Shown: piece after piece, positions 1 through 32,000 of the stretch | How the letters are laid out: every line of letters starts with the position of its first letter | How positions within the stretch are numbered: the stretch's first letter is position 1 | From: Candidatus Thorarchaeota archaeon | GTDB taxonomy: Archaea > Asgardarchaeota > Thorarchaeia > Thorarchaeales > Thorarchaeaceae | Length of the DNA stretch: 32,000 bases | Reading direction: 5' to 3' | NCBI GenBank assembly: GCA_003345555.1 | Contig: PRDJ01000010.1 | Span: forward strand, 74,513 to 106,512 | Position numbers and translations under genes: made by a program | The notes under the pieces: model-generated | What the model was told of the DNA's origin: nothing | What the model saw: the letters and a program-made list of their open reading frames with translations, nothing else | Database searches by the model: none

Positions 1-305
1 ATGCAGAGCCGAACTATCGATCCTCCGCCTTTTCTCTCTCTTGCCGGCTTATCGCCGCGTCTCTTTCTTCCACCGTATTCGATTCTGAGTCTCTCTACAC
101 CGATTGGCCCTTCGAGGTAAACCTTCCTGAGAACACTTGCACATCTAACATACCACCAGTCAGGGTCATCTGGAGCTCTCTCTCTTTGTACTCCTGTCTT
201 TACGAAAGGAGCCCAATCGGGGGGCTGAATATCTTTCCTAGACCTGAGGTCTTGAGCCAAACGACGAATCAGGATGTTGGCGGGTATGTCATATACGGTG
301 GGCAT
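1..305 (-). CDS. rps19e: 30S ribosomal protein S19e (partial, runs off window start; not in ORF track)
   Basis: Manual translation from ATG at 305: MPTVYDIPANILIRRLAQDLRSRKDIQPPDWAPFVKTGVQRERAPDDPDWWYVRCASVLRKVYLEGPIGVERLRIEYGGRKRRG..., a typical S19e signature. It lies downstream of rnp4-yhbY, as in the conserved archaeal operon. Confidence 0.97.
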   Translation of the reverse strand, partial: MPTVYDIPANILIRRLAQDLRSRKDIQPPDWAPFVKTGVQRERAPDDPDWWYVRCASVLRKVYLEGPIGVERLRIEYGGRKRRGDKPARERKGGGSIVRLC

Positions 306-472
306 AGGTTCTGTCACCACATCCGACTGAGAAATGGCCACCAGACCCGGACTGGGCCGGTTGCCTATCTCAGAAGGCTGGCACTCCACCCCTGAGAGCA
401 CATAAAAGCATTACCATCCGTAAGCATGACATTAACGCTCGAAAATCATCTTGGTCCAAACCGATGCGTCCA

Positions 473-769
473 CTACTGCTTCTTTCCGACAGGCATCGAG
501 CGAACTCTGAACATGACGGCCGTGTTCCCTCTGATGCCAATCAGCTTTGCTCCTGCCTTCGCACACAGGTTCTCAAACAGGGCCTGCTTGGAGTCATTTT
601 CCCCTACCGAGCTCCGAAGAAGTCGAACCTTTACGTACTTATGCTTCTTCAGGAGGCGCTTGGCTTCCTCAATCAGTCCGTCTGTCACACCTGACTTACC
701 TACCTGCATCATAGCAGGATCTTGCCAAGCAATTCCAACCCTCACAGGGTCTGGTTTGTCCGAAGTCAT
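473..769 (-). CDS. yhbY: YhbY/CRM-domain RNA-binding protein
   Basis: MQVGKSGVTDGLIEEAKRLLKKHKYVKVRLL...IRGNTAVMFR matches the CRM domain pattern (IGKxG...GxxxxxYR); conserved context between Rpp21 and S19e. Confidence 0.9.
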   Translation of the reverse strand: MTSDKPDPVRVGIAWQDPAMMQVGKSGVTDGLIEEAKRLLKKHKYVKVRLLRSSVGENDSKQALFENLCAKAGAKLIGIRGNTAVMFRVRSMPVGKKQ

Positions 770-802
770 ATCGTTCCGCCGTCCAGGATGAAGGTCCGCT
801 CA

Positions 803-1129
803 TTAAGGTTCTTGTCCGACCGGGAATCTTCTGATGGCTCCGCAGTTGAGACAGGTCACGGACACGTGAGTCGATCTGTTATGTCTCAGTCGAACTCTGG
901 AGGTCTGCCCAGGGATGAGAACCGAACCACATTCCTTGCACAGTCTTCGGCTGATATGACGTGGTATCTTTACGCGTGTTCTCCGACCCAGCGCTTTAGC
1001 AATATTCATCCAGCGGCGTGCAAGCTCAGGTCTCGTCGTTGCCACACTGAGAGCTTGACCCCATAGAATCTCGATTCTTTCATGGGCCAGCTTTCTCATC
1101 TCGGCCTTTGGTGCAGTTCTCTTGGCCAT
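803..1129 (-). CDS. rnp4: RNase P protein component 4 (Rpp21/Rpr2)
   Basis: ERIEILW...ARRW...RRLCKECGSVLIPG...RVRL...VTCLNCGAIRRFP, a four-Cys Zn ribbon. Start set at ATG 1129 (track begins at 1159). Confidence 0.93.
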   Translation of the reverse strand: MAKRTAPKAEMRKLAHERIEILWGQALSVATTRPELARRWMNIAKALGRRTRVKIPRHISRRLCKECGSVLIPGQTSRVRLRHNRSTHVSVTCLNCGAIRRFPVGQEP

Positions 1130-1203
1130 CAAGTCACGTCGAATACCCGAAGTGGGCATACTCCTTAAATCATTCGCCAGAAGGAGTTCTGAAGGCTAGC
1201 AAA

Positions 1204-1920
1204 TTGCTTCACCTAGTGTTGTTGGAGTGCCCGCTCGAACTCATCCCACCAGAGCTGACCCGGCTCAAGGAGATACAGAGGTTTGCATCACTGAAGGGCA
1301 AGAAACCTCAGGAGGTCTTACTCGATCAAAGCCACCACGGCCGATCGATGACGCGTCTTCAGGATTCTGACCGCCGTGGCAGGCCCGATATTGTCTTTCT
1401 CAGCTTGATGTCAATCCTTGAGTCTCCTCTCTGCAAGGAAGGTCTGCTTACAATTCACCTCCATTTGCGCGATAATCGGATCGTGGAGGTAAAACCGGAT
1501 GTCCGACTGCCGCGTAACTACGACCGATTCGTTGGACTTATGGAGCAGCTTCTAGGCCTTGGTTCGGTGCCACCGGAGGGGCCTGCTCTATTGAGGGTGA
1601 TCGGTCAGGGGCTGTCTGAACTCCTCTCACAACTGCCTGAAGGCAGAGGAGATGCGCTCACAGTATTAGCTGTGGAGGATGGAAGGAAGACCACGATTGA
1701 TGCTCTCGTATCGCTTTTTCCTGAGGATCCAAACGTGCCGGTCATTGTCGGAGTTGGTGCATTTCCTCATGGCGATTTCGATAAGGCCATACCGCAACTG
1801 TTCGAGAATCACGTGAGTCTTTATGGTGAAATCATGATGGCATGGCATGTTTGCTCTGAGATGCTCTGGACCTATTCGTTGAGGACCGGAATCAGCCGGA
1901 AACAGTTCTCAAGCAAATAG
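1204..1920 (+). CDS. nep1: 16S rRNA pseudouridine N1-methyltransferase Nep1/Emg1 (SPOUT)
   Basis: RGRPDIV, LESPLCKEG, RLPRNYDRFVGLMEQLL and VGAFPHGDF motifs. Probable TTG start at 1204 avoids overlap with the divergent rnp4. Confidence 0.93.
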   Translation: MLHLVLLECPLELIPPELTRLKEIQRFASLKGKKPQEVLLDQSHHGRSMTRLQDSDRRGRPDIVFLSLMSILESPLCKEGLLTIHLHLRDNRIVEVKPDVRLPRNYDRFVGLMEQLLGLGSVPPEGPALLRVIGQGLSELLSQLPEGRGDALTVLAVEDGRKTTIDALVSLFPEDPNVPVIVGVGAFPHGDFDKAIPQLFENHVSLYGEIMMAWHVCSEMLWTYSLRTGISRKQFSSK

Positions 1921-1966
1921 GACATGAAGGTTTCACTGAGGATTGCAGCAATGACCATCGAATAAC

Positions 1967-1973
1967 TTTAAAT
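1967..1973 (+). promoter_or_regulatory. TATA box of tRNA-Gly(TCC), possibly also driving topIB
   Basis: TTTAAAT about 30 nt upstream of tRNA position 1 (2002). Confidence 0.5.
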
Positions 1974-2001
1974 CACGCCGGCTGGCTTGGGCAGAAATGG
2001 A

Positions 2002-2124
2002 GCGTCTGTAGTCTAGTCACATTAGCTTGAAGACAACCCAACAGGCGGCTAATGAGAGACTAAGGGGCTATGATTGAGCCCTTCCAAGGCTCGGGCCCGG
2101 GTTCGATTCCCGGCAGACGCACCA
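2002..2124 (+). tRNA. tRNA-Gly(TCC) with 48-nt intron at position 14/15
   Basis: Acceptor GCGTCTG/CAGACGC, anticodon arm GAGCC-CTTCCAA-GGCTC, T arm CCGGG-TTCGATT-CCCGG, encoded ACCA. Removing 2016-2063 gives a 75-nt cloverleaf with D arm GTCTAGGGGCTATGAT. Confidence 0.95.
2016..2063 (+). other. BHB tRNA intron (D-arm, 14/15)
   Basis: Central helix AGTC(2010-13)/GACT(2058-61), 3-nt bulges TA|G and AA|G, inner helix TC.CATTAGC/GCTAATG.GA. The boundary can shift by 1 nt because G occurs at both ends. Confidence 0.85.
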
Positions 2125-2202
2125 CCACCATGATATCATCCACTTCGGACTAGTTCTCAGAGTCTCTCGATGCTCTGGGCTCGGTCACGATGAGGTGCTG
2201 AA

Positions 2203-4236
2203 ATGAAGTCCCTGAAACACAACGGTATTTACGTCATTCACCCCCCAGAAACCCATGGTCTCGCGATTCGTGCTCGTGGCAGAGAGCTGACCTTGAATGC
2301 GCTTCAAGAAGAGATGGCGGTAGCTTGGGTGAAGAAGCTCGGCACGCCTTACGTCGATGACCCTGTTTTCGCGAAGAACTTCCTCGCAGACTTCAGCAAG
2401 GAACTGGGTATCAAGCCTCCACTGAAGCTTGAAGAAGTCGATTTCACTCCCGTCCTGCGATTCGTCGAGAAGGATCGCCAACGAAAAAAGAACATGACGA
2501 AAGAAGAGAAGAAGGCAGACCTAGAGCGTAGGAAAGCAGAGCGAGACCGGATGAAACAGCTCTACGGCTATGCTACAGTCGATGGCGAAGCCATGGAGCT
2601 CGCGAACTACATGACAGAGCCCTCCGGCATATTTATGGGGCGAGGACAGCACCCCCTCAGAGGTCGCTGGAAGCACGGTGCTCTCGAAAAAGACATCATC
2701 CTGAACCTTGACCGGAGCGCACCGAGACCGAAGGGCGATTGGGGCGAGATTACTTGGGCGCCCGATTGTATGTGGATTGCGAGGTGGACTGACAAGCTTA
2801 CAGGCAATGGAAAGTACATCTGGCTTCACGATTCGACCCCGATAAAGCAGGAACGAGAAGAGGCGAAATTCGACAAGGCCCTCAAGATGGAAGCCAAAAG
2901 AGAAGAAATCCGTGCTCACATAATGGATGGTCTCCACTCCAATGATCCGAAGCGCAGAGAAGTCGCTGCTGCATGTTATCTGATTGACAGGCTAAGCCTG
3001 CGAGTCGGGGATGAAAAAGACCCTGACGAAGCCGACACCGTCGGTGCCACTACGCTGAGAGCAGAGCACTTGGCATTCAAGAAAGACTCTGTCCAGTTCG
3101 ACTTCTTGGGCAAAGATAGTGTTCCTTGGCACAAGGAGCTGGAGATGCCTGTGGATGTCTACACAGTTTTCAAAGAGCTTCATGATAGAGCGGTTGAAAG
3201 AGTAGATTCCTTCAAAGCCCGTGGGAGCAGCAAGACTGGCGGAGACCCAAAGAAGGCAGCTCAGGTATTTTCGCGTGTGCGTAGCACTGATGTTAACAAG
3301 TTCCTTGGCGAGATAGACCCGGACTTGACAGCCAAGGTATTCCGAACACTTCGTGCTACCGTTACGATTCGGGATGAGCTTGGCAATAGTGGCATCAGAC
3401 GCAGCGACATGGACTTCATCAAGCGGACAGCATTCAAGAGGGCAAACCTTGAGGTTGCTCGGGTAATGAACCATACGAAGCAGGCCCCGAAGGGCTGGGC
3501 TGCGACAGCGAAACGCTACGAATCAAGGATCAAGGCCGCCGAAGAACGAGTTGCCAAAGCAAAGAAGCAGCTTGACGAGAAGAAACGCCGGCTTGCTGAT
3601 GTGAAAAGAAAGCAGGCACCGGGACTTGCGAGAGCTGAGGAGCTTGTCACGAGACAGAAACAACTGGTCGAGAAATACAAAGACTCTGTCTCTCGGTGGA
3701 GAGAGCGGCGCGACAAGGCAAAGGTTGCTTGGGACAACGCTCGAGACGATAGACAACGTACAAGAGTGAGTAACCGAAAGCGAAAGAGAACCAAGAAGGA
3801 GCGACTTGAGGAAGTGGGAGACCGGGTGGACAATCTGAAGCTCAGGCTGGACAAAGCCGAAGAAGGTCTCGTGAAGGCACGTGAACGCTACGAGAAGAGC
3901 AAGGCTGCCCTAGAGAAGAAGGTGGCTGCGCTTGCTTCATCCAAGCAGAAGTCGGCGGAGCAGATTGGCCGAGTCGAGAAGATCGTGAACACCATCAAGG
4001 AGCGAGTCAAGAGGGCTGATGCTGCAAGACAGAAACTGCAGGATGACTACCATATCGCAAAGGACACACGGACATGGAACTTGGGTACGTCCCTCAAATC
4101 CTACATCCATCCTCGAGTAGTGTATGACTGGTGCAGAAAGGTGGATATGGACTGGCGGTCTGTCTATTCAAAGACGCTCCAAAGGAAGTTCACTTGGGTA
4201 GAGCAGCCTCGCTCTGCATCACCCCTGGGGCAATGA
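2203..4236 (+). CDS. DNA topoisomerase IB (eukaryote-like) with extended coiled-coil linker
   Basis: EPSGIFMGRGQHPLRGRWK, LRVGDEKD, FDFLGKDS, AKVFRT, MNH and GTSLKSYIHP (catalytic Tyr) match TopIB motifs; GAGGTG SD upstream. Confidence 0.96.
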   Translation: MKSLKHNGIYVIHPPETHGLAIRARGRELTLNALQEEMAVAWVKKLGTPYVDDPVFAKNFLADFSKELGIKPPLKLEEVDFTPVLRFVEKDRQRKKNMTKEEKKADLERRKAERDRMKQLYGYATVDGEAMELANYMTEPSGIFMGRGQHPLRGRWKHGALEKDIILNLDRSAPRPKGDWGEITWAPDCMWIARWTDKLTGNGKYIWLHDSTPIKQEREEAKFDKALKMEAKREEIRAHIMDGLHSNDPKRREVAAACYLIDRLSLRVGDEKDPDEADTVGATTLRAEHLAFKKDSVQFDFLGKDSVPWHKELEMPVDVYTVFKELHDRAVERVDSFKARGSSKTGGDPKKAAQVFSRVRSTDVNKFLGEIDPDLTAKVFRTLRATVTIRDELGNSGIRRSDMDFIKRTAFKRANLEVARVMNHTKQAPKGWAATAKRYESRIKAAEERVAKAKKQLDEKKRRLADVKRKQAPGLARAEELVTRQKQLVEKYKDSVSRWRERRDKAKVAWDNARDDRQRTRVSNRKRKRTKKERLEEVGDRVDNLKLRLDKAEEGLVKARERYEKSKAALEKKVAALASSKQKSAEQIGRVEKIVNTIKERVKRADAARQKLQDDYHIAKDTRTWNLGTSLKSYIHPRVVYDWCRKVDMDWRSVYSKTLQRKFTWVEQPRSASPLGQ

Positions 4237-4403
4237 TGGGCTGGCTCATGTCCGGAATCCGGCTGGCTTGTTGGTCTTGCTGTCTCCTGAACGAAGCCCA
4301 TACTGAGAATCTGGAAGCTTCATTACGGTCCGACTCCACGTATAACTGACAGAGTCTGTACTGTCTAGTCTTTATTATGGCTCTGGCTGTGAGAGTCTGT
4401 ATC

Positions 4404-4556
4404 ATGCTGAAAGAAGAATGCCCGTATTGCGGAGGCAGACTCATAGAGAAGCACGAGGAAACTAAGGTCGAAAATGGCAAAACAGTTGTCTTCGTGCACT
4501 TCCGCTGTGTGAAATGCGGAAAATGGACAAGGCGGGAACGGATACATCCACCTTGA
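4404..4556 (+). CDS. small Zn-ribbon protein, 50 aa (not in ORF track)
   Basis: MLKEECPYCGGRLIEKHEETKVENGKTVVFVHFRCVKCGKWTRRERIHPP has two CxxCG knuckles. CTTTATTA lies about 27-34 nt upstream; an in-frame ATG also exists at 4377. Confidence 0.7.
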   Translation: MLKEECPYCGGRLIEKHEETKVENGKTVVFVHFRCVKCGKWTRRERIHPP

Positions 4557-4611
4557 CACTGGAAGAGGTCATCTGGCTCGGCTCTCCTGAGATACGAAAT
4601 GAGAAGCGGTG

Positions 4612-5316
4612 CTACAGCTTCACCTCTAGTGACTTTCCCGTGTTTCCCGCAAAGACTGAGAGTCTCGAACCAACACGAACCATTGCAATGCCGCCAAGGT
4701 AAGGCTCGCGGTCGGTCACGACAAGCGGCCTCCCGAGAAGAAATCTCTTGAGGGACATCAGGGAGAGATCGTGAGTGATGTGGATATGCATCACCGGGTC
4801 CGTTGTCGCTATGAGCCGCGATACAGTATCTGAGCACAGTCTTGACTGAAAACTGCCAAACGACTCTATGCCATTACCGAAGAGACCACTTGCCCACTTG
4901 TTGACGAACTCAGTGACATTCCTTCCATCGGGCTGGAGATTCTCCCATATCTTCTCCTCTGAATACTCTGGCGAGAACAGTGTGTCGAGAGATTCAATCC
5001 CGAGTACTCTCCCGCCTGCATCGTTGAATCCCTTCGCGATGAAGTCGGCAGTCTCTGAACACCTGGGCACGAAGCTCGTGAAGATATGAGCCGGTCTCTT
5101 TACCCTGAGCCGGCGTCCCATCTCAAACGAGGTCTTCCTACCAAGCTCTGTAAGCCCTCCTGAGAGCATCTCTGCATAGTCGGCGAGCGTGGTGCGATGC
5201 GAGTGCCTCACTACAAGAGCAATGGGTGTCCCTGGGTCCATGGAGTTGGTCCACTTGACCAAAGCTCTCGCACTAGATAACCAATCAATCGAGTCCCAGT
5301 CCATCGATTCTGACAA
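4612..5316 (-). CDS. histidine phosphatase (phosphoglycerate mutase-like) family protein
   Basis: LVVRHS (RHG-like) motif, LTELGRKTS, SFVPRCSETA and C-terminal HITHD. Confidence 0.8.
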   Translation of the reverse strand: MSESMDWDSIDWLSSARALVKWTNSMDPGTPIALVVRHSHRTTLADYAEMLSGGLTELGRKTSFEMGRRLRVKRPAHIFTSFVPRCSETADFIAKGFNDAGGRVLGIESLDTLFSPEYSEEKIWENLQPDGRNVTEFVNKWASGLFGNGIESFGSFQSRLCSDTVSRLIATTDPVMHIHITHDLSLMSLKRFLLGRPLVVTDREPYLGGIAMVRVGSRLSVFAGNTGKSLEVKL

Positions 5317-5485
5317 GTTCGTTCACTGTCACCCTAGGAAGTCTCTCTGTTTGACTCACTAGTGTCTTTTCAGCCTTTCAGGGCTATCGAGCCAAACCAA
5401 TTCCTTTCAGACTTGAATAGAAGGATGGCGAAGACCGGCAGGTGACTCCCCGTTTGGTTCAGTCTACCGTGAAGAGAATGAGAAA

Positions 5486-5608
5486 TGGTGCGACCACCGG
5501 GACTCGAACCCGGGCCGGATCCGTGGCAGGGATCCATCATAGCCCCTTAGTCAATCGTTAGCTGCCAATTTGGCTGTCTTCATGCTAGCGATTCTAGACA
5601 ATGGTCGC
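5486..5608 (-). tRNA. tRNA-Gly(GCC) with 48-nt intron at position 14/15
   Basis: Acceptor GCGACCA/TGGTCGC, anticodon arm GATCC-CTGCCAC-GGATC, T arm CCGGG-TTCGAGT-CCCGG, ACCA. Removing 5547-5594 gives a 75-nt cloverleaf. Confidence 0.95.
5547..5594 (-). other. relaxed BHB tRNA intron (D-arm, 14/15)
   Basis: Central helix (T)GTC/GAC(T) with one U.U mismatch, bulges TA|G and AA|G, inner helix AATCG.TAGC/GCTA.CGATT; homologous to intron 2016-2063. Confidence 0.85.
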
Positions 5609-5634
5609 AGCAGTTCAGACCGCGGTCCAGTGCG

Positions 5635-5641
5635 TTAAAAA
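5635..5641 (-). promoter_or_regulatory. TATA box of tRNA-Gly(GCC)
   Basis: TTTTTAA on the minus strand at -27 to -33; the same heptamer precedes tRNA-Val(GAC). Confidence 0.5.
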
Positions 5642-5681
5642 GCTTGTCGAAGCACAACGCTCTCGGAGAAGAGGTTCGGCA

Positions 5682-6803
5682 GTGATAACCGAAGTTGATC
5701 AAGGTCCACAATCGGAAGGCCCACCCTTCGCGAAGGAGCGTGCCGAGTGGATCGAGATTGCAAAGGGCATCGGCGTCACATTTGTGATTCTTGTTCATTC
5801 CATGATTCCGGACATCAACCCGGTTACAACCCACCTCAGTAGTTTCACTATTCCCATCTTCTTCATGCTAACTGGACTGACATACGACAATGAGAAGCAC
5901 AGAAACCATCTTGGAGTGTTGGCCAAATTGCGAGCGCGTCAGCTTCTGATTCCGTACTTCTCATTGTACCTGATTATGATAGTGCTGTTCATTCCGTTGT
6001 CGTCGTATGTCGACACGTACTTGACACCGGACCAAGTCTTGTTCTGGCTCCTCTATGGGAACGGTCCCCCAAACTCCGCCAGTCATCTGTGGTTTCTTCC
6101 CGTGCTATACTTTGGACTGATGGCATTTGCCTTGGTTGACAAGATTACGTACCGTCTGTCGAGGGGCTTCAAGTGGGTCGCGCTGATAATCCTCATGCTA
6201 GCCGCAAATACGATTTGGTCAATCTTCCGCCCAGTCCTCATTCCCTGGCGATTCAGTTCAATCCTCATCGCTGCAGCATTTGTGCTCATCGGGAACGAGC
6301 TGCGCCAATCCAGGGGTCTGAAGGCTTTGGCAAGTCAGTCGGCTGCGAAGAACCTCGCTGGAATCTTGGCACTCACTGTCGCAGTTCTGACACTTTCTCA
6401 GCTCAATGGATTTACTGACATGGCCGTCGATAGCTATGGAGCGTGTGTCTGGCTGTATCTGGGTGCAGGAACAGCGGGCTGCCTTCTTGTGTTTCAGGTT
6501 TCGAGTCTGCTTCACAAATCCTCAGCACCAGGAAGGGGCCTTTTCGCTCTCGGCGGAGTATCCCAAGAGGCATACGAAGTTCATCCTGTGACCTTCTACT
6601 TGGTTCCGATAGTAGCGACGAACTTGGGGTTGTCGTTGACCTCAGACCCCACCGTTGGCAGTCTCTTGTGGCTAGTTCGGTTCTTGCTCGGTGTTATACT
6701 CTCATACGTGCTAGCTAGTCGTCTGATAAGAAAGAACAGCATTCTGTCGTTGATTTTCAGCGGAAGGTCTCGCAGTCAAGACTCTACAGTGCCGCAAAGA
6801 TGA
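5682..6803 (+). CDS. acyltransferase family 3 (OafA/YrhL-like) membrane protein
   Basis: RAEWIEIAKGIGVTFVILVH, FTIPIFFMLTG and HLWFLPVLY motifs with about 10 hydrophobic segments. Start moved to GTG 5682 (GAGGT upstream) because ATG 5601 overlaps tRNA-Gly. Confidence 0.85.
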   Translation: MITEVDQGPQSEGPPFAKERAEWIEIAKGIGVTFVILVHSMIPDINPVTTHLSSFTIPIFFMLTGLTYDNEKHRNHLGVLAKLRARQLLIPYFSLYLIMIVLFIPLSSYVDTYLTPDQVLFWLLYGNGPPNSASHLWFLPVLYFGLMAFALVDKITYRLSRGFKWVALIILMLAANTIWSIFRPVLIPWRFSSILIAAAFVLIGNELRQSRGLKALASQSAAKNLAGILALTVAVLTLSQLNGFTDMAVDSYGACVWLYLGAGTAGCLLVFQVSSLLHKSSAPGRGLFALGGVSQEAYEVHPVTFYLVPIVATNLGLSLTSDPTVGSLLWLVRFLLGVILSYVLASRLIRKNSILSLIFSGRSRSQDSTVPQR

Positions 6804-6860
6804 GCGTTCTTGAGACTAGAGTTAAGAGATGACGGATTTCCCTTCTTTCGGGCGTCAATA

Positions 6861-7577
6861 ATGGCAGAGAGCAGGAATCTCCGCAGCCTGAAACGAGAGA
6901 TAATGCGAGAAATCTATGAGAACCGAATGTTGCTGACCGCGAGACGCGATCGTCCTGAAGGTTGGAAGCTGCTATCGGGTGTGTGGAGCCCGTTCTACAT
7001 TCAGCTTCGTGTTCTCAATTCCTTCCCGGCTACACTGAAGAAGGTCGCAGAGGCCATGTCTCTCATGCTAAAGAAGGAGGCTCCTCAGGTCAACAGACTT
7101 GTGGGCGTTGCATTCGCAGGAGTTCCTATAGCAACAGCTCTCTCCATAGTATCTGGCATTCCCGCGTGCCATACTCGAAAGTTCGTAGGCGTGACGACCG
7201 ATGAGGAGCTGCAGAAGGCGCTGACCCAATACGGTCAGCATTCGTTGCTCGAGGGCGAAGTCCAAGAAGGCGACAGGCTCTGCTTGGTTGACGACTTGGT
7301 CACCCAACTCGATGCCAAGCTGATGGCCCGCACCCAGGTCATGTCTGAACTTGAGAAACGTGGAACCAAGAATGTGAAATGCGATGATGTAGCAGTCCTT
7401 ATCGACAGACAGCAAGGTGCAGGTGATCGAGCCAAGGTCTCGGGTATACAGCTGCACACACTAATCAAGTTCATGGACGAGGGTCTGCCGTTGATAAAGG
7501 ATCTAATGCCGCCTGCAGACTACACTACAATCTCCGCATATCTTGCTGACCCGAGCAAATATCAGGGACATGTGTGA
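6861..7577 (+). CDS. pyrE: orotate phosphoribosyltransferase-like type I PRTase
   Basis: LLSGVWSPFYIQLR, LVGVAFAGVPIA, LCLVDDLVT and VLIDRQQG follow the archaeal PyrE layout, but the PRPP and catalytic loops are atypical. Confidence 0.7.
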   Translation: MAESRNLRSLKREIMREIYENRMLLTARRDRPEGWKLLSGVWSPFYIQLRVLNSFPATLKKVAEAMSLMLKKEAPQVNRLVGVAFAGVPIATALSIVSGIPACHTRKFVGVTTDEELQKALTQYGQHSLLEGEVQEGDRLCLVDDLVTQLDAKLMARTQVMSELEKRGTKNVKCDDVAVLIDRQQGAGDRAKVSGIQLHTLIKFMDEGLPLIKDLMPPADYTTISAYLADPSKYQGHV

Positions 7578-8073
7578 ACTCAAGAAGGACGCAATTCAAG
7601 CGGATGCGTGGAGGCCTACTCAGACGAGCGAGAAAAAGAACCCCGTGGAGCGCATGTTGAACCTAGCGCTCGCTACGTCACTCAATCAGTATCAGTTCTA
7701 TCTGGACGCATCATCCACCGTGCAGACCGACGAAATGAAGGAACTGCTGCTTTTTCTGGCAAAGTCTGAAGAAGCAATCATAGACAAGGTCGAATCTATG
7801 ATGTTCACGGGAATAGTCGATGCAGTGGAAGAAGCGCGCACAATTGAAGTGGAGGAACCCGATGAGACCCCCTTCGACCTCATGCGAGCAGAAGTGGACC
7901 CTCGGTTGTTTGTGTGCAACAGAGCATTGAAGATTGCATTGAGCGCGTACACTTTCTATTTGTCAATAGCTGCGAGGGCACACTCTCCGGTGATTAGTCG
8001 TCTCTTCCAGTATCTTGTCTTTTCAAAGGCTGAGCAAATCAAGATGATTCGGTCCGTGTGCGAATCGTTCTGA
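7570..8073 (+). CDS. rubrerythrin/ferritin-fold protein lacking canonical diiron ligands
   Basis: Two internal repeats, LALATSLNQYQFY...KELLLFLAKSEEAI and IALSAYTFY...SRLFQYLVFSKAEQI, mirror the rubrerythrin helix-pair pattern. The ATG overlaps the end of the PRTase gene. Confidence 0.6.
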   Translation: MCELKKDAIQADAWRPTQTSEKKNPVERMLNLALATSLNQYQFYLDASSTVQTDEMKELLLFLAKSEEAIIDKVESMMFTGIVDAVEEARTIEVEEPDETPFDLMRAEVDPRLFVCNRALKIALSAYTFYLSIAARAHSPVISRLFQYLVFSKAEQIKMIRSVCESF

Positions 8074-8225
8074 AAGCCTACGTGCACCACCCGACATTCC
8101 CCTTGTTTGCTGTCTGTTGGAACACGTGTTCCAACAACACCCCGTCTGCGGAGTCTCGAAAAGAAAGACTGAGGAAATAGATTTATATTCATTTGTTTAT
8201 TAGTCATAATGTAGTGTGTAGAAAG

Positions 8226-8693
8226 ATGGCGAAGACGGCTAATGGCTCGAAAGGCTCCACTGGAAACGGTGGGGTCCGGGTATGGAAACCAGAGCACCGG
8301 GTTGACGTGGAGATGGACAGCGAGACCCCTGTTTTCATTCCCCCCATCCATCTTGGTAGCTATCAAGAGTTCAGGAGATTCGCGAAGGGAGCGGCACTCG
8401 TGGTCTACACGCCGGAGTACTTCCATACACCGTTCTTCGCAGACAAGAAGAAGCTGCGTAGGGTCACATTCAGTGCAGTCGGTGTCAAGATCAAGGGTGT
8501 TGCGTTGATGTTCAAGTATGTTCTTGACTACGACAACCTCCCGGACAAGTCTGGAACATGGGACGAGCAGGTAGCAGACACTGATCGAGCCATCAAGGAA
8601 CTTGTGGCACGGCTTGAATCCGAGTGCGATATCGTGTGTGGAGCCATCGAGACCGAGCCTTCGTTGGGTGAGGAGCTGTTCATCCGCCCCTAG
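8226..8693 (+). CDS. hypothetical protein
   Basis: 155-aa open frame from ATG 8226 with an AT-rich promoter-like region upstream (TTTATATT about 8181-8188); no recognised motif. Confidence 0.65.
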   Translation: MAKTANGSKGSTGNGGVRVWKPEHRVDVEMDSETPVFIPPIHLGSYQEFRRFAKGAALVVYTPEYFHTPFFADKKKLRRVTFSAVGVKIKGVALMFKYVLDYDNLPDKSGTWDEQVADTDRAIKELVARLESECDIVCGAIETEPSLGEELFIRP

Positions 8694-8806
8694 TAACAGC
8701 CGTTTTCTGTCTAGCTGTCTCTGAGATATTGCGCAGGAAGAGACGTGGCAGGCCACAGACCGACAACGATATGAGGTTTTGAGCCAACAAGTGTATGCGA
8801 TAGCTT

Positions 8807-9328
8807 GTGACAGAGACCGAGCCGGCGGAAGGCGTCGTGCAGAGGATACTCAGGCAATACTCAGACCGACCCAGAGGTTGGAGGGTTCTGAGTACCCCAC
8901 GGGGAGAAATGATGGTAATCGGGCCTGAGTCGGCTTTTCAGCTCAAGCTTATTCCGTTGAACCCGTTTGAGTTCACAGGAGCAGGTGTAGAGATATCAAA
9001 CCAAGGCGCCGCAGTTGATGAGCTGAAGTCCGCACCCGAATTTGGATTCAGAGCTTTAAGCGAGGATGATGTGAAGCGTCTGTTTGACGCATTGAGCAAC
9101 CCCGGTAACAGCCGCTTCTCGGTGGAATCGATCATCAAGAGGGCACCAATGAGTCTCGATGATATGGATCGGGCACACGGTGGTCACTTTTTGAGCGGTC
9201 CAATCTTGACGAGACCAGATCTCGGGTCGCTTGGTCCTGACATTCTGAAGACTCAGGTTTCTTTGGACAGAGCAGCAGACGACCTGTTCCGGAAACGCTA
9301 CCCCCACCGGGCCGGAATGTTCGTGTAG
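8807..9328 (+). CDS. conserved archaeal hypothetical protein
   Basis: 173-aa ORF. GWRVL...QLKLIPLNPFEFTGAGV resembles an uncharacterised archaeal family (recollection only, not searched). Confidence 0.7.
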   Translation: MTETEPAEGVVQRILRQYSDRPRGWRVLSTPRGEMMVIGPESAFQLKLIPLNPFEFTGAGVEISNQGAAVDELKSAPEFGFRALSEDDVKRLFDALSNPGNSRFSVESIIKRAPMSLDDMDRAHGGHFLSGPILTRPDLGSLGPDILKTQVSLDRAADDLFRKRYPHRAGMFV

Positions 9329-9384
9329 GGTCTGGCCTTAGTCGACGGTTGTAGGATAGCAGAATCTACTAGCCATATGGGATT

Positions 9385-9461
9385 TGGTGGGTCGGACGAG
9401 ACTCGAACTCGTGACCACTGCACTGTCAATGCAGTATCATAGCCGCCTAGACTACCGACCC
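9385..9461 (-). tRNA. tRNA-Val(GAC), intron-less
   Basis: GGGTCGG/CCGACCC acceptor, CTGCA-TTGACAG-TGCAG, ACGAG-TTCGAGT-CTCGT, ACCA; 77 nt. Confidence 0.97.
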
Positions 9462-9488
9462 GTTCCTGTGTCGGACGACTGCAGTCGA

Positions 9489-9495
9489 TTAAAAA
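9489..9495 (-). promoter_or_regulatory. TATA box of tRNA-Val(GAC)
   Basis: TTTTTAA on the minus strand at -28 to -34. Confidence 0.5.
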
Positions 9496-9572
9496 CGTTA
9501 CGACATTGGATGCCTTTCTTTGACTTATGACTCAGTCTCAACGAGAGAACGGTCCTGTGATAATCGGTGATT

Positions 9573-10037
9573 TCAATGCCCGCTGCTCCCGAAACCCTTC
9601 TCTCCTCTCTCTGAAGGGGTAAGGGCTTCTGATTTCACCAGCTGCACGTCTGCCACGTGCCTGACGGCGAGCTGACAAATCCTCATTCCTTTTGTAATTC
9701 TGAACGTATCCGAACCGAGGTTCACCATTATTGACTTCACTTCGCCACGAAATCCGCTGTCGATGGTACCCGGAGCATTTAGAACAGTGACACCATATTG
9801 TAGAGCGAGTCCGCTTCTCGGTCTGATTTGTCCTTCATATCCTCGTGGTATTTCCACTGATATTCCAGTTGGCACCGCGATACGCTGTCCTGGTTGAAGG
9901 TCAATATCGATAGTAGAATAGAGATCGAAAGCCACGTCGCCTTCGTTAGCAAGAGATGGCATCTTGGCATCTGGAATCAGTAGCTTCACGCGTACTATCA
10001 CGGCTTCTTCTTTCACAGATGAGTTGTTCTTCATCAA
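9573..10037 (-). CDS. dut: trimeric dUTP diphosphatase
   Basis: All five motifs are present: AFDLY, RPRSGLA, GTIDSGFRGEV, RICQL and RGEKGFGSSG. Confidence 0.95.
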   Translation of the reverse strand: MMKNNSSVKEEAVIVRVKLLIPDAKMPSLANEGDVAFDLYSTIDIDLQPGQRIAVPTGISVEIPRGYEGQIRPRSGLALQYGVTVLNAPGTIDSGFRGEVKSIMVNLGSDTFRITKGMRICQLAVRHVADVQLVKSEALTPSERGEKGFGSSGH

Positions 10038-10070
10038 GAACTACTGGAACGAGCTGAATGAAAAAGGAGC

Positions 10071-10146
10071 TGGTGCAGACGGCCGGATTTGAACCAGCGA
10101 CAGCAGGATCTTCAGTCCTGCGCTCTCCCAACTAAGCTACGTCTGC
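10071..10146 (-). tRNA. tRNA-Phe(GAA), intron-less
   Basis: GCAGACG/CGTCTGC, CAGGA-CTGAAGA-TCCTG, GCTGG-TTCAAAT-CCGGC, ACCA; 76 nt. Confidence 0.97.
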
Positions 10147-10292
10147 ACTCGCTCTTCGTAGTGTATCGTACACCACGAGTCGGGAGTAACCGGCAAATCG
10201 TCTTTCCTCTGGTTTTTCGATATAAACATAGTGCAAGTCAGTCATAGGATTACACAACGGACAGCGGCAGTAGGGACTCTGCTGAAGTTGCT

Positions 10293-10811
10293 CTATCTGA
10301 TTTTCCGATTCACATAGCTGGCAACGATTGCCGTAATGATAGCGGCAGAGTTAACGGCCAGCGGATATGTGTATAGTGAGTCCACAAATGCCAGTCCCGC
10401 CAACCACGAGGGCAGATTCGTAATGTCAGATATTCCGAATGGCACAAAGTAGAACATCAAGAAGATTGATGTCATCAGCGCGACACCGACAAAGACCGGC
10501 ATATCCGAGGTTGACCTAGCGAACTCGGAGAGTCTGTTGATCCAGTTCAACTCGGCACGCTGTCTCTTTCTCACTTTCCTTTTTGAGACAATATTTGCCC
10601 AGCGATACATGGCCTCGGCCATCAGAATGTATGAACCCGCAAGGACTGTCATGGCTCCGAGAGCGATGATGAATTGGAGTTCCGCACTGAGGACTTCAGC
10701 ATAGGCCTGAGCGTGCCATATGACTGGCAACTGAGCCAGTCCGGCTATCCCGAGGAGCATCAGTATCAGACCCGGCTTGTTGCCACGTCTCCACCAGATT
10801 GCAAGGCTCAT
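10293..10811 (-). CDS. hypothetical membrane protein (about 4 TM helices)
   Basis: Four hydrophobic segments with a basic cytoplasmic loop (KRKVRKRQR). Confidence 0.7.
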   Translation of the reverse strand: MSLAIWWRRGNKPGLILMLLGIAGLAQLPVIWHAQAYAEVLSAELQFIIALGAMTVLAGSYILMAEAMYRWANIVSKRKVRKRQRAELNWINRLSEFARSTSDMPVFVGVALMTSIFLMFYFVPFGISDITNLPSWLAGLAFVDSLYTYPLAVNSAAIITAIVASYVNRKIR

Positions 10812-10903
10812 ATTGTTCTACCAGGTGCTTGAGTAGTTGGGTTCCGCAGCCCGATGTCCACTTTAAGCTTTTGGAGGAATAGGGAAGCATCAATGGTCTT
10901 AGG

Positions 10904-11494
10904 CTACTTCTTGATCCCTTCCAAATGGAACCAATATCCGTTGTCATCCTTCTTCGCGATATGGAAACCAGTCTGTTCCACAATGTCGCTGATTCTGTCC
11001 ATCGTCTGACCCTGATTTCCCTTGACTCCGTAGCCCGTTTGATAGACACTTCCGTCTGGCAGAGTATAGCGCATCCTCAGTACGAATCTTGCTTCACGAC
11101 AGATTATCTTGCTCGACATTATTGAGAGAGATCCCTTCTTCCTCAATACCCGAAGGACTTCACGGACAACTGCCCGTTTCATTTTCCAGTCTGCCATGTA
11201 ATCAAGTGAGAACCAAATCGCGGCAGTCTGGAAGACCGCGTTGCGAAAGGGTAGAGACTCTCCGTCAGAAGCAATCCACTGTGGGGCGGATTCATAGATT
11301 TGAGCCTCTCTGATTTCGCTCAGGTTGATGTCAATCGCACAGACTCTTGAGCCCTCTATTCTGGACACGATTCCCTCTCCTCCTCCACCGACGTCTAAGA
11401 CGAGCCCGGTGCTTCGCAGTCTCTCGAAAGCGATTTCCTGAAATGGCGTCTGGAAAGTTGAGTACTCGGCTCTCGGTGCGAAGGTCATAAGCAA
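10904..11494 (-). CDS. class I SAM-dependent methyltransferase
   Basis: VLDVGGGGEG motif I, AIDI motif II, DGESLPFRNAVF and EVLRVLRKKG. Confidence 0.88.
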   Translation of the reverse strand: MLMTFAPRAEYSTFQTPFQEIAFERLRSTGLVLDVGGGGEGIVSRIEGSRVCAIDINLSEIREAQIYESAPQWIASDGESLPFRNAVFQTAAIWFSLDYMADWKMKRAVVREVLRVLRKKGSLSIMSSKIICREARFVLRMRYTLPDGSVYQTGYGVKGNQGQTMDRISDIVEQTGFHIAKKDDNGYWFHLEGIKK

Positions 11495-11754
11495 GAGTAG
11501 TAAGGCTGCCAGTTAAAAACGACTGGTTCGGTTTGCGGACTGTGCCTGAACAATGAGCAAAGAGTCCTGCTATTTCTTTGGTGGCGGACACACCTACTTC
11601 TTATACATCCACAAGACTGATACACATGGAGGGTATTATGATTTGACCGTGCTCATAAGCTCGTAGTAGGCAATCGTATGCTAGTTCCGTGTCTCATTCG
11701 ATTGTCATCTGGGATGTTCATATCTTCAAACGCAAGATGGAGTTCTCCTGTGAA

Positions 11755-12213
11755 ATGCATGAAACAGCACGTGACATTGAATCGGATCTCGAAAAGATAG
11801 CGCTAGAGTTGAAAGGAAGAACGCTGAGGGTCTATTGGTATCTACTGAAGAACCCTGAGGAAGCGAGTCTACGTGATATACAGAAGGGCGCGGGTCTTTC
11901 AAGCCCAAGCCTGGCAACCTACCACCTTGACAAGCTGAAAAACCTTGGCCTTGTAAGTACCGACCAACATGGATTATACTCCTTAGAGAGAAATGTAAAG
12001 GTTGGTGTGCTTAGGTTCTTCGTGGGCTCTGGGAGATTGTTAGTTCCTCGCTATGTATTCTATGCAGTGTTTTACATCACGCTAGTTCTGTGCTATTTGG
12101 TGTTTCTCCCCTTCACAACAGGGCCAATCTCCCTGCTCCTTCTCTCTGTTCTGTGTTTTGGGGCGATTACCAGCTGTATTGAGAGTTTCAGGGCGTGGAG
12201 AATGGAAATCTGA
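11755..12213 (+). CDS. winged-HTH (ArsR-like) transcription regulator with two C-terminal TM helices
   Basis: LKGRTLRVYWYLL...SLRDIQKGAGLSSPSLATYHLDKLKNLGLV...GLY followed by two hydrophobic helices. The start could be 11737 or 11755. Confidence 0.85.
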   Translation: MHETARDIESDLEKIALELKGRTLRVYWYLLKNPEEASLRDIQKGAGLSSPSLATYHLDKLKNLGLVSTDQHGLYSLERNVKVGVLRFFVGSGRLLVPRYVFYAVFYITLVLCYLVFLPFTTGPISLLLLSVLCFGAITSCIESFRAWRMEI

Positions 12214-12294
12214 TTGGTTGAAAAAGTTAGAACGGCTCCACGGAAAGTTAGACGTATCTAGCAATGACACAATACATACACCGGGGTTGTGTTG

Positions 12295-13404
12295 ATGAGT
12301 ACTATGAATTACAGACCCGCACTATATGCCATCGCATCTGTTGCGGCTGCGATTATTCTATTCATTACTGCCCTTGTGACTGGTAGCTCAGGTTCATCTG
12401 TGAGAGTCTTGCCTGGGGTTTCTCTCATTGACTCACCTTTTGCAGAACTTGGCACAGATCCCCTCATAGCAATGGGGTCTTTGTTGTATCCCGCCAATTA
12501 CGAGATTGTAAACGAAAGGCCTTACATAATAAGAGTAGACTACCACGATGCCGATTCTGTAACTGAGCCAGAAGCCGAAGGTGCCGCCCAGCAGTTCATC
12601 AATGAAGTATTCACGAATGAATCCATTCAACAGCTTGAAGTTGACAGAAGATTGACACAATTGCGGGGCGCCCTTCCGAAATGGACAATCAATTTCAGGA
12701 ACAATACGTATTCGGTGCCAATACACATAGAAGCTAGTGTGACGGTGAATGCGCTTTCTGGAGAGATCATTGGGTACGCTGGTAGACCAATATTGTGCCA
12801 AGGAGAAGCGGACAATCAGTCTACTGCTGAGGGCTATGCAATAGCAGCAATGAAGGAAATGGGCTATCTCATACCTTCCAACTCACGAGTATTCAGCATG
12901 AACTGGACCGACCCGACAGCACAGAACGGCGTCACCTATCGTTTCAGATTCCAGGAGGTCTGCAATGATGCTATGATCGACACAAGGATAGGGACACTGA
13001 GTGTTGAGATAGATGCCGCTAGCGGTGGACTCCAATTCCTGTCATTCGAATGGATTCAGATGGATGAGATACCAGTTGAGGATGTCCTCTCCGTAGATAG
13101 GGTAGGTGATGACGCACTTCTTACGCTCGTTAGAGTATCTGAAGCCGATTTCGACGAAATTAGGCCGCAAGAGTTTCGTCTCTGCTGGGTGAGGCAGGAA
13201 GGAGATTCTGGAAGGACCCTTTTACTGGATGCATTTACTGGTGACTTAGTAGATGCACGAGAGAGCTTTGGTGTCACACATTCTCAGGATTATGCGACAT
13301 GGATTCTCCTCACACCCGTTCTTGTCTCGACCGTCCCTGCAGCATTATTCTCCCTTGGGACAAAGGAGCTTCTTCGTCGGCGAATGAAAACGCACGATAG
13401 ATAA
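12295..13404 (+). CDS. membrane-anchored extracellular protein with three PepSY/YcdB-like repeats
   Basis: N- and C-terminal TM helices, basic tail RRRMK, repeated hxhDAxSGEh motif (VTVNALSGEII, VEIDAASGGL, LLLDAFTGDLV) and N-glycosylation sequons NES, NNT, NQS, NWT. Confidence 0.7.
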   Translation: MSTMNYRPALYAIASVAAAIILFITALVTGSSGSSVRVLPGVSLIDSPFAELGTDPLIAMGSLLYPANYEIVNERPYIIRVDYHDADSVTEPEAEGAAQQFINEVFTNESIQQLEVDRRLTQLRGALPKWTINFRNNTYSVPIHIEASVTVNALSGEIIGYAGRPILCQGEADNQSTAEGYAIAAMKEMGYLIPSNSRVFSMNWTDPTAQNGVTYRFRFQEVCNDAMIDTRIGTLSVEIDAASGGLQFLSFEWIQMDEIPVEDVLSVDRVGDDALLTLVRVSEADFDEIRPQEFRLCWVRQEGDSGRTLLLDAFTGDLVDARESFGVTHSQDYATWILLTPVLVSTVPAALFSLGTKELLRRRMKTHDR

Positions 13405-13446
13405 TTGTCGTGGGTGACCTTTCGACTTGAATGACAGCCTGGGCGG

Positions 13447-14220
13447 GTGAAGGACGCCTTGAAGGGACTAATCGCTGAAGTCATCGCCGATTTTATGAAG
13501 ATGAACTGTAGGAAATCTAGATCCATCATCTTGGCGGGAAGCCGTGCCCTTGGAGAGGCTCAGAATGACAGTGATGTGGACCTTATAGTAGTGACATGCA
13601 ACATTGAGGACGCAAGGGACGTGAAGGAGAGTCTAACTAAACTGCAATCGGTTCTAGGCGATACTCCTATCGACTGCAAAGTCTGTACGGATAACGGATT
13701 TGTCGCTGCCAAGTCAGATTGTGAGCACTTATTCCTCTGGACCGTCATCAGTAATGGCAGTCTGCCCTGTGGGGAAGACATCAGAACTGACATCAAGCTG
13801 AATCCTCGATTGATTGCCGAACTTATGTGGCGACTGATTAAGAATCTAGATACGTCCTGCGATTTGCTCAGAGCAAGGAGCCATTTCACTGGCTGCTGCT
13901 GTTCAATCTACTACGCTCTGCTAACATCCTACTTCATTGAGCGATTTGTACTCCAGACCAACAAGAGCAATCAACGAAAACACGAGTTCATGCAAGCACG
14001 GTTGCAGAGCGTTCATGATGTTGTCAAGGAGAGATACAAGTGGGTTACGCATCACGTGCCCGATCTCGGGACTACGTCTCAAGTTAGGATACCGACAAGT
14101 GCTGATAGGAGATACTCCGCAACCGAGTATGTTGAGATTCTCAACACATGCGGGAGTGCCTGTGAATATCTCAAGAATGAGTATTCAAAGGTCACAAAGT
14201 GGGCAGAGCAGTTCATCTGA
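13447..14220 (+). CDS. minimal nucleotidyltransferase (Pol-beta family) fused to a helical HEPN-like domain
   Basis: IILAGSRALGEAQNDSDVDLIVV is the GS...DxD MNT motif; the C-terminal roughly 130 aa look helical (HEPN assignment is inferred). Confidence 0.75.
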   Translation: MKDALKGLIAEVIADFMKMNCRKSRSIILAGSRALGEAQNDSDVDLIVVTCNIEDARDVKESLTKLQSVLGDTPIDCKVCTDNGFVAAKSDCEHLFLWTVISNGSLPCGEDIRTDIKLNPRLIAELMWRLIKNLDTSCDLLRARSHFTGCCCSIYYALLTSYFIERFVLQTNKSNQRKHEFMQARLQSVHDVVKERYKWVTHHVPDLGTTSQVRIPTSADRRYSATEYVEILNTCGSACEYLKNEYSKVTKWAEQFI

Positions 14221-14408
14221 TACTTACGTGACGGAAGTAATACCGGCATCCTAGACAAGCCCAGTGCTTGACAGTCGCTTGAAAATGATTCCCTCAAGCG
14301 GTGTTCCGAAAGTGGGATTCTCCGTTTTCGATGAACCGTGCATAATGGCAGGACTTGACGCAACTGCTTGAATAAGACTGGTTCGGTCCCGTCACTATGC
14401 CTGAATGC

Positions 14409-14513
14409 TGGTGGACCGGGCGGGATTTTTGGGCCCGAAGCTGGAAGTCAGTTCCGGAGAACCCGTGACCTCTTCCATGCCAAGGAAGCGATCTACCACT
14501 GATCTACCGGCCC
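14409..14513 (-). tRNA. tRNA-Ala(GGC) with 30-nt T-loop intron at 56/57
   Basis: GGGCCGG/CCGGTCC acceptor with the G3.U70 Ala determinant, CTTCC-TTGGCAT-GGAAG, ACCA. Removing 14429-14458 restores T loop TTCAAAT (75 nt). Confidence 0.95.
14429..14458 (-). other. relaxed BHB tRNA intron (T-loop, 56/57)
   Basis: Central helix GGGT/GCCC, bulges TC|T and AA|A, inner helix CCGGA/TTCGG; no outer helix. Confidence 0.85.
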
Positions 14514-14523
14514 ACGCTGAGTT

Positions 14524-14712
14524 CTATCCTCGCACCCGAACCCCATATACATTCTTGTGGGCCCAGCTGTAACTTCGAATCCTCGTTGATGCTCCAAAGC
14601 CACAAGCTGCGCATCTATGGTGCGTAATGTGATAGGCTCTTCTACCACATCGCCTACACCTTATGTGGTGAGGGTTGTTAGCTTTTCCTTTTGACGGAGT
14701 GCCTTTCGTCAT
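14524..14712 (-). CDS. rpl37e: 50S ribosomal protein L37e
   Basis: [10 protein letters not shown]...[13 protein letters not shown]...CAACGFG. Confidence 0.97.
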
Positions 14713-14717
14713 GGGAT

Positions 14718-15005
14718 CTACTCCCCTTCAGAGTTCGACTGTGGAGCACCCGGGGGCGGCGATATGATGACCACATTGTCACCTCTTACAATGACAGTTT
14801 CGATTCGTTCAACCAACTCAGTGTTGGTTTCCGGGTCCACACCCATCTCATCTGCGTCTTCGAGGATGAGGTTCAAGTGCTGGTCGAATCCTCGCAATCG
14901 ACCCTTTATCTTCTTTCGCGCCTTGAGCTCGACTAGCACCTGGCCACCAATCGATCTCTGCAGAAGCTCCGTGGGTCTACTTGCATTCACTAGAATCACC
15001 GACAC
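14718..15005 (-). CDS. Sm-like archaeal protein SmAP1 (Lsm)
   Basis: VLVELK...[14 protein letters not shown] (Sm1) and [13 protein letters not shown] (Sm2); adjacent to L37e as is typical. Confidence 0.95.
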
Positions 15006-15165
15006 AGAATAGGAGTCGCTGAAGCCTAGGCTAGCGACTTTCGAGCCATTCTCCAGGTTTCACTTAAAAACATGACGATGGAAGCTTGAGACAACAGGGT
15101 CTAACCTACTGATATCTAATTGTTCGGCGTCACAGAATTCAAAAGGCGCATCTCAAGACACATAC

Positions 15166-15681
15166 ATGATGCCGAAGATTGAACGTTTCAAGACGCGACA
15201 CCTTTTGAGAAAGAGGGAGCAGAAGGAGGAGCTCGAACGAATCGAGAAGCACTTGAGAGCGAAGATTACAGGTCTAAGCCCTGATATACAATTCGAGGAG
15301 GGCATTACAGACGATGGCTCTAGAGTGCTTTTACTGAATGGCACAATCGTTTTCTTTGAGTCAGAAGGGAAGTTGTTTCCTACTCTCCGCGCCCTACTTG
15401 ACGGCATAATCAGCATACCGAGGGTCGTAGTAGACATGGGTGCGGTGAAATACGTAACCAACGGGGCAGATATTATGCGGCCCGGAATAAGAAGTGTCGA
15501 TGATGGCATAGCCCAAGGCTCAGTCGTCGTTGTGGTTGACGAGCGTCATGGAAAGCCTCTGGCAGTGGGCGTCTCAACCATGAACACCGAGGGATTGCGT
15601 GCAGCATCAAGCGGCAAGGTCGTAATCTCGAAGCATCACGTAGGCGACGACCTGTGGGAGTTCGGAAAGAGTGTGGAATAG
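15166..15681 (+). CDS. DUF1947+PUA RNA-binding protein (MCT-1/MCTS1-like)
   Basis: FPTLRAL...VVVDMGAVKYVTNGADIMRPGI...HHVGDDLWE. Confidence 0.9.
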   Translation: MMPKIERFKTRHLLRKREQKEELERIEKHLRAKITGLSPDIQFEEGITDDGSRVLLLNGTIVFFESEGKLFPTLRALLDGIISIPRVVVDMGAVKYVTNGADIMRPGIRSVDDGIAQGSVVVVVDERHGKPLAVGVSTMNTEGLRAASSGKVVISKHHVGDDLWEFGKSVE

Positions 15682-15750
15682 ACCGACCTGATAATACTCG
15701 GGCTTTTCTTTTAACCGCTATATTCGGTTAGTGACGTTGAGGTGAACTGA

Positions 15751-16152
15751 GTGCGGATTTTCTTCAGACGGAAAGAATACCCTGAAGGCTCACCTGATGG
15801 CTGTTCTCCCGAGAGACATCATTCTCACCTGGGCATTTTCTCACCTGTCTCCAGTCCGTCTGAGTCAGAAGTTCTTCAAGACTTCAAGAAGCTTTGCGAG
15901 CTAGACGCCATATACATCAGATCAAAACGACTGGAGTCCTTGGATGACGTCCCTTTCGTCGTAAATGAGATTCGCGAAGGAACAATTGTCCTGCTTGACA
16001 TTTCGAGACTGAATGATGGCAAGGAACAAGGCCACTTGGAACTCAAGCGCATAATTGAACGAATCCGAGGGGAAACACGGGGTTTTGGCGCTGAGATAGC
16101 TCTCGTCAATGACAACTGCGTGATTGTGACTCCTTCATTTGTAAGATTCTGA
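15751..16152 (+). CDS. sepF: cell division protein SepF (archaeal)
   Basis: LESLDDVPFVVNEIREGTIVLLDI...ELKRIIERIR...GAEIALVNDNCVIVTP; amphipathic N-terminus MRIFFRRK. Confidence 0.8.
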   Translation: MRIFFRRKEYPEGSPDGCSPERHHSHLGIFSPVSSPSESEVLQDFKKLCELDAIYIRSKRLESLDDVPFVVNEIREGTIVLLDISRLNDGKEQGHLELKRIIERIRGETRGFGAEIALVNDNCVIVTPSFVRF

Positions 16153-16255
16153 GAAAGCACATCGGGCCATTAATTGGGTACCTAGTTTGGGTCCAGATGG
16201 CTTTGAATGGCATCAATATCCATGCCGCTAGCCGCTGCCTTTTGCTCACCCAATC

Positions 16256-18175
16256 TTATCTCAGCTTCGCACTCTCAGTGACGGTGAGGGCTTTCGTTTC
16301 GATGTTCAACGCCTTGTGGATGGTAGAAGCGAGATTCATGCACTTTGTGGCCTCACCATGACATGTCAGTATCATTTCAGGTACTGGACTCACTCTCTTG
16401 ACGAAACTCAGAATCTGTTTTCTGTCTGAGTGACCAGAGAAGCCTTCCACGGTCTCGACGGTCAAGTTCACCGGGACCACAGTCACGTTGCCTTCGCGAT
16501 TGCGCATCTGTATTTCTTTCCATCCCTTCTGAACTCTGCGTCCAAGTGTTCCTTCGCCCTGGTAGCTAACAAAGACAACTGCATTATTGACATCTGGGGC
16601 TAGGAGTCTGAAATAGTCAACACTGGGACCGCCTGCAAGCATACCTGACGTGGCCATGATTATGCAGGGCTCACCTGCAACGATTTGTTCGCGTTGATCA
16701 GGATTATCGACTTGAGTGAATATCTCATTCAAGAACGGGTTCACGCCTTGATGGAATATCTTCTCCCGTATTTTCTTGCTAAGCGCCTCAGGATGGGTGG
16801 TGTGTATCGCAGTAGCCTGAGCTATCATCCCCTCAATATAGACCGGAACCTTCGGGATACGGCCTGTGGTGACAAGATCCTCTAGCACGAGCATGATTTC
16901 CTGTGCACGCCCAACTGCAAGCACGGGTATGAGCACCTTTCCTCTTCTTTCAATCGTCCTCTTTATCACGGACGCAAACTTCCTTTCGACTTCTTGCCTC
17001 GGCGCCATCTTGTCGGTGGGGTGACCGTACGTGCTTTCTATAATAAGAGTCTCCAATCTCGGGAAGGTGAATGTTGCTGGTTCCAAGAGTCTTGTTCTTC
17101 CGAACTTGAAGTCGCCAGTATATGCGAGATTGTACTGGCCGTCCCCTACATGAAGGTGAACGATTGCAGACCCAAGAATATGACCTGCATTGTGCAATGT
17201 GAGTCTGACATCAGGAGCAATGTCAGTGACCTCACCATAGTTCAGAGGTATGGTATGGATTATGCCCTCCTTGACATCCCGGTCTCTGTAGGGTCTCAAT
17301 TTTCCTTCTCGTTCAGCGACCTCCAAGTAGTCTAGCTGAAGCAGAGTTGACAAGTTCAATGTTGGTGCTGTCATGTAGACAGGACCGCGGTATCCGTACT
17401 TGAAGAGGAACGGAACCATTCCACAGTGATCTAGGTGTGCATGGCTGACTATGACCGCATCCAGCTTGTCTATATTCAGCTCTGGCATATCGAGTCGTGG
17501 AAAGGCCCTGTCGGGTGCTCCCACGTTGACGCCGCATTCTAGAAGAATGTTGGTTTCGCTTGTCTGCAGCAGCATGCACTGCCTACCGACTTCGCGGAAA
17601 CCGCCAAGGGCTGTCAATCTTATCCAGCCATTATCAATGAGAATCGGGCGATGAATTCTCCTGCCTATTTCTCGAAACACTTTGTTGCGGGTCGCAGATT
17701 CAGTCTGTACTATGTAACGTATCTGCTTGATTAGTTTGCTCTCCATCGGTGGTGTTCGCATCACGTTGGGCCGCCAGAATGTCTGTCGCGTGATTTCCCT
17801 GAGGGTAATCCCGTTCCTTCCTATAACGAGGCCGGGTTTCTGAGCTTCGATGACCACTTCGCCGCGTGAATCGTCGAAGTCGATCGACGTAATCTCTGCT
17901 TCTGTGGGCACGAGTTCACGAACTGCTTTCTCAGCGTCCTCATGTGGTAAACGGACCTCAGGTGCTGACCGTACCACGATACGCTTCCTCATCTTGCGTG
18001 CCAGCGCCTTGATCCTGTCGCCGTCATCAAGTAATATCTTGGGAGCTTTCGAATAGATCGCTATCTCAGGTCCCTCATACTCAACTGAGCTTATGGCCGC
18101 TGAGCGAGGCAGAGATTTCATGACTGCCTCTCTAACATCGGTGACTTCCTTCTCTTCTCCGTTCTCAGAATTCAT
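16256..18175 (-). CDS. aCPSF1/FttA KH-domain metallo-beta-lactamase beta-CASP ribonuclease
   Basis: N-terminal KH domains, GGFREVGR, SHAHLDHCG, HNAGHILGS, YTGDF, ESTYG, GFSGHSD and HGE; next to psmB. Confidence 0.96.
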   Translation of the reverse strand: MNSENGEEKEVTDVREAVMKSLPRSAAISSVEYEGPEIAIYSKAPKILLDDGDRIKALARKMRKRIVVRSAPEVRLPHEDAEKAVRELVPTEAEITSIDFDDSRGEVVIEAQKPGLVIGRNGITLREITRQTFWRPNVMRTPPMESKLIKQIRYIVQTESATRNKVFREIGRRIHRPILIDNGWIRLTALGGFREVGRQCMLLQTSETNILLECGVNVGAPDRAFPRLDMPELNIDKLDAVIVSHAHLDHCGMVPFLFKYGYRGPVYMTAPTLNLSTLLQLDYLEVAEREGKLRPYRDRDVKEGIIHTIPLNYGEVTDIAPDVRLTLHNAGHILGSAIVHLHVGDGQYNLAYTGDFKFGRTRLLEPATFTFPRLETLIIESTYGHPTDKMAPRQEVERKFASVIKRTIERRGKVLIPVLAVGRAQEIMLVLEDLVTTGRIPKVPVYIEGMIAQATAIHTTHPEALSKKIREKIFHQGVNPFLNEIFTQVDNPDQREQIVAGEPCIIMATSGMLAGGPSVDYFRLLAPDVNNAVVFVSYQGEGTLGRRVQKGWKEIQMRNREGNVTVVPVNLTVETVEGFSGHSDRKQILSFVKRVSPVPEMILTCHGEATKCMNLASTIHKALNIETKALTVTESAKLR

Positions 18176-18299
18176 CCAGAGTCACTTCTCTGTTGTAGGT
18201 CTGTCGCGTGACGAATCTGGCCTATCGTTTGTCAACAGTCCTCAGCGGGCTGGTCTCAAATGCGGTTCACGAAGTGAACCACGAGTAGGGTAAAACCGA

Positions 18300-18938
18300 T
18301 CAAGGTTTCTTCCAGATCTTCAGTATCTCATCCTTGGGCACTTCTTGGTAGCCGTCTTTGTCAATCACACTCACCAAGATTGAGTTCCCTGTGGCTGCAT
18401 CTCTCTCAATTGCAGTTGCAATAGTTCGCACGGCAAGCTCGATGGCCTTCTTCTTGGGAAGACCATCTTCGTATTCAGCCTCGAGCACACCAAGTGCGAC
18501 CGGGGAACCGGATCCAGTTGCAGTGTACTTGTCTGGCAGGACGGACCCAACAAAGTCGGTGTAGAAGACCTGCGGTCCTTCGTCGTCATAGCCTCCTACA
18601 AGGCATTGCAGCAGATAGCTACCTCGCGCCTGGAACATGATATTGCTTAGAAGGCGTGTCAAGGCCTTGACCCGCATCGGTCTGCCTCTCTGAATCTCGA
18701 ATAGCTTTGATTCAGCTCTCAGGAGATCCATCATCGATTGAGCATCTGCTACGGAGCCTGCAATGGTCGCGCCGATGCGATTAGTAATCTTGTAGATCTT
18801 CTGAGCAGTCTTGTTTGCTATCAGAAAGCCCATCGTAGCTCTCTGATCGCTGGCCAAGACCACGCAATCCTTAGCGATTAGGCCGATTGTCGTTGTTCCA
18901 GTTTTCAATTCCTCTGGTAACTGTGTCTGATGTTCCAT
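18300..18938 (-). CDS. psmB: proteasome beta subunit
   Basis: Propeptide followed by KTG|TTTIG, DQRATMG, TIAGSVADAQ, ATGSGS and RDAATG. Confidence 0.97.
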   Translation of the reverse strand: MEHQTQLPEELKTGTTTIGLIAKDCVVLASDQRATMGFLIANKTAQKIYKITNRIGATIAGSVADAQSMMDLLRAESKLFEIQRGRPMRVKALTRLLSNIMFQARGSYLLQCLVGGYDDEGPQVFYTDFVGSVLPDKYTATGSGSPVALGVLEAEYEDGLPKKKAIELAVRTIATAIERDAATGNSILVSVIDKDGYQEVPKDEILKIWKKP

Positions 18939-19204
18939 CGTGGAATAACTCCCTGTAGGCGAGATTGAGCCTTGTAGAACTAGCGACAGGTGCCCGGTCT
19001 TTACTTACCATTAAAAAGTTTGCCTTATGGTGGAGCTTCTTGTACTGTTGCACCCTTTAGGCAGAGAGCCAACAGAGGTCTCTCCTGGAAGGCACATCAA
19101 GAAGGTATTTCAAGAACTCCGAAGCCTGATGCGAATCCTCTCTTGGCAGGCAGGGAGATATGCTTTGTGTGAGATCTGGCATATCAGTCGAGATTGGTGA
19201 TAGA

Positions 19205-19729
19205 ATGATGAAAGCTACATATGCAGTGGTCATTCTCAGGATTCTCTTGGCACCCGTCTTCTTCTGCGCATTCACGTGGGGCTTCACTGAGCTGGCAATC
19301 TTCCTCTATATCGCAGCATTTGCGTCGGATATTGTGGACGGACGCCTGGCAGAGAGGCAAGGAATAATCCTGCGGTCGACTCTCGAAGCCTATCTTGACC
19401 CATTTGCAGATTTCGTGTTAATCTTCATATCTTTCTATGCATTCACTCTTAGAGAAATCTACCCAGCTTGGATTCTGGTTGTATTCGTCTTCATGTTTCT
19501 GTTCTTCGTCATCTCGTCGAATAATAGAGAGCCCCTTTACGACCCTATGGGAAAATACTATGGGGTGTTTCTCATGACAGCAATTGGCATCACTCTCATC
19601 TTTCCATTTGACCCTGTCACAAATGTCGTTCTACTTCTTATCATTGCATATACACTTGGATTGGTATTCTTTCGAGCAGTCTTCCTATGGAAGCGTCGTA
19701 TGAAGGCACAAGACCCATTAAGGAAATGA
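19205..19729 (+). CDS. CDP-alcohol phosphatidyltransferase family protein
   Basis: SDIVDGRLAERQG...AYLDPFADF matches the DxxDGxxAR...GxxxDxxxD motif with an R-to-E and a G-to-E change; multiple TM helices. Confidence 0.8.
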   Translation: MMKATYAVVILRILLAPVFFCAFTWGFTELAIFLYIAAFASDIVDGRLAERQGIILRSTLEAYLDPFADFVLIFISFYAFTLREIYPAWILVVFVFMFLFFVISSNNREPLYDPMGKYYGVFLMTAIGITLIFPFDPVTNVVLLLIIAYTLGLVFFRAVFLWKRRMKAQDPLRK

Positions 19730-19762
19730 AGATGAAACAAGTAGCATTGCGAGGTAGACGTT

Positions 19763-20308
19763 ATGAGAAAGAGGCGTTTCTGCATGCTTCTTTTGGTAAT
19801 CACGATTACAGGATTGTTTGCCACTGCAGGGATTGTCCTCGCCCTCAATAGTCGTGAGATTGTCCGGGCTGTGGAAGTCCGGAATCCGACCGGATCAAAG
19901 GGCACTGTTTTTGTTGTATTCCGACCCGGTGTCACAGGCTTCAATGAAGACATTGTCAATGCATTCATCCGAGGCTTAATAGCCTCGGATTGGCGAGTCG
20001 AAGTAACAACGAGTTCACAGCAGACTCCAACAAACGTCACAGCATACAACATAATCGTGTTAGGCACCCCAACTAACGGAGGAAAACCACATCAATCGAT
20101 GTTAGATTATCTCGCACGTGTTAACTTCGGAGGAAAGTCGGTCATATTGATTCTCACATCTGGAGGGGACGGACTAGATTCAATGGGCTATTTCAGGGAC
20201 GCAACTATCAATGCAAATGGAACGGTTCTTACTGAGCTTCGTTTCCAGCTTTTTGAAGCGGGTGCAGCAGACAGAGCCTATACTGCCGGAACTGAAGTTG
20301 CAGTATAG
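19763..20308 (+). CDS. flavodoxin-fold protein with N-terminal signal/TM helix
   Basis: Hydrophobic N-terminus after MRKRR; YNIIVLGTPTNGG and GKSVILILTSGG are flavodoxin-like strands. Confidence 0.7.
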   Translation: MRKRRFCMLLLVITITGLFATAGIVLALNSREIVRAVEVRNPTGSKGTVFVVFRPGVTGFNEDIVNAFIRGLIASDWRVEVTTSSQQTPTNVTAYNIIVLGTPTNGGKPHQSMLDYLARVNFGGKSVILILTSGGDGLDSMGYFRDATINANGTVLTELRFQLFEAGAADRAYTAGTEVAV

Positions 20309-20384
20309 ACGGTGCGATAGACAGGTCTTATGGCCTTTGACCAATCACCGGCAACAACCTGCGACTAGATCGTAGTGGCTGACA

Positions 20385-21149
20385 CTAACTAGGAGTCTGC
20401 CCCGTCGTGTTCTCTTTCGGACGCTCATACGTCACGATGAACTTCACCTGCTTTGCATCCGGGTTCAGCTTGAGAACATCTGCCGCAACACCGATTTCGG
20501 CGTATTGGACGCCTTCGAGGTAGCGCGTCTCCTTTGGCATCTCTATGGTAATTGTCTCTTTTGAAGCGGAGACAGTATACTTGTCATTTGGAATGCCGGG
20601 TATTCTTCTCTTGATGACAGCCATGATTTTCTGATTCGGATCTCGCACCATCTCTTTCACGGTCACATCGAAGACCAGAGTCTTTCCCGCTAGAGGCGGA
20701 TTGAAGTCCACTCTCAACTGCCGTCCGAGGTCAGCGGTAATGGTTCCTTGTTCGTTGCCAACTTTCACTTGTTCTCCTTTTGCCGGACGTACTCCAGACT
20801 TCAGAATCTTCGCACGAGGAATCAGTTTGAGCTTCTTTGGGTCTCTTATTCCCGCACCCTTCTCTGGGGGGATTTCGACAGTCTTGCTTTCACCAACCTT
20901 CATGCCGACGAGCTGCTCCTCAAGTGCTGGAAGCAGCCATTTCCATCCGATGGCGACTAGCATAGGCTCGTAACGGTCGTTTTCCTTGAACAACCCCTCC
21001 TTTTTTGCGACTTCCTCCAAAGTAAGATCGAAAATCCGTCCGTCATCCTTTGTTCTAGCTACATAATCGATGTATATCAGATTGCCATCACTGACTACGT
21101 CTGCGTTACCTTGGGGAGTCTCGCCTTTTCGGCTTGCTTTCTCAGCCAT
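20385..21149 (-). CDS. slyD: FKBP-type peptidyl-prolyl isomerase, long archaeal SlyD-like
   Basis: IYIDYVARTKDDGRIFDLT...VEIPPEKGAG...VDFNPPLAGKTLVF. Confidence 0.92.
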   Translation of the reverse strand: MAEKASRKGETPQGNADVVSDGNLIYIDYVARTKDDGRIFDLTLEEVAKKEGLFKENDRYEPMLVAIGWKWLLPALEEQLVGMKVGESKTVEIPPEKGAGIRDPKKLKLIPRAKILKSGVRPAKGEQVKVGNEQGTITADLGRQLRVDFNPPLAGKTLVFDVTVKEMVRDPNQKIMAVIKRRIPGIPNDKYTVSASKETITIEMPKETRYLEGVQYAEIGVAADVLKLNPDAKQVKFIVTYERPKENTTGQTPS

Positions 21150-21210
21150 CTCGATTCCTTCGTTTTACTCAAGGTTGGATTCTGGAGGTCTAATTCTACT
21201 GTTCATAAAA

Positions 21211-21810
21211 TCATTTCCGTTGAGGCGGCAGTACTCCCCTGAGGACATGTATTTCCTCGAAAAAGAGATGCTCCTGAAGTTCGTCGCTGACTGTCAATCC
21301 ATGACCTTCCATTGCAGTCCAGACTCGTTTGACATCACCGAGAGACGAGACAACGACATAGATGGACCCCGCTGGGAGAATGTGCCCTGCCGCTTGATGA
21401 ACGAATTCAACTGCCAGTTCCGTTCCAACGCCTCCCCCTACCAATGCATGATCAAGTTCCGTTCTGAAACCGTCGCTTGGCAGATACGGTGGATTGAATG
21501 CCAGAGCTGAGAAACGGGCGGATGAGCAGATTGATGTCAAGAGATCGGACTGGATGATTGAGCACCTTTCCTCCAAGCCATTCCTTCTTGCATTCTGAAT
21601 GGTGTTTTGGACAGCGGCTATCGAAATGTCTGAGCCTATGACCAATCGGGCTGTTCTTGCTGCATTCAGAGTAATCAGTCCAGTTCCACAACCAACCTCC
21701 AGAAATGTGTCGTGTGGCCGAAGGGCGATTGCCCCGAGGAGGAGGTATGTATCTTCGGATGGCGGATAGACACCCGAGCCAACTGTGATATCAAGAACCT
21801 CGTCTTTCAT
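21211..21810 (-). CDS. HemK2/N6AMT1-like release factor glutamine methyltransferase
   Basis: VYPPSEDTYLL, FLEVGCGTG and FNPPYLP motifs. Confidence 0.92.
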   Translation of the reverse strand: MKDEVLDITVGSGVYPPSEDTYLLLGAIALRPHDTFLEVGCGTGLITLNAARTARLVIGSDISIAAVQNTIQNARRNGLEERCSIIQSDLLTSICSSARFSALAFNPPYLPSDGFRTELDHALVGGGVGTELAVEFVHQAAGHILPAGSIYVVVSSLGDVKRVWTAMEGHGLTVSDELQEHLFFEEIHVLRGVLPPQRK

Positions 21811-22673
21811 TTCGGATTGCTCCTTGGATCGCGGAGCATTCCGTCCTCAATCGTCTCGAATACAGAGTCGGAGAGCGTGACGAGCTCATCCAAACTCAAC
21901 TCCCTCAGGCGCTCATTTCCACTCAGACCGCCCTGACATCTCTTGATGAGCTTCTCCGAGGTCTCATCATCGTAACGGAGATTCCGAAACCAGATTTTCA
22001 AGGCTTTTCGAATTTGCTTGTTCGGGTATGAGTAAATACCCCGTATCAACCAGTGGAATACTGTATCATCAAGAGCAAAGGAACCTGACGTGCGTGGTGT
22101 CATTCTTACTACTGTTGAATCGACCTTGGGCACAGGATAGAATTCCTTGGCTTGGACATTTCTTACTCTTTCAACGTGAGCCCTGTAAGTAACTTCAATC
22201 GTCAGACGCGAGTAGTCGCGCGAACCTGCCGGGGATAGGAGGCGTTCCGCGAATTCCTTCTGGTACATGAGTACCGCGCTCTCGAACCGCAACTCGTCAA
22301 GTAGCCTGAACGTAATAGGGGAGGATATGCTATATGGCAAGTTGGCTACAACCTTGTTGGCCGCCGGCAATCTGACGTCCAAGGCGTCTCCTTCGATGAC
22401 CTCGAGGTTTTCAGACTCTCCCAGCAGGTCTCTAAGAGCGATAGCAAGGGTCTTCTCTTTCTCGATAACGTAGATCTTGCGCACACGCGGCACAATGCGC
22501 CGTGTCAGAGTCCCCAGACCCCCTCCAATCTCTAGGACTGTATCATCAATGCTGAGGTGCGCTGCAATTACGATTTCCTCTGCAATCGAGCCGTTGATGA
22601 GAAAGCTCTGGCCGAGAGTCTTCTTGGGTTTAATGCCGTACTTAGCAAGCAGGGACTTTACGCTTTCTGACAA
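21807..22673 (-). CDS. ksgA: 16S rRNA adenine dimethyltransferase KsgA/Dim1
   Basis: KKTLGQSFL, VLEIGGGLG, VVANLPYSISSP, MYQKEFAERL and FYPVPKVDS. Confidence 0.96.
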   Translation of the reverse strand: MSESVKSLLAKYGIKPKKTLGQSFLINGSIAEEIVIAAHLSIDDTVLEIGGGLGTLTRRIVPRVRKIYVIEKEKTLAIALRDLLGESENLEVIEGDALDVRLPAANKVVANLPYSISSPITFRLLDELRFESAVLMYQKEFAERLLSPAGSRDYSRLTIEVTYRAHVERVRNVQAKEFYPVPKVDSTVVRMTPRTSGSFALDDTVFHWLIRGIYSYPNKQIRKALKIWFRNLRYDDETSEKLIKRCQGGLSGNERLRELSLDELVTLSDSVFETIEDGMLRDPRSNPK

Positions 22674-22698
22674 GAGAGGTCACCAACGCCATGGCCAC

Positions 22699-23292
22699 TC
22701 ATCTGTCGGGTTGTTCCTCGTTTCTAGGAGGAGGTCTGATGAAAAGCCACCGTCTGGTTTCCTCACCTAGCTCTGTAATGATTCTAGCTGTGACGGCTTT
22801 CTTAGGATTCTGCAGTTTCGTGCGGGCGGATATATCATCAAAGCTCTTGAACGGCTCTTTCTTCCTCTCTTCAAGAATAGCCCACATAAGGGTCTGCCCG
22901 ACTCCTGGAAGCAGCTGCAGTGAGTGCATTCTCGTGGTTAGTGGTTGTGCTTCGTTGAAGAACTGAACGAACCTACTCTCGTGCTTTGTGACGATGATTT
23001 CCACAACCAAGGGCAGTTCAGCTAGACTCTCAGGAGTTAGGTCTTCATACACGAGGCGGCGTTTGACATATTCTATCTTGCCGGTGTTTGTCTTTTGAAT
23101 GGCCACTCGTTCCTGTGAATGCGTCCTTGTGCCTGCTGCTGGTACGAGCTCCAGCAGGGTGAAGTGAGATTCGCCAACAGCTTGTATGACAGTCTCTCCT
23201 CTTGTACGAGAGGCACGAAGATGCAGCTTGGGCGGGACGACTGCCAGGACATATGCATGGGTCTCTGACAATCTGGCTTGGGCTCCATCCAT
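22699..23292 (-). CDS. DUF655 family putative RNA-binding protein
   Basis: IQAVGESHFTLLEL...MHSLQLLPGVGQTLMWAILEERKKEPFKSFDDI; conserved rpoF-DUF655-ksgA order. Confidence 0.93.
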   Translation of the reverse strand: MDGAQARLSETHAYVLAVVPPKLHLRASRTRGETVIQAVGESHFTLLELVPAAGTRTHSQERVAIQKTNTGKIEYVKRRLVYEDLTPESLAELPLVVEIIVTKHESRFVQFFNEAQPLTTRMHSLQLLPGVGQTLMWAILEERKKEPFKSFDDISARTKLQNPKKAVTARIITELGEETRRWLFIRPPPRNEEQPDR

Positions 23293-23410
23293 CTGATTTC
23301 TCTCCTGTCACGAACAAGCTGCATTGCGCTTAACAAATGCGATTTGCGATAAAAACCAATCGGGAAGTGAGGAAGAATGTGCGTGTTCAGCGGATAATCG
23401 TGATGGGCGC

Positions 23411-23755
23411 TTATGCCTTTTCAGCTCTACTCTTTTCGACCAAATCAACAATCTCAGCTATCTGTTCATCCGTCACCGAGCTTGACCTCGCATCAAGTAT
23501 CGTCCTCATCTCTTCACGAGTAACAGGTGCGATATTGACTACCTGAACAGCCAGAGACCTAGTGATGTTGTACGTCTTCATGAGCTTCTCAATCACCTTT
23601 GCTGCCACTGCGGGCGGCATCTTGGAAAACGCATTTGCGTGTTCAAGTGTGATTGACTGCTGGAAGGAGAGTTCACCTTCTTTTGCACGCTTGCTAAGGA
23701 CCTTCTTTACTTGAGGAAGACTGATTTCCTCCTCACTAATGATCTCCTTGGGCAT
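23411..23755 (-). CDS. rpoF: RNA polymerase subunit Rpo4 (F)
   Basis: ISLPQVKKVL...ELSFQQSITLEHANAFSK...AVQVVNIAPVTREEMRTIL. Confidence 0.93.
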   Translation of the reverse strand: MPKEIISEEEISLPQVKKVLSKRAKEGELSFQQSITLEHANAFSKMPPAVAAKVIEKLMKTYNITRSLAVQVVNIAPVTREEMRTILDARSSSVTDEQIAEIVDLVEKSRAEKA

Positions 23756-23765
23756 GTCCTAACAC

Positions 23766-24062
23766 TCAGCCTCTGCTTGGTCGAATGTGTTCAGGTCTCA
23801 GAATAAGGGTTCTCATGGCCTTGCCTACCGGCACATCAACGACGACCGCCCTGCCTCTCTTAGCACTTATAACACCCGATCTGCCTTGGTATCTACGATG
23901 CGGCATTCCTTTGTGAAAGCTCGGGTTGATGACTATGTTGACTCGCTGCCCAACCTCATACTCTCTGAGTATGGTACTGAGAGGAGTGATACCTCGCGTG
24001 CGAACGTTCTTGCTCATTAGGCCGCGCGTCCGAGCACGGTAGCCATGACTCTTCTTGACCAT
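23766..24062 (-). CDS. rpl21e: 50S ribosomal protein L21e
   Basis: MVKKSHGYRARTRGLM...GMPHRRYQGRSG...RPEHI. Confidence 0.97.
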   Translation of the reverse strand: MVKKSHGYRARTRGLMSKNVRTRGITPLSTILREYEVGQRVNIVINPSFHKGMPHRRYQGRSGVISAKRGRAVVVDVPVGKAMRTLILRPEHIRPSRG

Positions 24063-24154
24063 GGAGCATCATCCCGCTTGCTGTTGTACCTCAGCTTACC
24101 AAAAGTCGAGGGCACGGTATAGCCGAATTCCACAGAGAGCCCTTTGGTGAACAC

Positions 24155-25531
24155 TTAAGCATTATGGTCCGTTTCCGGGCCATGTATTGAAAGTACCGTC
24201 AGTTCGACGCACACGCACCCCGAATGCAAGATTTCGGACAATGAGGGAGTAGTCCTGCCGTTGTCTCCAGAGATAAGTTCCTTAACATAGGTTCCTCCTT
24301 GAACCTTGAAAGTTCCCTGTATGAGACCGTTGTCTGTGCTGGTGAGTTGTACTTCGTACACCCACTTCTTTCTAACAAGATCTCTCCTACGATGTGATAC
24401 ACGAGTCGGAGTCCTCTGATTTATCTCCACACCCGAGAGACCAGTTTCGGCTTCGCGCAGAGCCTCATCAGTCGGAATCTCGTCAACTCTAATCAGGGCT
24501 AAGTACTCCTTGATATTGTGTGACGCTTCATGCTTTAGTCTCTGTGCGTATTCTCGCTCTGTGTACTGAAGGTCTGAGACTTCTACCTTGCCTGCCGCCT
24601 GCTGATTGATTGTTTGAGTTACAGTGTCAAGATCCAGAGACCGTATCCGGGGTTCGGAGATTTCAACGACAAAAGGGCGGCCCCCGCCTAGCATCAGTGC
24701 GTCGATATCCTCCCTGCCCGCTGCATGGAACTTGAAACGGCTGCCATTTGCAGCGGTTTGAACGGGAATTCCGACATACTCCGAGACAGAGTCGGGATAT
24801 CTCCTGCCCGTGCCGCCACACGATTCACAGCCTTTCCCCCTGCATGCGGTGCAATCCCATCTGCTCTGAGGAATGCCTCTTACGAGCTTCCGATAGCATC
24901 CGTAGACGAATAGCGGGTTGATTTGGAGGTTCAAGGAATCCAATGCCATATCATAGACGATAACAAGCTCAGGACGCTCAAAGTTGGCTTCTCTACCGAG
25001 CGCTCTCTGGGCCTGTTTTCCCAACTCTCGGTTGAGGTCTCCTCTGAGAGGTTCTCCTCGAAGAAGGCCGTGACGTGCTCTCAGCTCGTCTTCCCGCTCT
25101 GCGACGCTCGGTATGGGCGTACATCCGACCAAGAAAGTGTCGAATTCGATGTCTCTTGTCTCCTCAACGATTCTCCCTACTATCGCAGGGATTCTGTCAA
25201 AGATGCTCTCTCCATTGACGAAACAAAGATAACACTTCTCAACTGTATCGTGCTCAATTCCATTCTTGCTGGCGAGAATCCTGGCAGGTTCGAACATTCC
25301 ATTGCCGGCCAGATTGGTGAGAAGTCTCACGCCGCTTTCTCTTTCACCAGACTTCAACAGCTCATCAGCTTTCATCGAAAGCAGGAGCTTAATCGACCTG
25401 CCGCGTTCACGATTCGAGGTACCAGTGCTCAGCCACGCAAACTGACGACCTAAGCACTGATCACAGAGAGGATACTGGCTAAGTAGCTGGTCCGCGACTT
25501 CCAAGGGATCTCTCATTTGTGAATCTCCCAT
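24155..25531 (-). CDS. pus10: tRNA pseudouridine 54/55 synthase Pus10
   Basis: LCDQCLGRQF, YRKLVRGIPQSRW, FHAAGREDIDALMLG and QGGTYVKELISGDNGRT. Confidence 0.96.
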   Translation of the reverse strand: MGDSQMRDPLEVADQLLSQYPLCDQCLGRQFAWLSTGTSNRERGRSIKLLLSMKADELLKSGERESGVRLLTNLAGNGMFEPARILASKNGIEHDTVEKCYLCFVNGESIFDRIPAIVGRIVEETRDIEFDTFLVGCTPIPSVAEREDELRARHGLLRGEPLRGDLNRELGKQAQRALGREANFERPELVIVYDMALDSLNLQINPLFVYGCYRKLVRGIPQSRWDCTACRGKGCESCGGTGRRYPDSVSEYVGIPVQTAANGSRFKFHAAGREDIDALMLGGGRPFVVEISEPRIRSLDLDTVTQTINQQAAGKVEVSDLQYTEREYAQRLKHEASHNIKEYLALIRVDEIPTDEALREAETGLSGVEINQRTPTRVSHRRRDLVRKKWVYEVQLTSTDNGLIQGTFKVQGGTYVKELISGDNGRTTPSLSEILHSGCVCVELTVLSIHGPETDHNA

Positions 25532-25553
25532 CTGGCAGGACCTCTCTCTGCCA

Positions 25554-26798
25554 TCAACCGCGGGTATGCCACATAAAGCTGTTCTTCGATATAGGGCTGA
25601 GTTGGCGAATCACCCGGAGACCAAGGCGGATCGCGCGAGGGTCAGTGAGAAGGCTTCTTATGATTCCCCATTGCATATCCATATCGCCTTCTCTTTCGAT
25701 TTTCTGAAGCAGGCCAAGCTCACTCGTTCCTCGTACTAGAACATCCATGCCTTGGTCCGACAGTGACACCAATGCTCTTTGTGCCAGAAACATGGCCCGA
25801 AGGTTACTCATAAACAGAGAGCGCCAGGCCATCTGGTATCGTTCGAGAAACCTCTCTGAACAATCTTTCTCTGAGATTGCCAATGATGCAACCTTGCCTG
25901 CGATAGTTCCGGCCATGCCGCCGATAATCACGCCTCCTCCAGTTGTGGCCTTCACCATTCCCGCAGCGTCTCCTGCCACTAGTATTCCCGACGCGTATGT
26001 CTTTCTGATTGGCATGCCGACAAGAACTGTGCCCCCGAAGGTTCTATCAATCGAAGCTCGTGAGAATCTCTCACTCATGATAGGATGATGTTCAATAACT
26101 GCATTCAAGCGCGTCTTTGCTGCACTGAATGCTGCCAGACCGACTCTTGCTCGGCCATCTCCAAGAGGAATGTTCCATGCAAAGAACCCCGGGGCGACTT
26201 GTCTGCCATAATACATCTCGGCGACATTATCATCAACCTCCGCTCCCCGCATCTCATACTGATAGGCAGGATACTTGTTTGTTCTTGGCACAATTGGCAG
26301 TCCAACCGACTTTGAGAGTCTGCAGACAGCTCCTTCCGCATTGATTACGATAGCGGCGCGATAGTGCTCTGTTGCTCCACCATGTTGTACCGATACTCCG
26401 GTTATCTTGCCATTCTGCATATTCAGTGAACGAACCTGGGCCCCTGTGATGACGACCGCTCCGCTATCTTGAGCCCTGTCCGCAAGCCACATGTCGAACC
26501 TGTGTCTGTCCACAACAACAGCCTCGCGACGACCCCGCTCGATTAGCAGAGAGTTGCCCGAGGGTGAATAGACTCTTGCTCCGCGTACCGTGTTCAGAAT
26601 CACATCTTGAGGCGGCTTTAGTCCGAGTGACCTTAGACCTGACAGGCTAAGAAGGCCTGCGCAGTGGTCCGGTTCTCCAATGCTGCGATGTTCTTCAAGA
26701 ACAATTACATCGTGACCGTTCCCTGCTATTGTGGCTGCAGCAAGCAAACCGGCTGGTCCTGCACCTACAACAATGGCATCGTGGTCTAGACTCGTCAT
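25554..26798 (-). CDS. geranylgeranyl reductase family FAD-dependent oxidoreductase
   Basis: DAIVVGAGPAG Rossmann motif, HCAG, DRHRFD, GFFAWNIP, VAGDAAGMVKATTGGGV. Start set at ATG 26798 (the track start overlaps pth2). Confidence 0.88.
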   Translation of the reverse strand: MTSLDHDAIVVGAGPAGLLAAATIAGNGHDVIVLEEHRSIGEPDHCAGLLSLSGLRSLGLKPPQDVILNTVRGARVYSPSGNSLLIERGRREAVVVDRHRFDMWLADRAQDSGAVVITGAQVRSLNMQNGKITGVSVQHGGATEHYRAAIVINAEGAVCRLSKSVGLPIVPRTNKYPAYQYEMRGAEVDDNVAEMYYGRQVAPGFFAWNIPLGDGRARVGLAAFSAAKTRLNAVIEHHPIMSERFSRASIDRTFGGTVLVGMPIRKTYASGILVAGDAAGMVKATTGGGVIIGGMAGTIAGKVASLAISEKDCSERFLERYQMAWRSLFMSNLRAMFLAQRALVSLSDQGMDVLVRGTSELGLLQKIEREGDMDMQWGIIRSLLTDPRAIRLGLRVIRQLSPISKNSFMWHTRG

Positions 26799-26864
26799 CG
26801 CATCTAGTAGAGCTACTAGCACCTTTTTATCTGTCGTCTTACTTGGCTCCACAGTGATAACCAG

Positions 26865-27245
26865 ATGGCAGCCAACGCGACGCCTAGGCTCTTCAGATAC
26901 AAACAGGTAATTGCAGTGAGAACTGACTTGGATATGAGCCGAGGGAAGATTGCAGTTCAGGTGGCACATGGCGCTCTGAGCGCTGCAGAGCGTGCAAGAG
27001 TCACTCGTCAGGATGTCTGGAAGGCCTGGTTGGATGAGGGACAGAAGAAGGTTGCCGTGAAAGTTGCATCAGAGAAGGATCTGCTGGATCTGAAACGTCT
27101 AGCCGTCGTTCACAGGCTGCCAAATGCGTTGATTCGGGACGCGGGGATGACCGAGCTTCCACCCGGTACAATCACGGTTGTTGGAATTGGTCCTGCCCTT
27201 TCCGAGGAAATCGACAAGGTGACTGGCAGTCTCAAGCTGCTTTGA
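26865..27245 (+). CDS. pth2: peptidyl-tRNA hydrolase Pth2
   Basis: KQVIAVRTDLDMSRGKIAVQVAHG...GQKKVAVKV...IRDAGMTELPPGTITVVGIGP...KLL. Confidence 0.97.
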   Translation: MAANATPRLFRYKQVIAVRTDLDMSRGKIAVQVAHGALSAAERARVTRQDVWKAWLDEGQKKVAVKVASEKDLLDLKRLAVVHRLPNALIRDAGMTELPPGTITVVGIGPALSEEIDKVTGSLKLL

Positions 27246-27254
27246 GGGAATGCA

Positions 27255-28601
27255 GTGCAGCCCGCACATCCTCTTGAACAGAGCATCGGCATGGAGTTCT
27301 ACTGCACCGACACTCCCGGCATCGGTGGGCGTCTTAGAAGTCGTTTCGAGGACTTTGTGGTTGAGGAAATCACGCCAACAGGTAACATCTTGGAAGTGAA
27401 AGAGTGGCCGACTGAGGCCATGGTCGGTGAGAAAGAACCTATCCAAGGTACGCCATCCAAGTATGTCCAGCTCACTGTCCAGAAGATGGGTCTGTCTACT
27501 CTGGACCTAGCGACTATTGTGGCCGCTGCCACAAAGGTTCCGAGGCATCTGGTGAGCTATGCTGGCCTCAAAGACAAACGGGCTGTTACAGTACAAGTAA
27601 TGTCTCTGCCTGCACATGCATTCAAATCGTTGGAGCAGACTCATCTATCAAGAATTGCAATCCGTGCTCCTCAGTATGTTCGTCGCCCAGTAAGAGTTGG
27701 CGATTTATGGGGTAACCGTTTCACCGTGTTGCTTAGAGGTATGGAAGCCGACTGTAACACTGCACTTGCCTTGGCCGATTCTCTTGGGCGTCAATCGATA
27801 CTCAACTACTTTGGAGTGCAGAGGTTTGGTGTCACTAGACCGTTCACATACCTCATAGGAAAGTCATTGGTGAAGAAAGACTACGATGGAGCGGTCCGAA
27901 TGATGCTCTCAAGAGTGATTCCCGAAGAGCAAGTCGAGTCGGTCGAGAGGCAACTAGGGGCAGCTGAGGACTTGGCTCCCGAAGAGGTTTCTTCAGACTC
28001 GTCGTCAAATGGGGTGTTGTACGAACGGGCAGTAGCACAATATCTTGCTAAGCATCCGGGTGACTACTTTGGAGCCATGACCAAGGTCGCTCCCCGGGTC
28101 TTAACAATTCTAGTACATTCGTATCAATCCTACCTGTTTAACCGATTGATAAGTCTGCGTGCAAAGAATGGCCTATCGATCCATGAGCCAGAGCCCGGCG
28201 ATTTCTTAATTCAGCTTGACCAGACACACTCGGGAAGAGACTCTTGGTTGTTTGTCACCGAGCGAAAACTTGAGGAATGCAGGAGATTGGTTGAGTCGGG
28301 CAGTCATGGCCTTGCAGCTCCCGTGCCCGGATACTCAACCAAGATACCGCCATCCAGACAATCAGATTTGCTGAAGCAGATTCTGAGGGCAGAGGGCCTC
28401 TACCTGAGGGAGTTCAGAAACGTTCAGGTGAGGTCGTTAGATTCGCCCGGCGGTCTACACCTGGTGTCAATCCAGCCAATTGGGATGAAGGCACAATGCG
28501 ATGGTGACTGCCTCATGCTTAGATTCAGTCTCAGAAAAGGTTCCTACGCCACTGTTGTTCTTCGTGAACTAATGAAGGCCGATCCAACGGGCCTTGCCTA
28601 G
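27255..28601 (+). CDS. truD: tRNA pseudouridine 13 synthase TruD
   Basis: EDFVVEE, YAGLKDKRAVTVQ, GNRFTV, NYFGVQRFG, YQSYLFN and GSYATVVLRE. Confidence 0.96.
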   Translation: MQPAHPLEQSIGMEFYCTDTPGIGGRLRSRFEDFVVEEITPTGNILEVKEWPTEAMVGEKEPIQGTPSKYVQLTVQKMGLSTLDLATIVAAATKVPRHLVSYAGLKDKRAVTVQVMSLPAHAFKSLEQTHLSRIAIRAPQYVRRPVRVGDLWGNRFTVLLRGMEADCNTALALADSLGRQSILNYFGVQRFGVTRPFTYLIGKSLVKKDYDGAVRMMLSRVIPEEQVESVERQLGAAEDLAPEEVSSDSSSNGVLYERAVAQYLAKHPGDYFGAMTKVAPRVLTILVHSYQSYLFNRLISLRAKNGLSIHEPEPGDFLIQLDQTHSGRDSWLFVTERKLEECRRLVESGSHGLAAPVPGYSTKIPPSRQSDLLKQILRAEGLYLREFRNVQVRSLDSPGGLHLVSIQPIGMKAQCDGDCLMLRFSLRKGSYATVVLRELMKADPTGLA

Positions 28602-29185
28602 CGTCTGGCTTGTCTTCGAGTGAAGTCCTTCATCCTCTGCTCGAAATCATCGGATGACGCCTTTGACTTCTTGGGGGTTCCTTCCTCTTGGTACTGGAAT
28701 ATCGCCTGCTCTTCCATGACTGCAGTCACGATTCGTCTCAGGTCTTCGAGAGAGTATCCAATCCTGGGTCTGTCCTCTGCGCGGAGCATGACTACATTCT
28801 CCCTCGATCCGTCCGGAAGATACAGACTATTCACGCCGGTCTCAATTGCTGGATGAATGAGCTCCCTCACGAGTTTCCTGAGATTGGCTGGCCGTTCAAG
28901 AATAACAACTTCACCGTATGTTGCTCTCAATTCCTCAAGCAGGTCAGGCAGTGATAGTAGGATGTCCCTGCCTTTCTTATTGACAACCAGAACAAGCCTG
29001 CTTGATACGTTTAGAGCCCCGAAGAGGGTGAGGTCCTCAATGGCCGGGAACTGCTCTTGTCGTGTGAGAATCCATTTCGAGAAATCGACATCGAATTGAG
29101 TTATCTGTCCGCTGTCGAGTTTCTTTTGGCAATCAGAGCACAAGATGTCAGAATCAAGGTCGGCTACGCACACTGGCAGATGCAT
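28598..29185 (-). CDS. archaeal NusA-like (NusA2-type) KH protein with N-terminal Cys motif
   Basis: MHLPVCVADLDSDILCSDCQKKLDSGQITQFDV resembles the archaeal NusA-paralogue N-terminus. Start set at ATG 29185. Confidence 0.7.
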   Translation of the reverse strand: MHLPVCVADLDSDILCSDCQKKLDSGQITQFDVDFSKWILTRQEQFPAIEDLTLFGALNVSSRLVLVVNKKGRDILLSLPDLLEELRATYGEVVILERPANLRKLVRELIHPAIETGVNSLYLPDGSRENVVMLRAEDRPRIGYSLEDLRRIVTAVMEEQAIFQYQEEGTPKKSKASSDDFEQRMKDFTRRQARR

Positions 29186-29260
29186 TATAGGATTCCTCGC
29201 CCATGGAGTGCGCCAAGTGTGGCCGGCTTCCAGGCGAGGATCATGCAATACTCAAGTTAC

Positions 29261-29572
29261 TCATCGTGCGAGAGTTATATCTATAGTCGAGACGTTGAGG
29301 TCGGTACCCTTCTCTGTTTGTACAGTTGTAGTACCAATCGTGATTGACGCGACTTTGAGTTCCGATATGAATCGGTGTCGTGTTATTTCAGCAACATCCA
29401 CTGCTCTACTAATGAGACGTCCTCTCGCCTTTATGGTGACTTCTGTAGCTCCTTTGTTGAAGAGGGTCACGCAGGCCAGAACGTAACTCATTACATTCTT
29501 GGCTCCGACTAAGATGGTCGATTTTGGCTTGCTCTTGCCAAGGTCTTCACTGTCGGTGTTCTCCTCTGTCAC
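29261..29572 (-). CDS. albA: chromatin/RNA-binding protein Alba
   Basis: ILVGAKNVMSYV...IKARGRLISRAVDVAE...VSTIDITL. Confidence 0.96.
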   Translation of the reverse strand: MTEENTDSEDLGKSKPKSTILVGAKNVMSYVLACVTLFNKGATEVTIKARGRLISRAVDVAEITRHRFISELKVASITIGTTTVQTEKGTDLNVSTIDITLAR

Positions 29573-29876
29573 CAGAAGCTTACCAACCTGCCGTCACTCA
29601 TTTGGGCATATGCTTTACTCGAGGCGCTTCTAATATTGATTTCGATTGCCAGATGCGCATATCCGGCGTGACCGCATTAATCATCGCATCACGGGACCGA
29701 AGCAGTCTCTCGGCAAATGACTTTAGAGACTTGATATGACCTTTGTCGACTCTAACATTCGTGTCATCTAGGACCACGACTGGACTGCTTACCGATTCGG
29801 TGTTCCAGATTCGAGCTCACCATTGCGGAAGGCTTTTTTCTGACAATCGGGGCCTCTGAAATGGGATCTATGAGTA

Positions 29877-31142
29877 ATGGTAAGATTGACCTTTCTGGGC
29901 TCATGCAGAGAGATAGGACGTTCCGGTTTCCACCTTCAGGAGCATAATGAAAGCATCCTGATAGACTACGGTGTGAAGCTTCTAGAGAACCCTGTCTTCC
30001 CGAGTCGTGTGCCTACCGATGACCTTCAAGGAATCGCACTCACGCATGCCCATCTTGATCATTCAGGTGGGCTTCCTCTCTTGCTCACTCACGATGACGT
30101 CTCACTCTTTTGTACGCCTGCTACACGAGACTTGAGCACAGTCCTGCTTGACGATATGTATGAGCTCTCAAAGGCGCGTCTGCCGTTTTCAGGCAAAGAC
30201 ATCGCACGACTCGAACGACAGTGCCAGCCAACCGCGTATGAAGAGACGATTCCGCTCGGACGCCATTTCGAAATCACTCTATTCAACGCTGGTCACATTC
30301 CAGGTAGTGCGATGGTATCCGTAAGGTGTGATACAAAACGGATACTATTCACGGGTGATTTCAACTCGATTGAAACACAGCTGAATGCCGGAGCTAGGAA
30401 GAATCTGCCCAAGCACGACATCGTGGTGACCGAGAGTACCTATGCTCAGAGGGTCAATCCGAAGAGAGAAGAAATCGAAGAAGAGTTCATTCAGTCAGTC
30501 ACGGAGACCTTACAGCGTGGGGGTACTGTACTCATTCCTGCTTTTGCTGTGGGACGCAGCCAAGAAATAATGTGCATCTTCGAGAAATACAACTTGCCTG
30601 GAAAGTACACGGTCTATGTTGATGGTCTGGCCAGAAAGGTCAATGAAGTTGTGATTAAGCACCCAGGCTACATTGCATCTCCACAAGCGTTCGAGAGAGC
30701 AGTTGAAAGGACTCGGATTGTCTATGACGACCGGGACCGTTTCACGGCAATGAAGAAGGGTGGAGTAATCATCTCTCCCGCAGGGATGCTCAAGGGTGGT
30801 CCCTCGCATCTCTACTTCAGAATGCTCCACGACGACCCGAGGAACTCCATAGTCCTTGTGAGCTTCCAGATTCCGGGAACGCCTGGAGCCGAATTGCTTG
30901 CCAAGCGCAAAGTGACGGTGAATAACAAACTCTTTGATGTGGCCGCAGATGTCAGATTTCACCATCTGAGCAGTCATTCTGATGCTGATGGCTTGATGGA
31001 CGTCTTGGAGAAAATTCCCGGGGATCCAGAATTCTACTGTGTGCACGGCGAACCTGATTCATGTGACGCACTGGCCGAGAAACTAGGCAACATTGGAAGA
31101 CGAGCACACGTGCCAGAGACAAACGATGCAATAGAGGTCTAG
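29877..31142 (+). CDS. metallo-beta-lactamase beta-CASP RNase lacking KH domains (aCPSF2-like)
   Basis: GSCREIGRSG, THAHLDHSG, NAGHIPGS, TGDF, ESTY, SSHSD and VHGE. Confidence 0.92.
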   Translation: MVRLTFLGSCREIGRSGFHLQEHNESILIDYGVKLLENPVFPSRVPTDDLQGIALTHAHLDHSGGLPLLLTHDDVSLFCTPATRDLSTVLLDDMYELSKARLPFSGKDIARLERQCQPTAYEETIPLGRHFEITLFNAGHIPGSAMVSVRCDTKRILFTGDFNSIETQLNAGARKNLPKHDIVVTESTYAQRVNPKREEIEEEFIQSVTETLQRGGTVLIPAFAVGRSQEIMCIFEKYNLPGKYTVYVDGLARKVNEVVIKHPGYIASPQAFERAVERTRIVYDDRDRFTAMKKGGVIISPAGMLKGGPSHLYFRMLHDDPRNSIVLVSFQIPGTPGAELLAKRKVTVNNKLFDVAADVRFHHLSSHSDADGLMDVLEKIPGDPEFYCVHGEPDSCDALAEKLGNIGRRAHVPETNDAIEV

Positions 31143-31149
31143 TACGAAA

Positions 31150-31362
31150 CTACTCTTCGGCCTCAGGCTTTGCTTCCACAACTTGGCACTTCACTTGCTG
31201 AAGAATGTCCTCGGCTTGCTGGGGCTCGACAATCAATGTGTAGAGATACTTAGGAGTCCGAAGCTTTAGCTTGACCTGATTAGCACCTCTCCTGACTCGA
31301 CACTCAGTCGCGCTCTCTGTCATCTCGAGGAATCGTGCCACATCCGTGATTATTCTTGGCAT
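31150..31362 (-). CDS. rpl38e: 50S ribosomal protein L38e
   Basis: MPRIITDVARFLEM...KLKLRTPKYLYTL matches the L38e pattern MPxxIxDxxxFL...KxRxxxYLYTL. Confidence 0.9.
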   Translation of the reverse strand: MPRIITDVARFLEMTESATECRVRRGANQVKLKLRTPKYLYTLIVEPQQAEDILQQVKCQVVEAKPEAEE

Positions 31363-31582
31363 TTGTAGGCCTCTTGTTGTTGTACAAGTGACCGGGAGCG
31401 ATTCCCTTCGCTCCAGCCCTTCAGTACTTGCCTTGACATTCGCATTATAAGAATGTCGGAATGTCGTGCTGAGATGCTTACATACGTTAGGACTGCGTCC
31501 TACTCCAAGACCCGATGAACGCGCTTGAGTTTTTGTTCTGTGACGAGCTCCCTAGATGAGGAATGTGGTGGGCAGGGAGGGA

Positions 31583-31613
31583 ATTCCGATAGACAGGGCG
31601 ACCCTGGACTATT
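31583..31613 (-). other. BHB tRNA intron (T-loop, 59/60), 31 nt
   Basis: Outer helix is the T stem, central TTCG/CGGA, bulges AG|A and AT|T, inner ATAG/CTAT plus hairpin CAGGG-TCG-CCCTG. Confidence 0.88.
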
Positions 31614-31628
31614 CTCGAACCCTCGACA

Positions 31629-31661
31629 GAGGCGGGCAGACTTACGCGAGGGCATCTGCCT
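31629..31661 (-). other. BHB tRNA intron (variable loop, 44/45), 33 nt
   Basis: Central GGCG/CGCC, bulges GA|A and TC|T, inner GGCAGA/TCTGCC, 2-bp outer helix AC/GT. Confidence 0.88.
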
Positions 31662-31731
31662 TCCGCCGTGTGAAGGCGGCATCATAACCGGGCTAGATCA
31701 CCTGCCCTAGACTGGCGAAGGAATCGGCTGG

Positions 31732-31740
31732 ATATTTAAG
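31732..31740 (-). promoter_or_regulatory. TATA box of tRNA-Val(CAC)
   Basis: CTTAAATAT on the minus strand at -25 to -33. Confidence 0.5.
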
Positions 31741-31887
31741 AATGATGGCCGGCTATGGGGAGATTAGCATGAAGAACAGAACGAAGTCTAGCGGCATCAC
31801 ATATTAGAGAGAAAGAAACGCGGGCTAGGAAGAGTGAATGAAAGCGGCACGAGAACAGCTACCACAGGCCGCGTTCTTCAAAGTCGA

Positions 31888-31998
31888 CTAAACATCATCG
31901 ATAACTGTTATCCGCCTGCTTCTGATAAATAGAATCGCGATGGCAAGAATGATGACTGTGCCTACGCCCCCTGCCAATATGGGAAGAGGCAATTGAGT
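31888..31998 (-). CDS. C-terminus of a membrane-anchored surface protein (partial, enters from window end)
   Basis: Manual translation TQLPLPILAGGVGTVIILAIAILFIRSRRITVIDDV*: a TM helix plus basic stop-transfer residues. Confidence 0.6.
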   Translation of the reverse strand, partial: TQLPLPILAGGVGTVIILAIAILFIRSRRITVIDDV

Positions 31999-32000
31999 GG

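Follow-up and report, generated by a model that had tools for sequence, protein, structure and literature searches.

Introduction

Intron-rich tRNA genes in Asgard archaea, and the type of splicing endonuclease (EndA) that goes with them, have already been published (PMC5829648; Valentin-Alvarado et al. 2024, PMC11291895; Goswami et al. 2026 preprint, bioRxiv 10.64898/2026.10.13.758758), and the locus described here is a further example. An (alpha-beta)2 EndA with the CSL loop has been reported in Asgard genomes, including a Thorarchaeota MAG, and in the Aeropyrum pernix alpha subunit the CSL lysine is K44 (PMC5829648). The 2026 census of other Asgard families sought a route by which introns are copied between tRNA genes, without finding it (bioRxiv 10.64898/2026.10.13.758758). 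For the Thermoproteales, non-canonical and multiple tRNA introns and their transposition between tRNA genes are described by Sugahara 2008 and Fujishima 2010, as cited in PMC4090602 and bioRxiv 10.64898/2026.10.13.758758.

Here we analyse a stretch of 32,000 nucleotides (the window) from a Candidatus Thorarchaeota metagenome-assembled genome (82 contigs, 93% complete, 3.4% estimated contamination). The aCPSF1/FttA encoded in the window is 82–96% identical to those of dozens of Candidatus Thorarchaeota MAGs, in line with the Asgard-type genome suspected by a first-pass annotation of the sequence.

Results

Interrupted tRNA Genes and Their Splice Motifs

The first-pass annotation had proposed that five introns interrupt four of the window's six tRNA genes, each intron folding into a BHB or relaxed BHB motif, and that excision restores a standard cloverleaf. 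Our own solver, which combines the BHB motif with the cloverleaf fit, placed all five introns at the same positions (Table 1), none of them at 37/38, and each of the five has the 3-4-3 geometry, its bulges lying where they should. The cloverleaf score of the spliced products is 32/33, and the two genes without introns reach 32 and 33; ARAGORN reads all four products, and the exons are intact and fully paired, with the Ala identity pair G3:U70 and encoded CCA.

Table 1. tRNA genes of the window and the introns that interrupt them.
Feature	Position	Strand	Exons or motif	Basis
tRNA-Gly(TCC), encoded CCA	2002..2124	+	exons 2002-2015, 2064-2124	BHB plus cloverleaf solver; spliced, Gly(tcc) by ARAGORN
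Gly-TCC intron, 48 nt, 14/15 (D-loop)	2016..2063	+	relaxed HBh'	solver; shuffle p = 0.006
tRNA-Gly(GCC), encoded CCA	5486..5608	-	exons 5595-5608, 5486-5546	solver; spliced, Gly(gcc) by ARAGORN
Gly-GCC intron, 48 nt, 14/15	5547..5594	-	relaxed HBh'	solver
tRNA-Val(GAC), without intron	9385..9461	-		ARAGORN, Rfam, solver
tRNA-Phe(GAA), without intron	10071..10146	-		ARAGORN, Rfam, solver
tRNA-Ala(GGC), G3:U70 and encoded CCA	14409..14513	-	exons 14459-14513, 14409-14428	solver; spliced, Ala(ggc) by ARAGORN
Ala-GGC intron, 30 nt, 56/57 (T-loop)	14429..14458	-	relaxed HBh'	solver; shuffle p = 0.001
tRNA-Val(CAC), encoded CCA	31566..31707	-	exons 31662-31707, 31614-31628, 31566-31582	solver; spliced, Val(cac) by ARAGORN
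Val-CAC intron 1, 33 nt, 44/45 (variable loop)	31629..31661	-	strict hBHBh'	solver; shuffle p = 0.0005
Val-CAC intron 2, 31 nt, 59/60 (T-loop)	31583..31613	-	strict hBHBh'	solver; shuffle p = 0.006

A strict BHB motif requires flanking helices on both the exon side (h) and the intron side (h'). Both Val-CAC motifs are strict because both helices are present; those of Gly-TCC, Gly-GCC and Ala-GGC are relaxed because they have h' only, the outer exon helix being missing. The central helix is complete (4/4 bp) in four introns and has 3/4 bp in Gly-GCC, where the outer pair is U-U and the inner helix has 5+4 bp. In Gly-TCC, the central helix AGUC/GACU joins exon nucleotides 9–12 to the intron between bulges UAG and AAG, and the inner helix has 2+7 bp with one A-A mismatch. 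Because of a repeated A, sequence alone would allow the Gly junction at either 13/14 or 14/15, and the bulge geometry sets it at 14/15. The Ala-GGC intron has the central helix GGGU/GCCC, bulges UCU and AAA, and an inner hairpin. In the first Val-CAC intron, the anticodon stem lends its 3' strand to the central helix GGCG/CGCC, with bulges GAA and UCU and an inner helix of 6–7 bp; in the second, the T stem serves as outer helix, followed by the central helix UUCG/CGGA with bulges AGA and AUU.

When the introns were shuffled with the exons fixed, no more than 0.6% of 2000 trials per intron reached the observed central- plus inner-helix pairing. In folding by minimum free energy, the Ala-GGC precursor recovers its splice motif, and the unconstrained Gly-GCC fold leaves all six bulge bases unpaired and recovers 3/4 central-helix and 5/6 inner-helix pairs. 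The unconstrained Gly-TCC fold favours a shifted register, counter to the proposed motif, and that of Val-CAC intron 1 favours another inner helix than the one proposed.

Orthologues with and without Introns

Related genomes provide the predicted spliced sequences directly (hyphens mark junctions). In intronless Gly orthologues the D arm reads GTCTA-GGGGCTATGAT, which is the predicted junction, and orthologues of Gly-TCC without the intron read GTCTAGGGGCTATGAT. The Gly-TCC intron is also present in congener G028 (gene identity 96%); Gly-GCC has no intron in congeners G018 and G029, and in other genera its 14/15 site holds a different intron of 30 nt. The Ala-GGC intron is missing from the Ala-GGC genes of G028 and MAG MFD04408, where the T-loop TTC-AAAT again matches the prediction. 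Both Val-CAC introns are common to G018 and G029, and the gene of G028, which has neither, reads GGCGGATGTC, with GGCGGA-TGTC as predicted. The introns are, on this comparative sequence evidence, young or unstable, their presence differing between genomes of one genus.

The helices are conserved where the introns persist. The Val-CAC intron helices are invariant across three congeners, with diverged loops. In the Gly inner helix, both sides have changed in 4 of 10 pairs, and 93% of cells are paired, compared with 28–40% when the partners are slid.

Genome-Wide Load and Default Annotation

In the whole assembly we resolved 41 tRNA genes, of which at least 30 (about three quarters) are interrupted; the 33 introns comprise 11 at 37/38 and 22 elsewhere, and the pervasive non-canonical splicing proposed at first pass is thus borne out at the level of gene structure. 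Per-gene BLAST, Rfam and ARAGORN searches of the 93%-complete assembly found no second copy of Gly-TCC, Gly-GCC, Ala-GGC or Val-CAC.

The concern that default annotation may overlook such genes proved justified, since ARAGORN and Infernal miss or mis-call all four. Default ARAGORN found three genes in the window, one with a wrong 5' end (Gly-GCC, called at 5486-5562), and in intron mode it called Gly-TCC as Leu(aag). The Rfam tRNA model fully matched the two intronless genes only; Ala-GGC scored 28.6 bits, under the cut-off of 29, and Val-CAC was reported neither by ARAGORN nor by Rfam at any threshold used. Genome-wide, ARAGORN recognised 40/40 genes after splicing and 15/40 before it.

Splicing Enzymes

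The expected broad-specificity EndA has its sequence counterpart in two paralogues, the genome's two Pfam tRNA_int_endo matches, located on different contigs. EndA alpha (188 aa) is closest to the A. pernix catalytic subunit, with an end-to-end alignment (E = 1e-45), and carries GIDHAPF, the motif holding the catalytic His, at which the solved H-to-A variant aligns. Its segment GQPVGIRK43PKSAEFDKP aligns with A. pernix GQPLDVEK44PRGADFEGP, so that Lys43 occupies the position of the CSL/L1 Lys44. EndA beta (232 aa as read) has Thr where M. jannaschii has the catalytic His125. One RtcB is present. The classification of EndA subunits and RtcB suggested at first pass therefore yields a putative catalytic alpha with the crenarchaeal-type loop lysine, a beta lacking the His, and a single ligase. 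From the 22 non-canonical introns in sole-copy genes, we infer that this EndA would cleave relaxed motifs outside the anticodon loop.

Intron Families

Separated by 3.4 kb, the two Gly isoacceptor genes have homologous introns (34/48 identical, no gaps; z = 6.8 against shuffles). The Ala-GGC intron matches the T-loop intron of Leu-CAG in G018 at 26/30 positions (87%) and at the same 56/57 site. Leu-CAG in the genome of the window and Ala-GGC of G028 have no intron of this 30-nt hairpin family, and relatives of it, also 30 nt long, occur in the Lys-CTT genes of other genera. Clearly homologous introns are therefore found in tRNA genes of different amino-acid type (Ala-GGC, Leu-CAG, Lys-CTT).

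Family members are built from a single bulge base, a covarying stem of 9 bp whose pentaloop is A-W-U-U-C-like, four exon-pairing bases and two bulge bases; in the family alignment (A3), 7 of the 9 pairs covary, with a score reached in 0 of 500 shuffles. Within the genome of the window, the Ala intron aligns with that of Tyr at z = 5.7 and with that of Pro-CGG at z = 4.5, and the clearest three intron pairs have 63–75% similarity.

Discussion

The data are best explained if the window carries single-copy working genes for tRNA-Gly(UCC), Gly(GCC), Ala(GGC) and Val(CAC), each with one or two protein-spliced BHB introns, a reading to which we assign a probability of about 0.9.

It would be very unlikely for the inserts to be real but retained as extra D-loop or T-loop hairpins, or processed by nucleases other than EndA/RtcB. 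Three of the five motifs are indeed relaxed, and some Asgard D-arm inserts have no canonical motif, none having been demonstrated as spliced (bioRxiv 10.64898/2026.10.13.758758); however, the 3-4-3 geometry recurs in all five inserts, and the matching set of EndA alpha, EndA beta and RtcB is encoded. The D-loop/T-loop contacts, which belong to the L-shape of tRNA, would not survive a 48-nt hairpin following A14 or 30 nt placed within the T-loop.

That the four genes are pseudogenes, disabled by small insertions while other copies or wobble decoding take over their function, would agree with their treatment by default tools and with insertions that come and go between close relatives, but we consider it highly implausible: none of the four anticodons has another copy in the searched assembly, the exons are intact, each insertion lies in a splice motif far beyond shuffle expectation, compensatory changes preserve the helices, and the same build recurs in about three quarters of the genome's tRNA genes. 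The chance that the insertions are assembly or binning artefacts, such as chimeric joins or foreign contigs, is practically negligible in spite of the 82 contigs and the estimated contamination, since independently assembled congeners have the same introns at the same sites (Gly-TCC in G028; both Val-CAC introns in G018 and G029) and a single 106-kb contig carries the six tRNA genes together with neighbours of Thorarchaeota type.

For the preferred reading, spliced working genes, we infer the following course of cleavage and ligation. In the precursor, four exon bases beside the insertion would pair with four bases near the intron 3' end, forming a central helix flanked by two 3-base bulges. 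The D-loop, variable-loop and 56/57 introns would each take up a strand from the D, anticodon or T stem, and therefore the precursor would not yet be a cloverleaf. The putative (alpha-beta)2 heterotetrameric EndA, whose catalytic subunit carries the crenarchaeal-type specificity loop, would cut past the second base of each bulge. Because the outer exon helix is missing, cleavage of the three HBh' introns rests on the presumed broad specificity of the enzyme. RtcB would then ligate the exons and probably circularise the intron, with the cloverleaf forming afterwards.

The occurrence of one intron family in Ala, Leu and Lys tRNA genes suggests copying of introns between tRNA genes. The family appears to be resident at T-loop 56/57 of tRNA-Lys(CUU) in several genera, the introns at the same site of Ala(GGC) here and of Leu(CAG) in the congener being apparent copies; Tyr and Pro(CGG) of the present genome and Thr(GGU) of genome G003 may hold further copies. 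We propose tentatively, at slightly less than even odds, that minimal 30-nt hairpin introns form an actively spreading family in Thorarchaeota, copied between tRNA genes, and that the 48-nt D-loop intron was likewise copied between the Gly genes. The near-universal flanking T-arm sequence (GGGTTC ... AATCCC) might allow such movement by short-homology gene conversion or reverse splicing. If true, the spreading family would be direct evidence of intron copying between Asgard tRNA genes.

In practical terms, default tools would miss, truncate or mis-type four essential tRNAs in the window and about three quarters genome-wide, and tRNA counts for Thorarchaeota MAGs are therefore underestimates. 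The results add a Thorarchaeota case to the published picture of heavy Asgard dependence on EndA/RtcB splicing. Their most useful contribution is comparative, with one genus having the same genes with and without introns and one family found across tRNA types. This within-genus set offers concrete, datable events of gain, loss and transfer, which bear on how archaeal tRNA introns arrived, a question raised in recent literature.

Comparison with Known Systems

The predicted EndA resembles the A. pernix (alpha-beta)2 enzyme (PDB 3P1Z, 3AJV) in the alpha alignment, GIDHAPF, the CSL lysine and a separate His-less beta. The predicted beta subunit differs from its A. pernix counterpart in its greater length, which includes an acidic N-terminal extension, and by sequence it is closer to the M. 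kandleri and M. jannaschii chains than to crenarchaeal beta chains.

As far as the Thermoproteales are described in the works that cite them, the present genome shares with them introns in the D, variable and T regions, related introns across tRNA genes, relaxed HBh' motifs and an (alpha-beta)2 EndA with CSL, cleavage here being predicted. It differs from these accounts in phylum and in lower within-genome similarity (the 63–75% of its clearest three pairs), and its best cross-type pair (87%) is split over two congeneric genomes.

The published Asgard cases likewise have numerous short BHB introns, most of them away from 37/38 and several to a gene, D-arm introns missed by annotators, repeated recent gains and a two-subunit EndA with the L1/CSL loop. 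Those intron-rich cases come from Atabeyarchaeia and Freyr-/Jordiarchaeia and have a load of about 2.2 introns per gene, compared with about 0.8 in the present Thorarchaeota genome; a word search of the main text of bioRxiv 10.64898/2026.10.13.758758 gave no occurrence of "Thor". That census reports almost no intron families across tRNA types in its focal families, whereas here at least one is shared.

Interrupted tRNA Genes and Their Splice Motifs

Six tRNA genes, each with an encoded CCA, were resolved in the window by our solver, a program that lists bulge–helix–bulge (BHB) candidates, removes them from the sequence, and fits the spliced product to a cloverleaf; the gene census and the position labels come from the solver together with reading by eye, and several multi-intron relatives were read by eye instead of by the solver. 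The solver's five intron positions are exactly those proposed in the first-pass annotation, and, as was also claimed there, none of the five is at 37/38.

Features of the interrupted tRNA genes (window coordinates unless genome and contig are named; G018 is a genome of the same genus)
Feature	Position	Strand	Remarks
Gly-TCC	2002-2124	+	solver + reading
Gly-TCC intron	2016-2063	+	48 nt, after A14
Gly-GCC	5486-5608	-	solver + reading
Gly-GCC intron	5547-5594	-	48 nt, after A14
Val-GAC	9385-9461	-	intronless; solver
Phe-GAA	10071-10146	-	intronless; solver
Ala-GGC	14409-14513	-	solver + reading
Ala-GGC intron	14429-14458	-	30 nt, 56/57
Val-CAC	31566-31707	-	solver + reading
Val-CAC intron	31629-31661	-	33 nt, 44/45
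Val-CAC intron	31583-31613	-	31 nt, 59/60
G018 tRNA-Leu(CAG)	G018:C22:34300-34649	-	30-nt intron at 56/57

The spliced products of the four interrupted genes score 32/33 on the solver's measure of pairing plus conserved bases, compared with 32 and 33 for the two genes without introns. After excision, ARAGORN types the products as Gly(tcc), Gly(gcc), Ala(ggc), and Val(cac). The motifs have the classical geometry, in which intron bases n-5 to n-2 are paired with four bases of the exon, a 3-nt bulge lies on each strand, and the predicted cut follows the second bulge base. Both Val-CAC motifs are of the strict type (hBHBh', with h the exon-side and h' the intron-side helix); the T stem serves as the outer helix for the 59/60 intron, and the 3' strand of the anticodon stem is used in the central helix of the 44/45 intron. 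The Gly-TCC, Gly-GCC, and Ala-GGC motifs are of the relaxed type (HBh'), without an outer exon helix.

When the introns were shuffled with the exons fixed (n = 2000 each), the observed pairing, counted over the central and inner helices at the exact boundaries, was reached in at most 0.6% of shuffles for all five introns. Unconstrained ViennaRNA folding recovered the motif of Gly-GCC and that of Ala-GGC in full and that of Val-CAC in part; a shifted register was chosen for Gly-TCC.

The warning that default annotation may lose these genes was justified, since all four interrupted genes were missed or mis-called by ARAGORN and Rfam. ARAGORN by default reports three tRNAs in the window, and its Gly-GCC call (5486-5562) has a false 5' end; with introns allowed, it types Gly-TCC as 'Leu(aag)'. 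The Rfam tRNA model gives full-length matches in the window for Phe-GAA and Val-GAC only, a truncated match for Gly-GCC (29.4 bits), and a sub-threshold one for Ala-GGC (28.6 bits); Gly-TCC has only weak, sub-threshold matches to tmRNA families, and the window scan gave no Rfam match for Val-CAC.

Genome-Wide Census

The source assembly (G000; 2.28 Mb, 82 contigs) is a 93% complete MAG, and the window corresponds to C10:74513-106512 in it. The aCPSF1/FttA of the window is 82–96% identical to proteins of dozens of Candidatus Thorarchaeota MAGs, and this identity, together with a eukaryote-type topoisomerase IB, shows that the initial guess of a probably Asgard genome was right. The topoisomerase gene (677 aa, window 2203-4236 (+); Pfam Topoisom_I_N, Topoisom_I, and Topo_C_assoc) has one tRNA-Gly gene on each side. 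RNA-processing genes are abundant here and interleaved with the tRNA genes: aCPSF1/FttA, Pus10, a TruD-type pseudouridine synthase, and a second beta-CASP RNase (window 16256-18175 (-), 24155-25531 (-), 27255-28601 (+), and 29877-31142 (+)).

In the whole assembly, 41 tRNA genes were resolved, of which 30 are interrupted by a total of 33 introns. Eleven of these introns are at 37/38; the other 22 comprise seven in the D loop, eight in the T loop, and the rest in stems and the variable loop, so that the non-canonical introns are indeed as pervasive as the first-pass annotation had supposed. These counts are a lower bound, as several expected isoacceptors are missing, including Asn, Glu-UUC, and the initiator Met, and the solver missed at least one gene, Arg-GCG. 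ARAGORN recognized 40/40 spliced products versus 15/40 unspliced genes. A 3' CCA is encoded in 39 of the 41 genes, the exceptions being an intronless second Leu-CAA (C40) and Ser-CGA (C50).

Intact intronless copies, which would count against splicing, were searched for, and no second copy of Gly-TCC, Gly-GCC, Ala-GGC, or Val-CAC was found in the 93%-complete assembly; the interrupted genes must therefore supply these tRNAs.

Intron Turnover and Homologous Gly Introns

Relatives' genes were collected by BLAST of each tRNA gene against related genomes, followed by inspection. Their intronless orthologues are precisely the predicted spliced products: the D arm of the Gly genes reads GTCTAGGGGCTATGAT, intronless, in more than 15 genomes of the family, Val-CAC of the congener G028 reads GGCGGATGTC with the T arm uninterrupted, and the Ala-GGC T-loop is TTCAAAT in G028 and in MAG MFD04408.bin.2.157, which is, with Thorarchaeota OWC3, one of the two nearest MAGs. 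A search for Ala-GGC via the neighbouring aCPSF1 gene found this tRNA within 4 kb at only 2/80 loci.

Introns turn over among members of one genus. G028 has the Gly-TCC intron (96% gene identity) but neither the Ala intron nor either of the Val-CAC introns, and the congeners G018 and G029 have both Val-CAC introns, with invariant BHB helices and diverged loops, and an intronless Gly-GCC. At G018:C9:1-62, the Ala-GGC gene breaks off at the contig end, immediately after TTCGAAAACC; the sequence suggests an insert at a T-loop position different from that in the source genome, and tRNA introns may be contig-break points in these MAGs too.

The two Gly introns of the window are homologous, with 34/48 identical positions in an ungapped alignment (z = 6.8). 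When the three Gly genes with 48-nt introns are aligned, 4/10 inner-helix pairs differ at both partners, and pairing holds in 93% of inner-helix cells, compared with 28–40% of cells over the whole structure when partners are slid. The outer part of the inner helix has been rewritten by compensatory changes, and its apical part is conserved. Taken together, recurrence in independent assemblies, exact junctions, and compensatory changes argue against the introns being assembly artefacts or the genes pseudogenes.

The conserved Gly-intron loop UGAAGACA was considered as a box C/D guide or K-turn and rejected by eye: inspection found no D box (CUGA) and no fitting tandem G-A, and there was no Rfam match. 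Pairing of the Gly introns (GCNUGAAGACA) with the Arg-TCT intron was likewise dismissed, the 8-nt exact antisense match being not above chance; over all intron pairs, matches of at least 8 nt occurred in 195/200 shuffles. Other genera have an unrelated-looking 30-nt intron at 14/15 of Gly-GCC. A second isoacceptor pair with a common intron in the source genome is Thr-CGT (G000:C10:59772-59879) and Thr-TGT (C63:11639-11746), whose 36-nt canonical introns are homologous (z = 6.7).

A Family of 30-nt Introns

The Ala-GGC intron is 26/30 identical to the T-loop intron of G018 tRNA-Leu(CAG), both being 30 nt long; the source genome's own Leu-CAG has no intron at 56/57. Another insert lies in the variable-arm region of the G018 gene, whose contig ends right after the gene start. 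Related 30-nt introns are found at 56/57 in Lys-CTT of several genera. In an alignment of ten family members, 7/9 stem pairs covary, a score reached in 0/500 shuffles; because members were partly found via the conserved core, the conservation of that core is inflated and partly circular. The Lys-CTT T-loop introns, an unbiased set, show covariation in the apical stem too, and their sequence is semi-conserved in the pentaloop only. A pattern scan allowing one mismatch gave ~42 matches versus ~12 with the reversed pattern; only those inside resolved tRNA genes were kept, and the majority, outside tRNA genes, are attributed to chance.

The family resembles the intron copying between tRNA genes known from Thermoproteales, and such copying is a plausible, though not proven, origin for it. 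This route was undetected in the Asgard families of main focus in a 2026 preprint (bioRxiv 10.64898/2026.10.13.758758).

Two further observations concern related loci. The tRNA-Arg(GCG) gene (G000:C42:13297 region (+)), missed by ARAGORN and Rfam, has a 30-nt intron at 56/57 and lies ~0.5 kb downstream of an intronless tRNA-Arg(CCG) with nearly identical exons. Contigs of five Thorarchaeota relatives (G072:C244, G027:C216, G026:C176, G076:C33, and G058:C1) each contain, in a stretch of a few kb, 2–5 matches to the 5' portion of tRNA-Lys(CTT), that is, repeated partial tRNA copies.

Splicing Enzymes

The subunits of the tRNA splicing endonuclease EndA could be classified as the first-pass annotation had advised, and the ligase RtcB is present as one gene. 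The alpha subunit (188 aa, contig C57) is closest, among solved structures, to the catalytic subunit of A. pernix (E = 1e-45); it has the GIDHAPF His motif, and its Lys43 aligns with Lys44 of the specificity loop (CSL/L1). The beta subunit (232 aa, contig C63) has Thr at the expected catalytic His position. These genes, like the anatomy of the tRNA genes, are read directly from the assembly; cleavage, ligation, and substrate breadth we infer from the A. pernix enzyme and published Asgard analyses. The precursor would fold into a BHB at each exon–intron junction, the (alpha-beta)2 endonuclease would cut both bulges, RtcB would join the exons, and the D, anticodon, and T stems, which had lent strands to the central helices, would re-form.

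Comparison with Known Asgard Systems

Interrupted Thorarchaeota tRNA genes are not new in kind. Transfer RNA genes were predicted in four Asgard MAGs, one of them Thorarchaeota SMTZ1-83, and an (alpha-beta)2 EndA bearing the L1 loop was reported throughout Asgard and TACK (Kaneta et al. 2018, PMC5829648). In Atabeyarchaeia and Freyarchaeia, 92–95% of tRNA genes contain introns, often at non-canonical sites (Valentin-Alvarado et al. 2024, PMC11291895). According to a 2026 preprint, Asgard tRNA intron gains are many and recent, and 30% of such inserts, the majority of them in the D arm, escape tRNAscan-SE (bioRxiv 10.64898/2026.10.13.758758). In view of these publications, our finding is a further case of a known phenomenon; less ordinary are the turnover within a genus, the homologous Gly introns, and the membership of the Ala intron in a wider family.

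Follow-up and report, generated by a model that had tools for sequence, protein, structure and literature searches.

To our knowledge, archaeal tRNA introns have been thought to be constrained at the splice motif only, the exception being introns that hold C/D guides. A box C/D guide is nested in the intron of archaeal pre-tRNA-Trp (PMC4090602, PMC3326292), and review of the non-canonical introns describes large sequence variation as tolerated outside the bulge–helix–bulge (BHB) (PMC4090602, PMC5829648, PMC11291895, 10.64898/2026.10.13.758758). In Asgard archaea, tRNA introns have a median length of 22–23 nt, and a census found intron copying to be rare (1.5% at 80% identity) and to involve other families than the one described here (10.64898/2026.10.13.758758). 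We analyzed a stretch of 32,000 nucleotides (the window) from the genome of a Thorarchaeota (Asgard) archaeon, in which two tRNA-Gly genes 3.5 kb apart carry related 48-nt introns with a block of conserved sequence distal to the splice motif.

Two tRNA-Gly genes with related D-arm introns

The features of the two loci are as follows.

1954–2001, + strand: conserved Gly(TCC) promoter region with TATA-like TTTAAA at 1967–1972; near-identical in G000, G003 and L085
2002–2124, + strand: tRNA-Gly(TCC) gene with encoded CCA (exons 2002–2015 and 2064–2124); intron-less orthologue in L193
2010–2013, + strand: exon strand (AGUC) of the BHB central helix, partner intron 2058–2061
2016–2063, + strand: 48-nt BHB-type intron at tRNA position 14/15, HBh′-like (4/4 central pairs, intron helix, no exon-side helix)
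2017–2022, + strand: 5′ strand of the lower intron stem, partner 2052–2057; variable and covarying, with double-sided changes in four pairs
2023–2026, + strand: upper intron stem UAGC, partner GCUA at 2048–2051; invariant in 7 distinct introns
2028–2035, + strand: UGAAGACA, invariant (0 changes) and mostly unpaired (predicted unpaired 0.71–0.92)
2036–2047, + strand: variable loop segment with a weak 2–4-bp hairpin
5486–5608, − strand: tRNA-Gly(GCC) gene with encoded CCA (exons 5608–5595 and 5546–5486); intron-less orthologues in G001 and G002
5547–5594, − strand: 48-nt relaxed BHB intron at 14/15 (3/4 central pairs, U9·U mismatch)
5575–5582, − strand: invariant UGAAGACA of the GCC copy
5584–5587, − strand: upper intron stem UAGC of the GCC copy, partner GCUA at 5562–5559
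5635–5660, − strand: conserved Gly(GCC) promoter region with TATA-like TTTTTAA, used for orthologue assignment

Removal of the introns leaves clean 75-nt tRNA-Gly(tcc) and tRNA-Gly(gcc), both called by ARAGORN in their spliced form and matching intron-less 75-nt orthologues (L193, L015 and L017); unspliced, the genes are missed or miscalled by annotation. Because G2016 and G2064 are the same base, the 5′ intron boundary can be placed in two ways, one base apart; the BHB register fixes it at 14/15. A second DNA sequencing run (X6), which may be that of the source study, shows no difference across 5532–5800. The Gly(TCC) promoter is near-identical among relatives and the 3′ flank is not, which shows that the gene is maintained.

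Both introns have a 10-bp intron helix and lack an exon helix, and the relaxed 3/4 central helix of the GCC copy recurs in 16 of 20 loci with 30-nt introns at position 14/15. The host encodes an (αβ)2 splicing endonuclease, with two EndA subunits, as well as an RtcB ligase. The EndA α subunit has its best matches in Aeropyrum-type chains (3p1z_B/3ajv_B, E = 1e-45), with the loop and catalytic region aligned, and carries the L1/CSL loop (cf. PMC5829648). By sequence and predicted geometry, these are relaxed BHB introns at D-loop position 14/15.

The two introns align without gaps at 34/48 identity, and their exons at 61/75, reproducing the hand counts of the first-pass annotation. Their similarity (z = 6.7) was reached in 0/300 shuffles and ranks at the top of 930 intron comparisons; the CGT and TGT isoacceptors of tRNA-Thr also have an intron in common, with the same z score. 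The three compensatory pairs that had been proposed correspond to intron columns 2:42, 3:41 and 6:38, and a fourth (4:40) emerges once relatives are added, so that both the homology and the covariation are borne out. The invariant 8-mer had been described as lying next to a small variable hairpin. The 8-mer holds, whereas the hairpin does not generalize: it has 4 bp in the GCC copy but mostly only 2–3 bp elsewhere, with 80% of cells paired, and no double-sided change was found in it across the aligned introns. A 21-nt loop carried by a 10-bp stem describes the distal region better.

Constraint on the distal module

With the two original sequences only, an invariant run of eight in a 21-nt loop is not significant (P = 0.22), and the significance of the 8-mer comes from added homologues. 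Five further distinct homologues were found, giving 7 distinct introns, among which the 8-mer and the 4-bp upper stem of UAGC-N-UGAAGACA...GCUA took 0 of 36–40 changes. The other 13 loop columns took 15–18 changes, against 0 in the 8-mer (P = 0.002–0.007). In a prospective test on the five sequences that came to light once the motif had been defined, 5/7 non-motif columns and 0/8 motif columns had changed (P = 0.007). Selection on UGAAGACA, raised by the first-pass annotation, is thus upheld, and the divergence at the rate of other unpaired positions that was to count against it was sought and not found in these introns. The host species differ at about 35–61% of four-fold sites, and control introns of tRNA-Arg(UCU) and tRNA-Thr(CGU) change their loops over the same comparison (19/36 and 23/33 identity versus 42/48 for Gly, G000 against the L085 clade). 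The seven introns represent some four deep lineages of one clade and are made non-independent by conversion between copies; contigs L192 and L201 end before the intron and contribute no intron sequence. Both copies retain the motif in 3/3 lineages read at both loci (G000, L198 and L194/L265, where L194 and L265 are taken as one organism from their shared sample and distances). Statistical comparison across this alignment establishes sequence-specific purifying selection on the distal module UAGC-N-UGAAGACA...GCUA.

Distribution and exchange between isoacceptors

A search of 87 genomes of the class with an intron model found only Gly 14/15 copies and none at other positions or in other isotypes. 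The family occurs in only 2/87 of these genomes and in metagenome contigs of the same clade; its range is limited to one subclade within a single genus. When the motif pattern was searched across 400 Asgard genomes, the Gly introns were the only hits in tRNA genes among the loci fetched. The whole intron is absent from the TCC gene of a close relative (L193, precisely), from the GCC orthologue of G003 and from G001 and G002. At this site in tRNA-Gly, other Thorarchaeota genera carry 30-nt introns, of which 19 are distinct; these lack the motif and likewise combine a variable base with a conserved apex. Descent of the 48-nt introns from this 30-nt family is not detectable, a profile of stem arm and loop scoring at null level.

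Whole-gene duplication is excluded because the exons keep isoacceptor-specific features and synteny. The GCC intron of L265 has the lower stem of its own lineage's TCC type, from which it differs at 2 positions as against 6 from the G000 GCC intron, and later mosaicism between Gly copies is seen. On this alignment, the copying is old and reticulate, not recent. The first-pass annotation had offered either a recent transposition or conversion between isoacceptors or selection on the excised intron. Exchange stands; recency does not, since the copies predate species that are 35–60% diverged at four-fold sites, nor does a single event, given the later mosaicism. Exchange and selection are moreover not alternatives, as both hold. 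For the Gly copies, local gene conversion is a better fit than free transposition. The Gly and Thr sharing pairs fall under the 80% identity cut-off of the Asgard census.

Possible roles of the conserved module

The 8-mer probably has a local role in tRNA processing rather than that of a guide RNA. We propose that a single intron inserted at position 14/15 of one tRNA-Gly gene in the subclade's ancestor and that the second Gly isoacceptor then acquired a copy, gene conversion over the identical D-arm flanks being the simplest route; pieces were exchanged again later. Given the enzymes encoded and the BHB geometry, the (αβ)2 endonuclease would cut the intron and RtcB would join the exons. The distal module would act on its own pre-tRNA, in cis, either through a non-canonical fold or as a site for protein binding. 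It would nucleate and hold the intron hairpin and thereby allow a weak splice motif to form, one that has no exon helix and, in the GCC copy, a U·U in its central helix. The lower stem covaries because, on this model, only pairing is required there. If the module supports splicing, each copy must keep it and loss of the whole intron costs nothing; retention of the motif in both copies is thereby explained by a need in cis, whereas a function in trans does not require it. Against this cis role, the module matches no known structural motif or protein site, and introns of the 30-nt family function at 14/15 with another apex, so that splicing there does not depend on any single sequence-specific factor; retention in both copies could also stem from concerted evolution. 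We rate the whole account, from ancestral entry through copying to the cis-acting module, at slightly better than even. Within the motif, a mini-hairpin (U13–A20/G14–C19) is possible, with column 12:21 pairing in 4/7, but its predicted probability is only 0.01–0.37, and AGAC can pair with the D-stem strand of the exon over 4–6 bp only; we set both aside.

Among other explanations, the excised intron might circularize and have a trans-acting role, as small RNA or RNP of a type that is neither C/D nor H/ACA, either sponging a protein or pairing through UGAAGACA. The motif is invariant and mostly unpaired, the introns (47–48 nt) are long for Asgard archaea, at least one copy is present in every clade genome read at both loci, archaeal tRNA introns circularize (PMC3326292) and free yeast introns regulate mRNAs (10.1101/2025.11.19.689297). 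We nevertheless consider this unlikely: the family is found in so few class genomes, both copies keep the motif, and its patchy distribution and precise absence in close relatives argue against an essential trans-acting RNA. The complements in rRNA or tRNA that the first-pass annotation proposed to seek did not exceed chance in 16S (from G003, as G000 has none), 23S, RNase P RNA or 3018 nt of mature tRNA, and no complement there is conserved; 23S holds two 7-bp wobble runs where about two are expected, and no SRP RNA was found. Among possible mRNA targets, no 11-mer site is conserved between G003 and G000 (of 17 other matching sites in G003, none is kept where an orthologous stretch aligned). 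The fuller version, in which a short BHB intron was recruited within one Asgard subclade as a small circular RNA with UAGC-N-UGAAGACA as a new protein-binding or pairing module, strikes us as unlikely; if true, archaeal tRNA introns with a function would be of two kinds, this one and the C/D guides. The tRNA-Arg(UCU) intron of this genome holds the complementary UGUCUUCA, and pairing of UGAAGACA with it offers 11 possible pairs in G000, the best duplex among 29 introns, of which 8–9 nt are kept in G003. The Arg segment, however, forms its own hairpin, kept by covariation; at least 8 complementary bases occur in 7/465 intron pairs of G000 (P about 0.1); and the complement is lost where the Arg loop reads UUGG (L085 clade) or CCAG (L198 genome) and the Gly motif is unchanged. 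L203 and L205 lead us to reject this pairing unless it is lineage-specific, and we give it next to no credence.

Conservation without special function, as a leftover of homology kept by chance, low local mutability and repeated conversion between copies, draws on the pairwise P of only 0.22, on the slow evolution of unpaired positions in other introns (0.30 versus 0.42–0.49 for neutral), on the 90–97% identity of several other orthologous introns between G000 and G003, and on the mosaic history and the equally similar Thr pair. The contrast with adjacent loop columns and the prospective result speak against it, and conversion, which homogenizes the copies of one lineage, leaves different lineages free to drift apart; we regard it as improbable. 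Constraint on the DNA itself, as a transcription-factor or recombinase site in tRNA genes that are integration hot spots, would accord with the orphan 3′ halves of Gly genes that G003, L198, L202 and other genera carry at these loci. Yet the integration scars begin at the anticodon or T arm and not at the intron, the motif is non-palindromic and not enriched elsewhere in the genome, its other matches lie in long reading frames, the flanking conservation is that of a base-paired RNA stem, and viral contigs gave no match, all of which makes this reading very unlikely. A viral source (no match in IMG/VR) and a CRISPR-repeat relic (no array in G000) were also rejected. Finally, the introns could be box C/D or H/ACA guides, the first-pass annotation having cited guides encoded in pre-tRNA-Trp introns as precedent: columns 12–18 match RUGAUGA at 5–6/7, columns 12–15 read CUGA in 3/7, and ACA is present. 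The analogy is not supported and a guide role is highly doubtful, because CUGA overlaps the one box-like word, so that C and D cannot both form, the strand that should supply the A·G/G·A pairs (columns 31–33) is variable and wrong, and the would-be guide segment is the covarying stem; no D box, K-turn partner strand or target in 16S, 23S, RNase P RNA or mature tRNAs was found. In the consensus fold, ACA lies 7 nt after the helix, inside the apical loop, without a pseudouridylation pocket, and Rfam gave no match. Resemblances to the tRNA-Phe anticodon loop (CUGAAGA) and the G001 Phe exon–intron junction are post hoc and not supportable. The same holds for a likeness to lambda boxB.

The importance of these introns, analyzed here as DNA sequence, is limited by their narrow distribution. 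Even so, a block that is neither BHB nor C/D is measurably conserved, and the conserved apex of a second, unrelated family at the same site suggests an unrecognized requirement in the processing of D-loop introns. The findings also bear on the question of how Asgard introns arrive: same-site sharing between isoacceptors (Gly and Thr) at 65–75% identity, mosaic copies and a precisely intron-less relative point to local gene conversion, which would escape a census at 80% identity.

Among known systems, the pre-tRNA-Trp guide intron shares with the Gly introns a greater length than usual, conserved non-BHB sequence and one C-box-like word; the Gly introns differ in having no C/D and C′/D′ pairs, K-turn partner strand or conserved 10–12-nt antisense element with a target, in lying at 14/15 rather than 37/38 and in their narrow distribution. 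With the SECIS core of Loki and eukaryotes (AUGA, 9-bp stem, A-rich loop, GA; PMC4989117), the alignment shares an AUGA beside a helix in 2/7 copies, but it has neither a 9-bp stem after AUGA nor GA opposite, and the introns are not downstream of a selenoprotein gene. Free yeast tRNA introns acting on mRNAs (10.1101/2025.11.19.689297) offer the same idea of a functional excised intron, although no long conserved mRNA complement was found for the Gly introns. Transposition of tRNA introns in Thermoproteales (Fujishima et al. 2010), as summarized in PMC4090602, likewise leaves a genome with homologous introns in several tRNA genes whose bodies are distinct; the Gly copies, by comparison, occupy the same position for the same amino acid at 63–79% identity and are old and mosaic. 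In splicing, there is a likeness to the non-canonical BHB/HBh′ introns of TACK and Asgard archaea (PMC4090602, PMC5829648, PMC11291895, 10.64898/2026.10.13.758758), with which the Gly introns share a relaxed BHB, a D-arm position missed by standard annotators, an (αβ)2 EndA with the L1 loop, patchy gain and loss, and reuse of one position by unrelated introns. They differ from these in being about twice the median length and in carrying a sequence-invariant distal module.

Two interrupted tRNA-Gly genes and their splice geometry

Two tRNA-Gly genes lie 3.5 kb apart in the window, either side of a type IB topoisomerase gene, and each carries a 48-nt insertion behind position 14 (the 14/15 site).

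2002-2124 (+), tRNA-Gly(TCC) gene; intron 2016-2063, motif UGAAGACA at 2028-2035
2203-4236 (+), type IB topoisomerase, 677 aa; a long Lys/Arg-rich segment joins catalytic core and C-terminal domain (Pfam gap 457-610)
5486-5608 (-), tRNA-Gly(GCC) gene; intron 5547-5594, motif at 5575-5582

Removal of the insertions in silico gives tRNAs called Gly(tcc) and Gly(gcc). Our re-count of the identities between the two copies (34/48 for introns, 61/75 for exons) agrees with the first-pass annotation, and the three compensatory stem pairs it described were each located where it had placed them. The TCC junction combines a complete central helix (4 bp) with two bulges of 3 nt each and an intron helix of 10 bp, and has no exon-side helix; in the GCC junction, the central helix contains a U.U mismatch. 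On every criterion testable from sequence, these introns are of the bulge–helix–bulge (BHB) class. They are a real feature of a known intron kind, but a variant with a narrowly distributed, unexplained conserved module.

The host is assigned to Thorarchaeota because the same-genus genome G003 is so titled and named relatives of the neighboring Nep1 are mostly Thorarchaeota. Its genome (G000) encodes two subunits of the splicing endonuclease EndA and the ligase RtcB. The catalytic EndA subunit is nearest to Aeropyrum-type chains, including a loop of the type that permits non-canonical cleavage (PMC5829648). We delimited 31 introns by hand in this genome; interruption is therefore usual for its tRNAs, in line with published work on Asgard archaea (PMC11291895; 10.64898/2026.10.13.758758).

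Conservation and distribution of the 48-nt form

For the original pair alone, an 8-column invariant run in a 21-nt loop has P = 0.22, so the first-pass evidence for a motif was thin. Seven distinct introns, which form one clade of about four deep lineages and are not independent copies, show 36–40 changes in total. The lower stem accounts for 15, with double-sided changes in four pairs, and loop columns 12 and 21–32 for 15–18, versus none in UGAAGACA or the UAGC/GCUA upper stem (P = 0.002–0.007 for any event-free 8-run). With the motif fixed beforehand, new changes appear in five of the seven other previously invariant loop columns and in none of the eight motif columns (P = 0.007). The hosts diverge at 35–61% of four-fold sites, and in these species the loops of the Arg(UCU) and Thr(CGU) introns vary freely. 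The proposed conservation is thus borne out, and these alignments show selection on the motif.

Of 87 class genomes searched with exon anchors and without use of the motif, 22 gave Gly 14/15 introns, and the 48-nt form was found only in G000 and G003; these genomes are incomplete, and 'not found' is not absence. Intron-less genes, however, were read directly: GCC in the same-genus genomes G001 and G002, and TCC in G001. Metagenome members reached via neighboring proteins add TCC introns of the 48-nt family (contigs L085, L194 and L196), both copies in L198 and a GCC intron in L265 (50 bits with a model built without it). The TCC gene of L193, nested within the intron-bearing clade by Nep1 identity and G003-like flanks, is precisely intron-less by direct reading. 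The G003 GCC orthologue, behind the same promoter, lacks the 48-nt-type intron and holds a different D-loop intron.

Probable exchange between copies and candidate roles

Copies at the two loci differ at 10–18 positions, more than most TCC orthologues (4–8) or the GCC copies of G000 and L198 (5), so the duplication is older than these species. Whole-gene duplication is excluded because the exons keep isoacceptor-specific sequence and synteny. The tree does not split one locus from the other: the L265 GCC intron has the TCC-type lower stem of its own lineage, and 18 steps separate the TCC copies of L198 and its close relative G003. We infer repeated exchange between the Gly copies, most simply by gene conversion over identical D-arm flanks, in a direction that is not determinable. 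The earlier suggestion of a recent transposition or conversion between isoacceptors therefore keeps its exchange, to which the mosaic copies point, but loses its recency. Nor is such sharing peculiar to Gly, because a tRNA-Thr pair shares a same-site intron (z 6.5 versus 6.7 for Gly). That Thr intron is homologous between the genes and lies directly 3' of the anticodon loop; its stems are kept and its loop has diverged.

G000 C10:59768-59879 and C63:11635-11746, Thr(CGT) and Thr(TGT) genes; shared 36-nt intron, z 6.5

Each copy keeps the constraint, yet the whole intron is dispensable, and a cis-acting element fits this combination best. We lean slightly toward such a mechanism for the motif, in which an apical fold or protein site would secure the intron hairpin on which the weak BHB would depend. 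An excised intron circle acting in trans seems unlikely, and chance with conversion between copies, set beside the unchanged motif columns, somewhat more so. The sequencing runs listed as containing the stretch are all DNA runs. The suggested analogy with the pre-tRNA-Trp guide did not hold: of the parts of a box C/D guide the introns offer a single C-box-like word, with the partner strand missing, H/ACA geometry is absent and an Rfam search with the Gly introns gave no match. The proposed complement check, run on 16S (from G003), 23S, RNase P RNA and mature tRNAs, returned no target above chance, and no conserved mRNA site for the motif was found. A SECIS element was rejected for absence of the stem. 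The motif's complement in the Arg(UCU) intron is real in G000 and G003; pairing was rejected, as the complement is lost in L203 and L205 with the Gly motif unchanged there.

Other tRNA introns and the 30-nt family

Several further tRNA features were recorded.

G000 C63:10064-10203, L089 and L162, tRNA-Met(CAT) intron
Window about 14408-14513 (-) and G000 C63:28786-28890, Ala(GGC) and Tyr(GTA) 56/57 introns; z 3.9
Window 31566-31707 (-), tRNA-Val(CAC); one intron at 44/45, another in the T-loop
L086, L107, L108, L109, L203, L205; L038; L087, loci with C at position 33

As a candidate functional intron, the Met(CAT) intron (63–65 nt), whose core GGGTACACATGGGGTCA is conserved in G000, G003 and G001, outranks the Gly pair; the Leu(TAA) and Trp introns also contain ATGGGGTCA-like words. 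The Ala and Tyr introns, both 30 nt and similar, also resemble those of Pro(CGG) and Arg(GCG), possibly as a cross-isotype family. Val(CAC) and Val(TAC) 44/45 introns share the words GTAAGTC and CGCCTC; the pair did not rank in a shuffle test. C replaces the near-universal U33 in tRNA-Arg(UCU) of 6/6 genus members read, Gly(UCC) of G001 and Gln(UUG) of G003; a lineage trait or C-to-U editing might account for this. tRNA-Phe has two introns in G001 (L149:10900 (-)) and none in G000 and L198; the G001 exon–intron junction is TGAAGACAAC, an identical 10-mer to one in the G000 TCC intron.

Each of the two Gly loci is a hot spot for integration. Orphan 3' gene halves of tRNA-Gly lie at L146 (G003 C14:12676-12703, 15030-15054), L198:13559, L202:987, L034, L040, L055, L061 and L070. 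G003 and L198 show reciprocal arrangements of two distinct Gly(GCC) gene types, with one type whole and the other reduced to a remnant. On G003 C16, a second, fragmented topoisomerase IB gene copy lies downstream of Gly(TCC) (L147 and L146), whose acceptor stem has an A.A mismatch with a matching 3' end on C14, reflecting integration or an assembly break.

At the same 14/15 site, 20 Gly loci (19 distinct) from seven other genera carry introns of exactly 30 nt, 18 in GCC and two in TCC genes; genus g10 has it in TCC with an intron-less GCC gene, and elsewhere it is in GCC genes. UGAAGACA is present in none of the 20, and kinship with the 48-nt form is not detectable. Within this family (L166-L187), the lower stem varies and covaries, and the apex CA-RYUUC-UG is conserved (0.3–0.8 bits at columns 9 and 13–17). 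Constraint is arranged alike in the two forms, whose bases vary and whose apices are conserved, but the apex sequences differ.

What the first reader, a model, noticed from the sequence alone, without database searches (positions are those of the whole stretch)
31566..31707. Double-intron tRNA-Val(CAC): 44/45 and 59/60 introns, each with a well-formed BHB
The 142-nt gene resolves into a 78-nt tRNA after removing 31629-31661 and 31583-31613. The T-loop intron uses the T stem itself as its outer helix. The variable-loop intron carries CGCC, which mimics the 5' anticodon-stem strand and pairs with positions 39-42, so the anticodon stem must be open in the precursor. Inference: folding is ordered and splicing-dependent. 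The other Val isoacceptor in the window (GAC) is intron-less, so intron gain or loss is gene-specific.
Basis: partly seen in the sequence, partly recalled or inferred. Interest (0 to 1): 0.8.

Follow-up and report, generated by a model that had tools for sequence, protein, structure and literature searches.

The report
Two-intron valine tRNA gene, Asgard archaeon
This is a real valine tRNA gene of an Asgard (Thorarchaeota) archaeon cut into three pieces by two short enzyme-spliced introns, a layout already published for Asgard archaea; the one fresh lead is that in relatives these introns come and go together with the surrounding tRNA sequence, as if the gene body were swapped.

Summary
Observation confirmed. 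Removing 31629-31661 (44/45) and 31583-31613 (59/60) on the minus strand gives a 78-nt tRNA-Val(CAC); of 55 alternative cut sets only this one has two full bulge-helix-bulge (BHB) central helices. The host is a Thorarchaeote with a two-subunit EndA (specificity loop present) and RtcB. Two congeners and five metagenome contigs share the layout. It is a known kind: multi-intron tRNAs, including two-intron Val(CAC) and a Val intron after base 46, are published for Asgard archaea; 29 of about 40 tRNA genes found here have introns; this scan noted similar genes in other Thorarchaeota. The CGCC 'mimic' is forced by BHB geometry. The anticodon stem must open for cleavage, but no obligatory order between the introns is predicted: the motifs use separate exon parts and each position occurs alone in orthologues. 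Extra lead: across 74 orthologues at one syntenic locus, introns sit at ten positions; the closest relative lacks both and differs at 10 exon bases; two other sister genomes keep 85-95% identical flanks but differ at 15 exon bases. This suggests gene-body replacement as a route of intron turnover (inferred). No RNA data.

The parts
31566..31707 (-). pre-tRNA-Val(CAC) gene, 142 nt, encoded ACCA end
31662..31707 (-). exon 1, positions 1-44 (with 17a and 20a); anticodon CAC at 31672-31670; 39-42 (31667-31664) is the exon strand of central helix 1
31629..31661 (-). intron 1 at 44/45, 33 nt; inner helix 31660-31654 with 31641-31635; CGCC partner 31634-31631 (a full CCGCC copy of 27-31 at 31635-31631)
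31614..31628 (-). exon 2, positions 45-59; 54-57 (31619-31616) is the exon strand of central helix 2
31583..31613 (-). intron 2 at 59/60, 31 nt; CGGA partner 31588-31585; T stem is the outer helix
31566..31582 (-). exon 3, positions 60-76; U68 pairs with A5 (family consensus is C5-G68)
31732..31739 (-). probable archaeal TATA box, 25-32 nt upstream of G1, conserved with its CATTC context in the three congeners
   Evidence: sequence, alignments; function inferred
31150..31362 (-). rpl38e downstream, with its own TATA-like site at 31445-31451; in relatives the order is rpl40e, tRNA-Val(CAC), rpl38e, beta-CASP gene
31800..32000 (-). upstream stretch resembling the end of the insert that the sister genome G003 carries between rpl40e and the tRNA (NosD/beta-helix gene); the contig ends here and rpl40e ends contig C15
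   Evidence: homology judged from the alignment only

Best explanation
A functional single-copy tRNA-Val(CAC) gene of a Thorarchaeote with two ordinary protein-spliced BHB introns. The 142-nt precursor is transcribed from its own promoter (inferred). The two-subunit EndA, whose catalytic subunit carries the loop that gives broad specificity (sequence shown, activity inferred from Aeropyrum), cuts each motif in its two 3-nt bulges, and RtcB joins the exons (inferred). For the 44/45 cut, positions 39-42 pair with the intron instead of 28-31, so the anticodon stem is open at that step and closes after ligation (geometry shown, folding predicted). The 59/60 motif is built on the intact T stem. The motifs are independent, so either can go first; a kinetic preference for 59/60, which needs no refolding, is plausible but not shown. 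Both introns were present in the ancestor of the genus and were lost in the sister species G003, probably by replacement of the gene's 3' part or body (inferred).
For: Only the double cut gives a tRNA. BHB pairing far above shuffles. One CAC anticodon arm found in the genome. Same layout in 2 congeners and 5 metagenome contigs; across 6 distinct precursors helix columns are fixed while the cut-site bulge bases and loops vary, 96% of cells paired against 45-53% when slid, two compensatory pairs. EndA paralogues of 188 and 232 aa; the 188-aa one aligns with the Aeropyrum pernix catalytic subunit at E 1e-45 and keeps the loop with its lysine, the Tyr/His/Lys catalytic residues and the C-terminal Trp (loop role in PMC3241643; Asgard (alpha-beta)2 EndA with loop L1 in PMC5829648). 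RtcB present. Thorarchaeota identity from record titles of congeners. 59/60 also in Trp, Gln(CUG), Lys(UUU) and 44/45 also in Val(UAC) of this genome.
Against: No RNA evidence. The strict 44/45 motif is about 2 kcal/mol above the whole ensemble and its outer helix is 2 bp. Covariation rests on 6 related sequences, both compensatory changes are window-versus-rest, and the 44/45 helices never vary. EndA activity and subunit pairing were not tested.
Confidence: 0.9

Rival explanations
1. Obligatory order: one intron has to leave before the other motif can form.
For: In the minimum-energy precursor, exon 45-53 pairs with 30-37 and so takes the 5' strand of the T stem, which could delay the 59/60 motif until 44/45 is gone, or the reverse. 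Ordered removal of independent motifs is documented in Cyanidioschyzon (PMC3728597), and nested archaeal introns need an order (same paper, citing others).
Against: The motifs use exon 37-47 and 49-65, are not nested, and form together in one structure 3.2 kcal/mol above the minimum; each central helix keeps nearly the same probability with or without the other intron. 44/45 alone (G011) and 59/60 alone (G012, G052, G079, G089) occur in orthologues.
Confidence: 0.12
2. Intron turnover at this locus happens by swapping the tRNA gene body (or its 3' half) for an allele from another lineage, so exon haplotype and introns travel together. This concerns history and is compatible with the best explanation.
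For: G003 is the sister of this genome in two independent trees (13 syntenic proteins, support 1.0; RpoB/RpoA1, 0.997) yet lacks both introns and differs at 10 exon bases (1 at position 5, 9 at 49-68, none in 6-48), against 5 for the more distant G001 and 0, 1, 1, 2, 3, 7 for six other tRNA pairs. Sisters G089 and G087 keep flanks 127/150 and 69/73 identical but differ at 15 exon bases and in intron site, while G089 is 1 base from the more distant G079. All 6 alleles with U68 carry the 59/60 intron, 66 of 68 with G68 do not, and U68 needs 5 changes on the tree. G075 and G056 hold a stranded 5' fragment plus an inverted full copy with a different intron state at this locus.
Against: Genomes are draft bins (G097's RpoB falls outside its genus); deep branches are weak; kin are not independent. 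Arg(CCU) also shows 7 exon differences, so T-arm turnover is not unique to intron change. Val(UAC) gained or lost its 44/45 intron with only 2 exon differences, so precise gain also occurs. No donor, integrase or att remnant was found next to the gene in this genus.
Confidence: 0.55
3. Pseudogene or assembly artefact: the inserts are not spliced.
For: No RNA reads; DNA runs laid on the stretch did not span the gene.
Against: Perfect cloverleaf after splicing, compensatory A5-U68 and A50-U64 pairs, conserved promoter-like site, conserved layout in seven other assemblies, no second CAC gene found.
Confidence: 0.02
4. One of the two introns was copied from another tRNA gene of this genome (Thermoproteales-type transposition).
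For: Val(UAC) has a 44/45 intron only in this genome among three congeners with the gene recovered, and shares two short words with intron 1. A 30-nt intron family does recur across Pro, Arg, Ala and Tyr genes here.
Against: With a structure-preserving null the Val(CAC)/Val(UAC) likeness gives p = 0.053; intron 2 versus Gln(CUG) p = 0.14 and Lys p = 0.54; the two introns are unrelated to each other (p = 0.84); no second copy in the genome.
Confidence: 0.2

Closest known systems
Multi-intron tRNA genes of Atabeyarchaeia, Freyarchaeia and Jordiarchaeia (PMC11291895; bioRxiv 10.64898/2026.10.13.758758)
   Same: Asgard host, short BHB introns at non-canonical sites, several per gene, (alpha-beta)2 EndA, repeated gains and losses. 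Supplementary Data 4 of PMC11291895 lists a two-intron Val(CAC) and a Val(UAC) intron starting at gene base 47, the same 44/45 site (that gene is L015).
   Different: Host class is Thorarchaeia, which the preprint's main text never names, with a lower load (about 31 introns in about 40 genes found). The pair 44/45 plus 59/60 was seen only in this genus among 74 orthologues. The preprint found almost no intron families shared between tRNA types; this genus has one candidate family.
Non-canonical and multiple BHB introns of Thermoproteales and other TACK archaea (reviewed in PMC4090602, PMC4033280)
   Same: 59/60 and 45/46 are listed sites; up to three introns per gene; loop-bearing (alpha-beta)2 EndA.
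   Different: There, near-identical introns recur across tRNA types; the two introns here have no close relative in other tRNAs of the genome.
Caldiarchaeum subterraneum tRNA-Thr(GGU) with introns at 24/25 and 45/46 (PMC3293823)
   Same: Two non-nested introns, one at the anticodon-stem/variable-loop border; intron state differs between close relatives; recombination proposed as the route; stranded tRNA fragments nearby.
   Different: There a recombinase-bearing insert and a fragment flank the gene; here no such element or fragment lies beside the gene in this genus, and the exon sequence itself is exchanged.
Multi-intron pre-tRNAs of Cyanidioschyzon merolae (PMC3728597)
   Same: Independent BHB motifs in one precursor; two of them were removed in either order.
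   Different: Eukaryote; order measured there, only predicted here.

Membership tests
Archaeal BHB tRNA intron | Removal restores a standard cloverleaf | tested here: met
Archaeal BHB tRNA intron | 4-bp central helix between two 3-nt bulges, cut after the second bulge base | tested here: met
   4/4 pairs at both boundaries; 3/4 (relaxed) for 59/60 in orthologues
Archaeal BHB tRNA intron | Flanking helices h (exon) and h' (intron) | tested here: met
   44/45: 2 and 7 bp; 59/60: 5 and 4 bp
Archaeal BHB tRNA intron | Covariation of the motif across homologues | tested here: inconclusive
   two compensatory pairs in 6 related sequences, 12/500 shuffles as high; central-helix partner follows the host stem in five 44/45 introns, CGCC, CTCG, CGCG, which fits but is few cases
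Archaeal BHB tRNA intron | Host encodes EndA able to cut non-canonical sites, and a ligase | tested here: met
   two EndA paralogues, loop and catalytic residues in one; RtcB; sequence only
Archaeal BHB tRNA intron | Excision in vivo or in vitro | not testable with these tools
   no RNA holder listed
Nested, obligatorily ordered multi-intron pre-tRNA | One motif forms only after another intron is removed | tested here: not met
   separate exon segments, both motifs in one fold, probabilities nearly independent; by prediction only
Thermoproteales-type transposed intron family | Close sequence relative in another tRNA type of the same genome | tested here: not met
   best p = 0.053 and 0.14 with structure-preserving null; no other copy
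Integration-site (att) scar of a mobile element | Direct repeat of a tRNA end and an integrase beside the gene | tested here: inconclusive
   none in G001, G002, G003 flanks; this genome's contig ends 293 nt upstream; fragments exist at the locus in G075 and G056 but with no integrase hit
Split or permuted tRNA | Halves on separate transcripts or in reversed order | tested here: not met
   three exons colinear within 142 nt

The most novel reading that the evidence does not exclude
In Thorarchaeia, tRNA introns spread and vanish largely by replacement of the tRNA gene body with an allele from another lineage while the flanks stay in place; this gene and its intron-less sister allele are one caught case. 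With the Pro(CGG) intron that appears to have moved from 56/57 to 39/40 in the same genus, this would give concrete routes for the question the 2026 Asgard census calls open (how intron DNA arrives), though not the first origin of intron sequence.
Probability: 0.4. Interest if true: 0.62.

Novelty: new member of a known kind. Interest (0 to 1): 0.3.

Why it matters
As a structure it is one more example of a published Asgard trait, useful mainly because ARAGORN and Rfam miss it and the genome would otherwise seem to lack Val(CAC). [quoted passage not shown] The comparative set matters more than the single gene: one syntenic locus with ten intron positions and at least 42 state changes across the genomes on the tree, with sister genomes differing in both exon haplotype and introns, is a place to test how introns are gained and lost.

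Tried and rejected
Expression: no RNA holder listed. Laying four DNA runs on the stretch gave no contig spanning the gene; only 5' pieces of relatives' alleles whose loose ends run into the 44/45 intron; not used as evidence. Other cut positions: enumerated; none of the printed alternatives has two full central helices. A shared 11-mer between intron 1 and the 58/59 intron of G007: p = 0.86, rejected. An Ile(GAU) gene as donor of G003's T arm: G003's own Ile gene has a different T arm, rejected. A second Val(CAC) copy in G003: the extra match is not a tRNA. Viral carriers: three scans gave no intron-bearing allele, only one unrelated intron-less tRNA-Val fragment. Two metagenome hits (L116, L119) are unrelated. 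The sigma-70 promoter scan does not apply to archaea. IQ-TREE timed out; FastTree used, so supports are SH-like and no topology test was run. Marck and Grosjean 2003 and Sugahara 2007 are not held; I cite them only through reviews. Only parts 1-5 of 7 of the preprint were read and its supplements are not held, so I cannot say whether it includes Thorarchaeia genomes. My genome census is ad hoc and may miss genes.

Full report
Observation. On the minus strand, 31707-31566 splits into exons of 46, 15 and 17 nt and inserts of 33 and 31 nt. ARAGORN reports tRNA-Val(CAC), 78 nt, only when both inserts are removed; it and Rfam miss the gene in the raw window. With 17a and 20a in the D loop the junctions are 44/45 and 59/60. 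Shuffling each intron 20,000 times gave a motif as good as observed in 0 and 0.075% of cases. My unbiased genome-wide BHB scan recovered the same cuts on its own.

Anatomy. At 44/45 the central helix is exon 39-42 with intron CGCC, the inner helix is 7 bp and the outer helix only 2 bp. At 59/60 the central helix is 54-57 with CGGA, the inner helix 4 bp and the outer helix the T stem. Four other 44/45 introns carry CGCC, CTCG, CTCG or CGCG, each matching its own host stem. A TATA-like site 25-32 nt upstream is conserved in the three congeners.

Host and machinery. The genome has 2.28 Mb and is 93% complete. It encodes two EndA paralogues. The 188-aa one aligns with the Aeropyrum pernix catalytic subunit (E 1e-45) and keeps the specificity loop with its lysine and the catalytic Tyr, His and Lys; that loop gives broad specificity in A. 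pernix (PMC3241643) and is reported for Asgard EndA (PMC5829648). RtcB is present. About 40 tRNA genes were found, 29 with introns; 59/60 recurs in Trp, Gln(CUG) and Lys(UUU), 44/45 in Val(UAC), and Trp also has two introns.

Conservation. The same two introns occur in G001, G002 and five metagenome contigs. In six distinct precursors 96% of predicted pairs hold, against 45-53% when slid; two pairs change on both sides (T stem A50-U64, and one inner pair of intron 2); variation falls on loops and on the bulge bases at the cuts. The sample is small and related, so this is modest support. The 59/60 central helix is 3/4 in all five orthologues, so the strict form here is not required.

Folding and order. 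Predicted anticodon-stem probability is 0.08 with intron 1 and 0.998 without; but ensembles held to the stem (-58.2) or to the strict motif (-57.6 kcal/mol) are about equal, and the minimum-energy fold is a slipped 5-bp register. So the stem must be open when the 44/45 site is cut, and the precursor probably moves between forms (inference). The two motifs use exon 37-47 and 49-65, form together 3.2 kcal/mol above the minimum, and barely affect each other (0.67 vs 0.68; 0.45 vs 0.57). Each position also occurs alone in orthologues. I therefore reject an obligatory order; a preferred order, as measured for independent motifs in Cyanidioschyzon (PMC3728597), remains possible.

History. The gene lies at one syntenic locus across the family, between rpl40e and rpl38e beside a beta-CASP gene. 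Among 74 orthologues, 20 have no intron and the rest use ten positions; parsimony needs at least 42 changes on an RpoB/RpoA1 tree (a few positions were set by hand, and draft bins add noise). The closest relative, G003, is sister to this genome in two independent trees but has neither intron, so both introns most simply date to the genus ancestor and were lost in G003. That loss came with 10 exon differences, none in positions 6-48, more than the 5 seen against the more distant G001 and more than in six other tRNA pairs (0-7). A clearer case is G089 versus G087: flanks 85% and 95% identical, exons different at 15 bases, intron sites different, and the G089 exons 1 base from the more distant G079. 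All six U68 alleles carry 59/60, in three genera. tRNA exons normally change more slowly than spacers (established knowledge), so I infer replacement of the gene body by a foreign allele. No donor or integrase was found, precise gain or loss also occurs (Val(UAC)), and no topology test was run; I put this at a little better than even for these cases and lower as a general rule.

Comparison with what is known. Three complete Asgard genomes have introns in 92-95% of tRNA genes, over half with several (PMC11291895); its table lists a two-intron Val(CAC) and a Val(UAC) intron at this same 44/45 site. A 2026 census reports 2.2 inserts per gene in focal families, 0.91 in others, repeated gains, BHB enrichment, no general route of arrival and no splicing shown in an Asgard cell (10.64898/2026.10.13.758758). 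59/60 is a listed site in archaea (PMC4090602). A recombination route was proposed for a two-intron Caldiarchaeum tRNA (PMC3293823). Earlier notes of this scan describe like genes in other Thorarchaeota; they are not counted as evidence.

Verdict. Real, correctly described, and a new member of a known kind. Interest 0.30: low for the structure, lifted a little by the comparative lead on intron turnover.

Noticed in passing
L165:1501-1608 (G000), L177 (G003), L168 (G001), L171 (G002): The tRNA-Pro(CGG) intron seems to have moved within the gene: a 30-nt intron at 56/57 in G001 and G002, and a 30-nt intron 22/30 identical without gaps at 39/40 in G000 and G003 (structure-preserving null p = 0.0005). 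Similar 30-nt introns sit at 56/57 in Arg(GCG), Ala(GGC) and Tyr of this genome (p 0.001-0.005, not corrected for many comparisons). A candidate transposing intron family in an Asgard genus.
   Followed up: partly
L137:2750 (G089) versus L149:11641 (G087): Sister genomes with near-identical flanks but a different tRNA-Val(CAC) body and intron site.
   Followed up: partly
L156:1568-4859 (G075), L157:4307-7951 (G056): At the Val(CAC) locus a stranded 5' fragment follows rpl40e, then genes with helix-turn-helix repeats, then an inverted full copy with its own promoter-like site and a 23/24 intron; G056 also has two 3' fragments.
   Followed up: partly
L181 (G000 C63:4191-4304), L182, L264: Val(UAC) has a 44/45 intron in this genome but not in G003; G001 has a D-loop insert instead.
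   Followed up: partly
window 2002-2124 (+) and 5486-5608 (-): Both tRNA-Gly genes carry related D-loop introns of about 45-48 nt; ARAGORN miscalls the first as Leu and truncates the second.
   Followed up: partly
window 14409-14513 (-): tRNA-Ala(GGC) with a 30-nt 56/57 intron, missed by ARAGORN and Rfam.
   Followed up: partly
L175, L167, L166, L173; L261, L260: In Pro(GGG) the T-arm sequence changes together with the T-loop intron between congeners; Arg(CCU) has 7 exon differences between G000 and G003, mostly in the T arm, with the intron site unchanged.
   Followed up: partly
L017:1503, L018:1501: The Val(CAC) orthologue of two 1.4-Mb Asgard genomes has two abutting short introns at 45/46, a better candidate for obligatory order than this gene.
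   Followed up: no
window 16256-31362: Cluster of RNA-processing and translation genes (FttA, FKBP, methyltransferases, Pus10, TruD, beta-CASP, rpl38e) with order conserved across the family.
   Followed up: partly
L273 (viral contig, 594-660): An intron-less archaeal tRNA-Val(CAC) fragment lacking the first bases, like an attachment site; not of the Thorarchaeote type.
   Followed up: no
L210 (G097): RpoB of this bin falls among another genus, a hint of contamination.
   Followed up: no
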